Of a stretch of 63,760 nt of DNA, positions 1 through 63,760 are shown piece by piece. Below the pieces are notes generated by a model. The model was given only the letters and a program-made list of their open reading frames with translations, was not told where the DNA came from and did no database searches. A program made the position numbers and the translations under genes. Source of the stretch: Candidatus Woesearchaeota archaeon (GTDB taxonomy: Archaea > Nanobdellota > Nanobdellia > Woesearchaeales > SKGA01); contig JAFGOT010000006.1 in assembly GCA_016926395.1 (NCBI GenBank), forward strand, positions 1 through 63,760, in the 5' to 3' direction. Within the stretch, counting starts at the first letter, position 1; each line of letters opens with the position of its first letter.

Positions 1-99
1 GCAACAAAAGATGAAATTAATTTTGCAATAAAAGATGCTTTTGAAAAAGAAGGTATTGAATTTGCATTCCCAACACAAACTATTCACGTTAAAAAATAA
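1..99 (+). CDS. 3' end of a gene cut by the window start; tail resembles MscS-family mechanosensitive channel C-termini
   Basis: Frame 1 is open from base 1 to TAA at 97-99 (ATKDEINFAIKDAFEKEGIEFAFPTQTIHVKK*). The GIEFAFPTQ..H ending resembles the end of MscS-like channels. Only 32 residues are visible. Confidence 0.35.
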   Translation, partial: ATKDEINFAIKDAFEKEGIEFAFPTQTIHVKK

Positions 100-190
100 A
101 CTTTGTTTGGTTTGTAGTTTTATTTTTTTATTTTTTCTACATTTTTACACATGATTAAGGTGTTTTTCTCTTCTATAATAGTAACAAATC

Positions 191-198
191 TTTATAAA
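191..198 (+). promoter_or_regulatory. TATA-box-like TTTATAAA upstream of the ppsA leader
   Basis: Exact TTTATAAA, the same octamer seen about 26 nt upstream of other transcript or CDS starts in this window (8143, 11731). It predicts a TSS near 222-226, about 155 nt upstream of the ppsA ATG. Confidence 0.35.
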
Positions 199-223
199 CC
201 TTCGAATTAGTTTTTTTTCTATT

Positions 224-340
224 AGAACCTGGGGAAAACGTCTAAAAAATTATTTTTTAGATGCCATGCGATTTTGCGTGGGAGGTTGAGTTGAAAAAAC
301 TGAAAAACAAACATTTGTTTACAGTTAGACTTCGGGTTCT
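224..340 (+). ncRNA. candidate structured 5' leader or small RNA upstream of ppsA (unclassified)
   Basis: Closing helix AGAACCUGGGG (224-234) pairs with CUUCGGGUUCU (330-340), with G-U pairs. It encloses three hairpins: 240-249/253-262, 264-270/275-281 and about 297-326. The element starts where the TATA box at 191-198 predicts the TSS. Confidence 0.3.
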
Positions 341-378
341 TTCATAATCACAGGTACGGTAAAAAAGAGGTTGTTTTA

Positions 379-2796
379 ATGGATAAAAACAGTGCATTTA
401 TTCTATGGTTTGATCAAGTAGGGATTGAAGATGTTCCATTAGTGGGAGGAAAAAACGCGTCACTTGGCGAGATGTATACAAATTTAACATCAAAAGGCGT
501 GAGAGTACCAAACGGTTTTGCGATTACAGCATATGCATATCATTATTTATTGGATCATGCAGGAATACGAGATGAAATAAAACGTATTTTATCTGATCTT
601 GATACTGGAGATATGAAAAATCTTTCTGAGCGAGGAAAAAAAGTACGAGATTTAATCAAACAAGCAAGTTTCCCTCCAGAATTAACTCAAGCAATAATTG
701 AAGCTTATGGACACTTATCTATTCAATATGGCGACAACTGTGATGTTGCAGTAAGAAGTAGTGCTACTGCTGAAGACTTGCCCGATGCGAGTTTTGCAGG
801 TCAACAAGAAACGTACCTTAACATAACAGGAAATGATGAATTAATAATGGCTTGTAAAAGATGTTTTGCAAGTTTATTTACTGATAGAGCAATAAGTTAT
901 CGAGTTGACAAAAAATTTGATCATTTCTCAATTGGTTTATCCATTGCCGTGCAAAAAATGGTGCGAAGTGATAAAGCAACAAGTGGCGTGATGTTTAGTA
1001 TTGATACGGAATCAGGATTTGAAGACGTTGTATTTGTAACAGGTGCTTATGGTCTTGGAGAAAATGTAGTTCAAGGAGCAGTAAATCCTGATGAATTTTA
1101 TGTTTTCAAACCAACGTTAGCACAAGGGTATAGAAGTATTATTTCTAAAAAAATCGGTTCTAAAGCAATAAAAATGATTTATGACATTGGCGGTTCAAGA
1201 CCTGTCAAAAATGTTGATGTTGATGTTGCGGACAGAAAAAGATTCTGTTTATCTGATGATGAAGTATTAACTTTAGCAAGATGGTCTGTTATAATTGAAG
1301 AACATTATTCTCAAAAAGCAGGAAAACACAAACCTATGGATATGGAATGGGCAAAAGATGGTGTTTCAGGAGAATTGTTTATTGTTCAAGCTAGACCCGA
1401 AACAGTACAATCTCAAAAAGATTCTAACGTTCTAAAAACTTACAAACTAACCCAAAAAGGAAATGCTTTAGTTGAAGGAAGAAGTGTAGGACAAAAAATA
1501 GGGGCAGGTCCTGTTAGAGTAATTAGAGATGTTCATAATATTCACGAATTTCAAAAAGGAGATATTCTTGTAACTGAAATGACTGATCCTGACTGGGAAC
1601 CAATAATGAAAATAGCGAGTGCAATCGTTACTAACCGAGGTGGACGAACATGTCATGCAGCAATCATTTCAAGAGAACTTGGAATACCTTGTGTTGTTGG
1701 AACTGAAAACGGAACTGAAAAATTACAAAATGGACAACGAGTAACTGTTGATTGTAGTAGTGGTGATGTAGGTTATGTTTTTGAAGGTCACTTAACCTAT
1801 AATATCGAAGAAGTTAAACTTGACAATTTACCAAAAACAAAAACAAAAATAATGATGAATGTTGGAAACCCAGAACTAGCTTTTGAGGAAAGTTTTATTC
1901 CAAATGAAGGAGTTGGGCTTGCACGTGAAGAGTTCATAATAAACTCTTATATTCAAATTCATCCGTTAGCACTCTTGCATTTTGATCAAATAAAAGATTC
2001 TGCTACGCGAAAGCAAATCGAAGAATTAACTGCAGGATATACTGATAAAGCATATTACTTTATTGAACGATTAGCACATGGCATTGCAAAAATTGCAGCA
2101 GCTTATTATCCAAAACCAGTAATACTAAGATTAAGTGATTTCAAAACTAATGAGTATGCAAATTTAATTGGTGGAAAAGAGTTTGAACCAAGAGAAGACA
2201 ATCCGATGATTGGATGGCGTGGTGCATCTCGATATTATAGAGGAAACTATGTAGAAGGATTCGCACTTGAATGTCAAGCAATACTAAAAGTAAGAAACGA
2301 ATATGGTTTGAAAAACTTAGAAGTTATGGTTCCATTTTGTAGAACCGTACAAGAAGCACATGATGTTATTAATGAAATGTCAAAGAATGGTCTTCGAAAA
2401 GGAGAAAACGGACTTAGAGTTATTGGAATGTGTGAAATTCCTTCAAACGTTATATTAGCAGATCAGTTCTTAGATGTATTTGATGGGTTTAGTATCGGAA
2501 GCAACGATTTAACTCAACTAACACTTGGACTTGATAGAGATTCGGAAATCGTAAGTCATCTGTATGATGAACGAAATGATGCAGTAAAGACTCTAATCAA
2601 ACAAGTAGTTGATGTTGCTAATAGAAAAGGAAAATATATTGGAATCTGTGGTCAAGCACCATCTGATTATGAAGACTTTGCAACTTTCCTAGTTGAATGC
2701 GGAATACAATCAATGAGTCTGAATCCAGATACAGTAATTAAGACAACATTAAAGATTGCAGAAAAAGAACAACAATTAGGAATACATCCAAATTAG
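379..2796 (+). CDS. ppsA: phosphoenolpyruvate synthase (pyruvate, water dikinase)
   Basis: 805-aa ORF. Phosphohistidine swivel motif GGRTCHAAIISRELGIPCVVG. C-terminal PEP-utilising barrel motifs (GMCEIPSNV, SIGSNDLTQLTLG). Length is typical of PpsA. Confidence 0.95.
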   Translation: MDKNSAFILWFDQVGIEDVPLVGGKNASLGEMYTNLTSKGVRVPNGFAITAYAYHYLLDHAGIRDEIKRILSDLDTGDMKNLSERGKKVRDLIKQASFPPELTQAIIEAYGHLSIQYGDNCDVAVRSSATAEDLPDASFAGQQETYLNITGNDELIMACKRCFASLFTDRAISYRVDKKFDHFSIGLSIAVQKMVRSDKATSGVMFSIDTESGFEDVVFVTGAYGLGENVVQGAVNPDEFYVFKPTLAQGYRSIISKKIGSKAIKMIYDIGGSRPVKNVDVDVADRKRFCLSDDEVLTLARWSVIIEEHYSQKAGKHKPMDMEWAKDGVSGELFIVQARPETVQSQKDSNVLKTYKLTQKGNALVEGRSVGQKIGAGPVRVIRDVHNIHEFQKGDILVTEMTDPDWEPIMKIASAIVTNRGGRTCHAAIISRELGIPCVVGTENGTEKLQNGQRVTVDCSSGDVGYVFEGHLTYNIEEVKLDNLPKTKTKIMMNVGNPELAFEESFIPNEGVGLAREEFIINSYIQIHPLALLHFDQIKDSATRKQIEELTAGYTDKAYYFIERLAHGIAKIAAAYYPKPVILRLSDFKTNEYANLIGGKEFEPREDNPMIGWRGASRYYRGNYVEGFALECQAILKVRNEYGLKNLEVMVPFCRTVQEAHDVINEMSKNGLRKGENGLRVIGMCEIPSNVILADQFLDVFDGFSIGSNDLTQLTLGLDRDSEIVSHLYDERNDAVKTLIKQVVDVANRKGKYIGICGQAPSDYEDFATFLVECGIQSMSLNPDTVIKTTLKIAEKEQQLGIHPN

Positions 2797-2806
2797 GTGA
2801 ATTAAA

Positions 2807-3103
2807 ATGCAATGCGAGAAAGAAAAAAGTGTTTTTTTAACAATACCAACTACTTTAGCAGGAATTGCTTTAGTAATAATTATCTTTGTACTGTTATTAG
2901 GTGATGGTGCGGAAAGTATAATTCATTCGACAATCTGGGGATTTGTTGTTCTTGGATTTTTTTCACTGCTATTTGCTTATTTGGTAGAAATAAAAAAAGC
3001 AGCACTTGGAATTAAAGAAATAACTACTGCAATTGAATCTCCAAAAAGATCTATCGGTGTTGTTAGAAAAACTGCAAGAAAAGCTTCCAAAAAGAAAAAA
3101 TAA
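2807..3103 (+). CDS. small two-TM membrane protein with Lys-rich C-terminal tail
   Basis: 98-aa ORF 10 nt after ppsA. Two hydrophobic helices, then VVRKTARKASKKKK. No recognisable family. Confidence 0.5.
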   Translation: MQCEKEKSVFLTIPTTLAGIALVIIIFVLLLGDGAESIIHSTIWGFVVLGFFSLLFAYLVEIKKAALGIKEITTAIESPKRSIGVVRKTARKASKKKK

Positions 3104-3233
3104 TTTTTATTTGATTTTATTTTTTGTTAAAGAGGGTGTTTATATGGTTCGAGTGGCAATAAAGGTTCTCAATAATCCAAGAATTATTGGCTCCATTTAT
3201 TTCAGTCTTCCTGTTAATTAATTTGAAAGGTGA

Positions 3234-4229
<996 letters not shown>

Positions 4230-4238
4230 GAGATAAAA

Positions 4239-4577
4239 ATGGCATTAAAATTCAAAGTAGCACCGCTGTCTGGAACATTTATGATAACATCGATTTTAGG
4301 TTTTCTAATATCGACGATGTATTTAATGGGAATTCCTGGAGCTGAAAGTTATGCCTTTGCATTAGCTTTGTTATTTGGAATAATGTTCATAGCTTCAGTG
4401 ATAAGTATGACTTATGCACCAGTAGAAGCAGAACTTGCTATTGATGAGTCTTATGAAATCAGAAGTGCAAGAAAAAAAACTTTACATCCTGCAAAAGGCA
4501 CTCGAAAAGAAGTCGTAAAAGGAGCACTGAAAAATTCCACTAAAGTAATAAAAAAGAAGGTTGGTGGAAAAAAGTGA
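4239..4577 (+). CDS. small membrane protein with Lys-rich tail
   Basis: 112-aa ORF. Two hydrophobic helices, then a basic tail (KGTRKEVVKGALKNSTKVIKKKVGGKK). Overlaps the next ORF by 4 nt (GTGA). Confidence 0.5.
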   Translation: MALKFKVAPLSGTFMITSILGFLISTMYLMGIPGAESYAFALALLFGIMFIASVISMTYAPVEAELAIDESYEIRSARKKTLHPAKGTRKEVVKGALKNSTKVIKKKVGGKK

Positions 4578-5488
4578 ACACTCAAAAAATTTCTCAGTAC
4601 TTTTTTATAATTGCAGCAGTAATTTCTATTCTTGATGGAGCTTTCACACTTGATGAAACAATGAATTCAGTAAAAATAATGTTTTTACTAGTGGCAGGAA
4701 CTTTAGTTGGAATACTACGACATGACGAAAAAGAAAAAGAATTCATATTAGCTGGCGTCGCAGTAATATTTACAGGACTTATCTTTACACAATTAATGGG
4801 AACATATCAAATACTTGAAAATTTTGCTTTAATGATTGTTAATTTTGTGATATTCTTATCAACCGCAGTAATCGTGGTTGGAATTGAAATAATTGCTGAA
4901 ATAGTAGCAATACCTCATAACACTCCTAAAGTGCCAAAAACAATTGAGGAAGTTTCAGAAGAAGAACTAAAAAAACTCGCATTCCAAAAAATTTGGGGAA
5001 CAGTAATTCTTGTTGCTGTTGCTTTGACTTTTATTTTGCTTCTAGCAGAATCATTCTTTGATGTGGGTGCTTTTGAAAATATTATCCTTGTTCTTGACGG
5101 TGCAATAACTGTTTTATTCATTGTTGATTTAATCATATTATACAACGATTCTAAAAATTTTGGTGATTTTGTAAAAAATAATATATTTGACATAATAGCC
5201 TCAATTCCAACTGTTGGTATTCTCCGAGCATTAAAGCTTTTTAGAGCAATAAAAATAATAAAACTAATGAAGATAGCTAAAGTAACAAAGGCAACTAAAT
5301 TCTCCAAACTGTATAAAACTGGCAAGTTCTTTAGCGAAGAAAGCTATTTTAACAAGGTTAATGACGGAAGCTTAGATGCTAAAACAAAAGCTGTTAAAAA
5401 AGCTGTTGTTAAGAAAAAAGTAGCTAAAAAAGCTGTTAAAAAAGCAACCAAAACTTCCAAAAAGACAAACTCTAAAAAGAAACGATGA
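4574..5488 (+). CDS. membrane protein with voltage-sensor-like (S1-S4) domain, no pore domain, AKK-rich tail
   Basis: 304 aa. Four N-terminal TM helices, then S1-S3-like helices (S3-like NIFDIIASIP). The S4-like helix LRALKLFRAIKIIKLMKIAKVTKATK has a basic residue at every third position nine times. No hydrophobic S5-P-S6 follows; the tail is KKAVVKKKVAKKAVKKATKTSKK. Confidence 0.6.
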   Translation: MNTQKISQYFFIIAAVISILDGAFTLDETMNSVKIMFLLVAGTLVGILRHDEKEKEFILAGVAVIFTGLIFTQLMGTYQILENFALMIVNFVIFLSTAVIVVGIEIIAEIVAIPHNTPKVPKTIEEVSEEELKKLAFQKIWGTVILVAVALTFILLLAESFFDVGAFENIILVLDGAITVLFIVDLIILYNDSKNFGDFVKNNIFDIIASIPTVGILRALKLFRAIKIIKLMKIAKVTKATKFSKLYKTGKFFSEESYFNKVNDGSLDAKTKAVKKAVVKKKVAKKAVKKATKTSKKTNSKKKR

Positions 5489-5500
5489 TTATTACTTAAC

Positions 5501-6481
5501 ATGAAGCACACTTCAAAAGTAACTATATTGCTGGTATCTTTTTTCTTATTAACGCAATTCTTAGCATTGTTTTTAGTAAGTGGAGAAGTACAGCCAAATA
5601 TTACTTTAGAAGAAAATCAAACTATTGTATCAATAAATTCTACATTGATAACTGAAGTTCCAGCAAACATATTTGATTGGAAAGCAATAATATATTTAGC
5701 AGTTGGAATAAGTTTAGGAACGGGATTAATACTTTTGCTTAGAAAACTTTCTTTTGGAGGAAAACTTTGGAAAGTATGGTATTTCTTAGCTGTATATGTA
5801 GCAATTAATTTTGCATTGAAACTATTATTTTCCCTAACAAGAATAAGTTTAGCAGCTATAACTCTAATTTCATCAATACTTGCATTAACGCTCGCGTTTT
5901 TAAAAGTAAGAAAATATAATTTTTATATTCACAATATTACTGAAATGCTTATGTATTCAGGAATTGGGACTTTTATTGTTATCTTATTTAATAACAATAT
6001 ATTGTTTGTTTCAATCTTGTTGTTTCTAATTGCTATGTATGATATGATTGCCGTTTGGAAAAGTGGTCATATGATTAAACTTGCAAAATTCACAACTGAC
6101 AATAAATTATTTCCAGGATTTACGATGAATTATGATTCTAAAAAAGGAAATACAAAAATAATAACCAACGATACAAAAATAACTAAAACATCTGAAACAA
6201 AAAATATCAAAAAAAGAACTAGACAAGCAATACTTGGAGGAGGAGATGTAGTATTTCCAATAATCTTTTCAGGCGTGGTTTTAGGATGGCTTTTTAACAA
6301 AGGATTTACTAGAATGCAAAGTTTTGGCTTGAGTTTAATAACAACTGTTTTTGCAGCACTTGCACTTTATCTTTTATTTTATTATAGTAAGAAAGATAAA
6401 TTTTATCCAGCAATGCCTTTTATTGCCTCGGGTTGTTATTTAGGATTAGGAATTCTTTACTTGGTTTTGTTGTTCATATAA
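5501..6481 (+). CDS. presenilin/signal-peptide-peptidase-like intramembrane aspartyl protease (A22 family)
   Basis: 326-aa polytopic membrane protein. Carries the family triad in the expected order: YD (LIAMYDMIAVWKSGHMIKLA), GxGD (AILGGGDVVFP) and a PAL-like motif (FYPAMPF). Confidence 0.8.
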   Translation: MKHTSKVTILLVSFFLLTQFLALFLVSGEVQPNITLEENQTIVSINSTLITEVPANIFDWKAIIYLAVGISLGTGLILLLRKLSFGGKLWKVWYFLAVYVAINFALKLLFSLTRISLAAITLISSILALTLAFLKVRKYNFYIHNITEMLMYSGIGTFIVILFNNNILFVSILLFLIAMYDMIAVWKSGHMIKLAKFTTDNKLFPGFTMNYDSKKGNTKIITNDTKITKTSETKNIKKRTRQAILGGGDVVFPIIFSGVVLGWLFNKGFTRMQSFGLSLITTVFAALALYLLFYYSKKDKFYPAMPFIASGCYLGLGILYLVLLFI

Positions 6482-6506
6482 TTTTAGAAAATAAAAAATG
6501 AAGAGA

Positions 6507-7013
6507 CTAAACTCTTCCTTGACCTTTCATATTTCCTTGATTTCCAGAATTATCACAAAGATCATCTGAATTTGAATCAACAAAATTTGCTTGGTTTAAC
6601 ATTTGACCTGACCCTTTATTCATTCTTCTTCCTTGAGAAACATTTCTATGGCCGGTTCCATCTGCAGGACCAATACCGTTGTTTAATCCAAGTTCAGCTC
6701 TAATTGCATTTGATGTTTCAAAGTCACCAGAAAGAGCCGCATTATGTGCTTGTACAAATAAGTCGAAGTTTTCTTCATTAACTACATCCATTACTCTTCC
6801 TTGAGCACCCGATTGTTCCATTAGGTCTTTCCAAACAGCATAATCGCCAGAGTCAAATGCATCTACTTTTAAGTCGTGCAATGCTGCATCGTAATTTGGG
6901 CCTTGATTGTCAGGGTTACCTTGATATGCACTTACTAATCCTGCTGTTCCAACTAATCCTATTGCTGCGATAGAAAAAGCAGCAAGCGAAATTTTTTTCC
7001 AATTCCATTTCAT
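6507..7013 (-). CDS. secreted or signal-anchored hypothetical protein
   Basis: 168-aa ORF. N-terminal hydrophobic segment (ISLAAFSIAAIGLVGTAGLVSA), then a Gly/Asn/Gln-rich soluble region. No family recognised. Confidence 0.5.
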   Translation of the reverse strand: MKWNWKKISLAAFSIAAIGLVGTAGLVSAYQGNPDNQGPNYDAALHDLKVDAFDSGDYAVWKDLMEQSGAQGRVMDVVNEENFDLFVQAHNAALSGDFETSNAIRAELGLNNGIGPADGTGHRNVSQGRRMNKGSGQMLNQANFVDSNSDDLCDNSGNQGNMKGQGRV

Positions 7014-7117
7014 TTTATTACCTCTAAGTCATTTGACTTACTATTCTAAGAATTGGTTGTTTTATAAGCAAGAAGAAGAGAAAATGTATACTTTAAATCC
7101 TTGTTGTGATGTTTTAA

Positions 7118-7390
7118 TCACAATCCAAATTCATCAATGAAACTTCTCATGTCTTTATATTTTTGCAAATACTTAAATCCCTTATCTGTTAATGTTATAT
7201 ATGTTCGACTTTTATTGTCTGTCTCTTCTCTGATTAGTTCTTTATCTTTTAGTTCTAGTAAATACTGTGCAAAGCTTTGAGATGATAAATTAGAGTAACG
7301 AAGTAATGGTGTTGGTTTAATAGAGTTATTTTTACTTTTAATAATAGATAAAATGTCAAAAATAACTTCTAGCCGACTACGTTTTTTCAT
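7118..7390 (-). CDS. small winged-helix DNA-binding protein (archaeal wHTH, COG3432-like)
   Basis: 90 aa. Pattern ..VIFDILSII...........LLRYSNLSSQSFAQYLLELKDKELIREE....RTYITLTDKGFKYL matches small archaeal wHTH regulators. Its start abuts the stop of the upstream membrane-protein gene. Confidence 0.7.
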   Translation of the reverse strand: MKKRSRLEVIFDILSIIKSKNNSIKPTPLLRYSNLSSQSFAQYLLELKDKELIREETDNKSRTYITLTDKGFKYLQKYKDMRSFIDEFGL

Positions 7391-8065
7391 TTAATTCAAC
7401 TTGCTAACTTTTCTTAAAATTATTGAAAATACAATTATTGATATTATGTGTGGAATAATTATTATTTCATGAGGAATTCTTACTCTAACAGGTATTGTTA
7501 TGAATAAACTCATTAACCATGCTAGAAATAAGAGATAATAGATCCAATACAGTTGTTTTCTTTTTTTTCTGATTCTTTTATTTTGCATGTACATTAATAC
7601 AAATGCAACAATGAACAAAATCAATTCTAAAATCACTAATATTATCATCGCCTGAGAAAGAAAACTAATGATTGATATTGCAAAACTTATAAGACAAATA
7701 TATAGTAAAATGTGTTTCTTATCTTGGAATTTTTTGATAACACTTGATGTTAATGTCATTATGGCTGTCAGACTAAAAAATATAACTAGCGGGGTAAATA
7801 TTAAAAAAGTCATTCCTGGAAACTGATGAAATAAACTAGATAAACTAACTGTTACTCTTGATGTCATCATTAGAAATCGTAGAACATATGCCAAACCAAA
7901 AAATAAAAATGAATATCGAAAAAGACTGATACTTTTTTTCTTTGAAATGGATGCTAATTCTTTAGTCTTAACGAATATGATTATAGCAAGTATGGCTATT
8001 ATGATAGTTGATGTTAGCTCGATACCTAATTGTACAGGATTTATTGGGAAATGTGGTGGTGGCAT
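7391..8065 (-). CDS. polytopic membrane protein, co-transcribed with the wHTH gene
   Basis: 224-aa ORF with about 6-7 hydrophobic helices. No spacer before the downstream wHTH ORF. Divergent from the ABC operon. Confidence 0.55.
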   Translation of the reverse strand: MPPPHFPINPVQLGIELTSTIIIAILAIIIFVKTKELASISKKKSISLFRYSFLFFGLAYVLRFLMMTSRVTVSLSSLFHQFPGMTFLIFTPLVIFFSLTAIMTLTSSVIKKFQDKKHILLYICLISFAISIISFLSQAMIILVILELILFIVAFVLMYMQNKRIRKKRKQLYWIYYLLFLAWLMSLFITIPVRVRIPHEIIIIPHIISIIVFSIILRKVSKLN

Positions 8066-8142
8066 GTTAATTCACATTGAAAGTACTATTTTAATCTTTT
8101 TATAGAAAGTGGACTTAAAATGTATCTTTTGACTTCCTGCTC

Positions 8143-8150
8143 TTTATAAA
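8143..8150 (+). promoter_or_regulatory. TATA box for a leaderless ABC-transporter mRNA
   Basis: TTTATAAA centred about 26 nt upstream of the ATG at 8173. No Shine-Dalgarno sequence in between. Confidence 0.45.
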
Positions 8151-8172
8151 TTACTATTTCTATTTAGAAGTT

Positions 8173-8877
8173 ATGTCAGTTGAAAAACTAGTGACTCTCA
8201 AAGACGTGTGGAAAACATATGTTATGGGAGAAGTTGATGTTCATGCTCTTAGAGGTGTTAGTTTAGATATTAATAGAGGAGATTTTGTAGCAATAATTGG
8301 TGCTTCTGGGAGTGGAAAGTCAACTATGATGAATCTAGTTGGTTGCCTTGACACCCCAACAAAAGGAATTATTGAATTAAAAGGTAAAGATATTAACAAA
8401 CTTTCAGAATCCTCTTTAGCAGTTTTAAGGGGGAAAACAATTGGATTTGTCTTTCAGCAATACAATTTAATTCCCACTTTATCTGCATTTGAAAATGTAT
8501 TATTGCCCTTAGAATTACAAGAAGTAAATGATTCAATTTCAAAAAAACAAGTTCTTAAAACGCTCGACCTAGTTGGGTTATCCGATAAATCACACCACTT
8601 ACCAACGCAACTATCGGGAGGTCAACAACAAAGAGTTTCAATTGCCAGATGCTTAGTAGCGAACCCTGAGATAATTTTAGCCGACGAACCAACGGGTGCG
8701 CTTGATAGTAAAACTGGAAAAGAAATTCTTGACCTCTTGGTGCGTTTGTGGAAAGATGAAGGTAAAACAGTAATTATGGTTACTCACGATCTTAGTCTTG
8801 CTAAACTAGCTAACACTCAAATTGAATTGAAAGATGGCAAGATATACTCGATTAAAACAAATTTAAAGGTGAAATAA
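8173..8877 (+). CDS. ABC transporter ATP-binding protein (MacB/LolD-like)
   Basis: 234 aa. Walker A GASGSGKST, Q-loop, signature LSGGQQQRV, Walker B ILADEPT, H-loop VTHD. Confidence 0.95.
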   Translation: MSVEKLVTLKDVWKTYVMGEVDVHALRGVSLDINRGDFVAIIGASGSGKSTMMNLVGCLDTPTKGIIELKGKDINKLSESSLAVLRGKTIGFVFQQYNLIPTLSAFENVLLPLELQEVNDSISKKQVLKTLDLVGLSDKSHHLPTQLSGGQQQRVSIARCLVANPEIILADEPTGALDSKTGKEILDLLVRLWKDEGKTVIMVTHDLSLAKLANTQIELKDGKIYSIKTNLKVK

Positions 8878-8878
8878 A

Positions 8879-10162
8879 ATGAAAAAATTATTTAGTATAC
8901 TTATGGTTTTAACTTTTTTGTTAGTGTCAACGATGTCTGTTTCTGCAGCAACACCAACTTCTGATATTAGGCTGAGTTTAATAAATCAAAATCCTTATCC
9001 TGCTACAGCAGGAGATGTTGTTGAAGTTAGGATTGGTGTGGAAAATTATGGTGATACAGTTAAGAACTTAAATGTGCAATTACTTGACGAGTATCCTTTC
9101 ACAATAATATCTGAAGATACACAAACTATTGCCACTGTTAATTCTTATCAAGAAGGTGATTCAAAAGAAATTTTAACATATAAAATAAAAATAGATGATG
9201 ATGCCCCTTCTGGTACTCAAGACTTAATGATTCGTTATTCTGATTCCACATCTAATATTATTACACAAACATCTATTCCGATAGAAGTTAGTTCTTCAGA
9301 TAAAGCAGAAGTAATCCATATAGATAAAACTGTTTTAATTCCTGGAAAAGAAACAGAATTAACTTTTAGAATTACTAATACCGGGAAATCTTCCTTAAAA
9401 GATTTAACTTTTAGTTTTGATAATCCTGACAAAGCTATTCTTCCTGTTGGAAGTGATAATAGTCGTTACATTAATTTAATTCCTGCTGGTGGGAGTGAAG
9501 AAATAACTTATACTGTTATTGCAGACACAAATGTCGATCCAGGACTTTATGAATTAAATCTTAATCTAAAATATAGTGATCAATATGGAACTTCTAATAC
9601 AAAGACAACTACAGCAGGTGTTTACGTTGGAGGTGAAACAACTTTTTCATTAGCAGTCTCAGATACTTCATCTAATAGCCTAACATTTTCAGTAGCTAAT
9701 ATAGGAAGTAATCCTGCTTATTCTGTATTGGTGGTTTTGCCAAAACAAGACGGGGTAAGTTTTTCTGGAGCCAACTCTCAAATAATTGGTAACTTAGATA
9801 ATGGGGATTATACTTTGGCTTCTTTTGATGCGTCAACAACATCAAATTATGTTAATTTAGAAATCAGTTATACTGATACGCGAGGGGAAAGAATAACTTC
9901 CGTAGAGAAAGTTGAATTGGTTTCATCTACAAATTCTTTTGGTAGCAAGACATCATCTAACGATGGAACATCAAATAACTCTGATTTTTCACAGAGAAGA
10001 CCAGGAAATCCTATGATGGCACTATCTAATCCTCAACCAAGTTCTGCATTCGGAACAACACTAAAAATAACAGGCTTAGTAATAATTCTGGTTATTGGTG
10101 GGTTTGTTGGTTATAAAAGATACAAAAGAAAGAATTCTAAAAACAAAAAAAGAATTCAATAA
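8879..10162 (+). CDS. surface protein with CARDB/COG1361-like beta-sandwich repeats and C-terminal TM anchor
   Basis: 427 aa. Signal peptide (LLVSTMSVSAA). Repeated segments of the type NP.PATAGDVVEVRIGVENYGD....L.V.L...YPF. Ser/Thr/Asn-rich stalk, C-terminal TM helix plus KRYKRKNSKNKKR. Sits between the ATPase and FtsX permease genes. Confidence 0.6.
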   Translation: MKKLFSILMVLTFLLVSTMSVSAATPTSDIRLSLINQNPYPATAGDVVEVRIGVENYGDTVKNLNVQLLDEYPFTIISEDTQTIATVNSYQEGDSKEILTYKIKIDDDAPSGTQDLMIRYSDSTSNIITQTSIPIEVSSSDKAEVIHIDKTVLIPGKETELTFRITNTGKSSLKDLTFSFDNPDKAILPVGSDNSRYINLIPAGGSEEITYTVIADTNVDPGLYELNLNLKYSDQYGTSNTKTTTAGVYVGGETTFSLAVSDTSSNSLTFSVANIGSNPAYSVLVVLPKQDGVSFSGANSQIIGNLDNGDYTLASFDASTTSNYVNLEISYTDTRGERITSVEKVELVSSTNSFGSKTSSNDGTSNNSDFSQRRPGNPMMALSNPQPSSAFGTTLKITGLVIILVIGGFVGYKRYKRKNSKNKKRIQ

Positions 10163-10179
10163 TTATTGTTGGTTGAAAA

Positions 10180-11409
10180 ATGAAGTTACATAAAACTTTC
10201 AAATTTGCTCTAAACATGGTGCTGCATAGTAAGCTTAGAAGTTGGCTTACTATTATTGGTATTGTGATTGGTATTGCTTCTGTAATTGCAATAATTTCAA
10301 TAGGTGATGGGATGGAAGCATCTGTTAATGAGCAAATAACTAACTCATTAGCTACTGATACTTTAACAATAACTCCGGGGTATAGCAGAGCATCTTCTTT
10401 TGGTCCTCCAGGCGGAGGCCATAGAGACTTTGGAGGTGGAGCGACTTCCTCAAATGATGATAATCCTTTAACTGATAAGGATATTCAAACACTTAAAGGA
10501 ATAAAAGAAATAAAAATAATTAGTCCAACTATATCGGGAAATGCAAAAGCATATTTTATGGGTAATGAAGGTAGTGTGACAATTATGGGGGTTGACCAAA
10601 AAGTTTGGAGTGAAATGGTAACTGATGATCTTGATTCTGGACGTTACTTGGACTCGGCCGATTCAAATGTGATAGTGATTGGTTATAGTTTAGCAAATGA
10701 TTATTTTGACAAAACAGTAGGATTAAATCAAGTAATACAAATAGAAGGTGTTTCCTATAGAGTTGTTGGAATACTAGAATCAGGAACACGAAACAATGTT
10801 TATATGCCTCTTAATGCGGCCTATGCTGTTTTATCAGATGACAAAACAAAAGGAGAATATGATTCTATTGCTGTTAAATTACAAGATGATGCACTATTAA
10901 ATGAAACAACAGATATAATTGAAGAGAAACTATCCTTATCAAGACATGCAATTGGTGATGAGAGAGATTTTTCTATTAGTGACCCAACACAATTTGCGTC
11001 AATGGCAAGTGATATGACTTCAACAATAACAACTTTCCTAGCCGCAATAGCAGCAATATCTTTACTTGTGGGTGCAGTTGGAATAGCAAATACAATGTTC
11101 ACATCAGTTTTAGAAAAAACAAAACAAATAGGAATAATGAAAGCCATTGGCGCTAAGAATAAAGATATATTGTTGATATTTGTTTTTAATGCTGTAATAA
11201 TTGGTTTAATAGGCGGGTTGATAGGATTAGCATTAGGAATATTTTTGTCTAAACTTGCAGGAATGGCATTAGGAATAAATTCAATAATAACTTTTTCAAC
11301 AGTATCTTTAGCTGTCCTTGTTTCGATGGCTTCTGGTTTGTTGGCAGGATTTATACCTGCAAGACAAGCATCTAAGTTAAAACCAGTAGACTCACTGAGA
11401 TTTGAATAA
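10180..11409 (+). CDS. ABC transporter permease, FtsX/MacB family
   Basis: 409 aa. N-terminal TM helix, large extracytoplasmic domain, and three C-terminal TM helices with FtsX-like motifs (GIANTM, IGIMKAIGA, PARQASKLKPVDSLR). Confidence 0.9.
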   Translation: MKLHKTFKFALNMVLHSKLRSWLTIIGIVIGIASVIAIISIGDGMEASVNEQITNSLATDTLTITPGYSRASSFGPPGGGHRDFGGGATSSNDDNPLTDKDIQTLKGIKEIKIISPTISGNAKAYFMGNEGSVTIMGVDQKVWSEMVTDDLDSGRYLDSADSNVIVIGYSLANDYFDKTVGLNQVIQIEGVSYRVVGILESGTRNNVYMPLNAAYAVLSDDKTKGEYDSIAVKLQDDALLNETTDIIEEKLSLSRHAIGDERDFSISDPTQFASMASDMTSTITTFLAAIAAISLLVGAVGIANTMFTSVLEKTKQIGIMKAIGAKNKDILLIFVFNAVIIGLIGGLIGLALGIFLSKLAGMALGINSIITFSTVSLAVLVSMASGLLAGFIPARQASKLKPVDSLRFE

Positions 11410-11442
11410 ATTTTATTTTTTTAATTTGTTCTTAGAAAATAA

Positions 11443-11707
11443 GTGGCGTGCAAAAGGGTGGACATAAACAAACACCTTCAGCTTAACCCAATGTTATTCT
11501 CCTCCCTGCGACCCTGCAAACACCGATACGCAAACGTATGGCTGCTCCCGTCAAGGCCTGACCAGGTTAGTATGAATAACGACCAAACAGGACAGGGGAT
11601 TAACAAACAACAAAGGACTGATGACACTCATCATGCCGCCCCTTTTGCTTCGACTCGTCCGAGATCCGTTTGACGTTACAGGTGAGGATCAACCACCCAG
11701 CCTAGCC
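11443..11707 (-). ncRNA. signal recognition particle RNA (archaeal 7S/SRP RNA)
   Basis: GC-rich island in AT-rich DNA. The minus strand reads GGCUAGGCUGGGUGGUUGAUCCUCACCUGUAAC..., an Alu-domain-like 5' end with a UGUAA motif. It contains the helix-8 signature ACCUGGUCAGGCCUUGACGGGAGCAGCCAUAC (compare the conserved AGGUC.G...GGAGCAG). GGGUGG near the 5' end can pair with CCACCC near the 3' end. A TATA box lies 27 nt upstream. Ends are approximate. Confidence 0.8.
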
Positions 11708-11730
11708 ATTAATCAGAAAAGAAGAAGTTC

Positions 11731-11738
11731 TTTATAAA
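11731..11738 (-). promoter_or_regulatory. TATA box for the SRP RNA
   Basis: Palindromic TTTATAAA inside the inverted repeat AAGAAGTtctttataaagACTTCTT, centred about 27 nt upstream of the proposed SRP RNA 5' end at 11707. Confidence 0.45.
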
Positions 11739-11762
11739 GACTTCTTTATTATTTAAAAAAGA

Positions 11763-12410
11763 TTAAATTTCTATGAATGTTATGCTTTCATCAGTTATTT
11801 CGTCAGGTTTCAAACCAAATTTGACTAGTTGTTCTTCAAGTTTAAAATATGAATCATGAACTTTTTTAGCTTCTTCTTCAGCTTCTTTATCGTCTGTGTG
11901 GTAGCGTTTTTTTAAATCGTCTAGTCTATCTGAAAGACTTGAAACTCCATGAGGCATGACTCTATAATCTGCATAAGCTAAAATTTTAGCATTCCAATCA
12001 TCGCCATCAATAACTTCTTGGATGTGCTGCCATGAAGCCAAGTTAATCAAATCAACAACTGGTTTTTCAATCTCTAGTTTTTTAAGAATGTTTTCTGTAG
12101 CTGTGTGTGACCATTCTCCATATTCTTTAATGTGTTCTTCTTTAATTCCATTCCAATAATCAACACCATGTTCATCAAAACGCAAGGATTCTTTAGCTAG
12201 TGGAGAATCAAAATTAATTTTTACGATGTTGCCCATATCATGAAGAAGTCCTGCAGCTACAATATTATTTACATTTGTTTCTTTAGTTACCATGCCAGAA
12301 ATTAATTTAGCAACTTTAGCAACACGAAGTTGATGTAGTTGAATAAATGGGAATATGTTAATTGTTTCATAAATTTTTGAATAGGTTAAAATTACATCTT
12401 GTGCATTCAT
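11763..12410 (-). CDS. HD-domain phosphohydrolase
   Basis: 215 aa. HD signature AAGLLHDMGN, with an upstream His (..QLHQLRVAK..) and downstream acidic residues. Confidence 0.7.
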   Translation of the reverse strand: MNAQDVILTYSKIYETINIFPFIQLHQLRVAKVAKLISGMVTKETNVNNIVAAGLLHDMGNIVKINFDSPLAKESLRFDEHGVDYWNGIKEEHIKEYGEWSHTATENILKKLEIEKPVVDLINLASWQHIQEVIDGDDWNAKILAYADYRVMPHGVSSLSDRLDDLKKRYHTDDKEAEEEAKKVHDSYFKLEEQLVKFGLKPDEITDESITFIEI

Positions 12411-12413
12411 TTT

Positions 12414-13070
12414 TTACATCTCCGAAATTAAATTAAATAATTGACTATGTTTTGGGACTATAGTTGCATATTTAGGAATATCTTCTTTTCGTTCTGAAGT
12501 AAGCAAACATAAACAGTCCATTTTTGCATTCTTTGCAGCTAGAACTCCATTTTTTGCGTCTTCGACAACAACGCAGTAAGGTTTTGGTATATTTAATTCT
12601 TTTCTTGCAAGTAAGAAAATATGAGGGTCTGGTTTTGTTTTTGTGACTTCATCTCCTCCAACAATGTGATCAAAATAATGTGTTATATTGTTATTTTTAA
12701 GAATTGTATTTACATATTTGTGAGAAGATGATGAAGCAACTGCAATTTTATAACCTGAATTCTTTAGTTTTTTAAGAGTTGATTTTACTCCTGGAAAAAC
12801 TTTTATTTCGTGAAGATGTTTTTTTTGATGTTTATCTCTAGTCTTTAAATTTTTGTTAAATAAATTATCAAATTCTCTATCTGGAATGTTGTTATATTTC
12901 ATGATTGTTTTATAAAAATCACGAGGGCTTGCACCGTTACACTTTTCTTCAAAAAACTGTTTTGTTAGATTAACTCCGTATTCTTCAAACACTGCTTTGT
13001 GGATTTTGAAATGGAATGGTATTGAATTAACCAATGTTCCATCAAGGTCAAAAATGACTGCTTTCTTCAT
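12414..13070 (-). CDS. HAD-superfamily hydrolase (beta-phosphoglucomutase-like subfamily)
   Basis: 218 aa. Motif I FDLDGTLVNS, motif II VASSS, motif III K(TKP), motif IV VVVEDAKNG. Confidence 0.8.
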   Translation of the reverse strand: MKKAVIFDLDGTLVNSIPFHFKIHKAVFEEYGVNLTKQFFEEKCNGASPRDFYKTIMKYNNIPDREFDNLFNKNLKTRDKHQKKHLHEIKVFPGVKSTLKKLKNSGYKIAVASSSSHKYVNTILKNNNITHYFDHIVGGDEVTKTKPDPHIFLLARKELNIPKPYCVVVEDAKNGVLAAKNAKMDCLCLLTSERKEDIPKYATIVPKHSQLFNLISEM

Positions 13071-13139
13071 TAACTTATTTTGAAATCTACCTAGTTATAA
13101 AGTTTATCTTTAGAGGTAAAAATAAAGAAAAAAATAAAC

Positions 13140-16040
13140 TTATTCAACTAGAATTGCTGGTTTTCCTGGTGAAGCATTACCTGATTTTGGATGATCAAAG
13201 TCTTTTGCAGTTGTTACAATGACTTTGCATTTAAACTCTTGTTCTATATCTTCTTTAAAAGAATTAACTAATTCTTCTTCTTTTTTATCTCCTAGAAGAA
13301 CAAAAGGTATTTTACTTCTATCCTTAAGACAAGCAGGTATTAATCTCATAACATCTTTACTATATTGTTTAAGATTAGTTGTCATAACTTTGGAAATTAT
13401 ATCTTTAGGATTTTGAGTTTCTTCTAAAATTTCTTTGAATAATTTAAAGAAATCATATTTCCAAGTTGGACTGATAATAATCTTAATTTCATTAGGGGAT
13501 TCTATTTTAGCCAGAACTAAAATGTCTTTGATATCTTTTTTTATTTCACCAATTAATTCAATACTAACTTCAATTTCTTTGTTAATTTTATCTTCTTTTA
13601 CTTTTGGCCAAGAAGTATTTGCAACTAACGTTTCTTTGTTTTCGAAAAACTTGTTTACTTTTTCGTTTAGCTCTTCAGCAATATGTGGGGTGAATAAGCC
13701 CATTGTTTGAATCCATTTTGGTAAATATTCTTGGACTAATGATTTGTTATTGCCTTCTCTTGCAAAGTACGTTGTAAATAATTTATTCATATTAAAATAA
13801 ATCTCATTACTTGTTGTCTTGAAATCATTAATTTCCATTGCATCTTTAGCTCTTTTCAGAGACGAGTTAAAAGAACTTTCAAACCACGCATCCATTTTTC
13901 CTTGACTTGAGCTTAATTCTTTAGATAATATTTCATCCACGAAAGAATTTAATTTTTCAATCTTGGCTTTATAATTTAATAATGACTCTTCTTCAAAATA
14001 AATGTCTGCAAAAGGACTTGCTGCATTTGCATAGTAAAGTCGCATACCATCAACAGAATATTTTTCACTAACTCCTGGAATTGGTTGTGCCCCTCCTTTT
14101 GATTTGGACAGTTTTTGATTAGGTGCTTGCATGACCCAGAAATTTACAAAGATGCCTTTTGGCCAAAACTTTTTTGGAAGAAGAGCAGTGTGGTTTAGTA
14201 AAAATGGTGGGAAGTGAACTGTTCGATGTTCTTTACCACCCAGATTAATATCTAAAGGATACCAATATGCAACGTCTTTTTGAACTTTATCTACAAGTTG
14301 AACATCTAGTTCTGTTTTGTTTGCTACTTCTTCTTTAGTTCCTCTTTCTAAGAAAACATAATCAAAGAATTCTTCTGTTAGTTGTTCTGGTTTAATAAGA
14401 CCTTCATTAACATATTTGGAAACCATGTAGTATATTGGATATAATGTGGAATCAGAAATCGCTTCAACAGTATAGTTTTTATCAAATGGGAGTTTTGTTC
14501 CAAGCCAATTACCTTCTCGTGCGCAAGCACGATCAGAGAACCAATCAACTGCAGAAGAAAAATTCTCTTTCATAGCGTCAGGATATAATTCCATTTCATC
14601 AAGATACTTTATTGATTTTTGAGTCCATTCTTCGTCTGAGTATTTAATAAACCATGCATTGTCTCGTCTCATTACACGAACGGGATTTCCACATCGACAA
14701 ACCACTTCTTCAGACAAATCAATAAATTTATCTGCATGACCTAGTTGTATAAGATGTTCCTTCATCTTGTCTTTTGCTTCTGTTACTTTCATACCTGCAA
14801 ATGGACCTGCGTTGTCATGCATAACTCCTGTGTGAAAACCAATCTTGTAAATTTCTTTTTTAGCTTCTTCAAGTTTCTCTTTATCTGCTTGGGATTTTAT
14901 TCCTAAACGATTGCAAATTTCAATAGCAGGGAAATCTCCGTATCCTTTAGATTTGATAATTGGTATTGGTTTGATATTTTTTATTGCTTCAAAATCTAAA
15001 TTATATTTTTTGCAAAGTTCTTCTGATACTTGTAAATCGTGAAGACCAATATAATCCGCAGGAGCATCACTTGGAACTGAAGTAACAATGCCTGTGCCTA
15101 TGTTTGGATCACAAAACTTACTTGGGAGAATAATAATTTCTCTATCAACACTAGGTGCATAACAATAATTACCTGTTAGTTCACTGCCTTTAATTTTACC
15201 AATAACTTTTACTTCATCGATTTGATATTTTATTTTATCAGCAAACTCTGAACTAGCAATCCAAATTTCTTCTTTACCGTTGTTAGGTTTTATTTTTATC
15301 TTGACATATTCTATGTCGTAATCAAGCCAGACATTTGTTTGGCCATACATTGTTTCTGGTCTAAGAGTTGCAACAACAATGTATTGAGAAATTCCTTGTT
15401 CTTTTCCATAATCTAATTTTATGAGTGTACAATCTGTTTGTTCTGCAGTTCCTCCTTTACTTAAATCCATCTCAGAAGGATCGACGGCCACGGGACCATC
15501 AACTACGCAACAATTTGCAAAATATGGTTTTTGAATAATTAATTCTTTTTCGTTAAGCTTTTTGAATTGCCATTCAATAAATTTATTGTAATCAGGAGTT
15601 GTTGTTAGCATAAATCTTTGCCAGTCACCAACAAATCCAAATGATTGGTAATCTTTAACATAATTTTTAGCAAAGAAATTAATAAATTCATCAACATCGC
15701 TCATTTTTTCAATTTGCTCATCTGTCACGCCACGACTTTTTAGTTCTTCAACCATCGCAGCGTCTTTTTTAGCAAGTTTGTTAGCTTTAGCAATTGCACC
15801 ATTGCCTGTAGCGTGACCACCTGCACAAAGAAGAACATTGTGTCCTGTCATTCTCTTAAATCTGGCAATTGCATCTGCATAAGAATAGCCTCTCATGTGG
15901 CCTGTATGTTGGAATCCAGAAACTGTAGCGTATGCCCAAATGAGAAAAAATTTTGGTTTGTTTTCATTCCTTTCTGGAACGCCAATTTTAGCATCTTCCC
16001 ATTTCTTTTGCCATTTACTTTCTATTTCTTTAAATTCCAT
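13140..16040 (-). CDS. leuS: leucyl-tRNA synthetase, archaeal type
   Basis: 966 aa. Class I signatures H-x-G-H (QHTGHMRGY) and KMSKS (KLSKSKG). N-terminus MEFKEIESKWQKKWE and overall length are typical of archaeal LeuRS. Confidence 0.9.
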   Translation of the reverse strand: MEFKEIESKWQKKWEDAKIGVPERNENKPKFFLIWAYATVSGFQHTGHMRGYSYADAIARFKRMTGHNVLLCAGGHATGNGAIAKANKLAKKDAAMVEELKSRGVTDEQIEKMSDVDEFINFFAKNYVKDYQSFGFVGDWQRFMLTTTPDYNKFIEWQFKKLNEKELIIQKPYFANCCVVDGPVAVDPSEMDLSKGGTAEQTDCTLIKLDYGKEQGISQYIVVATLRPETMYGQTNVWLDYDIEYVKIKIKPNNGKEEIWIASSEFADKIKYQIDEVKVIGKIKGSELTGNYCYAPSVDREIIILPSKFCDPNIGTGIVTSVPSDAPADYIGLHDLQVSEELCKKYNLDFEAIKNIKPIPIIKSKGYGDFPAIEICNRLGIKSQADKEKLEEAKKEIYKIGFHTGVMHDNAGPFAGMKVTEAKDKMKEHLIQLGHADKFIDLSEEVVCRCGNPVRVMRRDNAWFIKYSDEEWTQKSIKYLDEMELYPDAMKENFSSAVDWFSDRACAREGNWLGTKLPFDKNYTVEAISDSTLYPIYYMVSKYVNEGLIKPEQLTEEFFDYVFLERGTKEEVANKTELDVQLVDKVQKDVAYWYPLDINLGGKEHRTVHFPPFLLNHTALLPKKFWPKGIFVNFWVMQAPNQKLSKSKGGAQPIPGVSEKYSVDGMRLYYANAASPFADIYFEEESLLNYKAKIEKLNSFVDEILSKELSSSQGKMDAWFESSFNSSLKRAKDAMEINDFKTTSNEIYFNMNKLFTTYFAREGNNKSLVQEYLPKWIQTMGLFTPHIAEELNEKVNKFFENKETLVANTSWPKVKEDKINKEIEVSIELIGEIKKDIKDILVLAKIESPNEIKIIISPTWKYDFFKLFKEILEETQNPKDIISKVMTTNLKQYSKDVMRLIPACLKDRSKIPFVLLGDKKEEELVNSFKEDIEQEFKCKVIVTTAKDFDHPKSGNASPGKPAILVE

Positions 16041-16117
16041 ATTAAAACACCATTGTATTAGGTAGAACTAAGAGTTTGGGAGATTGTTTATAAAAGTTGT
16101 TTGTTTTTTAGAAGTGA

Positions 16118-16195
16118 TGGGGCGGCGCCTGGGATTTGAACCCAGACTAAGAGATCCACAGTCTCTTGTGCTAACCAGATTACACTAACGCCACC
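16118..16195 (-). tRNA. tRNA-His (anticodon GUG) with genome-encoded G-1 and 3' CCA
   Basis: The reverse complement folds as a cloverleaf. It has an 8-bp acceptor stem including G-1:C73, U8 A9, D stem GUGU/GCAC, anticodon stem AGAGA/UCUCU with loop CUGUGGA, T arm CUGGG-UUCAAAU-CCCAG, and terminal CCA. Confidence 0.9.
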
Positions 16196-16334
16196 ATGTG
16201 CAAACCCAAGAAAACCTCAGTTCATTTAAAAACGTTGCTTTAATTCAAATTCACAAATCAATCATTCAAAATATATCACTATAAAGTAATAACAAAACAA
16301 AATCTTTAAAAATAACTTTTAATTTACATACGAT

Positions 16335-16721
16335 ATGGATTTAGATCAGATGACTACAATAATGTATGATTCTCCTTATTTGAGTTATGATGCTGTGCGA
16401 AAGGGTCTTATTCAAAATAGAGAAAAATTGATTTCTGCTGGCTATAAATGTAATTGGAACTCCGATTTAGATATGAATAGAGTTGCTTTTCAAGATTTAA
16501 CGCCATATGGCTTTGTAAATACTGATCAAACGGTAAAAACCGCTTTTTCTAAAAATGGATTTTCTTTTCCAATTGAAATTTATAAGTCCACACATGGTGC
16601 TCAGATACATCACTCATTTTCCATACCCAAAAACCAAATTCCTGAATTAAGGCTTGTTCTAAATGAGCTTGAATCAATTTCAGGAATTTCTGTTGGTAAT
16701 ATTAGAGAAGTATTTGAATAA
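16335..16721 (+). CDS. hypothetical protein
   Basis: 128-aa ORF with no recognisable motifs. The only long ORF in this interval. Confidence 0.4.
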   Translation: MDLDQMTTIMYDSPYLSYDAVRKGLIQNREKLISAGYKCNWNSDLDMNRVAFQDLTPYGFVNTDQTVKTAFSKNGFSFPIEIYKSTHGAQIHHSFSIPKNQIPELRLVLNELESISGISVGNIREVFE

Positions 16722-16929
16722 ACCACACCTTTTATAAAAGGAAACAGGTTTCTCCTCAATACTTAATTACAATAATTAAGCATTAATCCCGAGTTAACGC
16801 GCTTAAGGGGTGGAAATTCTATTTCTACTCATGAAGACGTCAAATTTGGATTGTAATTTATTTTCGATGAAAACAATATGACCAACAAAAATTTCTGATT
16901 TTTGAGGTCATTTTTTCAAAGGTAAAAAA

Positions 16930-17394
16930 ATGACAGACGAAATAAAACATATCGTTCGAATTGCAAACACGGACGTTGCAGGACAAAAACCGCTCTACCT
17001 TAGCCTGCAAAAAATCAAGGGCGTAGGAGAAAACTTTTCTCGTGCAGTCTGTGTTCTAGCAAAAGTAGATTATATGACAATAACAGGAACTATATCTGAT
17101 AAGCAAGTTGAAGCTATAGAAAAAGTTCTTGCTGATCCTGAAAAAGCAGGAGTTCCAAAACATTTCTTAAACAGATTAAATGATTACGAAACTGGAGAAG
17201 ATAAACACTTATTTACTGCAGATTTAGATTTCGAGAAAGATCAAGATATCAAGAAATTAAGAAAAATCAAATCTTATCGTGGACTTAGACATCATTGGAG
17301 ATTACCTCTTCGTGGTCAAAGAACAGGATCCAACTTCCGTCCTAACAAAGGAAAAGGTGGTGCTGTTAAGAAAAAAACCACTGTTAGAAAATAA
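16930..17394 (+). CDS. rps13: 30S ribosomal protein S13 (uS13)
   Basis: 154 aa. IVRIANTDVAG.K.....L..IKGVG and C-terminal YRG.RH...LP.RGQRT motifs. First gene of the conserved archaeal cluster. Confidence 0.95.
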   Translation: MTDEIKHIVRIANTDVAGQKPLYLSLQKIKGVGENFSRAVCVLAKVDYMTITGTISDKQVEAIEKVLADPEKAGVPKHFLNRLNDYETGEDKHLFTADLDFEKDQDIKKLRKIKSYRGLRHHWRLPLRGQRTGSNFRPNKGKGGAVKKKTTVRK

Positions 17395-17409
17395 ATGGAG
17401 TGAAATAAA

Positions 17410-18087
17410 ATGGGAGATCCAAAAAGAATTAGAAAAAAATATGACACTCCATCTCACCCATGGATTAAGTCAAGAATAGAAAACGAAAAAAGATTAGCAA
17501 GAGAATTTGGAACTAAATCCAAAAAAGAAATTTGGAAAATGGAAACTGTTTTGAAGAATTTCAAAAATCAAGCTAAATCATTAATTTCATTAAATACTGA
17601 CCAGTCAAAAATTGAAACTGAACACTTGTTTAGACGAGTTAAACAATTAGGACTTGTAAATGGCGATGTTACTTTCGATTCAATTTTAGGATTAAGTGTT
17701 GATCACTTAATGGCAAGACGATTACAATCTGTTGTTTACACTAAAGGACTTGCAAAAAGTGTAGGTCAAGCAAGACAATTTATTGTACATGGTCATGTTC
17801 TTGTTGATGGTAAAAAAATCACTTCACCAGCATATCTAGTTTCTCAAAAAGAAGAATCTGGAGTAAGCTTTGCAGTTAGCTCATCTTTATTTAGCGAAAA
17901 TCATCCTGAAAGAGCAAGCTTAGAAAAGTTAGCAGAAATCAGAGCAGAAAAAGAAGCTGAAGCAAAAAGAATTGCGGAAGCTGAAGCAAAAAGATTAGCT
18001 CAAGAAGAAAAAGCAAAAGCTGAAGGCGAAGAAAACGTTGATCTTCCAGACGAAGATGTTCTAGAAGAAGAAGGTGACGAACAATGA
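17410..18087 (+). CDS. rps4: 30S ribosomal protein S4 (uS4) with acidic/coiled C-terminal extension
   Basis: 225 aa. N-terminus [18 protein letters not shown] and an S4 RNA-binding domain ([22 protein letters not shown]). An extra ~50 residues ([54 protein letters not shown]) lie beyond the usual end. Confidence 0.95.
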
Positions 18088-18485
18088 AGACTGAAACGGG
18101 AGTTCGATGGGGCGTAGCAAATATTTACGCATCATATAACAACACAATCATCCATATTACAGATGTAACTGGTACTGAAACTTTAGCTTTAGCTAGTGGT
18201 GGACAAGTTGTTAAAAGTCACAGACTTGAATCAAGTCCAACAGCAGCAATGACTGCAGCTAAAAAAGCAGCAGAAGTAGCAAAAGAAAAAGGAATCACTG
18301 GTTTACACATCAAAGTAAGAGCACCTGGAGGCCACAATGGTCCAATGAATCCAGGTCCAGGAAGTCAAGCAGCTGTTAGAGCATTGTCTCGAATGGGTTT
18401 GCGAATTGGCTTCATTGAAGATGTAACTCCAATTCCACACGGCGGATGTCGTAAAAAAGGTGGAAGACGAGGACGAAGAGTTTAG
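18084..18485 (+). CDS. rps11: 30S ribosomal protein S11 (uS11)
   Basis: 133 aa. [19 protein letters not shown] and the C-terminal [21 protein letters not shown] motif. Overlaps the rps4 stop (ATGA). Confidence 0.95.
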
Positions 18486-18496
18486 AGGTTGGTAAA

Positions 18497-19276
18497 ATGA
18501 AAGTAACCGTTCATGAAAAGTCAGAAAAAAAGATTAACTTTACCTTACAGGGAGTTAGCAGTGCGTACTCAAACACACTGAGAAGACTCATGATTGGTGA
18601 AGTACCAACAATGGCAATTGAAGACGTTGTAATAAATAAGAATGATTCTGTTCTTTACGACGAAATCATCGCACACCGATTAGGTCTTATAGTTTTAAAA
18701 ACAGACCTAAAAAGTTACAACATGCAATCTGTATGTAAATGTAAAGGCGTGGGATGTGCTCAATGTCAACTAAAACTAACTCTAAGTGTTGAAGGTCCAA
18801 AAACAGTTTATGCTGAAGACATTAAATCTACTGATCCAAAAGTAGTTCCTGTTTACCCAAAAACAGTTGTTGTAAAACTTTTAGAAGGACAAAAACTAGA
18901 AATTGAAGCAACTGCAGTTTTAGGAATTGGTAAAGAACATTCAAAATGGAATCCAGGACTAGTTTGGTATTACAATGAACCTAAGTTTACAATAAATAAC
19001 AAACATAAAGACTTTGAAAAATTCAAAGATCAATATCCAACTCAAGTAATTAACGCAAAAGGTCAAATTGATGAAAAATTAATCAATACACCTCAATTAA
19101 TTGATGCTTGTACTGGAGTAAACGAAGAAATTGTAAAAGTAGAACACGATAAAGAATCTTTCGTATTTACTGTAGAATCATTTGGCGCTTTAAGTGCTGA
19201 GGAAATTGTAGAAACAGCGATGGAGGTATACGACGGCCAGATCAAAAGTTTTGAAGGTCTAGTTAAGTCAGTATAG
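18497..19276 (+). CDS. rpoD: DNA-directed RNA polymerase subunit D (Rpo3)
   Basis: 259 aa. Motif YSNTLRRLMIGEVPTMAIEDV, Cys cluster CKCKGVGCAQC, and position after S11, as in archaeal genomes. Confidence 0.9.
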   Translation: MKVTVHEKSEKKINFTLQGVSSAYSNTLRRLMIGEVPTMAIEDVVINKNDSVLYDEIIAHRLGLIVLKTDLKSYNMQSVCKCKGVGCAQCQLKLTLSVEGPKTVYAEDIKSTDPKVVPVYPKTVVVKLLEGQKLEIEATAVLGIGKEHSKWNPGLVWYYNEPKFTINNKHKDFEKFKDQYPTQVINAKGQIDEKLINTPQLIDACTGVNEEIVKVEHDKESFVFTVESFGALSAEEIVETAMEVYDGQIKSFEGLVKSV

Positions 19277-19312
19277 ATTTCAAATTCATACTACTAACCG
19301 TTGTGAAATAAA

Positions 19313-19669
19313 ATGAAGCGAATTAAAAACGATCAACTTACAAGCTTAATAGCTGCTCTGAAAAAGTTGTCCATTGAGAAAAAAGTAGCTCTATGGAAAC
19401 AAATTGCAGTTGAGCTTGAAAAACCAACTCGATCCCAAAGAGAAGTAAATTTATATAAAATTGAAGATGTAGCAAAAGATGGTGAAATAATTATTGTTCC
19501 AGGAAAAGTTCTTTCTAATGGAGTAGTACAAAAACCAATCAAAGTAGCAGCACTGAACTTCTCAAGTGGAGCACGAGATAAGATAATTTCAGCGAAAGGA
19601 GAAGTCCTTAGCATTCAGGAATTAATGAAACAAAATCCTGAAGGCAAGAAAGTACGAATAATGGGGTAG
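19313..19669 (+). CDS. rpl18e: 50S ribosomal protein L18e (eL18)
   Basis: 118 aa. Conserved position between rpoD and rpl13. ..LWK.IA.EL.KPTR....VNL.KI......G..I.VPGKVL..G pattern. Confidence 0.85.
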   Translation: MKRIKNDQLTSLIAALKKLSIEKKVALWKQIAVELEKPTRSQREVNLYKIEDVAKDGEIIIVPGKVLSNGVVQKPIKVAALNFSSGARDKIISAKGEVLSIQELMKQNPEGKKVRIMG

Positions 19670-19673
19670 AAAA

Positions 19674-20081
19674 ATGATAGTAATAGACGCATCAAATCTA
19701 ATCCTTGGTCGAATGGCGACCTTCGTTGCAAAGCAAGCTCTCCTAGGTCAAGAAATCCGAGTTATAAATGTAGAAAAAGCAGTTGTATCTGGAAAGAAAA
19801 AAGTTGTAATTAACGATGTGAAGACAAATATGGATAGAGGAACTCCAGCAAAAGGTCCTTTCATTCCACACATGGCTGATCGATACGTACGACGAGTAAT
19901 TCGAGGTATGCTTCCATACAAACAACCAAAAGGAGCAGAAGCTTACAAAAGAGTTCTTTGCTACACTGGTGTTCCAGAAGAACTAAAAGATAAACCTACA
20001 ACAACCGTAGAAGGTGCAAGTGTTGAGAAATTACCAAATCTTAACTATGTTGCAATTGGCGAAGTGCTAAGAAATATCTAG
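19674..20081 (+). CDS. rpl13: 50S ribosomal protein L13 (uL13)
   Basis: 135 aa. IDASNLILGRMATFVAKQAL.G..I.V.N.EKAV.SG and RRVIRGMLPYK motifs. Confidence 0.9.
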   Translation: MIVIDASNLILGRMATFVAKQALLGQEIRVINVEKAVVSGKKKVVINDVKTNMDRGTPAKGPFIPHMADRYVRRVIRGMLPYKQPKGAEAYKRVLCYTGVPEELKDKPTTTVEGASVEKLPNLNYVAIGEVLRNI

Positions 20082-20091
20082 GTGAATAGAA

Positions 20092-20499
20092 ATGGCAAAA
20101 GAAACTAAATCAATCATCTCAACTGGAAAAAGAAAAACTGCAATTGCTCGAGCAACACTAAAGAACGGTTCAGGAAAAGTCCTAATTAACAATAAAGATG
20201 TTTCAATTTTAGAACCAACTATTGCAAGACTAAAACTACAAGAACCATTAATTTTAGCAGGAGAATCTGCAAGTAAGGTAGATATCTCTGTTAAAGTGAT
20301 TGGTGGTGGATTTATGAGTCAAACAATTGCAGCAAGACTGGCAATTGGAAGAGCATTAGCTGAAAAATATCCAAAACTAAAAGAAGCATTTCTAGACTAT
20401 GATCGACAGTTATTAGTAGCTGATGTACGGCGAAAAGAACAAGTTAAACCAAACAGTCACGGAAGTGCTCGAAGTAAACGACAAAAATCCTACCGTTAA
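20092..20499 (+). CDS. rps9: 30S ribosomal protein S9 (uS9)
   Basis: 135 aa. [13 protein letters not shown]...IN and the C-terminal DVRRKE..K.....[10 protein letters not shown] motif. Confidence 0.95.
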
Positions 20500-20574
20500 T
20501 GCGGCTATGATTTTATTTTTTATTTTTTTTATTTCCAATGTATTATCACAAAATTACTATATGAGGTTAAAAAA

Positions 20575-20772
20575 ATGATTATTCCTGTTCGATGCATGAG
20601 TTGCGGAAAACCAATTGGTCACCTTTGGGAAGAGTTCAAAGAACGAGTAGCTAAAGGGGAAGAACGAAAAGTAGTTCTTGACGAACTGGGTCTTGAAAGA
20701 TACTGTTGTAGAGCGGTTTTCTTAGGTCATGTAGACTTAATCGACACTGCAGCGGCATTTAAAAAACATTAG
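20575..20772 (+). CDS. rpoN: DNA-directed RNA polymerase subunit N (Rpo10)
   Basis: 65 aa. [19 protein letters not shown] and LGLERYCCR zinc-binding motifs. Confidence 0.9.
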
Positions 20773-20870
20773 TTGTTTTTGCTAACTGTGATCGGCTTTG
20801 TCCGTGAACAGCTTTTTTATTATTTTTTCTCTAGAAATAATTATATACTACAAATCACCTTATTGTTATT

Positions 20871-21641
20871 ATGAAGTCTATTTGGTTGTTATTGGTATTA
20901 TTGTTACTATTTACTTCTTGTTCATATAATCAAAAATCGTTTACTCATACTTTTGTGAATTCATTAAACGAAATTAAAGCTGATGATTTTAATAAATATT
21001 TTTCTGAAGAACAACAAAAAGACTTTGATGTTATTAAAGAACTATTGTTTAACTTTACTGATTATGGGGTTATGCAGTTTTCAAGTTCTGAAGATCAAAA
21101 ATTTTTAATAAACTCTAAATATTATGATGTGGACTTAACTCTATTTTTAAAAAAAGAAAATAGCTTTGTGATACTTAATTCAAAATTTGATTGTAAGTGG
21201 AGAAACTGCAAAATTACTCAGATGAGTATCGACAAATCCTCGATGATAAAAATAATTAATAATGACTACTTTTCTGATAATGAAATAACATTGAACTTTG
21301 CTGACTATCTAGAAATGCCTTTGATGTGCTATGAGGGAAAATGTCAACCGCCCATAAATGCAACGAGTAAACTGCCAAACTTACAATCTGTCGAATCAAA
21401 AATGTATTGTAATGGCGAAAAACAACAGGTTAATCTAGTTCAAGTTCAACAAAAAGATGCTTGTGAAGACTTTAAATCAGCAAAAAAAGTTTATGATGCG
21501 TATTGTCTTGAAGGACCAAAAACTAAAATAGAGATATCTTTTGAAGGTAAATTTAATAATTGTGAAACAGGTATTTTTAATTTAACTTTAGAAACTGTAG
21601 ATGATGATTTAACTTATACAAAATATTACTTTGAGAAATAA
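20871..21641 (+). CDS. Cys-rich secreted protein or lipoprotein, hypothetical
   Basis: 256 aa. Signal peptide ending in a lipobox-like LLFTSC. About ten further Cys in the mature part. No family recognised. Confidence 0.5.
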   Translation: MKSIWLLLVLLLLFTSCSYNQKSFTHTFVNSLNEIKADDFNKYFSEEQQKDFDVIKELLFNFTDYGVMQFSSSEDQKFLINSKYYDVDLTLFLKKENSFVILNSKFDCKWRNCKITQMSIDKSSMIKIINNDYFSDNEITLNFADYLEMPLMCYEGKCQPPINATSKLPNLQSVESKMYCNGEKQQVNLVQVQQKDACEDFKSAKKVYDAYCLEGPKTKIEISFEGKFNNCETGIFNLTLETVDDDLTYTKYYFEK

Positions 21642-21642
21642 A

Positions 21643-21978
21643 ATGTCAATTAGAGGAAGACCATCAAAGAGCGTGGTGCGAGAACACCTAAAAGAAGTTT
21701 TATTCTTAGGTGGACGAATGACTGCTTACACGGCTCACAAACATTATATTAAATTGTTTGCTGCAACAACACAAAGAAACATTTACTATCAACTAGAAAA
21801 AGGTTTAGAAAAAGGAGAATTTATATCTGAAGAGATTACTGAAGAAGGAGAATATTCTTGGGGGACTTCTGCAAGAAAGAAATATTATGACTTAGCAAAA
21901 AATATAAAACCTAATTTTAGCAAAGAATCTTATGATTATTTTCAAACTATAAAAATAAATGAAAAGAAAGGTGATTAA
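21643..21978 (+). CDS. PadR-like winged-helix transcription regulator (tentative)
   Basis: The ATG at 21643 lies 2 nt after the upstream stop; the track's TTG at 21631 overlaps that gene. The pattern ..EVLFLGGRMTAYTAHKHYIKLF.....QRNIYYQLEKGLEKGEFISEE.......RKKYYDL resembles the PadR wHTH core. Confidence 0.45.
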   Translation: MSIRGRPSKSVVREHLKEVLFLGGRMTAYTAHKHYIKLFAATTQRNIYYQLEKGLEKGEFISEEITEEGEYSWGTSARKKYYDLAKNIKPNFSKESYDYFQTIKINEKKGD

Positions 21979-23142
21979 ATGAAAACTATAAAAGATTTAA
22001 AAATCAAAAATAAACGAGTTTTCCTACGTTGTGATTTTAATGTTCCTATTAAAAATGGACGTATAACTGATACCACTAGGATTGAAAATGCTATTCCTAC
22101 AATAAAAGCTATTTTATCAGAAAAACCAAAACAGATAATTTTGGCGAGTCATTTAGGTAGACCTAAAGGATATGATGAAAAATTAAGTCTTGGAATTGTT
22201 GCAAAAAAACTATCCGAGATAATGCATAAAGAAATATATCTACATCCATTGATCGAGGCTCCAATTGAAGTTAACATTGATATAGTGATGCTTGAAAACT
22301 TAAGATTTTTTGAAGGTGAAAAAAAAGGAAGCATTGCTTTTGCAAAACAACTAGCACAACACGTCGATGTTTATGTTGATGATGCATTTGGAACTGCACA
22401 TCGAAAAGATGCTAGTGTTTATGCTTTGGCAAAACTTCTTCCAAATGCAGTTGGATTATTAATACAAAAAGAATTAGAAAATGTTCATTTGAATCATCCT
22501 AAACCTATCGTTGCAATATTTGGAGCTGCAAAAATTCATGACAAATTGCCTTTATTCAAAAAATTACTTGATAAGGTTGACAAACTAATTTTGGGAGGAG
22601 GTGTTGTTTTTACATTCTTAAAAGCAGGAGGGATTGAAGTTGGGAAGTCTCTTGTCGAAGAAGAAATGGTTGAAACAGCTAAACAGCTTTTGAAAAAATA
22701 CTCTAGCAAAATTGTTTTCCCGGTAGACTTTGTAGGGACTACGCCTGCAAAGTTAAAGAAATTGGATTCCTTATCCACATTAGAAAAAAAACAATCAATA
22801 AGAACTGTTTCTGTAGAAAATATTTCTAAGTCAATTGCTTGTTATGATGTTGGTCCAAAGACAGTTAAGCTCTTTTCAGCTGTGATAAACTCTTCAAAAA
22901 CAGTTGTTTGGAATGGTCCTCTTGGAATGTTTGAAGTAAAACCGTTTGATAAAAGTACTAAACAATTAGCAAACTATATCTCTAAACATAATAAAAAATG
23001 TATTGTGTGTGGCGGGGATACTGTTGCTTCAACAAGTGGTGTTTTGAAATCTGGAAAATTAGTTCATATCTCTACTGGTGGAGGCGCTAGTTTAGAATTG
23101 CTGGCTGGAAACAAATTACCTGCTGTTGAGGTTTTAAAATAA
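21979..23142 (+). CDS. pgk: phosphoglycerate kinase
   Basis: 387 aa. N-terminal KRVFLRCDFNVP, SHLGRPKG, and C-terminal STGGGASLELL motifs. Confidence 0.95.
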   Translation: MKTIKDLKIKNKRVFLRCDFNVPIKNGRITDTTRIENAIPTIKAILSEKPKQIILASHLGRPKGYDEKLSLGIVAKKLSEIMHKEIYLHPLIEAPIEVNIDIVMLENLRFFEGEKKGSIAFAKQLAQHVDVYVDDAFGTAHRKDASVYALAKLLPNAVGLLIQKELENVHLNHPKPIVAIFGAAKIHDKLPLFKKLLDKVDKLILGGGVVFTFLKAGGIEVGKSLVEEEMVETAKQLLKKYSSKIVFPVDFVGTTPAKLKKLDSLSTLEKKQSIRTVSVENISKSIACYDVGPKTVKLFSAVINSSKTVVWNGPLGMFEVKPFDKSTKQLANYISKHNKKCIVCGGDTVASTSGVLKSGKLVHISTGGGASLELLAGNKLPAVEVLK

Positions 23143-23203
23143 ACTTTATTTTTTTGTTTTTTTAGCAAACCTTTTTAAACAAAATTTGAATTCTTAGACC
23201 TCC

Positions 23204-23761
23204 ATGAAAAAGATACATAAAACAGTACATCCATGGCACGATTTGCCTTATGGAGATAATGCACCAAATGAAGTAACTGCATTTATTGAAGTGCCAAAGA
23301 ACAGTAAACTAAAATATGAACTTGATAAAGAATCTGGTTTTATTAAACTTGATAGAGTTTTATATTCTGCAGTCCATTATCCTGGAGATTATGGATTTAT
23401 TCCACAAACCCTTTCAGAAGATGGTGATCCGACTGATATAATTATTATTTCTAATTTTCCTGTCATGCCGGGTGTAATTGTTCGAGCAAGACCAATTGGT
23501 GTTTTAGAAATGATTGATGGTGACGAGCGAGATGAAAAAATAATTGCAGTATATTGTGATGATCCTCGTTTTGATAAAAGAAAGGATATTAATGATTTCT
23601 CGGAGCATGTGATAATTGAAATAAAACATTTCTTTGAAACTTACAAAGAGCTACAAGGAAAGAAAGTAGAAATTAAAAGTATCAAAGGCTGTTGGGATGC
23701 ACGTGAAGAAATAAAGAAAGGCATTGCTCTTTACAAAAAAACTTATGTGGATGAGGAGTAA
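23204..23761 (+). CDS. ppa: inorganic pyrophosphatase, family I
   Basis: 185 aa. IEVPKNSKLKYELDK, YPGDYGFIPQT, DGDPTDIII and DGDERDEKIIAV motifs. Confidence 0.95.
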   Translation: MKKIHKTVHPWHDLPYGDNAPNEVTAFIEVPKNSKLKYELDKESGFIKLDRVLYSAVHYPGDYGFIPQTLSEDGDPTDIIIISNFPVMPGVIVRARPIGVLEMIDGDERDEKIIAVYCDDPRFDKRKDINDFSEHVIIEIKHFFETYKELQGKKVEIKSIKGCWDAREEIKKGIALYKKTYVDEE

Positions 23762-24220
23762 TTATTTTTTCTCTCTTCTTAGGAGATGACCAAGGTCATA
23801 AAAATTCTTAAGAAGTTTTTTATCTTTTTTATCAAACTTGCCAAGACCAATAACTTCTTCTTTATCATTAAGAACTAAAACTGAAGAGTTAACGTTTCCT
23901 TTTTCAATTATATTTTCGTCAAAAACATCTCGACCACAAATGAATAACCATGCGGATTTGTCATTTAGCTTAACAAACCGATCAGTTTTATCTTTTAGAA
24001 GATTTAATAGATTTATGCTTGAATTAAATTTTTTGGATTTTTCTTCCCCTAAAAACAGGCCTGCAGATCTCACTTCTTCCATATCTAGTTTTTCAAGGAG
24101 TAACCTGATTTGGGGATTTACTAAGTAGTATTTTTTGTTAATTTTCATAACACTATCAAAATCAAAATCGTCGGTGAATTGATTAACAAATTGCTTAAAA
24201 AAATCCATAAATAACAACAA
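23762..24220 (-). CDS. NIP7-like / PUA-domain RNA-binding protein (tentative)
   Basis: 152 aa. The C-terminal half (..AWLFICGRDVF......G.VNSSVLVLNDKEEVIGLGKF) resembles PUA domains of NIP7/UPF0113-type proteins. Confidence 0.4.
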   Translation of the reverse strand: MLLFMDFFKQFVNQFTDDFDFDSVMKINKKYYLVNPQIRLLLEKLDMEEVRSAGLFLGEEKSKKFNSSINLLNLLKDKTDRFVKLNDKSAWLFICGRDVFDENIIEKGNVNSSVLVLNDKEEVIGLGKFDKKDKKLLKNFYDLGHLLRREKK

Positions 24221-24264
24221 TTGAGAGTAGCTTTTTATATGTTGCTTTATTTTACTGTGTTAAT

Positions 24265-24585
24265 ATGGCTAAACGCTACCACAAAAATAAGGCTAAACAG
24301 ATTGCAAAGAATCATATGGATAATCTAGAAGACCAAATAGATAAGCAAAGATTTGTTGATGCTAGTCTTGCTCAGAAGTATCTAGAGATGATACGACGAC
24401 TATCAAGAAAGTTTAAAATTCCTGTTTCTAGAACTATAAAACGTCAATATTGTAAACAGTGCCATATTTTACTAACTCCAGGTCTGAATGCACGAGTGCG
24501 TTTAAGAGATGGGAAACGAGTCTTATATTGTTATTCTTGTAAGAATTTTACCAGAACTCCTTATTCAAAGAAAAAAGAAAACTAA
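24265..24585 (+). CDS. rnp4: RNase P protein component 4 (Rpp21/Rpr2)
   Basis: 106 aa. Basic helical N-terminus, then a zinc ribbon: KRQYCKQCHILLTPGLNARVRLRDGKRVLYCYSCKNFTRTPY. Confidence 0.8.
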   Translation: MAKRYHKNKAKQIAKNHMDNLEDQIDKQRFVDASLAQKYLEMIRRLSRKFKIPVSRTIKRQYCKQCHILLTPGLNARVRLRDGKRVLYCYSCKNFTRTPYSKKKEN

Positions 24586-24857
24586 ATTCTTCTAAAGTAA
24601 AACAGCTTACTGTTCTTACTAACGACAAAATAGCCTCCAATTATTAAAATAAGGCCAAAAACCAGTTTTAATAGAGGTAATAAGACGGGAATAACTATAA
24701 ATATACCTATAAGGATTGCTAAAACTCCTAATACTGTAAATCCTGTTTCTTTGTAGTCTTTTTTGAAATTAAAGTTACTTTTGTTTCTGTTATTTTGTTT
24801 TAATTTCATTTTGTTCCTCTTTGACGATTTTAAAATAGTGTGGCCCTGTGAACTCAA
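24582..24857 (-). CDS. small two-TM membrane protein
   Basis: 91-aa ORF. Basic N-terminus, two adjacent hydrophobic helices. No family recognised. Confidence 0.4.
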   Translation of the reverse strand: MSSQGHTILKSSKRNKMKLKQNNRNKSNFNFKKDYKETGFTVLGVLAILIGIFIVIPVLLPLLKLVFGLILIIGGYFVVSKNSKLFYFRRI

Positions 24858-25144
24858 TCTACGTCATTGTGTGAACGAATTCACCCTTGGTGATCTTAAA
24901 GCACAAGGCCTTGTTAATGGTTATTGTCTGCTGTTTTTATATTTTACTTTTAAATGAAAGCATAGCTTTATATTCTGTAAAATATACTTTCTGTCCCCGA
25001 ATTAAGTTGTGTTTGGACGTATGTTTAAAACCGAAAAATTTAAATAAGAAATATACGTCAATTGTTACACCTGTTTGGTGAATACAGAACTGATTTGTTC
25101 TGGATGTCGAGTAAATCTTGACAAAACAGATAAGAGGTGACAAA

Positions 25145-25441
25145 ATGTCATATTACGAAGAAGAACAAGAAGATTACGATCCTGACATGTTTGAGGAGTT
25201 TGGAGAGGGCTTTGAAGATGAGTTAAGTGAAGATTCGCTTAATGAAAAAATCTACGAAAGTGCCTTTGATGAAGCATCAGCAGACGCAGCAAACTCTCAA
25301 GCACTAGATGTTGAAGAAGATGACGATTATGAATTTGATGAAGTCGTAGGTGGCCGAGACAAAAAACCTGTAATGAGTCTTCTAAACAAAGGAAAGTTAT
25401 CTAAATACGAAATGGATGACCTACTGAATTTAAACGAGTAA
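25145..25441 (+). CDS. highly acidic small protein, hypothetical
   Basis: The ATG at 25145 is preceded by AGAGGTGA. The track's TTG at 25118 is less likely. The product is very rich in Asp/Glu (MSYYEEEQEDYDPDMFEEFGEGFEDE...). Confidence 0.45.
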   Translation: MSYYEEEQEDYDPDMFEEFGEGFEDELSEDSLNEKIYESAFDEASADAANSQALDVEEDDDYEFDEVVGGRDKKPVMSLLNKGKLSKYEMDDLLNLNE

Positions 25442-25492
25442 AAACGTTATTTTTTACAAATTTTTTTAAATTCTTTTTATTTTCTTATTTCT

Positions 25493-26101
25493 ATGTCCCA
25501 AATTCTTTCACAAGGAGCTGAAGCGATAATCAAATTAGATGATGGTTTAGTTTACAAAGAAAGAATTGTCAAAGGGTATCGACATCCCCAGCTAGATTCT
25601 CAAATGCGAAAGAGCAGAACTAACAGAGAAAAAAAAGTCATGCAAAAAGCAATTGAGTTAGGAATAAATGTTCCAAACTTACACGAAGACAAAGAAGTTG
25701 ATAAATATACTATTGTGATTGATTTTATTGATGGAAGACGACTTCGAGATGTTTTGCTTGAAGATGTTAATAAAACTGATTATTTAGTGCAAGTAGGAGA
25801 ATGGCTTGCGAAATTACATTCACAAACAATAATGCATGGTGACTTGACAACATCAAATGTGCTTGTTGATAAAAATGGTGTTGCTTATTTAATTGATTTT
25901 GGATTATCTTTCTTCTCAACAAAGATAGAAGACATGGCAGTTGATATTCATCTTTTAGAACAAGCAATAGAAAGTACGCATTACAAACACGCAAAAGAAT
26001 TTTTTGAAAGTTTCCTGCAAGGTTATTCTACTTTTGAACAATACGATGATGTGATGACTCGACTTGAAGAAGTAAGACTTCGAGGAAGAAATAAGCATTA
26101 A
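25493..26101 (+). CDS. bud32: Kae1-associated kinase Bud32 (KEOPS subunit), stand-alone
   Basis: 202 aa. GAEAII........KERI.K.YRHP.LD...R..RT..E......A...G...P, catalytic HGDLTTSN, and DFGLS. Confidence 0.85.
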   Translation: MSQILSQGAEAIIKLDDGLVYKERIVKGYRHPQLDSQMRKSRTNREKKVMQKAIELGINVPNLHEDKEVDKYTIVIDFIDGRRLRDVLLEDVNKTDYLVQVGEWLAKLHSQTIMHGDLTTSNVLVDKNGVAYLIDFGLSFFSTKIEDMAVDIHLLEQAIESTHYKHAKEFFESFLQGYSTFEQYDDVMTRLEEVRLRGRNKH

Positions 26102-26739
26102 ATTTTAGGAACTATTGCTTTGTTTTTTTCTAAATATGCTTTGTAATTTGCTTTCAATTCTAATCTCATTTCTTTTGGAAACCTTGATTTTAAGCCATGT
26201 CTAATCTCTGAACCGTAAGCATGAACTTCATCTAATAAAACTGATTTGTGATATCCTCCTTTAGAAGATAATTCGTTTTGGATTTTAGTGGTGTCATACT
26301 TTTTGATAATGCCACTTGCTTTATTTTTGTATTCTTTATCTGTGTAGAAAAGACCATGTGCTATTTCATGATTTAGCAGATCAGGTATTGATTTATGCTT
26401 TCTATGCACTCCGATGATATAAAAATTTCCTTTGATATTTTTGAATAAAGACAATAATTGTTTCTCTTTTTCAGATAATGGGTTAAATTTACCTTCATAA
26501 AATGGTTTTAAAATTTTAGATGGAATGTTAAAACCATTCCAATCAGTATAATATGAAAATTTTCCTTGATCTTTAATATACCATTCTTTAAATTCTTCTA
26601 AAGAGAATATTTTATTTCTAAATTTTGGAGACTCATAGTGTTCTTGAAATCTCAGAAAAGTAGAACTTAATTCAACTTGAGTATCAAAAACTAATAAAAA
26701 TATTTTACTTGTGATGCTTATTTTTTGGGTGTTTATCAT
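26098..26739 (-). CDS. hypothetical protein with HExxH motif
   Basis: 213 aa. LLNHEIAHGLFY, followed by a DEVHAYG segment. No signal peptide. Separated by 2 nt from the upstream DUF1653-like ORF. Confidence 0.5.
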   Translation of the reverse strand: MINTQKISITSKIFLLVFDTQVELSSTFLRFQEHYESPKFRNKIFSLEEFKEWYIKDQGKFSYYTDWNGFNIPSKILKPFYEGKFNPLSEKEKQLLSLFKNIKGNFYIIGVHRKHKSIPDLLNHEIAHGLFYTDKEYKNKASGIIKKYDTTKIQNELSSKGGYHKSVLLDEVHAYGSEIRHGLKSRFPKEMRLELKANYKAYLEKNKAIVPKI

Positions 26740-26741
26740 GT

Positions 26742-26969
26742 TTATTCAACCAATTCGAAACGTTTGAAAGTTTTTCCTTCTCTTGTGATTATCTCTAAAA
26801 ACATGGAAAGCGGACGAACCCAAACTTGACCTTCTGGGAAATCTTTAGTTGCATGAAGTTTTTTGTAAACAACCATATCTTCTAAAGTTTCACTATGTTT
26901 GCCAACTGCAATAACTTCAATCAAGTCTCCCTTGAAATGTTTGTATTTTCCTAGTTTAATTGAATTCAT
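26742..26969 (-). CDS. DUF1653-like small protein
   Basis: 75 aa. GKYKHFKGDLIEVIAVGKHSETLEDMVVYKKL......WVRPLSMF matches the DUF1653 pattern as I remember it. Confidence 0.6.
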   Translation of the reverse strand: MNSIKLGKYKHFKGDLIEVIAVGKHSETLEDMVVYKKLHATKDFPEGQVWVRPLSMFLEIITREGKTFKRFELVE

Positions 26970-27164
26970 TTTTTATTTCTCCCTTATTTTGTTTAATAAA
27001 TTTATCATATTCGTCATAGATATCTAAATTGAATTCTTTCTTGAAATATTGTTTTGAGTTAAACTTTCCTTCTTTATCAAAACTGCTTTCTCCAGTTACT
27101 GTTAAGAATATTTTTTGAAATGCTTCTTGAAAACTCGTTTTTTCTTTTGTTGCTATAATTGTTG

Positions 27165-27884
27165 TTATATACTCATAAATTGACCTGCAGACTGATATGT
27201 TGAATTTTCGATTATTGGTCTTTTGTCATAGTCTAAAAAATTCATATTCATTTTTTCTAATAACAATTTTGGATTAACATATTCGTTGAAACTTTTATTT
27301 AATTGGTTGCCACAAATAACTTCAAATCCTTCGTTAAAAAGAAATGGAACTCTAACTATTTGTTTATGTTTTTCTATGTTATTAAATTGAAAGAAATTAT
27401 GAAGTAACTCATGAGCAGTCTCTAAATATTTGTATTGAGGTTTTTTATGAAAATGATTTATTATTCCTTTTTGTAAATAAACAAGGTTTGTTCCTGGAGC
27501 ATATCCTATTGCTTCTTTAGGCATATTAATTCTACTTTTTACTCCTGTGGTGCTCATTTCTTCGAAATCTTTAGCTAGAAACATATTAATTGCATATTTT
27601 CCAGAAAAACATGCCATTTTTTTAGGATTGGAGAAACACTTAAGAAGATGTTTTAGTGCCTTGTTTAATTCTTCTTTAATGTAATTTATTGCATTATCTC
27701 TTGATTTATTATTAAATGCTTTAAATTCTTCTTCAAATTCAGGAGTCAATGAACTATAAACTAGATTTATTGGAATGTTATTTTCACTGACGTTAACAAT
27801 CTTTATTTCTTTTTCATCTGGTATGAATAAACTTCTTTTGATGTTTTTTTCATTATTGATGTTATCTTTCATTTTATTTACCAA
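27165..27884 (-). CDS. putative gluzincin-type metallopeptidase (HExxH ... NEGF)
   Basis: 239 aa. TAHELLHNFF, then FLFNEGFE 22 residues later, reminiscent of the HExxH-spacer-(N)E(G/A) arrangement in MA-clan peptidases. The reading frame appears to continue past the stop in another frame (see findings). Confidence 0.45.
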   Translation of the reverse strand: MVNKMKDNINNEKNIKRSLFIPDEKEIKIVNVSENNIPINLVYSSLTPEFEEEFKAFNNKSRDNAINYIKEELNKALKHLLKCFSNPKKMACFSGKYAINMFLAKDFEEMSTTGVKSRINMPKEAIGYAPGTNLVYLQKGIINHFHKKPQYKYLETAHELLHNFFQFNNIEKHKQIVRVPFLFNEGFEVICGNQLNKSFNEYVNPKLLLEKMNMNFLDYDKRPIIENSTYQSAGQFMSI

Positions 27885-28044
27885 AATAAATGTGTTTGTG
27901 TATAAAATACTTTTCTCCTTGTTTTCTTTGTTTTGTTATTGTTATTCTATCAAATAATAAATTTTTAACTTATATCTCCTGTTTTTATCATAAATCACTA
28001 ATTATTTAAAGCTTGCCTGTGTTGTTTTGCTTTGTGAAGGGTGT

Positions 28045-29838
28045 ATGAAGAAATTATATTCCTTATTCCTATTGGTTGTTTTTAGCTTAATTCTGCTAAA
28101 CTTGGCGTCTGCAGTGACTGTTGATAAAAAACATGAAATTACTTTATTGTCTGTTACAGAATATTCAAATGGCTCGATGGTTGGAGATTTAGCATATCTT
28201 GATCTCCAAATAAGGCCTGGAAGTGGTTCTGTTTTCTTAGACTCTTTTCCAGCAACAAGAATTGATACGCAGGTAAGTGCTAGAATGGCAAATGAAATTG
28301 CCTGTGAAAAAAGCCATTATGGTTGTTCTTTGTATGATTTCTTTTATACTATACGGGCAGAGGCATCTACTATTGGGGGGCCTAGTGCGGGAGCTGCAAT
28401 AACTATTTTGACTCTGAGTGCATTAGAAGATGCTCCTTTAAAGGATAAATTGGCTGTAACTGGTGCTATTAGTTCTGGTGGAATAATAATGCCTGTGGAT
28501 GGAATAAAAGAAAAAGTTGATGCTGCAGATAGAAATGGTTATGATTTAGTTATTATACCAAAACTGGCGATTTCTCCAGAAATTAATGACACTAACTCCA
28601 CTAATAAAACAACTGATTTTTTCAAGCCTTTAGTAAATTCTGACTTTAAAGATAATAAGATAAATATTTTCGAGGCAATAACTTTAGAAGAAGCATTTCA
28701 AATGGCAACAAAGGACAAATATGTTTTTGATTCGGTTCCAAAATTAAAAATTCCAGATGAATATTTTTCTAGAATGAAATTAACTGCAGATAAATTATGT
28801 GCAAGATCTGATGAATTAAAGTCTTTGACTGATGATTTTAACGATTCCGAATTAGAACGGGCGAATGAATTTTTGGATTACTCGGTTGTTGCAAAAGATA
28901 AAAATCAACATTACTCAAGAGCATCTTATTGTTATTCAGCAAACGTTGAACTGAGATCAAAATTACTTAGTAAATATAAACAAGCTATTCTTCTGGATAA
29001 TCTAGAAAACTTAAATGACTCAATAGTGAAATTTGAAGAAGATGTTGATGCTATCAACTTAGAAACTTTTTCAGACCTTGAAACTTACTCGATTGTTAAA
29101 GAAAGATTATTAGAATCAAAACGTTATTTAGACACATTGAATTCATCAAACATTAGTTCTTTGGAATTAGCTTCCTCTATTGAAAGATACTATAGTGCTG
29201 TTGCTTGGAGTGCCTTTTTTGGGATGGAAGGAGATGTCTTGGATTTGAATGAAAATGCTGTAAAAAAAGCTTGTAGTGAAGAACTTCAAAGTGTTCATAC
29301 AAGAAATAATTACTTACAAACATTTATGCCAAATTATTTACTTCAAGATTTATTCTTGGAAATAAGTGAAGTAAATGATTATATTCGTGATGAGGAGTAC
29401 GAATTATGTCTATTCAAAGCTTCAAAAGCAAAATCATATGCAGATTACTTAATAACTGGAGCAACACTAAATAACGACACGATTATAGAATTGACTCATC
29501 AAAAACAAAACGTTGCAAAAAACTTAATTGCAAATCAACAAACAAGAAATTTATTTCCAATACTGGGGTATAGTTATTATGAATACTCTCAAGCATTAGA
29601 AGATGATTCTTATTATTCGGCTTTAATGTTCGCAGAAAACTCGATTGCTCTTAGTGATTTATCAAAATATTTTGAAACAACGCAAACACAAACTACTACT
29701 TCCATTTCAAATTTTGGTTCTAGAGAAAAATGGTTCTTTGTTCTAGGTTTGTTTGTGGGTTTAATTCTTGGTTTTGTTTTATTTGGAAGAAATTCTAAAA
29801 AAACTCATAAAAAACACATCAAGACCACTAAGCATTAA
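28045..29838 (+). CDS. extracytoplasmic Lon-protease-domain (S16) serine peptidase with C-terminal TM anchor (COG1750-like)
   Basis: The ATG at 28045 gives the signal peptide MKKLYSLFLLVVFSLILLNLASA. Catalytic Ser context GGPSAGAAITILTLSAL and Lys context GGIIMPVDGIKEKV. No AAA+ module. A ~400-aa helical region is followed by a TM helix (WFFVLGLFVGLILGFVLFG) and a basic tail. Confidence 0.75.
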   Translation: MKKLYSLFLLVVFSLILLNLASAVTVDKKHEITLLSVTEYSNGSMVGDLAYLDLQIRPGSGSVFLDSFPATRIDTQVSARMANEIACEKSHYGCSLYDFFYTIRAEASTIGGPSAGAAITILTLSALEDAPLKDKLAVTGAISSGGIIMPVDGIKEKVDAADRNGYDLVIIPKLAISPEINDTNSTNKTTDFFKPLVNSDFKDNKINIFEAITLEEAFQMATKDKYVFDSVPKLKIPDEYFSRMKLTADKLCARSDELKSLTDDFNDSELERANEFLDYSVVAKDKNQHYSRASYCYSANVELRSKLLSKYKQAILLDNLENLNDSIVKFEEDVDAINLETFSDLETYSIVKERLLESKRYLDTLNSSNISSLELASSIERYYSAVAWSAFFGMEGDVLDLNENAVKKACSEELQSVHTRNNYLQTFMPNYLLQDLFLEISEVNDYIRDEEYELCLFKASKAKSYADYLITGATLNNDTIIELTHQKQNVAKNLIANQQTRNLFPILGYSYYEYSQALEDDSYYSALMFAENSIALSDLSKYFETTQTQTTTSISNFGSREKWFFVLGLFVGLILGFVLFGRNSKKTHKKHIKTTKH

Positions 29839-30114
29839 TTTACTTCTTAGAAAAATAACCCTGAGAAGACCACACAAGTGCGGTCCTCCCGGGAAAAAGA
29901 GGTGAGTTGATCGTGATAAATGATAAGGATATTTCTAGAACAAATTTATTGTTTAGAAATTATCTTTTCAACGATTATGTTTCCCCCTAATTATTGAAAA
30001 TGTTAATGACATATATAAATATTTCCGTTTGTATTCATTGCACAATGGTAACTATATTCTAGAACACCTAGATTGGACAGATATTTTATAAAGAAAAAAC
30101 AGTTCTTAAACAAT

Positions 30115-30636
30115 ATGTCGCAGGATTATTATTCGGATTTTACAGGTCAAAAATACTCGAAAACAGACTTTATAGGCCTTCTAACCAAGAGAATCAAGAA
30201 AGACTTGCGTATTAATAACCCTCTTGATATGGAATTAAACTATTGTTTGCACGAAAATGGTGTAAAAACCCAAATAATATCTGAGTTATTAGGTAATATT
30301 TTTGAAAAAAGGCTAAACTTGATAATAATTCCAAAAAATGAAGATCTAATCAAGGATTCCATTTTACTTGATGACTCCTTTTTAGAAGAATATGTTGCAA
30401 AAAAAACAACTGTGTTCTTTAAAGGAGAAGAGATTAATAAATTAAAGGATGATGGTGTTCCTGTTTTTAGAACAATAACTTTTGAAGAATTAAAACAATT
30501 AAAAAACATATTCTCAATTGATGGTGATCTAGACAATAATTCTTTAGAATTTGTAGAAAAGTTGAATGAAGAATATTCCCAAACAAAATCTAGTTTCTTA
30601 AAAAGTTTTAATTATATTAGTAAGTTATTAAATTAG
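30115..30636 (+). CDS. hypothetical protein
   Basis: ORF with an ATG at 30115; the track starts at TTG 30073. No recognisable motifs. Its 3' end overlaps the convergent cysC stop by 4 nt. Confidence 0.4.
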   Translation: MSQDYYSDFTGQKYSKTDFIGLLTKRIKKDLRINNPLDMELNYCLHENGVKTQIISELLGNIFEKRLNLIIIPKNEDLIKDSILLDDSFLEEYVAKKTTVFFKGEEINKLKDDGVPVFRTITFEELKQLKNIFSIDGDLDNNSLEFVEKLNEEYSQTKSSFLKSFNYISKLLN

Positions 30637-31202
30637 AAAATAACTTTTTTACCTATAAGATACTTAATGACTCTATCAACTGATTGTGTGATGTTCTCTT
30701 CATCGCTTTTGATTATTAAATCAGGATTTTTTGGCTCCTCATAAGGCGAACTTATTCCTGTAAATTCCTTTATTATTCCTTGTCGTGCTTTCATATATAT
30801 GTCTGATTTTCTTTTTTCGCAAATTAATAAAGGACAATTAACATAAACTTCTGCAAACTGACCATTCATGTATTCTTGAACTAACTGTCTGTCGCGTTCA
30901 TAAGGAGAAATAAATGACGCTAATGTAATTACATTGGTATCGACAAGAATTTTACTCACTTCTTTTACGCGTCGAATATTTTCTTCTCTGTCTTTTTTTG
31001 TGAATCCCAGGTCTTTATTTAGGCTTTGACGTAGAACATCTCCATCCAACCTACAAGTTATAAAATTGTGATTTTTCAGTACTTTCTCCAAATTATTTGC
31101 TATTGTTGTTTTACCCGAGCCGGAGAGCCCTGTAAACCAAACTAGAAAACCCTTTTGCTCAATTGGTGCTTGTCCTATTAATTTATATTGATTATTAAAC
31201 AC
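30633..31202 (-). CDS. cysC: adenylylsulfate (APS) kinase
   Basis: 189 aa. P-loop FTGLSGSGKTT, LDGDVLR..LNKDLGF...DR.ENIRR, and FISPY motifs. Confidence 0.9.
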   Translation of the reverse strand: MFNNQYKLIGQAPIEQKGFLVWFTGLSGSGKTTIANNLEKVLKNHNFITCRLDGDVLRQSLNKDLGFTKKDREENIRRVKEVSKILVDTNVITLASFISPYERDRQLVQEYMNGQFAEVYVNCPLLICEKRKSDIYMKARQGIIKEFTGISSPYEEPKNPDLIIKSDEENITQSVDRVIKYLIGKKVIF

Positions 31203-31298
31203 TTTTAGCGTATTATTTCTCTTGTTAATAAATTCTACGTAAATTCTACGAATATTCTTTAATTGGTTTTTTATATTTTATTTTTGATATTTTAAAAG

Positions 31299-32240
31299 AT
31301 GAAAACAATTTACCTTTTGCTATTGATTGTTTATTTTGGAGGATTATTGTTTCTTTATGTCAATTTACCTGAAAAAGAAATTCAAGAAGAAGGAAGTTTT
31401 AATTTTTATTCATGTTATGAGTATGATTGTGCGCAAATATTTCTAGATTTAAATAATCTTTCCAGTAACAAAAAATGTGCTTTTTATGATTTGGATGAAC
31501 CAAGAATGTTAACTTATTTTAAAGAAGATGATGCTAATTTATTGTTATACAAAGACAATAATGATTATAATCTTGGAACTTCTGTGAAAATAAATGGGCT
31601 TATGCATCACAAATTTTGTGTATTTGATGATTACTTAACATTAACAGGAAGTTGGAATCCAACCCTTCGAGGAACTGAGTTAAACGATAACTATGTGGCG
31701 TTAATAAATTCTAAAATAGTTGCTAGAAAATTCTTAGATGAATATATTAGATTAGATAATAAGGTGGAACAAGGAACAAAGAGTTTGAAGATGAAACTAT
31801 CTAATATGAGTGTAACTTTATGTTTCTCTCCAAGGAATAATTGTGGGGACTTAATTGTGGACGAAATTAATAAAGCAAATACTTCCGTTAAAATGTTGGC
31901 GTTCTCATTTACAGATAAAAGCATTGCGGATGCTTTGATTGATGCACAAAAGAAAGGGGTAAACGTAAATGTAATGTTTGAGAAAACAAGAATATCTAAA
32001 TATAGTATGTTTTATTATTTAAATAATTCAAATGTCAGTGTTTGTTTAGATAATAATCCTTATACAATGCATGAAAAATTAATATTGATAGATAATACTT
32101 CTTTGATAGTTGGATCGTATAATCCTTCCACATCGGCGGAAGATAATAATGATGAAAATCTGGTGATTATTAATGGTATTTCCAAAGATATATTTGATAA
32201 AGTTGACAAAGAAATACTTAGACTCTGGCAAGTTGCTTAA
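31299..32240 (+). CDS. membrane-anchored phospholipase D-family protein (two HKD motifs; nuclease or phosphodiesterase)
   Basis: 313 aa. N-terminal TM helix or signal anchor. HKD motifs MHHKFCVFDDYLTLTGSWNPT and MHEKLILIDNTSLIVGSYNPS. Confidence 0.85.
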   Translation: MKTIYLLLLIVYFGGLLFLYVNLPEKEIQEEGSFNFYSCYEYDCAQIFLDLNNLSSNKKCAFYDLDEPRMLTYFKEDDANLLLYKDNNDYNLGTSVKINGLMHHKFCVFDDYLTLTGSWNPTLRGTELNDNYVALINSKIVARKFLDEYIRLDNKVEQGTKSLKMKLSNMSVTLCFSPRNNCGDLIVDEINKANTSVKMLAFSFTDKSIADALIDAQKKGVNVNVMFEKTRISKYSMFYYLNNSNVSVCLDNNPYTMHEKLILIDNTSLIVGSYNPSTSAEDNNDENLVIINGISKDIFDKVDKEILRLWQVA

Positions 32241-32374
32241 AAAGCTTGCAAGGCTTGAATTAACCTTTTAGAACGGGTCCTTTATAAGAAACATCGTTTT
32301 TACCATAGTAATCTTTAAATACTAAGCTTGTGTCTTTCCATTATAGAAAATTACCAATGCGAGGATGAAAACAC

Positions 32375-32824
32375 ATGGCATTATTGAACTTTAATTTCAA
32401 CAAAATATTAGTTGAAAAAACAGGAAAACAAACAAAACAAATTAACATTAAATCAGGAATGAATGTAGTAGATGTGACTCCTTCCAAAGTAGTAGAAGGA
32501 TCAAAGCAACAAGCGTTTATAATTTCCTTTAAATTTGAAACTCTTTACGAGCCAAAAATGGCACAAATCATTTTAGAAGGAGACCTTCTTTATTTAGCTG
32601 ATGAGGCATTAGCAAAAGAAATGAATGAAGCATGGGACAAGAAAAAATCTTTACCAAAAGAAGTAGCTCTTGTTGTATTTAATAAAATTCTTCACAACTG
32701 TAATGTTGAAGCATTAATATTAAGTCGAGAAGTAGGACTTCCAGCTCCAATTCAATTACCAAAAATAAAAGCTGAAGTAAAAACTACTGCTTCCTCAAAA
32801 GCAACAAAAAACGTACCTAAGTAA
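32375..32824 (+). CDS. hypothetical protein
   Basis: 149-aa ORF upstream of cdc48. No confident family assignment. Confidence 0.45.
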   Translation: MALLNFNFNKILVEKTGKQTKQINIKSGMNVVDVTPSKVVEGSKQQAFIISFKFETLYEPKMAQIILEGDLLYLADEALAKEMNEAWDKKKSLPKEVALVVFNKILHNCNVEALILSREVGLPAPIQLPKIKAEVKTTASSKATKNVPK

Positions 32825-32920
32825 TTAAGTGTTATTACACATTTAATAAAACAAAAAGGTAACTTTTGAGTGCATTTTATTTTTTTATTTTTCAAATGCT
32901 TATTTTCGGTGAAACCTACC

Positions 32921-35143
32921 ATGACAGTCCAATTAAAAGTTATTGAAGCAATGCAAGATGATGTTAACAAAGGCATCGTGAGACTGGACAGTTCATTTAT
33001 GAGAACTTTGAATGTTAATCCAGGAGATTACATAACGATTGAAGGCGACAGAACAACTGTCGCAATGGTTGAGAGAAGTCTGCCAGGTGATATTGGCTTA
33101 AACATAATTCGAATGGATGGTCTGGTACGACGAAATGCAAAAACAAACATTGGCTCATTAGTGACTGTTGCAAAAGCAGAAGTACAAGAAGCATCAAAAA
33201 TAACAATCGCTCCTGCAAGAGAAGGAGTAAAAATAAAAATAGATAATCCTGGAACTCTTAACAAATTCTTATACAAAAGACCAATGGCAAAAGGGGATTT
33301 AATTTCTCTTGGAAGCCACTTAGCACAATTCGTATTTGGAGATTTAGTATTTGTAGTAACAGATACGATGCCTGCAAAACAACCTGTATTTGTAGGTGAC
33401 TCAACTCAAGTTAATTATAAACCAGAATATGAAGAACTAAAAGACGAACCTCAAGTTCCTGAAGTGAGTTATGAAGATATTGGTGGGTTAAAAGAAGAGC
33501 TACGAAAAGTTCGAGAGATGGTTGAACTTCCATTAAGCCACCCAGAGTTATTTGACAGACTAGGAATTGAACCACCAAAAGGGGTGTTGTTACATGGTCC
33601 TCCTGGAACAGGAAAAACTTTGCTTGCAAAAGCAGTAGCAAACGAAACTAATAGTAATTTTTATGTGATTAACGGTCCTGAAATAATGAGTAAATTCTAT
33701 GGAGAAAGTGAAAGCAATCTAAGAAAAATATTCGAAGAAGCAGAAAAAAATTCTCCAAGTATAATTTTTATAGATGAGATTGACGCAATTGCTCCTAAAC
33801 GAGAAGAAAGTAAAGGTGAAGTGGAACGACGAGTTGTAGCACAACTTCTAACTATAATGGATGGTCTAAATACCCGAGGAAAAGTAGTTGTTATGGCTGC
33901 AACTAACATTCCAAACTCAATAGATCCTGCATTAAGACGTCCAGGAAGATTTGACAGAGAATTAGAACTTGGTGCTCCTGATGTTAATGGTCGACTAAAC
34001 GTATTAAAAATTCACACTAGGAATATGCCTTTACACGAGAGTGTTAATCTAGAAAAATTGGCTGCAATGACGCATGGTTTTGTGGGTGCAGATTTAGCTG
34101 CACTAGCAAAAGAAGCAGCGATGAATGTATTAAGAAAATTATTGCCTGATTTAAAATTAAATGATAAAGAAGAAACGATTCCTGAAGAAGTATTAGAACG
34201 AGTTGTTTTAGCACAAGATGATTTCTCAGAAGCACTGAAAGTTGTAAGGCCAAGTGCGATGAGGGAAGTGATGGTTGAAACGCCAAACGTTTCTTGGGAT
34301 GATGTTGGTGGTCTTCAAGATATAAAACAAGAATTGATTGAAGCAGTAGAATGGCCTTTAAAGAAAAAAGAAGTTTTCAAACGACTTGGAATAAGACCTC
34401 CGAGAGGAGTTTTAATATATGGCCCTCCTGGAACGGGAAAAACAATGCTAGCAAAAGCAGTAGCTAAAGAAAGTGAAGCAAATTTTATTTCTATAAAAGG
34501 TCCTGAATTATTATCTAAATGGGTTAATGAAACTCCAAAGCTAGTGCGAGAAATATTTGCAAAAGCACGACAAGTAAGCCCTTCAATAATTTTTATAGAT
34601 GAAATTGATGCAGTAACTTCTTCAAGAATGGGAAATAGTTCGGAGAACAAAACTTCTTCAAGAGAAGGAATGAACGCTGTTAACCAGTTATTAACAGAAA
34701 TGGATGGTTTGCAAGAATTAAATGATGTTGTTGTAATTGGAGCGACAAACAGACCTGATGTTATGGATCCTGCGTTACTCCGGCCTGGAAGATTTGATAG
34801 AATAATACTTGCAAGTGTTCCTGATGAAGCAAGTAGAGAAGCAATATTTAAGGTTCATCTAAAAGGCATGAAACATGATGCAAGCATACCTGAATTAGTA
34901 TCTTTAACAGAAGGTTATGTGGGTGCTGATATTGAAGCTGTTTGTCGTGAGGCTGCAATGTTTGAGCTTAGAAAAAATATTGAAGCAACAAAAGTAACAA
35001 AAAAATCATTTGAAATGGCTCTTGAAAAAGTCAGACCTTCAGCATCTAAAGAAATTCAAGACGCTTATAGAGAATTGCAAGACAAATTTTCAAGTGCTCA
35101 AGGAAAGAAGTTTGCTGATGAAAAGCCATCTTATTATGGATGA
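32921..35143 (+). CDS. cdc48: Cdc48/VCP-like AAA+ ATPase (two AAA domains)
   Basis: Start taken at ATG 32921 ([23 protein letters not shown], a typical Cdc48 N-domain start); the track's upstream start adds a hydrophobic artefact. Two Walker A motifs (GPPGTGKT twice), Walker B motifs IIFIDEIDA twice, and second-region-of-homology motifs. Confidence 0.95.
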
Positions 35144-35158
35144 TTTTTTTTATTTTTC

Positions 35159-35782
35159 TTATCCGATTAAGGGAATATGAACTCCAAGAGTTCTAAGTAA
35201 GAAATCATATACTGCAAGGATTATAATAAACAAAGTTGCAATTAAAATCATTCTGTATTTGTGTTTATGTCTTTTATGGTGTTCTCTTTCTTTTTTGTGT
35301 TCGTATGAGATGTCCATAAGCTCATCACCAAAGACTAGTGATAAGAATGTTCCTCCAGCAGATAAGATAATAATAATCCAAAAAGGCCAAGGATGCGATA
35401 TTATGTGCTGAAACAATGAAAGTAATCCTGTCCGTTCGTAAATGGTTGGGTTTGCGAAATGCACGATAAGATTAGAGCCGATGGCGATGGTCCAAACAAT
35501 TATTTCGGAATAGACCATTCTAATTCCTGTTAAGACTCTAATTGGAAGATCCAATATGAATCCCGCATCAGCGACTGGAGTGCATAGAACAAAGAAAGTC
35601 CATGTCATCAATCCCACTAATAAACCATCTGATGCTCCAAATTTAAACATTGAGAATATTGAGTATATTACAAATATCAAAAAAACAGCTATAAATTTAA
35701 CGAGTGGATTTTTATGAAGTTGAGTTTTTATATCTCTAATAACTTTATGGATGTTCTTTAAATTGTGATGCATGTGTTCCAA
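35159..35782 (-). CDS. polytopic membrane protein with His-rich loop, hypothetical
   Basis: 207-aa ORF. About 5-6 TM helices and a HKKEREHHKRHKHK loop. Confidence 0.5.
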   Translation of the reverse strand: MEHMHHNLKNIHKVIRDIKTQLHKNPLVKFIAVFLIFVIYSIFSMFKFGASDGLLVGLMTWTFFVLCTPVADAGFILDLPIRVLTGIRMVYSEIIVWTIAIGSNLIVHFANPTIYERTGLLSLFQHIISHPWPFWIIIILSAGGTFLSLVFGDELMDISYEHKKEREHHKRHKHKYRMILIATLFIIILAVYDFLLRTLGVHIPLIG

Positions 35783-35858
35783 TAACTATTTTATTGTTTA
35801 AATACTTAACCGATTTAATTAACTCTTTTTTATTGTTTATTCTGAGCAAAGTTTTTAA

Positions 35859-36575
35859 ATGAAAACAACCAAATTAACTAAAATGAAGAGGTTGTTTTTG
35901 TTTCTAGTTTTGTTTTTAATTATTATTAGCTCTCAAGCTATTGCAGCAACATATGCTGATATAGAAATAAAAGCCAATTCAGATGGAAGCTTATCGATTG
36001 ATGGTTTAACAAATTATGAGCCTTTTATTTCATTTGATGATGGTGACTTTCTAATTCGTGATGGTAAATATTGGGTTTTAAATATTACTACAGATGAAGT
36101 TTTTACTGACGCAATTTACAAAGTAACTTTGCCAGAAGATGTGGTTGTTAATTATTTGCGAGTTCCTAATCTATTAACGATTGATAATAAAGATGGTCGA
36201 ATGACTATTCTTGGAACTGCACATAATCAGAAAATGAATATAATCATTCAATATACTGCTGAGGAAAAAGGAAGCTCTTGGTGGATTTTTTTAGTTCTTA
36301 TAGCAATAGGATCTGCTCTTTTAACTTGGGGATATATGATGAAAAGTCCAAGCCAGAAATCATTTACTTACAAAGGCTTAACACCGCGGCAAAAACAAAT
36401 TTTTGAGTTAGTTGCTAAAAGCACGAAAGGGATAACTCAAGCTGAAATTGAAACAATAACTAAATTACCAAAATCATCGCTCTCGCGAAATATTGATACT
36501 TTGGTAAAAAAAGAATTAATTCACAAAGAACAATCAGGAATGAGTAATAAGTTATTTTTGAAAGAAAAATCTTAG
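35859..36575 (+). CDS. membrane-anchored winged-helix (MarR-like) transcription regulator with extracytoplasmic N-terminal domain
   Basis: 238 aa. Signal peptide (LFLVLFLIIISSQAIAA), a ~115-aa outside domain, a single TM helix (WWIFLVLIAIGSALLTWGYMM), then a cytoplasmic wHTH: LTPRQKQIFELVAKSTKGITQAEIETITKLPKSSLSRNIDTLVKKELIHKE. Confidence 0.65.
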   Translation: MKTTKLTKMKRLFLFLVLFLIIISSQAIAATYADIEIKANSDGSLSIDGLTNYEPFISFDDGDFLIRDGKYWVLNITTDEVFTDAIYKVTLPEDVVVNYLRVPNLLTIDNKDGRMTILGTAHNQKMNIIIQYTAEEKGSSWWIFLVLIAIGSALLTWGYMMKSPSQKSFTYKGLTPRQKQIFELVAKSTKGITQAEIETITKLPKSSLSRNIDTLVKKELIHKEQSGMSNKLFLKEKS

Positions 36576-36624
36576 TTGTTGGCTTGTTGTGCTAAATGTT
36601 TAATTTCTGACGTTCACACGAGCC

Positions 36625-36676
36625 TTGTTCCGCATTGTTCCGCCTGTTTCCGGGAAATATTAAAGTGTTGTTCCAC
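36625..36676 (+). promoter_or_regulatory. array of TTGTTCCGC-type direct repeats (candidate operator)
   Basis: TTGTTCCGC at 36625-36633 and 36635-36643, and CTGTTTCCGG at 36644-36653, give a 10-bp period. TTGTTCCAC follows at 36668-36676. The array lies between the wHTH gene stop and the next gene's start at 36728. Confidence 0.35.
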
Positions 36677-36727
36677 CTATACTATTAGTATAAGACCCAA
36701 AAAAGGGTGTCTTAAGAGGTAATTAAT

Positions 36728-37753
36728 ATGAAAAAAATATTTGCGATGTTTGCGTTGCTTATGTTGCTAGTCACTCTAGTTCCAATGGCATTAGCAGACA
36801 ATAATACAACTGTTGATACAAATACAACTATTAACACAGATGATGTTAATGACACTGTTTCTGTAAACATAACTGAAGAAGATGAAGCAGAAGTTGAAAT
36901 AATGACTACGCCTTATGGTGCAGAAGTTAGACTTGAACAACTGAAGCTTTCAATCGAACGAAATGTTGAACGGGGAACTGTTGTTATTGAAGAAGGAAAC
37001 TTCACAGAAGAAACTCAAATATTACTAAGTAGTATTTTAGATGATTTATCTTCTTTAATTGATGATGTTGATTCTCTAGATTTAAACCAAGAACCTTCTG
37101 TTTTAGCTGAGGAATATGTGGCAATAAAAAAACAAGCTATTACTTTAAGTAATGACTTTAAAGTTGCTGTTCATAAAGAAGTTGCATCTGAAAGACTTAA
37201 TGAAGTTAAAATGCGAGTTCAAGAAAAATCTGAAAAAAGAATCCAAGAACTAAAAGAGCGAATGGAAGAAAAAAAGAAAGATTATGAACATAGAAAAGCA
37301 TTTGAAGCAGCAAAAAGATTAGGCATTGAAGTTAATGATGATGCTACTGTTGAAGAAATTGTTTCGGAGATAAAATCAAAAGTTAGTGAAATGACTCCTG
37401 AGCAAAAGGAAAAAGCAACTAGAGCATACGTTGAATTTAAAACAAAAGAAAGAGTAATGATGGAAGCTACAAAAGAAAAAGCTAAAGATCACTTCCAAGA
37501 ATCTTACGATGAACGAGAAGTAGAAATGCAAAAAAGAATTCAACAAAGAATAGATGATTCAACACTTTCTCCAAAAGAAAGAGAAATAATGCAAGAACGA
37601 ATGGAACAAGTAAGAGAAAACACTCGAGAGAGAGTTTTAGAGAACATTCAAGATAGAGCAGAAACAAGAAAAGAAGCATTAGAAAAAATGCGAGAACACG
37701 CATCTTCTGATGATCAAGAAGATGATAATGAAACTGAGGTGGATGAAGAATGA
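36728..37753 (+). CDS. secreted, highly charged coiled-coil protein, hypothetical
   Basis: 341 aa. Signal peptide (LLMLLVTLVPMALA), an N/T/D-rich segment, then a long E/K/R-rich helical region. Confidence 0.55.
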   Translation: MKKIFAMFALLMLLVTLVPMALADNNTTVDTNTTINTDDVNDTVSVNITEEDEAEVEIMTTPYGAEVRLEQLKLSIERNVERGTVVIEEGNFTEETQILLSSILDDLSSLIDDVDSLDLNQEPSVLAEEYVAIKKQAITLSNDFKVAVHKEVASERLNEVKMRVQEKSEKRIQELKERMEEKKKDYEHRKAFEAAKRLGIEVNDDATVEEIVSEIKSKVSEMTPEQKEKATRAYVEFKTKERVMMEATKEKAKDHFQESYDEREVEMQKRIQQRIDDSTLSPKEREIMQERMEQVRENTRERVLENIQDRAETRKEALEKMREHASSDDQEDDNETEVDEE

Positions 37754-37950
37754 AGAAACTGATTGCAATATTAATGTTAATTTCAGTTTTAGCAATAGCA
37801 CTGACAGCTTGTGCATCAGACAATAACGTGTACCAAAATGACGACACCGTCAACACTGAAGGTGCTTCTTTAGACACTTTGGTTACTAATGACGTGACAT
37901 CAAATGATGTTGGTAATGAAGATTTTGTCGAAATTGGAGATATGATTTAG
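37750..37950 (+). CDS. small acidic lipoprotein-like protein
   Basis: 66 aa. Overlaps the upstream stop (ATGA). Signal peptide with lipobox-like LTAC. Confidence 0.4.
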   Translation: MKKLIAILMLISVLAIALTACASDNNVYQNDDTVNTEGASLDTLVTNDVTSNDVGNEDFVEIGDMI

Positions 37951-38164
37951 GGTCTCCTTTATTTTTTTATTTTTATTTTTTCTTTCTTTGGGCTATACAT
38001 TTATAAATAAAAACCAATTTTACTGCTTTTATGACAACTGATAACCCTGTGAAGGCTAGAAGTTAAGCATCTTAATTCTTATTCTTAGATTGTACTATAC
38101 TCGATTAAATCGATTAAAATTTAAACTTTAATTGTTGAAAATAACCTAAAAGAGGATTATTAAA

Positions 38165-39214
38165 ATGGTAAATTATGAAAAATTATCCGAAGATAAACTA
38201 AAACAAGCTCATGAAAATAACTTTGTAACGCCCACAATGACTCTAGATGATTGGGAACCTGTTAAAGGGTATGACTTTGAAGGCACTTTTGATGCAACAA
38301 AATTCTTTGAAAGTTTTTTAACAACTGGTTTTCAAGCAACCGATCTTGGACGTGCAATTCAAATACTAAAAGAGATGAAAGAAAATAATGTAAAAATCTT
38401 TTTCGGTTTTACTTCAAATATGGCGAGCTGTGGTGTAAGAGATATAATAACCTATCTTTGTAAACATAAACTAATTGATATTATTGTAACTACAATTGGT
38501 GGTGTTGAAGAAGATATAATAAAAACTTTGAAACCATTTGTTCTTGGAAGTTATGAAACACCTGGTAAGTTTTTGCGTGATAGAGGGATAAATAGAACGG
38601 GTAACATTTTTATTCCAAATGATAGATATCTTTATTTTGAAAGATTCATGAATCCTTTTCTTGAACGAATATATCAAGATTACCAAATAAAACAAAGCAG
38701 AATAATCACAACTAGGGAATTTTGTTATGAGATAGGTAAAGAAACAAATAATGAAGAATCATTTATGTATTGGGCTTACAAAAATGACATCCCTGTGTTT
38801 TGCCCTGCACCAACAGATGGTTCAATTGGAGATATGATATGTTTCTTTAAGTATAGACATAAAGATTTCAAAATGGACTTGACAGATGATATTGTTGACT
38901 TAACAAATATGGCATTGAATGCTGAAAAAACAGGGATAATTTCCATAGGTGGCAGTGTTCCAAAGCATCACATTGCAAATGCTAATTTGTTTAGAGACGG
39001 AGCAGATTATGCAATATACTTGACCACTGCGGCAGAATATGAGGGTTCGAATGCAGGAGCTAATATTGAAGAAGCTATAAGTTGGGGAAAAGTAAAAGAC
39101 ACTGCCAAAAGAGTTAAAGTGGTGGGGGATGCAAGTATCACTTTTCCACTGTTAATTGCTGGAGCTCTAAAATTAGATGTTGACTTAGAAAAAGAAGAAA
39201 AAACGATGCGTTAG
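38165..39214 (+). CDS. dys: deoxyhypusine synthase
   Basis: 349 aa. Conserved segments FFGFTSNM.S.G.R, TTIGGVEEDIIK, ISIGGSVPKHH and EAISWGK. Confidence 0.9.
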   Translation: MVNYEKLSEDKLKQAHENNFVTPTMTLDDWEPVKGYDFEGTFDATKFFESFLTTGFQATDLGRAIQILKEMKENNVKIFFGFTSNMASCGVRDIITYLCKHKLIDIIVTTIGGVEEDIIKTLKPFVLGSYETPGKFLRDRGINRTGNIFIPNDRYLYFERFMNPFLERIYQDYQIKQSRIITTREFCYEIGKETNNEESFMYWAYKNDIPVFCPAPTDGSIGDMICFFKYRHKDFKMDLTDDIVDLTNMALNAEKTGIISIGGSVPKHHIANANLFRDGADYAIYLTTAAEYEGSNAGANIEEAISWGKVKDTAKRVKVVGDASITFPLLIAGALKLDVDLEKEEKTMR

Positions 39215-39299
39215 TGCGTTAATCAGCCTTTTTTTTCGAAACATTATTAAATGAAAAGCGCCAGTTTCTTTTATAAAGAACCTATAAGGTGGTGTAATA

Positions 39300-39569
39300 A
39301 TGGTCCAAAAAAGAAAACCCTGTGCTTGGTTGAGAGGATTATTCTCTTCAAAAAAGAAATCTTCTTCTGAATCAACTGTAATTAAATCTACTAGCATTAC
39401 TAAAACTGTCGCTGAGCCAAAACCAGTGGTTGCAAAGAAGAAAACTGCTAAAAAAGCTCCAGCTAAGAAGTCTGCTAAAAAGGCTCCAGCTAAAAAAGCA
39501 GCTAAGAAACCAGTTAAAAAAGTAGCTAAACGAACTACTAAAAAAACAGCTAAAAGAGCTAAAAAATAA
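39300..39569 (+). CDS. histone-H1/AlgP-like Lys/Ala-rich basic protein
   Basis: 89 aa. The C-terminal two thirds consists of AKK/PAKK repeats (KKTAKKAPAKKSAKKAPAKKAAKKPVKKVAKRTTKKTAKRAKK). At DNA level there is a 27-nt tandem duplication at 39448-39501. Confidence 0.5.
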   Translation: MVQKRKPCAWLRGLFSSKKKSSSESTVIKSTSITKTVAEPKPVVAKKKTAKKAPAKKSAKKAPAKKAAKKPVKKVAKRTTKKTAKRAKK

Positions 39570-39623
39570 GTTTACAGCTTTTTCTGTTTTATTTTTGTTT
39601 TTGATTCTATTTTCTAAAGATAA

Positions 39624-39632
39624 CTTTATAAG
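39624..39632 (+). promoter_or_regulatory. TATA box for leaderless gatDE mRNA
   Basis: CTTTATAAG centred about 27 nt upstream of the gatD ATG at 39655. Confidence 0.4.
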
Positions 39633-39654
39633 CCATTAGTCTTTTTTCTGATAT

Positions 39655-40956
39655 ATGGATATCGATAAAATACCCCCTCTAACACACGTAAAAGTAAAAG
39701 TTAATGGGACTGAGTTCAAGGGTAAATTATTACCTAAAGAAGGAGAGTCATACGTTCTAAAATTAGATTCAGGATATAATGTTGGAATTTTTCCAAAAAA
39801 TATAGAATCTGTTGAAGAATTAGAGGAAGAACAAACTTTACAAGAACAACAAAATAGTGATTCGATAATCCAAAATGAAGACTTGCCAAAGATTAAAATC
39901 TTACACACTGGAGGAACGATAGCTTCCAAAGTTGATTATAAAACAGGTGGAGTAATTGCTGACTTTACACCAGAAGCATTAATTGGGATGTTTCCAGAGT
40001 TAACTGAAATAGCTAATATTGAGAGCCAATTTATGGGAAATATGTGGAGTGATGATTTTAGATTTGCACACTTTAACCAATTGGCATCTGCAGTTCTAGA
40101 CGGAGTAAATTCTGGAATAAATAAATTTATTGTAACAAGTGGAACTGATTTTCTTCATTATTTAAGTAGTGCATTATCCTTTGTCTTAAAAGATGTTCCT
40201 GCGAGTGTTGCAGTAGTTGGTGCTCAAAGAAGTAGTGATCGTGGAAGTAGTGATGCTGGAATGAACTTAATTGGAGCTGCAGTTTATTTATCAAAAACAA
40301 ATTTTCAAGGAGTGGTAACTTGTATGCATGCAAGTGTTGAAGATACTACTTGTAATATTATTCATGGAACACATGCAAGAAAAATGCATTCGACAAGAAG
40401 GGATGCGTTTCAAAGTATAAACACCCCAATAATTGCAACTGTTGATTATGAAAAAAGAACGGTTAAACAAATAGAAATAATGAATGAAATAAAAAGTGAA
40501 ATTCCTTCACGATTACCTTTATTTAAAGAAGACTTGAAAGTTGGTTTATTATATTCAAAACCAAATCTTTATGCTCAAGAAATTTTAGCATACCAAAATT
40601 TTGATGGTTTAATTTTAGCAGGTTCAGGTCTTGGTCATTTTCCAATATCAAAACCAAATGATGATTGTTCTGAACATGAGAAAATAAAATCCGCAATTAG
40701 TGAATTAGCAAAAAGTATTCCTGTGGCAATGAGTGTTCAAACAATTAACGGGCGAGTTCATATGAATGTTTATTCGCCGGGACGAGAACTACAAGAAATG
40801 GGCGTTATAGGTCATGGATCCGTGATGACTCCTGAAACAAGTTATATAAAATTGTCTTGGCTTCTAAGTAATTATTCAAAAGAAGAAGTTAAAGAATTTT
40901 ACACAAAAGATGTTGTTGGAGAACTAAATAGTAATGAACCAAACAAGCTTCTATAA
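39655..40956 (+). CDS. gatD: Glu-tRNA(Gln) amidotransferase subunit D
   Basis: 433 aa. N-terminal beta domain, then an asparaginase-like domain with ILHTGGTIAS and TSGTD motifs. Followed by gatE. Confidence 0.95.
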   Translation: MDIDKIPPLTHVKVKVNGTEFKGKLLPKEGESYVLKLDSGYNVGIFPKNIESVEELEEEQTLQEQQNSDSIIQNEDLPKIKILHTGGTIASKVDYKTGGVIADFTPEALIGMFPELTEIANIESQFMGNMWSDDFRFAHFNQLASAVLDGVNSGINKFIVTSGTDFLHYLSSALSFVLKDVPASVAVVGAQRSSDRGSSDAGMNLIGAAVYLSKTNFQGVVTCMHASVEDTTCNIIHGTHARKMHSTRRDAFQSINTPIIATVDYEKRTVKQIEIMNEIKSEIPSRLPLFKEDLKVGLLYSKPNLYAQEILAYQNFDGLILAGSGLGHFPISKPNDDCSEHEKIKSAISELAKSIPVAMSVQTINGRVHMNVYSPGRELQEMGVIGHGSVMTPETSYIKLSWLLSNYSKEEVKEFYTKDVVGELNSNEPNKLL

Positions 40957-40964
40957 AGATAAAA

Positions 40965-42830
40965 ATGAATATTCCAAAATTAAAAACAGAAATAACTGAC
41001 GCAGATGTGAATGAATTAAAACTAACTTGTGGGTTAGAAATTCATCAACAACTTGAAGGAAAAAAATTATTTTGTAATTGTCCCACTACTATAAGAGATG
41101 ACAAAGAAGATTTTTTAATAAAACGATATTTACGAGCAAGTGCTGGAGAAGGTGGAAAGATAGATGCTGCTGCACTGGCAGAAATAAAAAAACAAAAACA
41201 CTTTTTTTATGAAGGATACAAAGACACAACTTGTCTTGTTGAATTAGATGAAGAACCACCTGGTCCAGTAAATAATGATGCTTTGAATGCTGCTTTACAA
41301 GTATCAAAATTTATTGGCGCAAATATAATTGATGAAATTCGTTTTATGCGAAAGACTGTTGTTGATGGTTCTAACACTGGAGGATTTCAACGAACTGGCC
41401 TTGTATCTGTAGGTGGACAACTGCAAACTGAACTCAGAACTCAGAACTCAGAACGTAGCTTACTTGTAGGTGTTGAAAGTGTTTGTATTGAAGAGGATTC
41501 TTGTAAAAAAATAGAAACAAAAAGTGAATCTGAAAAATATAATTTATCTCGTTTAGGAATTCCATTAATAGAACTTGCCACAGCTCCTGATATTCATCAT
41601 CCTGACGATGTTGAGCTAGTGGCGGGGCATATTGGAATGATTATGAGGAGTCTTGACAATGTTAAACGTGGTCTTGGAACAATAAGACAAGATGTTAATG
41701 TTTCAATACTAGATGGGCTTAGAGTAGAAATAAAAGGCGCGCAAGATCTTAAGATGCTTGGAACTCTAGCAAGAAATGAAATGCTTCGACAACATAATTT
41801 ATTATTAATATTTGAAGAACTAAAAAACAGAGGAGCAAGTGTTGGAGAAGATCTGATTAATGTAACTGATATTTTTGTAACTTCACAATCAAAAGTTATT
41901 CAAGGAGCACTATCTAAAAAATCAGGAATTGTTTTAGCACTGCCTTTATACAAATTTAAAGGAATAACCTCGCTTGTTATTCAAACAGGACGAAGATATG
42001 GATCTGAGCTTTCTGACTATGCAAAAATGATGGGTGTGAAAGGTTTATTTCACGCTGATGAACTTCCCAATTATGGATTAACAGAAGAAGATAAACAATC
42101 AGTTTACCAAAAACTAAATCTGAATCCTGATATTGATAATTTCTTATTGATTGCCGACGATGAAATACTTGCAAGAAGAGCTTTAATTGCAGCAAAAGAA
42201 AGAGTGAGTTCTTTTGAACTAAAAAAAGAAGTGAGAGTTGCGCGTCCCGATGGTAGTTCTAGTTATATGCGGCCAATGCCTGGTGCTGCAAGAATGTATC
42301 CCGAGACAGATGTCAAACCAATAAAAATTGATAAAGAAAAAATCAAACCAATAAAATTATTGAGTGAAAAAATAACTGAATTGTCAAATGAATTCGGGAT
42401 TGCGGAAGATATTGCTAAACGTTTAATTAGAGATGGAATAAATTTATTTGACTTAACGAATAAATATCCTAATTTGAAACCTGCATCAATGATTGATGTT
42501 TATTATTCAACTCCGAGTTTAATGAAAAAACAATTTGGCTTAGAAGTTGATATTATTCCTTTTGCAGAAAAGTTATTTGAAAAGTTGAATTCTAATTTAA
42601 TAACAAAAGAATCTATTCTTGAAATATTATTAAAATTAGTTAAAGGAGAACAAATAAATTATTCACATTACAAACCGCTCAACATTGAAGATATTAAAGA
42701 CGATGTTAGAAAAATTGTGGAAGAAAACAAAGACGCTCCACGTGGCGCTATAATTGGAAAGGTTATGGCATCGTATAAAGGAAAAGTTGATGGAAAAGAA
42801 TTGTCCGAACTGATAAACAGTTTTTTTTAA
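40965..42830 (+). CDS. gatE: Glu-tRNA(Gln) amidotransferase subunit E
   Basis: 621 aa. GLEIHQQL, KLFCNC, GFQRT and RQDVNVS motifs of the GatB/E family. The archaea-specific size and the pairing with gatD support the call. Confidence 0.95.
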   Translation: MNIPKLKTEITDADVNELKLTCGLEIHQQLEGKKLFCNCPTTIRDDKEDFLIKRYLRASAGEGGKIDAAALAEIKKQKHFFYEGYKDTTCLVELDEEPPGPVNNDALNAALQVSKFIGANIIDEIRFMRKTVVDGSNTGGFQRTGLVSVGGQLQTELRTQNSERSLLVGVESVCIEEDSCKKIETKSESEKYNLSRLGIPLIELATAPDIHHPDDVELVAGHIGMIMRSLDNVKRGLGTIRQDVNVSILDGLRVEIKGAQDLKMLGTLARNEMLRQHNLLLIFEELKNRGASVGEDLINVTDIFVTSQSKVIQGALSKKSGIVLALPLYKFKGITSLVIQTGRRYGSELSDYAKMMGVKGLFHADELPNYGLTEEDKQSVYQKLNLNPDIDNFLLIADDEILARRALIAAKERVSSFELKKEVRVARPDGSSSYMRPMPGAARMYPETDVKPIKIDKEKIKPIKLLSEKITELSNEFGIAEDIAKRLIRDGINLFDLTNKYPNLKPASMIDVYYSTPSLMKKQFGLEVDIIPFAEKLFEKLNSNLITKESILEILLKLVKGEQINYSHYKPLNIEDIKDDVRKIVEENKDAPRGAIIGKVMASYKGKVDGKELSELINSFF

Positions 42831-42849
42831 TTTAATTTTTTTTAATTCT

Positions 42850-43884
42850 TTATTTATTATTAGAACTAATTGTTTCTTTTTTGATGCTTTTATCGTATGC
42901 TTTTTTGAAATTAATTCCATGTGTTAATAAAAACGTAACTCCAATTAATGTCCATAATAAATCTCTTGCACGGATGATTGTTGCCAGACCTACAGCAGAC
43001 GCAGAGCTTAATTTAAGAAGAGAAAATATTGATATTTGACCTGCTTCTAAAACACCTAATGCTAATGGAACTGGAATTAAGTATGCAGTCCCCATCATTG
43101 TTATTATTAAGAAAAGACCTGCGAATGAAACGTTTTGGATACCCACTATCATTAAAGCAAACTGGTATTCTAAGAACATTAAAAGCCAAGTGATTGAACT
43201 AAGAATCATAACTTTGTTGAAACTTTTTTTGTGATGTTTATAGAAACTAATGAGCAAGACATCCATTTCAATTATATCTTTCTCAAATTTTTTTAATTTT
43301 TTAATTCTATCAAATCTTAATAACTTAAATATTTTCTGAAGAACATTTTTATCACCTATAAGCATTAAATAAAACCAGATGATTAATGCAATAATAACAA
43401 TTATAAAAACCATTAATAACACTTCTGCTTTTTCAGGAAGAGCAAATGTTGTTATTGCAACAAGAATTCCAATAATAAATAAAAAACCACTAGTTGTTAG
43501 ATCGACTATTTTATCAATTGCAATTGTTGAAAGACCTTCTTTAAAACTAAAACCTTCTTTTTGTAAAAGCATTGCTCTAAGAGGTTCGCCGCCTGCCTTT
43601 GCAACGGGAGTAATAAAACTTATTCCATATCCTACTATTTTGTATTGAAGAAGATTTAATATTGGAACTCTTTTTTTAGTGTCTGTAATGATTTGCCAAC
43701 GCCAAGTAAAAAGAAACATCATTGTTATGGAAACTAATAGAAAACCAATGATTGCTAAAGGGGTTGCGCTTTGAAAAGCTTGTTTTACTTCATTAAATGG
43801 TATTTGTTTAAGAATTGCTAAAATCATAACAATGCCTAATATTATTGAAATGATGATGAGTGTATACTTGCTGAATTTTTTCAT
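42850..43884 (-). CDS. flippase-like / lysylphosphatidylglycerol-synthase-TM-region family membrane protein
   Basis: 344 aa, about 8 TM helices. The N-terminal pattern (K..L.III...LGIVMI..IL........V...F....P..I....L.S........TWRWQ.I) resembles the LPG_synthase_TM/UPF0104 family. Confidence 0.5.
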   Translation of the reverse strand: MKKFSKYTLIIISIILGIVMILAILKQIPFNEVKQAFQSATPLAIIGFLLVSITMMFLFTWRWQIITDTKKRVPILNLLQYKIVGYGISFITPVAKAGGEPLRAMLLQKEGFSFKEGLSTIAIDKIVDLTTSGFLFIIGILVAITTFALPEKAEVLLMVFIIVIIALIIWFYLMLIGDKNVLQKIFKLLRFDRIKKLKKFEKDIIEMDVLLISFYKHHKKSFNKVMILSSITWLLMFLEYQFALMIVGIQNVSFAGLFLIITMMGTAYLIPVPLALGVLEAGQISIFSLLKLSSASAVGLATIIRARDLLWTLIGVTFLLTHGINFKKAYDKSIKKETISSNNK

Positions 43885-44011
43885 TATTTTCTGTGACTCT
43901 TTATTTGTTATTTTTATTTGAGGTCTTTTTATTTATAAGTATTTGTGATATTTGTTAGGATAATTCGATGAAGTGAAAAAATGACTATTCGAATCCTTTT
44001 TTTTGTTTAAG

Positions 44012-44086
44012 CGAGCTTGAGGGGATTCGAACCCCCGATTTACGCCTTAGGAGGGCGTTGTCCTATCCAGACTAGACGACAAGCTC
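44012..44086 (-). tRNA. tRNA-Arg (anticodon CCU)
   Basis: The reverse complement is GAGCUUG-UC-GUCU..GGAC-A-ACGCC-CUCCUAA-GGCGU-AAAUC-GGGGG-UUCGAAU-CCCCU-CAAGCUC-G. This is a canonical cloverleaf. No CCA is encoded. Confidence 0.9.
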
Positions 44087-44201
44087 AATATTTTATTATG
44101 GAAAAAAGGAGACTTTATAAGTTCTACATTTAATGTTAACTTAGACAATCGTTAAGTTTATAAATTAAAAATAGTAAAAAAGTTTCAAGGTGGGTCTGCT
44201 A

Positions 44202-45971
44202 ATGGATCATTTTTCAAAAAGATTATTTGTTATAAGTTTATTGCTCTTATTATTCTCTTTAACTCTAGTTTCTGCTGTAAGTGCAGAAACACACATAGTG
44301 GTTAACTCAAAAGACTGGCGTTCAGTTTATTTATTAACAATTTATGGTAAATATACGGATGCGGATGTGGTTTTTTTCAAGAATTTAGCTGATGCTCAAT
44401 TAAAGACAAAGATGATTGGCGTTGATGAAAAAATAATTGTGTTTGAATCAACTTCCGATCCAGTAATTAAAAAATATTCTTCTTTACTAAAAGTTAATGG
44501 GTATGTTGATTATACCTCTTTCACATTTGATAGTTACTTGGATTTACAGGATTATTTATTGGGTGAAATAAAACCTGATGGTTATTTTATGATGGATTCT
44601 AATTATGGCCTTGACCCTATTGCAGCAACTACCTTTATTTTAGCAAATAATTATTTTCCATTATTTGTAAATCAAGACAATGTCGATGAACTATCAAAGT
44701 TATCTCAAAAAAAACCAACCTATATAGTTGGAAGAACGCCTGTAAGAATTTTAGATAAATTACAAGGAACTAAGATACAAGGATTTCCTTATGAAACTTT
44801 ACAAGCATCAACAAAACTTTCTATTGATGCGGTAAATTCTGACTGGGGAATTATAATGCGAGCAGATACTGTTGATGTAAAATTGCTTGTAAAAGGATTA
44901 CCTATATTTGTTTATCATGCCGACGAATACATTGATGAAGTAGCTCAAACTGTAAAAGAAAGTAATGTTAGTAAATTTGAAGTGGTTGGTGCGGGAACTG
45001 CAGAAATAGCTAAAGCAATCGAATTGCAATCACAAAAAAATCTAAACTTCATGCTTAAATATGGACGAAAAATAACAAATTATCCTGGATTAGAAAATGA
45101 CATATTAGATATTGACTCCGTGAGTTTTGACTATCCTATCGAATCTTTGGAAATTGTAGATGTTGTTCACTATCCTGAACTTGGGGTGCTTGCACTAACA
45201 TTTGAAAATACTGGAAACACTCCTGTTTTATTCTTCTCAAATGTGGAGTTTGCAAACGAACCTCTATCTGATGAAAATACTCATTCAATAGGTGTGGGTG
45301 AACGAAAAACCATTCCATTTTTACTATCTTCAAAAGGCTTATCTGGTGATGTTGTTAGAGTAACAACAAGATATGGTTCTTCATTGCCTTTGAAATTTTC
45401 TATCTCTGGAGACCCTGGAAATTTATTCTTTGAGTCTGATGTAAAAACTAGTTATTTATCACAAGGACAGTATCAATTAGATTTAATTTCATCTGGTTTT
45501 GATACGGAAAAAGGATTGTTAGAGGTAGTTTTCAAAAACCCTTATGATGAATCTCTAAAAGTCTTTTCTGAGCTTTTAATTGGCGATACTGATGTTGCTT
45601 CATCAAAGATGGTTGAAATAGATCCAAATGGAAAAAGAACATTATTTATTGAAGTTCCATATTTGCGAGATTCTGAAATATTAGATAAAAATTTTAATTT
45701 GATAACTTATCTTGGAACAGATGATACTACTAGTAAAATGCTTAATAGTTTGTTAATTGAAAAGAAAAAAGAAGTTAATCCAAAAATATTTGTGATTATA
45801 ATCGTTGTAATTGCAGCACTAGCAATATTGTTTTTGTTGTTTGCAATGAAAAAAGATGGTGATGGACGACAAAGATCTACTGTTAGCGTAAAACAATCAG
45901 TTAAATCAACAAGTAAAACCTCTTCAAAGAAAACTTCAAAAACAAAGTCTAGAAAATCACATACTAAATAG
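44202..45971 (+). CDS. cell-surface protein with signal peptide, C-terminal TM anchor and Ser/Lys-rich tail
   Basis: The ATG at 44202 lies 8 nt after AAGGTGG; the track's GTG at 44190 overlaps that Shine-Dalgarno-like sequence. Signal peptide LLLLLFSLTLVSAVSA. C-terminal TM helix IFVIIIVVIAALAILFLLFAM, then KQSVKSTSKTSSKKTSKTKSRKSHTK. Confidence 0.6.
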   Translation: MDHFSKRLFVISLLLLLFSLTLVSAVSAETHIVVNSKDWRSVYLLTIYGKYTDADVVFFKNLADAQLKTKMIGVDEKIIVFESTSDPVIKKYSSLLKVNGYVDYTSFTFDSYLDLQDYLLGEIKPDGYFMMDSNYGLDPIAATTFILANNYFPLFVNQDNVDELSKLSQKKPTYIVGRTPVRILDKLQGTKIQGFPYETLQASTKLSIDAVNSDWGIIMRADTVDVKLLVKGLPIFVYHADEYIDEVAQTVKESNVSKFEVVGAGTAEIAKAIELQSQKNLNFMLKYGRKITNYPGLENDILDIDSVSFDYPIESLEIVDVVHYPELGVLALTFENTGNTPVLFFSNVEFANEPLSDENTHSIGVGERKTIPFLLSSKGLSGDVVRVTTRYGSSLPLKFSISGDPGNLFFESDVKTSYLSQGQYQLDLISSGFDTEKGLLEVVFKNPYDESLKVFSELLIGDTDVASSKMVEIDPNGKRTLFIEVPYLRDSEILDKNFNLITYLGTDDTTSKMLNSLLIEKKKEVNPKIFVIIIVVIAALAILFLLFAMKKDGDGRQRSTVSVKQSVKSTSKTSSKKTSKTKSRKSHTK

Positions 45972-46057
45972 ACATTTTTTTTATTTCTTTTTCTATAATT
46001 TTTTTTAGTTATTGGGGAGTGAGAAATCACTTATTTCTTTTGTGAAAAAACGTTACG

Positions 46058-46066
46058 TTTATAAAT
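46058..46066 (+). promoter_or_regulatory. TATA-box-like element upstream of the giant ORF
   Basis: TTTATAAAT is the only good TATA match between 45972 and 46238. It implies a leader of about 150 nt. Confidence 0.3.
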
Positions 46067-46237
46067 GATAACTTCTCTTTTTTGTAATAGAAATACGTGG
46101 TGGGACAAAAGCACGGAGAACAATTTTGAGCGTGGTGGCTTGGAACTAATTCTCTTGATTTTTGCACGTTTTCTAAATTAGGGACACAGTAGTCTTAAAC
46201 GTAGAAACCGAGGTGGGCAACCATTCAAAAGGGTAGT

Positions 46238-49200
46238 GTGAGTGCTATATTAAAGAAGACAGTAATATATGCTGTTTTATTGACATTTATTATCTTATTC
46301 TCAGGTAGTTTGAACGCTCAAGTTCCAACAACAAATGATAATGTAAAATTATTCCTACCACAACTTTCAGAACGAAATCTAGATATTTCCGTAGCAACAG
46401 ACTATGCGGTTGATGAGGCGATTCGCGCCCCAATTGTTTTTGGGCAACCGGTCACGTGGCGGTTGCTCCTAACTGATGGAATTGATATCTTAAGCGTGGA
46501 TTATCAAACACCCCCCATCCGTCTGGAGCAAGCGCAGACAAACAATACTAGTTCTTTATGGGAACGTACGATAACCTTTCAAACCAACTTCTCTGATGTT
46601 TACAACAACATTCCTTTCAAAACAACAATTCCAAACTTAACAAACATTACTTTAAATCCTCCAATAGATTATATTTTAAGTGTCAATAATGGGATTGAGT
46701 TTAATGTTTCAGTTCTTAACAAAACACAAACAATTGTAATAAGAGGTTTATTTGACAACGTTACTGCAAATGTTAGCTATGAAGTTCCAAATACAACACC
46801 TATTCCTAATACTACTCCAATAGTTAATGATACTGATTTTAACATTTCAATTAATACATCTATCAATCAAACTGATGTTAATTCTTCTTCTATTCTCCCA
46901 CCACGAATAGAGAAACAAATTGCCACCACAAAGAAAGGTGATTTCGTATTCACTTCAAAAAAAGGAGTGATGCGAAATCTTCTTCTTTCCAATAAAAAGG
47001 TAAACTTTGATTTATTTACAGAAAATGAAACAGAAATTAATCTAACACTTCCAAACAAAATAAGTGATGGTGTTATTATTTATGTTTGGAAAGAAACTGA
47101 ATCTGGAAAAAAATTAATTAAGTCTACTCTTGGAAATGATAAAAGAACTTTACAATTTAATGCAAGTGAGAATGCAAGTTATGAGTTTATTATTCCTGAA
47201 TTTAATGTTGTAATAGATAAAAAACAAAATAATGAAACAAACATAACTGTTAATAATCGAAGTTTATCTTTAGAAGCAAGTGCTGATTTAACTTCTATTA
47301 ATGTTGTTGATCCAGAAAGCATTCCTAACTCTCCTTTAACAAATGATAATACTCCACACAAATTATTAAAATTTACTTTAGAAAATGTGATTGACAGTGC
47401 TGATATTATAATCAAATTAGATGAAGAAATAAAAGAGCCAGAATTACAAAAATACAATCCTAATACAGATACGTGGTATACTTTTCCTTATGAAAGAATT
47501 AATGCTAATACTTTGAAGATAACTATTATAGATGGTGGTTTTGGAGATGATGATGGGATTAAAAATGGAATTATAGAAGATGATTTAGGAATTACAGATA
47601 TATGGGTTAATGAAAGTTTTGCATGGAGAAGTGCATTTAATATAACAAACACTGCAGGTGTATTAACAGATTATCAAATACTAATAACGCTTGATGATAC
47701 TAATTTTAATTTTTCAAAAACACAAGAAGATTTAGATGATATTAGATTTACTTATTATAATCAAAGCAGCGATACTGAAACTGCTGTTGATTATTGGCTT
47801 GAAGATTCTGGATTAAATTATTCAACAGGAACACAAACTGCAAGAGTTTGGATTAAAGCACCATACTTGGCAAACAATGCAGATACAACTTTCTTTATTT
47901 ATTATGGAAATGATGTTGTATCAAGTGCTGCTGATGGAAGTGCTGTATTTGATTATTTTAATGATTTTGAAACAAGTGTTGGTTTTGACTCAGGACAACT
48001 TCTACCTTGGAGAGATGCTAATGCTGCAAAAACAGGAAGCTTTGGTATACAAGGATATGGTTCTGGAAGTTATGATCAAGCAACAATAAGTGGTTTTACT
48101 AGCGGTCAAGATGTTGTTTTAGAATCTTGGATACGAGCGCCAGATTATTCTAGATCTCCTGCGGTAAGTTTAGCAGCCTTAACATTTGGTCATCCTTCTG
48201 GTGGAACTGATCAAAATGGTTATCAAGCATATCTTGATGAAAGAGGACTTCCATATTTAGGTATTAGAGAAAATTATAACTCGGGTGGAGTTTTATCTTC
48301 TGCTGATTCTCCAGTTATTAGTTTTGATACTTGGTATTTCATCTCTTACATTTGGAAATCAAATAATGATTTGGTGTTTAAAATTTATGATGAAAACATG
48401 ACTTTATTGCAAACAGTAACTGCAAATGATAATTCTTATACTGATGGTGAATTTGGAATTGGTGTATACTATGATGGTCAATGGGATGACTTTAGACTAC
48501 GGCAATATGCAAATCCAGAGCCTAGTTTTACTTTTTTATCGGGAGAAGATTATGTTGGACTTCTAAATATGACTTTAGATAAACCAACAAATGGAGATGT
48601 TGGTTTACGAAACACTCCATTCACTATGAATGCAACACTTTGGTGTAGTCGAGGAGATGATTGTGGAAATGTTTCTGCTTATTATCAATATTATACTACA
48701 AGTTCGCCACTTTACACTTGGGAAGAAACAACTAATAGTGAGTTTAATGACGCTGTATATTTAACCAATGTTAGTGTTTCAAGTGATAGATTAACTTTAG
48801 CAGCACAAATAACTGGAAATCCTTGGTGGGAAACAGCTTGGACTTATAGACAATTAATAAATATAACAAATGTAACTTCAAATCAAACAGACACTCCTGT
48901 AAAAATAACTCTTAATAGTTCTATTGTTGGAAGTGACTTTGATTGGTCAACTGATAATGATTCAATAAGATTTGTTGAATATAATTTATCTGGAGGAAAT
49001 TTTATTGAACTTGATTATGCAATATTTTCGTGGGATGAAACTTCAGAAAACGCTCAAATATATGTTATTGTTCCACAAGTAAATTCTACTCAAGCAAAAG
49101 AGATTTACATGTATTATGGAAATCCAACAGCAACTTCTGGAAGTAATCCTGATTCTGTTTATTTATTCTATGATGAATTTAACGATGGCGATATTAGTGA

Positions 49201-52200
49201 TTGGACTGTAGAAGATGGATTTAGTGGATGGGCATTAGAAAATAATGACTATATTTATCAAACAACAACTTGGGCGCAATATTTAATGCTTGAACACCCG
49301 GGACTTAACTTAGCAAACATAACTTTAGAAACAAGAATAAATTTAACATCAAATCTTCCTGATTATTTTTCTGGTTTATTATTCAGATATCAAGATATTG
49401 ATAATACTTATGCAGTAATTTTAGATGATAGAGCTGATGACAGTCTTCATATACGAAGAAGATTTGGGGGAGCATGGGATACGGGGACTAATGAATACAC
49501 TTCAGTAAATATTGATACTGATGTATGGTCTGATTTGAAAGTTGAAGTTTGGGATGATTCAATAGGTGTTGATCATATTAAAGCATATTTTGATGGTTTA
49601 ACATTTGAAAATACTTACAATTTTTTCCCGAGTGGTTCAATTGGTTTAATACAATACGAATCTCAATCAAGATATGATTATGTTAGAGTAACTAAGTATA
49701 ATCCAAACAAATTAAATTTAACTTTTCAAGCAGAACAAAAGTTAACTGTATCTGCAAATGGGCAATATATTAGTGATGTTCGCGATTTTGGAACGCCAGA
49801 TATTTCTTACTCAACCCTTCACTGGACTGAAACAAAACCAGCAGGAACAAGTTTACAAGTTTATACTCGTTCTTCTCCTGGCCTTGCAGGAATGTGGTAT
49901 GACTCTAATTATCCTTATCAAATAAAACTTAATGTAACAAATACTGCAGAAGATGCATATGAATATCAAATATTTTTGAGTCATGATTTTTCATCAGAAT
50001 ATTCTGCTGGAAAAATTAATGTTGATTGTAGTGATGTTATGATAACATTCTTTAACACAACATCTCAATTACAAGAAGAAGTCTCTTTTTTCACAGACTA
50101 CTGTAATTTAACACAAGAAAGTGAGGCTGATTTTTGGGTTAAAATGCCTTACTTAAAAAATGATACAACAACAGACATTTATATTTATTATGGGAATGCA
50201 AGTAATCCTGATAAAAGTGATATAGATGCTACGTTTAGTTATTCAACTCCAAAAACAATAGGTTATATTGTAAGTAGCAAATTAGCAACTAACGGACTTA
50301 AAGTAATGAGTCTTGTTGATGATAACGAAGTTCACATTGGTTCTGATATTTATTATATGGATGAACTTGATGTTACTGATGATTCTTTTACTTCTCAAGA
50401 AGATGCAATCAAAGCAAAGGGTTTAGTTCAAGTTGCAGGACGAGGAATGAATGGAGATTCAATAGTTCCTATATCTTGGGCTGGAACAGAATTTTCTTAT
50501 GATGGAATGCGAGCTGCAACTGATTCTATATGTATGTTGGCTCCATTTAGAACTGCGAATGTAACAATATATGAAGGAGCAACTCAAAGATGGAACGGTC
50601 TTGTAACGTCTAGTGGTTATTGTTATGATTCAACTAATTTTGGAACTGGAAATGCTGTTGGAATAGTTTCAGATTATCCGATACTTGCTTTCCACGATGG
50701 AGGATTAGCAGCTAATGAGGATGCTTGGCCATTTTATCCAATGACTACTGAACCGCTTTATGGAGTAATTTCCAATCAGGCATTGATAGGTGCTAGTAGC
50801 ACTGGTTCAAATGTTGTTTGTTATAGAAGTGATGGTGGAAGTCAAAACCAAAATATTGCAGGTGTTTACAATGATGGTGCATGTAATACAGGAGCAGGTT
50901 CTCAAGGTTCAGGTGCTGCAGTAAAAATGGTGACTTCTACTGGAGGTATTGGAGGAATTCAACAAGCTGACAGTGACGGAACTGAATCTGTGACATTTGT
51001 ACCAAGAAAAGAAATGGGGACTAAATTTGGTTCTGGTCAAGATGCTCAATATATTTCAATTGCAACACCTCATGATGGAATAACTTGTACTCTTTATAAT
51101 TCTAGTGGAGTTCAAAGCAGTACAACTTCAACAACATCAAGTGCACAGGGAATTGCAAAAGCTTGTTTTGGATGTGGTGATAGTAATATAGAAGTTTATG
51201 CTCCTTGGAAAGTTGAGTGTGACTTGCCTGTAAAACCTTATTTTGAAAAAAACTTCAATAACGAAGAAACTGTAGCTCTTACTCATAAACAAATGAGGCA
51301 AATGATTTATCCAGAACCTGTAGTTGGAGCTGCTTCTACAGAACTAAATTATACAACAGTGAGTTTGGATCCAAGTACTTATTATGTGTGGTCGAACTGG
51401 TTCTTAGAAACAAAAGGATCAAACATTAATTCGCCTAGCGCTCAGTATTTACAATATAAAATAGATTTTACAACCACAAATAGTTCAAAAACACCAATTA
51501 TTGATGAAATACATTTTAACTATAATCTACTAAGTCTTGATTGGAAATTATTAAAATCGTCTGGAACTGATTTTACAACAACAAATCCTTATACTTGTTC
51601 TATTCTTAATAAAACAACAAACTGCACTGCAAGTAGAAGTGTAATACCAAAATCTATTGGGGAGTTCTCTTTACGAATGATTGCAAACGCAACAGATTCT
51701 CCAGTTAGTGCAACTTCAGATACTAGAAATATTACTATTAATTTTCAACCAGTACTGTCTTCATTTACTTTATCAAAAACGCTTTTAACTCCAGGAGATG
51801 CTTTAACTTTAAGTGTTTTATTGCTTGATGATTTATCTTCTCCAATGAAAGGATACAATTTGACATTTTATGATGAGACAGGAAATGGAACAAGACAACT
51901 GCTAGGTTATGGGGTTACTGATGCATCTGGATATACGTCTATTCAAACAATAATATCGGATGATGCACTATATCAATTACACACTTATAATGTTAGTTTG
52001 GCTGCAGATACTAATGCTTATCGTTTATATGAGGATGCTACAAAAACAGCTAGAGTTTCTTCTTTACCACAAATAACTGATGTATACACCAATCCACACG
52101 ACATTGGTTATGGACAAAATATAACTATATATGCAAATGTTACAGATGTTGTTGGACTTGATACAGTAATATTAAATATTACAAACCAAAGTAGTCAGAC

Positions 52201-55200
52201 TTTATCTGTTGCGATGACTCCAAACGGAGATCAATATAGTTATACTTTTAGTAATCCTTGGGTTCTTCAAGATTATACTTACAAAATAATTGCAACAAAC
52301 GATGATGGGGTTGTAGTTATTGATGATGATAATTCTTTTTCATTAAAAGTAGAAGCAGAATTTGATTTATTAACAAATAAAACTGATTACAAAAATGAAG
52401 AAACAGTGGGACTTCTTTCTACAGGAAATTCTTGGACTCTTTTCCCTGGTTGGAAACTTAGAATGCCAATTAACATAAGTGCGGATGTTGCATCAACTGA
52501 TTATCAAGTAAATATTCTTTTAGATTCTGACAATTTTAGATTTGCACAAAGTAATAATGGTGATGATATACGATTTTCATACTATAACACAACAAGCGGA
52601 ACAGAAGTAGAAATTCCTTTCTGGATAGATGTTTTTAATGCAACTTCTGAAACTGCAAGTATATGGGTAAAGCTTCCAGTGTTAAACGATACAGTATCTA
52701 ATTTAATTTATTTATATTATGGTAACGATGCTGCAACGCCTGCAAGTAATGGAACTGAGACATTTATTTATTTTAATGACATGGAAGGAACATTTACTTG
52801 GACTGATTATGGAAGTGGGGATATTAGACAAAGAAATTCTAGAGCTTACAAAGGAACATACTCTGCTCACAAAGAAACTAACAATGATCCAAACGGAGGA
52901 TATGATAATGTTGGTGTCACTTTTGGACGAGACGTAATTATGGAATTTTGGATTAACAGAAATGCTGCTTATAGTGGTGGGGCTTATGATCGATTAGGAT
53001 TTATAGATAACTCTGGAAATGGTTATGGTTGGGCATTTGATCATGGAGGAGATAGAATATTAGCAGATGTAAGAAATGGTTATAATGCAGCGACCCTTCC
53101 AGCAGTGGCTGCAACAGATGTTATGGATGACTGGGTATTTGGTCAATTTGTAGTAAAAAGTAATGGGGTTGTAGAAGCATATAGATATGTTGATGGAGCA
53201 CTATCAGGTAACATGTTCACAACAGACTCAACACACTCAAGTTTTACTAGAGTATACATTTTTGGAGGAAATGATTATTGGGTTGATGATATTCGAATTA
53301 GAAAATTTGTAAATACCGCTCTTTCAACAACTTATGGTGAAACAGAAGACGATGCTAAAGGTCTTAAAAACTTAGAAGATACTGAGTTTACTGGACAATT
53401 ATACATGAGAGTTCAAAAATGGACTGGAACTGTTTGGCAAAACATTATTCCTCCAGTGATGTCTGATGTTACAAAAGTAATTTCTAATTATGATATTGAA
53501 GATTTGGCAGATGATTGGAGTGTTTATGGAAATTGGGCAACATCAACAAGAACTCCTGGAACTTATAGAGTATATGCCGAACTAAAAAATCCAAACACTG
53601 GTTCTATATTGATGACAACAAGTGGAAAACAATTAGTGGGTTCATATAATTTTACTATTATTCCTGCAATAATTTCTCTAACTAATCTAACTTATGAAAA
53701 TGATTACGAACATTCTCTTCAAGAATATGAAACGACAGATGTTATTGATTGGATAAACGCAACAGTTCAAGTGACTGAAAACAAAGCTTACAATGCTGTT
53801 GTAAATCTGTCTTTACTTGACTCAAGCAAACAACCAGTTGGTTTTGGTCCGCAAGAAGAACAACAAAGTTGTGGAACAATGATTGAAAATGCAATTTGTC
53901 AAAAACAGTGGTCAAATAGTACTAATGGATATGTGATCCCTGCTAATGCGAGTTCTGGAAATTACGATTTTTACTGGGAGATAGAAGCAGATACTGATAA
54001 TGGTCCTGTGATGACAAATCAATCTTACTCTTTTGTAATTCATGATATTCCTTCAACAATTACTACTTCTGTTGATCCTTTAAGAATTGAAAAACCAAAC
54101 CAAACTGAATATAACTTTACATTTCAAAATCTTTGGTCAACAAATATTAATAATGTAGAAATAAGAATAAATTGTCCTGCTGTATCTGGATTTGTTTGTC
54201 AAAATGTAACTTCACAATCTCTGGCGACTCTTGGAAGTTCTGGAAATTTTACTGTTAGTTATGTTGTATTAGCAAATGAAAGTGTTGCTTCTGATGATTA
54301 TAATTTAACTGTTGATTTAAACTATACTAATCCTGCTGGGGAAGTTAAATCTTGGAATAGTGTTGGACAGGACATTGTAGAAGTTAGACAGTCAGGAATT
54401 ATTAGAATTACTGATTACTCTCATCCAGTTACTGTTACAAGAAATTACCAAGGAGTATTAAGTGTTTATGGTAATAATACAGGTGATACTGTTGCTAGTG
54501 ATGTATGGGTTAATTATACTTTACCAACTGGATGGACTGTTGCTGTTGGTAATAAGAACCAATATTCTGCAAGTTTAGCAATAAATGGTCTTCTTTGGAA
54601 TAATATTACTGCTAACATTGGAAGTGGTGCAAGTTTAGGTCTTAAAACAATAAGAATAGATACTGGGGCAAGTGATGGCAGAGCAGACTTTAAAACATAC
54701 CAATTAACTGTTTATGCTAATTCCTCATTAACACCAACAACTAATCAAAGTACTGTTGATAGAGGAGATGCTATACTTTTACGAGCAGTATTAAAATATG
54801 ATAATGGTGCTTTTGTAACTGGTCAAAATGTAACTTTCTATGATGGAGCTAACTATCTAGGTTGGGATTTAACTGATGCTAATGGTTTAGCAGAGTTTGA
54901 ATATTTAATTAATGAGTCTCATACGCTGGGCATTCATACAATAACAACTAATTATTCTGGATCAACAAGTTTATACTTAAGACCAACAAGCAACACGACT
55001 GATTTTATAGTAAAACTAAAACCACAAATAAGTAACTTTGTAGTAACTCCAAACGAAACAGGATATGGTCAAAATATAACTATACAAGCAACAGTTGTTG
55101 ATGCAGACGGAGATAACATTGATAATGTCAGTGCTTATGTTACTTATCCTGATATGTCTATAATAAGGTATGATTTAACGAATATTCCTCCAGATGATTA

Positions 55201-58200
55201 TGGAATAAAATTTAATAATACTTGGCAAACAGGAATTTTTAGCGTTTATGTAGAAACATATGATGATTTTGGATCCAAAAGTACAACCGAGATAAAGAAT
55301 TTTACAATTAAAGCGCCATTAAGTTTAGGCGTGCAAACAGAAAATAATTTTTATGGTCAAAATGAATATGTAAATTTAACAACTGCTGATGCTAATTTTT
55401 GGTGGAATACAAGTTGGCCATATAGGGTAGAGTATAATATCTCAAATACTTATGGAGATTTAACTGAATACCAAGTATTTGTCGATGAGGATCTAAGTAG
55501 CGAGTATTTGGATGGATTTGTAAACGCTGATTGTAGTAATGTTAGATTCACATATTATAATTCCACAACCGGCGAAGAAATTTTAATCCCTTATTATGTT
55601 GAAAAATGTGATTTGGAAAATGAAAACAACGCAACATTCTGGGTAAAAATACCTTACTTGGCAAACTCAACAAATACAACATTCTCTTTGTACTATGGTT
55701 ATGATACTACAACAAGTGAGAGTGATATGGTTGAAACTTTTACTTATTCTTCAGAAAAAACCATCGGATATGTTGTTAGTCACACATCTGTATCGAATGG
55801 ATTGACGTTAGTTAGTCTTGAAGATGGAAACTCTATTACAATAAATGACTCCTCTTATTCATTAAATGCTTTTGGAACTGGAACAAAAGGAACAAACTTT
55901 AATTTAGGAACTTCGATTCAAGCAAAGAAACTTGTTCAAGTCGAAGGAGCAGGAGATTATGATGATATGATTGTTCCAGTATCTTTTGCAGGAACTGATT
56001 TCTCTTTTGATGGAAGTACGAGCAATAATGATCGATTTTGTATGGTGAGTCCTTGGGGAACAGCGACTGTACAAGTGCTAGAAGGAAACACTTTACGTTC
56101 AACACAATTTGTTGATGCATCGGGTACTTGTTATACATATAACATGGGAACAACACTTCCTTCAAGATTACTATCTGATATTCCTATTTTGGCATTTCAT
56201 ACAGGTGGAACAAATAATCGTGATTCTTTCGTATTTTATCCTGCAACAAAAGAAGATTTGTTTGGTATAAGATCTAACAATGTTTATGTAGGTTCAGCTT
56301 CTTCAAGTGCTGGTATAGTAAACTTTTATGGTAGTGATGGAAACAGTGCTGTGTGGAATGCAATAAATGCTTATGATGATCAAGTTTGTCCAGCAACAAT
56401 AACTAACGGAGGAGATGGTTCTGGCTCTGCTGTTAGAGTAACAACAAATGTTCCAATAGGAGTTCTTAACTATAATGATGGAGATGGAATAGAATATGTT
56501 ACTTTCTTGCCTGAAAAAGAAATGGGCATGGTTTATGGTTCTTCAGAAAGTACAGAATATATTGCGATAGCGACTCCAAACAAAGGAACAAATTGTACAG
56601 TCTATACTTCTTCAACCACTGTTGGAAGTACAACAGTTTCAGGAAGCGATCCTAACAAACTTTATAAGGGTTGTTTTGGATGTGGAAATGATAATCAATA
56701 CGTTGCAGGTCCATGGAAGATGGTTTGTGATGCTCCTGTATATGCATATTATGAAGAAGATGTTTATGGTGATGAAACAAACTTATTTGGTCATAAACAG
56801 ATGAGACAATTTGTTTATCCAACACCACAAATTGAATCAGGAATTAATCAACAGTTAGGTTCTCAAATATATTCCAAAGATGTAAATTCTTCAGGATTAC
56901 TAATTTTAACTGTTGAAAATAATAATACTGGATCTTGGAAATTAATTTCAACTATTGTAAATGATTCATTAACAAATAATTTTAGATCAATCGACTCAAC
57001 AAATGGTTTAGATATTTCTGCGATATGGAATCCTATTTCTTGGTTTACAGGTTTAGAAGATTCTGGTACTTACAAAGTTAGAGCAAGATTAGTAGATCCT
57101 TCTGGAAACATTTTGAAAAATGATTTAGGTGAAAATTTAGATACTTCTTGGATTTTTGAAATATCTCAACCAGACTTACAATTAAACATTCAAGAAGTAA
57201 GAGTTTATGATGTAACAAATAGTCCTGAAGCAAACTGGCATTTTTACACTAATGACTATATAGACGGTGGACTTGGAAAAACGTATACTTTAGAAAAAAA
57301 CAGCATATATAGAATTGAAGTTGATGTAAAAAATACTGGAAGCGATCCTTGGACATTAAATGATACGCAATTAACATATGGCGGATATAATTCTTCTTGG
57401 CCAGTAAATCCAACCAGTCACATATTTTATTCTACTCAATTAACAATTGCGAATAGACGAACTGACACAACAAAAATTGGAGGAACATTTTCAGATGGAA
57501 AAATAGATTGGAATATAAGTTCTTTAGGTGGAACCGTTTCTCCAGCAAATACTGCAACATTCTTCCTTATAATAAATACTTCAAACGAAGAAGATAGATC
57601 GATTAATTTCACTGTTAATCATACTACTTTTGTAAAAAGTGATATTTCAGATTTACATGTTATTGTAATAACTATAAATCCTCCTCAATTAAATAATAAT
57701 GTTTACAATGTAACCCCTATATCTATTTTTAGAGGAAATTCATTTAAGATTTATGCTCAGTGGGATAAATCAATTGGAGAGTCAAATTTTACATACACAA
57801 CAACATCTCCTTTTACATCATTAACCCAAACTAACAGCTCTCCTCAAAATTCTGGAAATTGGACTAATTATACAGTTAATACTTATTCTAATTGGTTCTT
57901 AGGAGAGCACGAAGTTAGAATTGATGTGGCTGATGAAAGTTCGAATGTGAATGATACTCTTCCAAGCTTAAATGTTACTGTCTGGGGTCTAGCACAATTG
58001 GAAAGTATTTCTCTTAATGATTCTTCAATAAGTGTTGGAGATTCAGTAAATATTACTTGTAGAGTTGTTGACGACACAACAGGAGATAATCCTATTGCTG
58101 GATATACTGTAACATTCAAAAATAGTACTAATACTATTGGAACTGCATTAACAAATTCAAATGGTTATGCAAGTTATATTTATACAGATAATACTGCAGG

Positions 58201-61200
58201 ACCTGAAACTATTAGTTGTGAAATAAGTGAAAATCTAACGAGTTACTATAAAACAGATTCAAGTAATAAAACAAGCACTTCTCTTTCAACAATTGAATTA
58301 GTGCCTCCAACTTATAATGGACTTGGAGGACCAAGTGTTGCTCATAAAGGGGATAATCTTTTATTATATTCTCAATGGCAAGATAATTTTGGATTATCAA
58401 ACGCAACACTTTATACAAATGCAACAGGAAGTTTTGCAATTCGAAATGTGAAATCCTTAACAAGTATTATTGATTGGGCTAATTTTACATATCAAATACC
58501 AACAACAATGACTCCTGGAGTTCTTGCTTGGTATCAAGTTGGAAGAGATACTTCTAATAATCCAAATGCAACATCTACTCAAATGATAACAATTTGGGGT
58601 TGGTCTAAAATACAATCTTCAAATTTGAATCCTGCAAGTGTTCAAGAAAACAATCCAACAACTATGAGTTGTTTAGTTCAGGATGCAAATAGTAGTGTCG
58701 CAATACAAAATTATAATGTTACTTTTGAATACAAAAATGAATCTGATTCAGCATATACTTTAATTGGTTATAATTTGACGGGCGCATCTGGTTATGCAAA
58801 TTATACTTTTTCAATTCCAAATGCAAGTACTTATGATATAAGATGTACTATAACTGATGATTCAATATTACAATACAATGACAGTAATCAAAACAAAAGT
58901 GTCGAATCGTTAAATGTTGTATCAAGTGCAGATGTATTTCCTCCAGTAATAATTGGTGGAAATTATGGTATTAATGATACGACTCTTGATAGGGGCGATT
59001 GTTTCTTAATATATGGAGAATGGAATGAATCTATTGGTGATTCTTGGATAATTTATAATCGAACACCAACTAATACTACGAGAGTAAATATAACTTCGCC
59101 TTATACAGCAAACTGGACAAATATAAGTGTATGTACAAACAATACTTGGTTACCTGGATTGTATACTGTTAAATTGTATTCAGAAGACTTAGAGGGTAAC
59201 TTAAACGATTCTTTATCTTTGATAACTTTTAGTATTACTAGTAGATCAAACATTACTTGGAATTATCCTCCTGCGGGCTCTACTCAAAGTAGATCTGATT
59301 TGGATGTTATTTGTTATGTTCAAGATCATGATACTGGTTCTCCAATAGCAAATTATCCAGTCACATTTTATGATGGTGATTCAGGTTTAGAAATTGGATC
59401 AACAACAACAAATTTAACTGGTTATGCAAAAATAACTGAAGATTATTCGGGAGCAATAGTGGGGCCTGATGAAATATTCTGTACTATAGCTAACTGGAAT
59501 GGTTACACTGCAATGTCTCCAACTTTAATATCTGAAACAATATACTTTAAAGGAGAATTAAATACGACAATATCAAATCCGACAACTTCACAAATACTTC
59601 ATAAAGGAGTGAGTGAAACGCTAACAACAACAACTAAAGATGAGCATGGAAATACTCCAAGGGACCAAAACAATAATATTGCAATACTTGAAGTTAATTG
59701 GACTAATAGTTCTAATGCAATTCTTGCAACTGGAGCATCAACAACATGGACTGTACCAAACAATTATGTTTTAGGACCAATGATTTTAGATGTTAACGTA
59801 AGTGAACCATATTATATTTCATCACAAGATTCAGTTTTAGTGAATGTTTATGGTTATTCGAGAGTTTATTTAGTAAGCCCTCAACCACAAACATTGGGTG
59901 CAGGTCAAACATTCACTATGAATTGTTCAGTAAATGATTCTATTCTTGGAACCCATTTAAGTAATTATGAAGTTAAATTTTATGATAATCTAACTGAAAT
60001 AGGATCAGGGCAGATGACTAATTCAAATGGATTTGCAAGCTATACTTTTAACACTAATTCTTTCGCTGATGGAAATCATCTATTTAGATGTGTGATTTCT
60101 GATAATAACACTCAATATTATACTGCTTATGGAAGTGGAGATGCAACTGTACCAATAACAATTGATAAATCAACACCTGGAATTAGTTATCATGCTACTG
60201 CTGATAAAAACGGAACTTATGGTCGAAATTGGGCTTATATACGAGTAACAATAAATGAACCTAACCCAGATACTTTACTATTAAATTGGAATGGATCTTT
60301 TGAACCAATAACATTACATTCAGGTAATGATTGGTGGATAAATAAAACAGGACTTCTTGATGGGGAATATCAATTCTATGTTTGGATAAATGATACTGCA
60401 GATAATTCAAATCAAACTTCTCTTAGAAAAGTAGTTGTTGATTTAGTAAATCCTATAATTAATGTTATTAGTCCATCAAATAATAGTTTTCATAATAGTA
60501 CAACTGTTAATGTCAACTTTAATTTAAATGAACTACATCCTGACTCTTGTTGGTATACTATAAATGGTGGCGTCACAAATACAAGTCTTCCAAGTTGTAA
60601 TAATGGTTCTTTAACAACGCCAGGTGCGGGAGATTTTATGTTCACTATTTACGCAAATGATACAGCAGGTAATTTGGGATTAAAAACAACAAACTTTAAT
60701 GTGGACTTGGTTGCTCCGACAATTAGTTTATCTTCACCAATTAATACTTCAACATATAATACTGGAAATGAAGTAGATCTAAACTTCAGTGTTGCTGACA
60801 ATGAAAATATTGGTAGTTGTTGGTACAAAATAGGAAGCAACCCGATTGTTAGCGTTCCAAGTTGTTTGAATACAACGATAACTGGACTAACAAATGATAA
60901 TCACACTTTAACTTTGTATGTAAATGATAGTGCAGGAAATATTAATAGTACAACAATTTGGTTTATAGTTGATTTAAATACAATTGTTCCAATTGCAGTT
61001 TTACCTTTAAATAACACTTATTTTAATTATGCGAATATTCAAACTAACGTAACAACGAACATTAACGCAACTGCATGTAACTATACTATTGATGATACTA
61101 CGACTGTTGCAATGACTAACTTTACAAATCTTGATTGGAGTTCCATAACTTATGCTCTTCCAGAAGGATATCGAAACATAAGTTTCCAATGTTCAAATGG

Positions 61201-63760
61201 TACTGATTGGTTCCAATCAGAATATAGATATTTTACAATTGATTTAACAAAGCCAACTGTTGATTTTGAAAACCCAACACCAATAAATAATACTCTTTGT
61301 GGATATAATTGGACGATAATAAATGTAAGTGTTGATGAAAATTGCGATGTTGCATTCTTTGAAATAACGGATGGAAGTGGAACTAATAATTACTCCATGA
61401 CAAAACTAAATGATACCTCCTTCTGGATAAATGCTTCTGACCTGAATGACGAAACAATAACATATAGAGTATATGTTAATGATACTGCAAATAATTTTGG
61501 AGTAAGTGAAGAACGAACATTGGTGGTTGGAGCTGCAACACCATATATTAGATTATATTCTCCACAAAATATTACTTATACAAACACAAATATTATTGAT
61601 TTACAGCTGGATGTAAGTAAACCTATTTCTCATTGGACTTATGAATTAAATGGAGAAAACTTCACATTTACTCCAAATACAACTTTAACAAGCATTATTG
61701 GTTCCAATGCAATTACTGTTTATGCTACAGATGCACAAGGAAGCACCGGAACTGTAATGGAATATTATTCTGTAAATACAACTTCTTTTTCTGATAATTT
61801 TAATAATTATGAAGGCATATCAACTGAATCAAATATACAAACAGGAAATGGCGCAAACATGACTTTTTGTTGGCCGTTATTGATTGAATCAGGATTGCCT
61901 CAGGAACAAGATCATACTTGTTGGCAATATAAAAAATCATCTTCTGTAACTTCTGCAAGTACATTAACTAATTATCAATTATTATTAAATCTTGATTTAA
62001 GTAGTGAACAATCTGCAGGAAAATTAAAATCTGATTGTTCAGACTTGAGATTTGGATTTGATAATGGAACTGGAGAACAAGAGCTGCCTTATTGGATTGA
62101 ATCTTGTGATGATACAAGCGACATTAATGTTTGGGTTAAGATGCCGACTATAAACTCAACAACTGATGTTAATATTTATTATGGTAATTCTCTTGCGAAC
62201 GATAACTCAAACGGATCAGATGTATTCTTATTTTTCGAAGGATTCGATAGTGTGACATCTGGGAAATGGGGTGCGAATGCTTTAAACTGGGCAAGTGTGA
62301 ATGGAGAGTCATATTCAACAGTTGGAGGATCAACATCTCAATTAACTGCAAGCGCATACACGTTCCCTAATCAATATGCAATTGAGTTTGGTTTAGCAGG
62401 AAATACAACTGGAGGATACTTTGACTTTGGAAGAGGAAGTGGAAGTAAATATTTAAGATTCTATGTTGAACCAGTAAACACTCGAGTAAACTTAAAATAT
62501 GGAACAACAAATAATTATCATACTGTTAATTCAGATGATTATCAAAGATACACTTTAGTAGGTGACTTTGTCAATAATAATTACACTTTGCTTGTAAATC
62601 ATAGCGCAACAGGAATATCTGTTTCTGGTTATTATGCTGCATCTAGGTTGAATCCTCTGATTTATTCTTATGTTGCTCAAGGTCTTGTTATGAATTATTA
62701 TGCAATAAGGGCTTATAGCACAACAGCTGTTAATGTTGGTGCAATAAGTGCAGAATCCAGACCTGTTGCAACTTCAATGTTGCGTTCTGAATTAATAGTG
62801 CCAGAAATATTTTTCTCTTGGATGAATCTAAAAGCAAATGGAAATTTACCTGCAGGAACTGACATATATTTCCAAATACAAAATGAATCTGGAGATTCTT
62901 TGTGTTCTAATATTAGTTATGCTGCAGCAAGTGCTGGAGCTAATCCTTGTCCTGGCGCAGACTTTTATGATAAAGTTTATGTTGCAGCCTTCTTGACAAC
63001 GGATGTTGCTGGAAAAACACCAACTCTTTATAATTATACTTTAGAATGGAATATATCTGGGACAGATATAATTCCTCCAAATGTTGTAGTTACAAAACCA
63101 CTTGGAAATCCAACATATAATCAATCGGAAACGGTAGATATTGAAGCTGTAGTAACGGATAATATGAATGTTTCAAAAGTCTTCGCAAATGTAACTTGGA
63201 ATTCTGGATTGTCTTGGAATTTTGTAGAATTAATAAAACAAGGAGCTACAAATGTTTACAATGTTAGTTTCACTAACACAAGCAATGTTGGAAACTACAC
63301 TATATACTTCTTTGCAAATGATAGTGAAGGAAATAATAATACTGCAGAAAGTGTTAATTTCACAATACGAGATTCTGTTGGACCTGTAATAAATGCATAT
63401 AATGCAACTCCCGCATCCCAAACATATGGTAACAATATTACTATTTTTGCTAATGTGACTGACAATATAGCTGTTGATAATGTTTTGGTAGAAATAGATG
63501 GAATAAATCATACAATGAATTTGGTTTCTGGTGATGTTTATAGTTATGAATTCAATACTAGTGGTTTTATTCCAAATATTTATTCTTATACAATTTACGC
63601 AAATGATACATACAACAACTTGGCTATTCCTCAATTAGATACTTTTACAATCACAAAAGCTTCTAGTTTGCTTTCTCTTTATTTGAATGGTTCTGCGGAT
63701 AATTTGTCTGTTAATGAGGATACTCTTGTTAATTTGACTCTTGTGCTTGATGTCCCACCA
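46238..63760 (+). CDS. giant secreted cell-surface protein, 3'-truncated by the window (at least 5,841 codons): DUF2341-like, ConA/LamG-like and Ig-like repeat architecture
   Basis: The frame with codon starts at positions equal to 2 mod 3 has a TAG at 46202-46204 and then no stop up to base 63760. The first canonical start is GTG 46238, giving VSAILKKTVIYAVLLTFIILFSGSLNAQ, which looks like a signal peptide. The whole frame translates into coherent domain-like sequence. It is missing from the supplied ORF track, which shows only short off-frame ORFs here. The exact start is uncertain. Confidence 0.9.
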   Translation, partial: MSAILKKTVIYAVLLTFIILFSGSLNAQVPTTNDNVKLFLPQLSERNLDISVATDYAVDEAIRAPIVFGQPVTWRLLLTDGIDILSVDYQTPPIRLEQAQTNNTSSLWERTITFQTNFSDVYNNIPFKTTIPNLTNITLNPPIDYILSVNNGIEFNVSVLNKTQTIVIRGLFDNVTANVSYEVPNTTPIPNTTPIVNDTDFNISINTSINQTDVNSSSILPPRIEKQIATTKKGDFVFTSKKGVMRNLLLSNKKVNFDLFTENETEINLTLPNKISDGVIIYVWKETESGKKLIKSTLGNDKRTLQFNASENASYEFIIPEFNVVIDKKQNNETNITVNNRSLSLEASADLTSINVVDPESIPNSPLTNDNTPHKLLKFTLENVIDSADIIIKLDEEIKEPELQKYNPNTDTWYTFPYERINANTLKITIIDGGFGDDDGIKNGIIEDDLGITDIWVNESFAWRSAFNITNTAGVLTDYQILITLDDTNFNFSKTQEDLDDIRFTYYNQSSDTETAVDYWLEDSGLNYSTGTQTARVWIKAPYLANNADTTFFIYYGNDVVSSAADGSAVFDYFNDFETSVGFDSGQLLPWRDANAAKTGSFGIQGYGSGSYDQATISGFTSGQDVVLESWIRAPDYSRSPAVSLAALTFGHPSGGTDQNGYQAYLDERGLPYLGIRENYNSGGVLSSADSPVISFDTWYFISYIWKSNNDLVFKIYDENMTLLQTVTANDNSYTDGEFGIGVYYDGQWDDFRLRQYANPEPSFTFLSGEDYVGLLNMTLDKPTNGDVGLRNTPFTMNATLWCSRGDDCGNVSAYYQYYTTSSPLYTWEETTNSEFNDAVYLTNVSVSSDRLTLAAQITGNPWWETAWTYRQLINITNVTSNQTDTPVKITLNSSIVGSDFDWSTDNDSIRFVEYNLSGGNFIELDYAIFSWDETSENAQIYVIVPQVNSTQAKEIYMYYGNPTATSGSNPDSVYLFYDEFNDGDISDWTVEDGFSGWALENNDYIYQTTTWAQYLMLEHPGLNLANITLETRINLTSNLPDYFSGLLFRYQDIDNTYAVILDDRADDSLHIRRRFGGAWDTGTNEYTSVNIDTDVWSDLKVEVWDDSIGVDHIKAYFDGLTFENTYNFFPSGSIGLIQYESQSRYDYVRVTKYNPNKLNLTFQAEQKLTVSANGQYISDVRDFGTPDISYSTLHWTETKPAGTSLQVYTRSSPGLAGMWYDSNYPYQIKLNVTNTAEDAYEYQIFLSHDFSSEYSAGKINVDCSDVMITFFNTTSQLQEEVSFFTDYCNLTQESEADFWVKMPYLKNDTTTDIYIYYGNASNPDKSDIDATFSYSTPKTIGYIVSSKLATNGLKVMSLVDDNEVHIGSDIYYMDELDVTDDSFTSQEDAIKAKGLVQVAGRGMNGDSIVPISWAGTEFSYDGMRAATDSICMLAPFRTANVTIYEGATQRWNGLVTSSGYCYDSTNFGTGNAVGIVSDYPILAFHDGGLAANEDAWPFYPMTTEPLYGVISNQALIGASSTGSNVVCYRSDGGSQNQNIAGVYNDGACNTGAGSQGSGAAVKMVTSTGGIGGIQQADSDGTESVTFVPRKEMGTKFGSGQDAQYISIATPHDGITCTLYNSSGVQSSTTSTTSSAQGIAKACFGCGDSNIEVYAPWKVECDLPVKPYFEKNFNNEETVALTHKQMRQMIYPEPVVGAASTELNYTTVSLDPSTYYVWSNWFLETKGSNINSPSAQYLQYKIDFTTTNSSKTPIIDEIHFNYNLLSLDWKLLKSSGTDFTTTNPYTCSILNKTTNCTASRSVIPKSIGEFSLRMIANATDSPVSATSDTRNITINFQPVLSSFTLSKTLLTPGDALTLSVLLLDDLSSPMKGYNLTFYDETGNGTRQLLGYGVTDASGYTSIQTIISDDALYQLHTYNVSLAADTNAYRLYEDATKTARVSSLPQITDVYTNPHDIGYGQNITIYANVTDVVGLDTVILNITNQSSQTLSVAMTPNGDQYSYTFSNPWVLQDYTYKIIATNDDGVVVIDDDNSFSLKVEAEFDLLTNKTDYKNEETVGLLSTGNSWTLFPGWKLRMPINISADVASTDYQVNILLDSDNFRFAQSNNGDDIRFSYYNTTSGTEVEIPFWIDVFNATSETASIWVKLPVLNDTVSNLIYLYYGNDAATPASNGTETFIYFNDMEGTFTWTDYGSGDIRQRNSRAYKGTYSAHKETNNDPNGGYDNVGVTFGRDVIMEFWINRNAAYSGGAYDRLGFIDNSGNGYGWAFDHGGDRILADVRNGYNAATLPAVAATDVMDDWVFGQFVVKSNGVVEAYRYVDGALSGNMFTTDSTHSSFTRVYIFGGNDYWVDDIRIRKFVNTALSTTYGETEDDAKGLKNLEDTEFTGQLYMRVQKWTGTVWQNIIPPVMSDVTKVISNYDIEDLADDWSVYGNWATSTRTPGTYRVYAELKNPNTGSILMTTSGKQLVGSYNFTIIPAIISLTNLTYENDYEHSLQEYETTDVIDWINATVQVTENKAYNAVVNLSLLDSSKQPVGFGPQEEQQSCGTMIENAICQKQWSNSTNGYVIPANASSGNYDFYWEIEADTDNGPVMTNQSYSFVIHDIPSTITTSVDPLRIEKPNQTEYNFTFQNLWSTNINNVEIRINCPAVSGFVCQNVTSQSLATLGSSGNFTVSYVVLANESVASDDYNLTVDLNYTNPAGEVKSWNSVGQDIVEVRQSGIIRITDYSHPVTVTRNYQGVLSVYGNNTGDTVASDVWVNYTLPTGWTVAVGNKNQYSASLAINGLLWNNITANIGSGASLGLKTIRIDTGASDGRADFKTYQLTVYANSSLTPTTNQSTVDRGDAILLRAVLKYDNGAFVTGQNVTFYDGANYLGWDLTDANGLAEFEYLINESHTLGIHTITTNYSGSTSLYLRPTSNTTDFIVKLKPQISNFVVTPNETGYGQNITIQATVVDADGDNIDNVSAYVTYPDMSIIRYDLTNIPPDDYGIKFNNTWQTGIFSVYVETYDDFGSKSTTEIKNFTIKAPLSLGVQTENNFYGQNEYVNLTTADANFWWNTSWPYRVEYNISNTYGDLTEYQVFVDEDLSSEYLDGFVNADCSNVRFTYYNSTTGEEILIPYYVEKCDLENENNATFWVKIPYLANSTNTTFSLYYGYDTTTSESDMVETFTYSSEKTIGYVVSHTSVSNGLTLVSLEDGNSITINDSSYSLNAFGTGTKGTNFNLGTSIQAKKLVQVEGAGDYDDMIVPVSFAGTDFSFDGSTSNNDRFCMVSPWGTATVQVLEGNTLRSTQFVDASGTCYTYNMGTTLPSRLLSDIPILAFHTGGTNNRDSFVFYPATKEDLFGIRSNNVYVGSASSSAGIVNFYGSDGNSAVWNAINAYDDQVCPATITNGGDGSGSAVRVTTNVPIGVLNYNDGDGIEYVTFLPEKEMGMVYGSSESTEYIAIATPNKGTNCTVYTSSTTVGSTTVSGSDPNKLYKGCFGCGNDNQYVAGPWKMVCDAPVYAYYEEDVYGDETNLFGHKQMRQFVYPTPQIESGINQQLGSQIYSKDVNSSGLLILTVENNNTGSWKLISTIVNDSLTNNFRSIDSTNGLDISAIWNPISWFTGLEDSGTYKVRARLVDPSGNILKNDLGENLDTSWIFEISQPDLQLNIQEVRVYDVTNSPEANWHFYTNDYIDGGLGKTYTLEKNSIYRIEVDVKNTGSDPWTLNDTQLTYGGYNSSWPVNPTSHIFYSTQLTIANRRTDTTKIGGTFSDGKIDWNISSLGGTVSPANTATFFLIINTSNEEDRSINFTVNHTTFVKSDISDLHVIVITINPPQLNNNVYNVTPISIFRGNSFKIYAQWDKSIGESNFTYTTTSPFTSLTQTNSSPQNSGNWTNYTVNTYSNWFLGEHEVRIDVADESSNVNDTLPSLNVTVWGLAQLESISLNDSSISVGDSVNITCRVVDDTTGDNPIAGYTVTFKNSTNTIGTALTNSNGYASYIYTDNTAGPETISCEISENLTSYYKTDSSNKTSTSLSTIELVPPTYNGLGGPSVAHKGDNLLLYSQWQDNFGLSNATLYTNATGSFAIRNVKSLTSIIDWANFTYQIPTTMTPGVLAWYQVGRDTSNNPNATSTQMITIWGWSKIQSSNLNPASVQENNPTTMSCLVQDANSSVAIQNYNVTFEYKNESDSAYTLIGYNLTGASGYANYTFSIPNASTYDIRCTITDDSILQYNDSNQNKSVESLNVVSSADVFPPVIIGGNYGINDTTLDRGDCFLIYGEWNESIGDSWIIYNRTPTNTTRVNITSPYTANWTNISVCTNNTWLPGLYTVKLYSEDLEGNLNDSLSLITFSITSRSNITWNYPPAGSTQSRSDLDVICYVQDHDTGSPIANYPVTFYDGDSGLEIGSTTTNLTGYAKITEDYSGAIVGPDEIFCTIANWNGYTAMSPTLISETIYFKGELNTTISNPTTSQILHKGVSETLTTTTKDEHGNTPRDQNNNIAILEVNWTNSSNAILATGASTTWTVPNNYVLGPMILDVNVSEPYYISSQDSVLVNVYGYSRVYLVSPQPQTLGAGQTFTMNCSVNDSILGTHLSNYEVKFYDNLTEIGSGQMTNSNGFASYTFNTNSFADGNHLFRCVISDNNTQYYTAYGSGDATVPITIDKSTPGISYHATADKNGTYGRNWAYIRVTINEPNPDTLLLNWNGSFEPITLHSGNDWWINKTGLLDGEYQFYVWINDTADNSNQTSLRKVVVDLVNPIINVISPSNNSFHNSTTVNVNFNLNELHPDSCWYTINGGVTNTSLPSCNNGSLTTPGAGDFMFTIYANDTAGNLGLKTTNFNVDLVAPTISLSSPINTSTYNTGNEVDLNFSVADNENIGSCWYKIGSNPIVSVPSCLNTTITGLTNDNHTLTLYVNDSAGNINSTTIWFIVDLNTIVPIAVLPLNNTYFNYANIQTNVTTNINATACNYTIDDTTTVAMTNFTNLDWSSITYALPEGYRNISFQCSNGTDWFQSEYRYFTIDLTKPTVDFENPTPINNTLCGYNWTIINVSVDENCDVAFFEITDGSGTNNYSMTKLNDTSFWINASDLNDETITYRVYVNDTANNFGVSEERTLVVGAATPYIRLYSPQNITYTNTNIIDLQLDVSKPISHWTYELNGENFTFTPNTTLTSIIGSNAITVYATDAQGSTGTVMEYYSVNTTSFSDNFNNYEGISTESNIQTGNGANMTFCWPLLIESGLPQEQDHTCWQYKKSSSVTSASTLTNYQLLLNLDLSSEQSAGKLKSDCSDLRFGFDNGTGEQELPYWIESCDDTSDINVWVKMPTINSTTDVNIYYGNSLANDNSNGSDVFLFFEGFDSVTSGKWGANALNWASVNGESYSTVGGSTSQLTASAYTFPNQYAIEFGLAGNTTGGYFDFGRGSGSKYLRFYVEPVNTRVNLKYGTTNNYHTVNSDDYQRYTLVGDFVNNNYTLLVNHSATGISVSGYYAASRLNPLIYSYVAQGLVMNYYAIRAYSTTAVNVGAISAESRPVATSMLRSELIVPEIFFSWMNLKANGNLPAGTDIYFQIQNESGDSLCSNISYAAASAGANPCPGADFYDKVYVAAFLTTDVAGKTPTLYNYTLEWNISGTDIIPPNVVVTKPLGNPTYNQSETVDIEAVVTDNMNVSKVFANVTWNSGLSWNFVELIKQGATNVYNVSFTNTSNVGNYTIYFFANDSEGNNNTAESVNFTIRDSVGPVINAYNATPASQTYGNNITIFANVTDNIAVDNVLVEIDGINHTMNLVSGDVYSYEFNTSGFIPNIYSYTIYANDTYNNLAIPQLDTFTITKASSLLSLYLNGSADNLSVNEDTLVNLTLVLDVPP
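47620..47920 (+). repeat. DUF2341-like module 1 (protein-level repeat inside the giant CDS), followed by a LamG-like domain to about 48520
   Basis: WRSAFNITNTAGVLTDYQILITLDDTNFNFSK..DDIRFTYYN..AVDYWLED..ARVWIKAPYLANNADTTFFIYYGN, then FDYFNDFE...DGQWDDFRLRQY. Confidence 0.6.
48821..49130 (+). repeat. DUF2341-like module 2, followed by a ConA-like (DUF1080-like) domain to about 49700
   Basis: PWWETAWTYRQLINITNVTSNQTDTPVKITLNSS..DSIRFVEYN..AQIYVIVPQVNSTQAKEIYMYYGN, then LFYDEFNDGDISDWTVEDG...LLFRYQDIDNTYAVILDD...YDYVRVTKY. Confidence 0.6.
49892..51325 (+). repeat. paralogous ~480-aa module, copy 1 (DUF2341-like module 3 plus an uncharacterised Cys-containing domain)
   Basis: MWYDSNYPYQIKLNVTNTAEDAYEYQIFLSHDFSSEYSAGKINVDCSD...DIYIYYGN...TIGYIVSS...LVQVAGRG..DSIVPISWAGTEFSYDG...YPILAFHDGG...FYPMTTEPLYGV...CFGCGD...PWKVECDLPV...HKQMRQMIYPEP. 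Collinear with copy 2. Confidence 0.7.
52445..52735 (+). repeat. DUF2341-like module 4, followed by a LamG-like domain to about 53310
   Basis: WKLRMPINISADVASTDYQVNILLDSDNFRFAQSNNGDDIRFSYYNTTSGTEVEIPFWIDV..ASIWVKLPVLNDTVSNLIYLYYGN, then FIYFNDMEG...NDYWVDDIRIRKF. Confidence 0.6.
55397..56833 (+). repeat. paralogous ~480-aa module, copy 2 (DUF2341-like module 5 plus an uncharacterised Cys-containing domain)
   Basis: FWWNTSWPYRVEYNISNTYGDLTEYQVFVDEDLSSEYLDGFVNADCSN...FSLYYGY...TIGYVVSH...LVQVEGAGDYDDMIVPVSFAGTDFSFDG...IPILAFHTGG...FYPATKEDLFGI...CFGCGN...PWKMVCDAPV...HKQMRQFVYPTP. Confidence 0.7.
61918..62195 (+). repeat. DUF2341-like module 6, followed by a LamG-like domain to about 62720
   Basis: CWQYKKSSSVTSASTLTNYQLLLNLDLSSEQSAGKLKSDCSDLRFGFDNGTGEQELPYWIESC..INVWVKMPTINSTTDVNIYYGN, then FLFFEGFDS...MNYYAIRAY. 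Confidence 0.6.

What the first reader, a model, noticed from the sequence alone, without database searches (positions are those of the whole stretch)
46238..63760. Unlisted giant ORF: at least 17.5 kb / 5,841 codons of uninterrupted surface-protein coding sequence running off the window
One frame is open from the TAG at 46202-46204 to the final base, in AT-rich DNA where other frames close every few dozen codons. The ORF track shows only short off-frame ORFs here, so an automated reading would treat 27% of the window as empty. The translation starts with a signal-peptide-like segment. It continues as a mosaic of DUF2341-like modules, ConA/LamG-like lectin-fold domains, two copies of an unknown 480-aa module and many Ig-like beta-sandwich repeats, with very many N-x-S/T sequons. 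No membrane anchor is visible, and the C-terminus lies outside the window. Giant surface proteins are a recurrent but functionally uncharacterised feature of small-genome episymbiotic archaea and bacteria. My hypothesis is that this is a host-attachment or cell-surface scaffold protein, and that its unknown modules are the most likely place for new biology in this window.
Basis: partly seen in the sequence, partly recalled or inferred. Interest (0 to 1): 0.85.

Follow-up and report, generated by a model that had tools for sequence, protein, structure and literature searches.

The report
Giant lectin-studded archaeal surface protein
The last 17.5 kb of this contig is the front three-quarters of one real gene for a roughly 7,500-residue secreted, sugar-coated fibre protein of a tiny Woesearchaeota (DPANN) archaeon; it carries lectin-like heads on a long Ig-like stalk and is probably used to stick to other cells, a known but experimentally untested kind of protein.

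Summary
One frame is open from 46205 to the contig end (5,852 codons, chance about 1e-213), with host-like codon usage. A complete 7,549-aa Woesearchaeota ortholog in the same gene neighbourhood aligns colinearly over 5,800+ residues at 48% identity. The gene is therefore real and single, and lacks about 1,700 C-terminal codons because the contig ends.

Architecture: a Sec signal peptide, an N-terminal domain, choice-of-anchor-U domains, and six DUF2341 domains, five of them followed by a recognisable head domain. Three heads have a ConA-like lectin fold (two clear copies and one weak; seen by structure, not by Pfam). Two are a 360-aa "X" domain. Ig-like stalks lie between the units. N-x-S/T sequons are twice the expected number (z = 11.8).

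The "unknown 480-aa module" is DUF2341 plus X. X defines a family of 868 representatives that links transitively to Pfam IgGFc_binding and has no solved structure.

New details: a conserved type I membrane protein gene lies upstream, the promoter box is conserved, and the start codon is probably AUU.

Adhesion is inferred, not shown. The class (archaeal giant LamG/Ig proteins) is already known, so this is a new member of a known kind, of moderate interest.

The parts
44190..45971 (+). Partner A: conserved uncharacterised type I membrane protein (signal peptide, ~530-aa ectodomain, one C-terminal TM helix, Lys/Ser-rich tail), encoded directly upstream of the giant gene
   Evidence: Alignment with the L014 and L013 neighbours. 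Orthologs lie upstream of a giant gene in L014, L016, L017, L018 and L019. Ten homologs were found, none with a Pfam domain, and there is no PDB relative.
45975..46006 (+). T-rich runs after the partner A stop codon; possible archaeal terminator
   Evidence: Read directly from the sequence; function inferred.
46047..46065 (+). Conserved BRE/TATA-like promoter box AAAACGTTACGTTTATAAA (TTTATAAA at 46058-46065)
   Evidence: CGT-A--TTTATAAA columns are invariant in five loci (window, L018, L014, L019, L016).
46210..46217 (+). Shine-Dalgarno-like GAGGTGGG
   Evidence: Conserved (A/G)GGTGGG in window, L018, L014 and L019.
46223..46225 (+). Probable non-canonical ATT start codon, 5 nt after the SD-like motif
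   Evidence: An in-frame ATT/ATC at equivalent spacing occurs in L018, L014, L019, L016 and L017. In the four more distant orthologs it restores full signal peptides that the annotated ATG starts cut short. Inferred.
46238..63760 (+). Giant ORF from the first canonical start (GTG); 5,841 codons, truncated by the contig end
   Evidence: colinear with the 7,549-aa ortholog P0017.
46238..46321 (+). Sec-type signal peptide (aa 1-28, MSAILKK / hydrophobic core / SLNA|Q)
   Evidence: Only hydrophobic segment in the protein. The cleavage site is inferred from the A-x-A rule.
46322..46822 (+). Conserved N-terminal domain (aa ~29-195) with no family assignment
   Evidence: Alignment A4; no Pfam hit; no PDB hit. 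This is the part best conserved against the closest relative, L018: 68% identity over the first ~370 aligned residues.
47348..47602 (+). Choice-of-anchor U domain (aa 371-455, motif DGGFGDDDGIKNG); a degenerate copy precedes it (aa ~246-370)
   Evidence: NCBIfam NF041766, E = 1.9e-14; alignment A4.
47603..48547 (+). Cassette 1: DUF2341 copy 1 (aa 456-572) plus ConA-like lectin-fold head 1 (aa 573-770)
   Evidence: Pfam; local HMMs; AlphaFold model pLDDT 84.4; Foldseek hits to ERGIC-53, VIP36 and legume lectins at probability 1.00.
48824..49735 (+). Cassette 2: DUF2341 copy 2 (aa 863-976) plus a weak ConA-like head 2 (aa ~977-1166)
   Evidence: Pfam; local HMM i-E = 4e-4 for the ConA-like part; sequence motif.
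49895..51325 (+). Cassette 3: DUF2341 copy 3 (aa 1220-1333) plus X domain copy 1 (aa 1334-1696)
   Evidence: model pLDDT 85.6, pTM 0.87.
51326..52432 (+). Ig-like stalk A (aa 1697-2065)
   Evidence: Weak MG2 and Big_3_5 hits; internal similarity to other stalk segments.
52433..53347 (+). Cassette 4: DUF2341 copy 4 (aa 2066-2177) plus ConA-like head 3 (aa 2178-2370), the domain best conserved against P0017 (63%)
53348..55399 (+). Ig-like stalk B (aa 2371-3054), including NPCBM_assoc and Big_3_5/Big_1-like domains
55400..56830 (+). Cassette 5: DUF2341 copy 5 (aa 3055-3168) plus X domain copy 2 (aa 3169-3531)
56831..61918 (+). Ig-like stalk C (aa 3532-5227), about 16 beta-sandwich domains with ~105/210-aa periodicity and paired cysteines
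   Evidence: Big_1, Big_3_5, Big_13, Big_7 and CarboxypepD_reg-like hits; internal repeats; cysteine positions. The domain count is an estimate.
61919..62917 (+). DUF2341 copy 6 (aa 5228-5331) plus a following ~230-aa domain of unclear type
   Evidence: The equivalent stretch of P0017 gives a weak ConA-like match, i-E = 0.0018.
62918..63760 (+). Start of a tandem array of ~186-aa two-domain Ig-like units (Big_7-like), cut by the contig end
   Evidence: In P0017 the array continues to about aa 6460.

Best explanation
Positions 46223/46238 to 63760 are the 5' three-quarters of a single native gene of a Woesearchaeota (DPANN) archaeon. The full protein is about 7,500 aa (about 0.83 MDa before glycans), acidic, and has no recognisable enzymatic domain.

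Shown here: the frame is real coding sequence and is conserved domain for domain in related genomes. The protein starts with a Sec-type signal peptide and has no other hydrophobic segment. It consists of beta-rich modules in a fixed order: an N-terminal domain, choice-of-anchor-U domains, and six DUF2341 domains. Five of the six are followed by a recognisable globular 'head': three ConA-like lectin folds (two clear, one weak) and two IgGFc_binding-like X domains. Long Ig-like stalks separate the units. Sequons are strongly enriched, mainly in the stalks and the N-terminus.

Inferred: the protein is exported, heavily N-glycosylated, and extends from the cell as a fibre a few hundred nm long. 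The lectin-like and X heads would bind glycans or glycoproteins on a partner or host cell, or on the matrix. Multivalency and stalk length would give reach and avidity. Retention on the producer is not through a C-terminal TM or PGF-CTERM anchor, since full-length orthologs have none. It may work through the conserved ~170-aa C-terminal domain or the N-terminal domain, docking onto the conserved type I membrane protein encoded upstream (partner A). A conserved promoter box and a probable weak AUU start would set expression of this costly protein.
For: Reality of the gene:
- No stops in 5,852 codons; chance about 1e-213.
- Codon usage matches housekeeping genes, r = 0.98.
- No DNA repeats in the gene.
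- A single 5,867-column HSP to P0017 at 47% identity. The global alignment gives 48% identity with about 60 gap positions, and every module is 26-63% identical.
- P0017 is a complete 22,650-nt gene in the same synteny: DS, GatD, GatE, LPG_synthase, partner A, giant. The same arrangement occurs in L016, L018 and L019.
- dN < dS in all segments compared with L018.

Taxon: archaeal SRP RNA, archaeal housekeeping genes, and orthologs named Candidatus Woesearchaeota.

Architecture.

ConA-like fold: model pLDDT 84.4; 96 PDB hits at E <= 1e-3, led by ERGIC-53, VIP36 and legume lectins at probability 1.00, with TM 0.5-0.6 relative to the targets.

X domain:
- Confident model, pLDDT 85.6.
- 868 family representatives, 19 of the best 150 being 4,000 aa or longer.
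- Preceded by DUF2341 in 36 of 48 short members and accompanied by Laminin_G_3 in 29 of 48. A few members carry Class III or N_methyl pilin signals.
- Link to PF17517.

Sequons: z = 11.8, and 3.8 per 100 aa against 0.56 in housekeeping proteins.

No enzymatic, ATPase or TM domain in the window protein or in P0017.

Literature: LamG and Ig-domain surface proteins are the proposed host-attachment factors of DPANN (PMC10266531, PMC7414124). DUF2341 proteins are proposed pilus-associated adhesins (PMC4858521).
Against: - No direct evidence of expression, glycosylation, surface location, ligand or host.
- The C-terminal ~1,700 aa are inferred from an ortholog, not seen.
- Pfam does not recognise the ConA-like or X domains in this protein, so those assignments rest on predicted structures and on transitive homology.
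- No sugar-binding residues were examined.
- The anchoring mechanism is unknown, and the protein could be released rather than cell-bound.
- Partner A has no known fold and only one sequon. Its link to the giant is synteny only.
- dS against L018 is saturated, so dN/dS values (0.3-0.6) are rough.
Confidence: 0.6

Rival explanations
1. It is a structural envelope or glycocalyx component (an S-layer-associated scaffold or a mucin-like protective coat, comparable to halomucin), not a specific host-attachment device.
For: Very high sequon density and acidic pI of 4.2. No anchor in full-length orthologs. Conservation is uniform along the whole length, stalks included. The gene sits among housekeeping genes at a fixed chromosomal position in several genomes. 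A membrane protein that could be an envelope or S-layer subunit is encoded next to it.
Against: Five lectin-like or binding-type heads on DUF2341 pedestals look like ligand-recognition modules. Module content changes quickly between close relatives: L018 has about 570 extra residues, and the giant is 36-68% identical where the neighbour is 81% identical. That pattern is more typical of interaction proteins than of scaffolds.
Confidence: 0.2
2. It is a pilus-associated (type IV pilus-like) tip adhesin or giant minor pilin, like the DUF2341 proteins of methanococcal Epd pilus loci.
For: DUF2341 proteins sit in archaeal T4P loci and are proposed tip adhesins (PMC4858521). A DUF2341 gene is needed for transformation in M. 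maripaludis (PMC10133366). The DUF2341+X cassette occurs in proteins with Class III or N_methyl pilin signals.
Against: The N-terminus is Sec-type (n-h-c organisation with an A-x-A-like site), with no Class_IIIsignal or N_methyl hit. No pilus genes lie in the window or in the syntenic loci. Only 3 of 48 short family members carry pilin signals by Pfam.
Confidence: 0.08
3. It is an offensive or degradative giant protein (like the Omnitrophota archaeovorins), in which the X domain or another unassigned module is an enzyme that attacks the host envelope.
For: The X domain has an invariant acidic cluster (D162, D245, D247, E250, E337, D343, E344 in alignment A2) that could be catalytic or bind metal. 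Giant predatory proteins exist (bioRxiv 10.1101/2023.11.21.568195). About 1,500 aa have no family assignment.
Against: No hydrolase, lyase, peptidase or transferase family was found in 5,841 aa here or in 7,549 aa of P0017. X relatives hit a binding-type domain family, not an enzyme family. X has no PDB enzyme match.
Confidence: 0.07
4. It is an artefact: a chance open frame, a chimeric or collapsed assembly, or several genes fused by sequencing error.
For: The contig ends inside the gene, at the start of a tandem repeat array. No read-level data were available.
Against: Chance probability about 1e-213. Host-like codon usage. No DNA repeats. Domain-for-domain colinearity with independent assemblies from other samples. 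Two tiles fold with pLDDT ~85.
Confidence: 0.02

Closest known systems
MCF7798375.1 'DUF2341 domain-containing protein' of a Candidatus Woesearchaeota archaeon (P0017, GCA_021734105.1, 7,549 aa), together with about a dozen further unnamed giants of 4,600-7,000 aa (P0016, P0020, P0085, P0045 and others)
   Same: Ortholog: same synteny and the same order of all modules, 48% identity with almost no gaps. It shows what the missing C-terminus probably looks like: more Ig-like repeats, two choice-of-anchor-U-like domains, a CARDB domain, and a conserved terminal domain with no anchor.
   Different: It is complete, whereas the window copy is cut at aa 5,841. It is annotated only by domain name and nothing has been characterised. 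Other family members shuffle modules, for example LamG_3 or Pentaxin heads in P0020 and P0085, and a third X copy in P0016.
Archaeal 'huge proteins' (>= 5,000 aa) surveyed in PMC11573180
   Same: That survey finds Laminin_G_3 (Concanavalin clan) in almost all archaeal huge proteins and Big_3_5 as the next most common domain. It states that their function is not understood. This is the same general class.
   Different: Here the ConA-like heads are too divergent for the Laminin_G_3 HMM. DUF2341 and the X domain are the organising units. The conserved synteny and partner gene are not described in that survey.
Giant 'SPEARE'-type surface proteins of Nanohaloarchaeota (up to 9,409 aa; PMC10266531)
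   Same: DPANN giants with long Ig-like or fibronectin-like arrays, proposed to mediate contact with the host.
   Different: Those proteins have transmembrane segments and a VirB4/TraG-like ATPase domain, and neighbouring ATPase genes. None of these is present here or in the full-length ortholog.
DUF2341 proteins of archaeal type IV pilus loci (arCOG03508; PMC4858521) and MMJJ_08210 of M. maripaludis (PMC10133366)
   Same: They share the DUF2341 domain. The DUF2341+X cassette is also found on proteins with pilin-type signals. An adhesin role is proposed.
   Different: This protein has a Sec signal, is not in a pilus locus, is about ten times larger and carries six DUF2341 copies.
Giant proteins of Patescibacteria (CPR) carrying FhaB and/or DUF2341 domains (PMC11809585)
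   Same: Ultrasmall, host-dependent organisms; proteins over 4,000 aa with DUF2341; an adhesion or host-interaction role is proposed.
   Different: They are bacterial, and many have FhaB/haemagglutinin repeats or autotransporter domains. No homology was shown beyond DUF2341.
Bacterial giant Ig-repeat adhesins (LapA, SiiE, MpIBP type; from general knowledge, not tested here)
   Same: Same working logic: a long array of Ig-like extender domains carrying ligand-binding domains away from the cell.
   Different: Those proteins are T1SS substrates with RTX repeats and an N-terminal retention module. No RTX or T1SS features appear here or in P0017.

Membership tests
DUF2341 (PF10102) domain-containing proteins | Match to PF10102 above the gathering score (23.4 bits) | tested here: met
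   Six separate matches of 35.6-66.2 bits, confirmed with a local HMM at aa 456-571, 863-976, 1220-1333, 2066-2177, 3055-3168 and 5228-5331.
Concanavalin A-like lectin/glucanase (LamG-like) domains | Sequence match to a clan member HMM such as Laminin_G_3 | tested here: not met
   No Laminin_G or related hit at E <= 0.1 on tiles or at E <= 10 on the inter-domain stretches.
Concanavalin A-like lectin/glucanase (LamG-like) domains | Jelly-roll beta-sandwich fold superposable on known members | tested here: met
   The model of aa 455-780 (pLDDT 84.4, pTM 0.85) gives 96 PDB hits at E <= 1e-3. ERGIC-53, VIP36, PHA-L, calreticulin and the TSP C-terminal domain score probability 1.00 with TM 0.5-0.6 relative to the targets. 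This was tested for head 1 only. Head 3 is homologous to it (local HMM 240 bits) and head 2 matches weakly.
Concanavalin A-like lectin/glucanase (LamG-like) domains | Carbohydrate- or Ca2+-binding site residues | not tested
IgGFc_binding (PF17517) | Direct match of the window's X domains to PF17517 | tested here: not met
   No hit at E <= 0.1 or at E <= 1 for any of the 10 members of alignment A2.
IgGFc_binding (PF17517) | Transitive homology through intermediate family members | tested here: met
   The X profile finds P0130 and P0153 at E about 1e-81 and 1e-72, and these hit PF17517 inside the X region above the gathering score. Of the 10 most divergent X segments, 7 hit PF17517 and 5 of those are above the gathering score. 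The register varies between hits, which suggests internal repeats, so the exact correspondence remains unsettled.
SPEARE-type nanohaloarchaeal giant proteins | VirB4/TraG-like ATPase domain and transmembrane segments | tested here: not met
   No ATPase family in any tile or in P0017. The only hydrophobic segment is the N-terminal signal.
Type IV pilin-like or pilus-tip DUF2341 proteins | Class III (prepilin) signal peptide or N_methyl motif | tested here: not met
   The N-terminus MSAILKK-hydrophobic-SLNA|Q is Sec-type, with no Class_IIIsignal or N_methyl hit.
Type IV pilin-like or pilus-tip DUF2341 proteins | Location in a pilus gene cluster | tested here: not met
   The neighbours are GatD/E, DHS, LPG synthase, CDC48 and glycolytic genes. 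The same holds in the syntenic loci.
Archaeosortase/PGF-CTERM or C-terminal TM-anchored archaeal surface proteins | C-terminal PGF motif plus TM helix, or a TM helix plus basic tail | not testable with these tools
   The C-terminus lies outside the contig. Seven full-length relatives end in a conserved soluble domain without a TM helix, so the feature is probably absent.
RTX/T1SS giant adhesins | RTX nonapeptide repeats and a C-terminal T1SS signal | tested here: not met
   No RTX or haemolysin-type calcium-binding family in the window protein or in the C-terminal 1,750 aa of P0017. The window's own C-terminus could not be tested.

The most novel reading that the evidence does not exclude
The DUF2341+X cassette may be a previously unrecognised, widely shared adhesion 'head'. 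It is a divergent, prokaryotic branch of the IgGFc_binding domain with no solved structure. Cells would display it either at the end of small membrane-anchored or pilin-like proteins (archaea, Chloroflexota) or, multiplied and combined with lectin heads, on megadalton fibres. In Woesearchaeota the giant protein, its conserved type I membrane partner, the conserved promoter and the AUU start would together form a dedicated, tightly dosed host-attachment organelle. A single strong structural match in a viral protein (Q6XLX4) would mean that viruses use the same head.
Probability: 0.2. Interest if true: 0.7.

Novelty: new member of a known kind. Interest (0 to 1): 0.45.

Why it matters
DPANN archaea are thought to live attached to other cells, but outside a few cultured Nanohaloarchaeota and Nanoarchaeota the attachment machinery is unknown. 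This locus gives a concrete candidate for Woesearchaeota, one of the most widespread DPANN groups. It is conserved and syntenic, takes up about 2% of a ~1-Mb genome, and has separable head domains that can be expressed and tested on glycan arrays or host envelopes. The analysis also makes three smaller points. Pfam-silent stretches of such giants can be assigned by structure (ConA-like heads). The '480-aa unknown module' belongs to a large uncurated family tied to IgGFc_binding. Annotated starts of these genes are probably wrong, because the likely start is AUU or AUC, which hides their signal peptides. None of this changes the general picture that archaeal giants are LamG/Ig surface proteins of unknown function.

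Tried and rejected
Searches that failed or led nowhere:
- Homology search with the whole protein or with 5,000 aa: too long, then timed out.
- Recovering the 3' end: scans of genome contigs and metagenome contigs with the last 500 aa found only remote relatives at 33% identity or less. An exact look-up of a neighbour found only Logan contigs of 4-5 kb.
- Fold of the X module against the PDB: no real match, TM about 0.1.
- Sequence or profile searches against the PDB for X, the N-terminal region, partner A and the conserved C-terminus (only the CARDB part matched).
- tblastn of the X domain against phage genomes: no match.
- Pfam on partner A and on the downstream conserved neighbours: nothing meaningful.
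- Identity of the viral structural match Q6XLX4: no name was available and it is not in the papers library.
- Literature on PF17517 in prokaryotes: none.
- The leader as a structured RNA: Rfam gave only a chance miRNA hit at E = 0.15, and RNAalifold gave -0.56 kcal/mol with no convincing covariation. Rejected.

Other points:
- dN/dS against L018 is of limited use because dS exceeds 1 and the proteins are not colinear.

Readings considered and rejected:
- SPEARE-type secretion giant: no ATPase or TM segments.
- RTX adhesin: no RTX repeats.
- Assembly collapse: no DNA repeats.
- A repeat-induced contig break remains plausible but unproven, because in the ortholog the array just past the break is only 60-79% identical over short DNA stretches.
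Full report
OBSERVATION. The frame that follows the TAG at 46202-46204 stays open to the last base of the window: 5,852 codons without a stop. The other five frames over the same stretch contain 343-743 stops and never stay open for more than 134 codons. With the local base composition a stop is expected every 12 codons or so, so the chance of such a frame is about 1e-213. Synonymous codon usage correlates with eleven housekeeping genes of the same contig at r = 0.98, against 0.58 for the +1 frame, and GC content matches the rest of the contig. The region has no high-identity direct DNA repeats and no tandem repeats, so assembly collapse inside the window is unlikely. The gene is 'unlisted' for a mechanical reason: the ORF tool leaves out ORFs that run off an end. 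The giant's product also seems absent from the protein collection, because no self-hit came back although its neighbours are present. The window is a whole 63,760-bp NCBI contig, so the 3' end is missing from the assembly itself.

HOST AND CONTEXT. The contig carries an archaeal SRP RNA, two tRNAs, and archaeal housekeeping genes: LeuRS, CDC48, deoxyhypusine synthase, GatD, GatE, PEP synthase/PPDK, GAPDH and PGK. The closest named orthologs of the giant gene and of its upstream neighbour are from Candidatus Woesearchaeota, kingdom Nanobdellati, that is DPANN. No close relative is present among the GTDB representative genomes or the JGI metagenome contigs.

IT IS ONE REAL GENE. A profile search with one of its domains returned many giant proteins. 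One of them, P0017 (7,549 aa; MCF7798375.1, 'DUF2341 domain-containing protein', Candidatus Woesearchaeota archaeon), aligns with the window protein in a single BLAST segment, aa 31-5840 against 16-5842, at 47% identity. A global alignment gives 48% identity with only about 60 gapped positions, and every module is 26-63% identical. P0017 is a complete 22,650-nt gene on a 66-kb contig, and its neighbourhood matches the window: deoxyhypusine synthase, GatD, GatE, LPG synthase on the opposite strand, a ~600-aa unknown gene, then the giant gene. The same arrangement recurs in three other places. On a 1.07-Mb contig the giant is 6,220 aa. In a closer relative it is at least 4,090 aa and cut by the contig end. 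On a further contig it is at least 5,722 aa, also cut, and colinear with ours at 50% identity over 3,240 aa. At least a dozen 50%-cluster representatives of 4,600-7,000 aa share colinear stretches of 2,100-3,500 aa with the window protein. The window copy therefore most likely lacks about 1,700 C-terminal residues. In P0017 these comprise more ~186-aa tandem Ig-like units, two choice-of-anchor-U-like domains, a CARDB domain, and a conserved ~170-aa terminal domain. They include no transmembrane helix and no PGF-type anchor.

ANATOMY.
- N-terminus: the sequence MSAILKKTVIYAVLLTFIILFSGSLNA|QV has the n-h-c layout of a Sec signal peptide and is the only hydrophobic segment in 5,841 residues.
- N-terminal region: a conserved domain without any family (aa ~29-195), an Asn/Thr-rich linker, a degenerate choice-of-anchor-U domain and an intact one (NCBIfam NF041766, E = 1.9e-14, motif DGGFGDDDGIKNG).
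- DUF2341: six domains at aa 456, 863, 1220, 2066, 3055 and 5228.
- Heads: five of the six DUF2341 domains are followed directly by a recognisable globular domain. After copies 1 and 4, and weakly after copy 2, it is a ~195-aa domain. Pfam does not recognise this domain even at E <= 10, but it ends in motifs typical of ConA-like jelly-rolls. After copies 3 and 5 it is a 360-aa domain, called X here. After copy 6 no head type could be assigned; the equivalent stretch of P0017 gives only a weak ConA-like match.
- Test of the ConA-like reading: a model of aa 455-780 is confident (pLDDT 84.4, pTM 0.85). It matches L-type and legume lectins, calreticulin and the thrombospondin C-terminal domain at probability 1.00, with TM 0.5-0.6 relative to the targets and 96 hits at E <= 1e-3. 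Orthologs such as P0020 and P0085 carry bona fide Laminin_G_3 or Pentaxin heads after DUF2341.
- Stalks: between the cassettes lie long stretches with Ig-like signatures (NPCBM_assoc and Big_13 above threshold; Big_1, Big_3_5, Big_7, CarboxypepD_reg, MG2 and others below threshold). These stretches also show internal ~105/210-aa periodicity and paired cysteines.
- Overall: I estimate 45-50 beta-rich domains in the window part. The translated part is 645 kDa with pI 4.2; P0017 is 830 kDa.
- Sequons: 221 N-x-S/T against 112.5 +/- 9.2 in shuffles (z = 11.8), and 3.8 per 100 aa against 0.56 in housekeeping proteins of the contig. The reversed motif is at expectation. Sequons are concentrated in the stalks and the N-terminus rather than in the heads.

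THE 'UNKNOWN 480-aa MODULE'. The duplication is real: aa 1217-1696 against 3052-3532 at about 43% identity. The module is DUF2341 plus X.
- Stand-alone proteins of 740-840 aa from Chloroflexota, Micrarchaeota and Thermoplasmata carry the same module.
- A profile of X alone found 868 cluster representatives at E <= 1e-3, and 451 at E <= 1e-30, among 1.84 billion proteins. Of the best 150, 19 are 4,000 aa or longer.
- In 48 short complete members, X is preceded by DUF2341 in 36 and accompanied by Laminin_G_3 in 29. Two have a Class III signal peptide and one an N_methyl pilin motif. About half begin with a conserved N-terminal membrane helix (MSGF..VGF.FSFF) and carry X at the far C-terminal end.
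- X has no direct Pfam match in the window copies or in close relatives. It has no relative among solved structures by sequence or profile. The confident model (pLDDT 85.6, pTM 0.87, all-beta) has no convincing PDB fold match.
- Divergent members of the X family do hit Pfam IgGFc_binding (PF17517) inside the X region: P0130 and P0153 above the gathering score, and 7 of the 10 most divergent X segments, 5 of them above the gathering score. The same part of the PF17517 profile matches two different places in X, which suggests an internal duplication. X is thus best described as a divergent prokaryotic branch of the IgGFc_binding superfamily. I found no literature on that domain in prokaryotes.
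- X keeps an invariant acidic cluster, including the motifs ADSDG.ES and DETN. This could be a metal or ligand site; it was not tested.
- The module model has one strong match among predicted viral structures: Q6XLX4, E = 2.7e-18, TM 0.60/0.55, RMSD 4.1 A over 387 columns. I could not establish its identity, and phage genomes hold no X homolog.

SURROUNDINGS.
- Partner A (44190-45971) encodes a protein with a signal peptide, a ~530-aa ectodomain, one C-terminal transmembrane helix and a Lys/Ser-rich tail.
- Orthologs of partner A lie upstream of the giant gene in six loci in all: directly upstream in the window, L014, L016, L018 and L019, and one gene further away in L017.
- A distant paralog, partner B, and further conserved 545-600-aa secreted proteins also cluster with giant genes.
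- Partner A has no Pfam family and no PDB relative, and only one sequon.

START REGION.
- After poly-T runs that follow the partner A stop codon, all five aligned loci have an almost invariant box, CGT.A..TTTATAAA. This fits an archaeal BRE/TATA promoter and lies 150-200 nt before the annotated start. The leader shows no supported RNA structure or Rfam family.
- A Shine-Dalgarno-like (A/G)GGTGGG is conserved, but it lies 21-60 nt before the annotated starts. In the window, L018, L014 and L019 an in-frame ATT follows it within 4-6 nt. L016 has an ATC and L017 an ATT in the equivalent place.
- In L014, L019, L016 and L017, starting there restores a complete signal peptide that the annotated ATG starts cut short. 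I therefore think translation starts at the ATT at 46223, giving 5,846 aa in the window. This is an inference from conservation.

EVOLUTION. Against the closest relative (L018) partner A is 81% identical. The giant is about 59-68% identical over its N-terminal ~370-500 residues and 36-49% beyond that, and L018 carries about 570 extra residues before the shared core. dN is below dS in every segment, but dS is saturated. The gene thus evolves faster than its neighbour and changes module content, while more distant orthologs such as P0017 and L019 keep the same module order.

MECHANISM.
- Shown: a single, conserved, native gene; a Sec signal; no other membrane segment; no enzymatic, ATPase or RTX family anywhere in the protein or its ortholog; lectin-fold heads and X heads on DUF2341 pedestals separated by Ig-like stalks; strong sequon enrichment.
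- Inferred: export, heavy N-glycosylation, and an extended fibre. At about 4 nm per beta-sandwich domain, a general rule of thumb, the fibre would be a few hundred nm long. Several carbohydrate- or glycoprotein-binding heads would give multivalent attachment to another cell or to a matrix.
- How the fibre stays on its producer is open. The family lacks a C-terminal anchor, so I propose non-covalent docking of a conserved terminal domain to partner A. This rests on synteny only. The protein might instead be released.
- I put the reality of the gene at over 0.95, 'secreted glycosylated surface or extracellular fibre' at about 0.85, and 'adhesin for host or partner attachment' at about 0.5.

COMPARISON WITH WHAT IS KNOWN.
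- A survey of proteins of 5,000 aa or more found that archaeal examples nearly all contain Laminin_G_3, with Big_3_5 next, and that their function is not understood (PMC11573180). LamG and Ig-domain surface proteins are the usual candidates for DPANN-host contact (PMC10266531, PMC7414124).
- The nanohaloarchaeal SPEARE-type giants differ in having a VirB4-like ATPase domain and membrane segments (PMC10266531). These are absent here.
- DUF2341 proteins are known from archaeal type IV pilus loci, where they are proposed tip adhesins (PMC4858521), and one is needed for transformation in Methanococcus (PMC10133366). This protein has neither a prepilin signal nor pilus neighbours.
- Patescibacterial proteins over 4,000 aa often carry DUF2341 (PMC11809585).
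- The working logic resembles bacterial Ig-repeat giant adhesins (general knowledge), but without RTX or T1SS features.
- I found no paper describing this Woesearchaeota family, its partner gene, the DUF2341-plus-head cassette rule, or the X-IgGFc_binding link.

VERDICT. It is a new member of a known kind (giant LamG/Ig surface proteins of DPANN and other archaea), and orthologs are already in public databases under a domain name. The added value lies in six points:
- the full-length picture from the ortholog;
- the cassette architecture;
- the structural proof of the lectin fold;
- the placing of the 'unknown' domain in a large IgGFc_binding-related family with no solved structure;
- the conserved partner gene;
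- the probable AUU start.
Function remains untested. Interest is moderate (0.45).

Noticed in passing
window 44190-45971 (+): A conserved, uncharacterised type I membrane protein (partner A) is encoded upstream of the giant gene in six independent loci. It has no Pfam family or PDB relative, and only one N-x-S/T sequon against 221 in the giant.
   Followed up: yes
window 46047-46065; L018, L014, L019, L016 upstream regions: An almost invariant BRE/TATA-like box (CGT.A..TTTATAAA) lies 150-200 nt upstream of the giant gene in five loci, which implies a long conserved leader. No RNA structure or Rfam family is supported for the leader.
   Followed up: yes
window 46210-46225; L014 9941-9955; L019 12073-12087; L016 5942-5955; L017 upstream of 6001: An SD-like GGTGGG is followed after 4-6 nt by an in-frame ATT (ATC in L016). 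In the orthologs, starting there restores full signal peptides that the annotated ATG starts cut short. The giant gene family probably uses a near-cognate AUU/AUC start codon.
   Followed up: partly
model of window 49886-51325 (aa 1217-1696): The DUF2341+X module has one strong structural match in the viral predicted-structure library: Q6XLX4, 525 aa, E = 2.7e-18, TM 0.60, RMSD 4.1 A. The PDB holds no match. The identity of that viral protein could not be retrieved, and no phage genome encodes an X homolog.
   Followed up: partly
L018 2329-12074 versus window 46238 onward: In the closest relative the neighbour gene is 81% identical, but the giant is only 36-68% identical and carries about 570 extra residues before the shared core. 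This shows fast divergence and module gain or loss in the giant gene.
   Followed up: partly
L014 32803-36207; L016 24660-29125; L017 694-5649 and 26683-30353; L013 7130-9734: Further conserved secreted proteins with no known family cluster around giant genes: a distant paralog of partner A ('partner B', ~570 aa, with a weak sub-threshold CWB2 hint), a 215-260-aa family and two 545-600-aa families. This suggests a larger surface-protein gene cluster whose downstream part lies beyond the window.
   Followed up: partly
P0017 aa 7380-7549 and the C-termini of P0016, P0020, P0085, P0045, P0044, P0049: Full-length family members end in a conserved ~170-aa domain (...TG.L.D..DG..Y.G.QD...(I/V)T.....G.YG.YDYE(V/I)R(V/I)P...). 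It has no TM helix, no Pfam family and no PDB relative, and it is a candidate docking or tip domain.
   Followed up: partly
window 8879-11409 (+): A 427-aa protein with NPCBM_assoc/CARDB-like beta-sandwich domains sits directly upstream of a MacB-type (MacB_PCD + FtsX) permease gene. This is another small surface or export gene pair.
   Followed up: no
window 11440-11712 (-): An archaeal signal recognition particle RNA (Rfam RF01857, 108.7 bits), which helped to fix the domain of life.
   Followed up: no
window 28027-29838 (+): A 603-aa ORF whose only hit is to the Lon protease C-terminal proteolytic domain (E = 1.3e-12), with no AAA+ module detected. It may be a membrane-bound LonB-like or Lon-like protease variant.
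   Followed up: no
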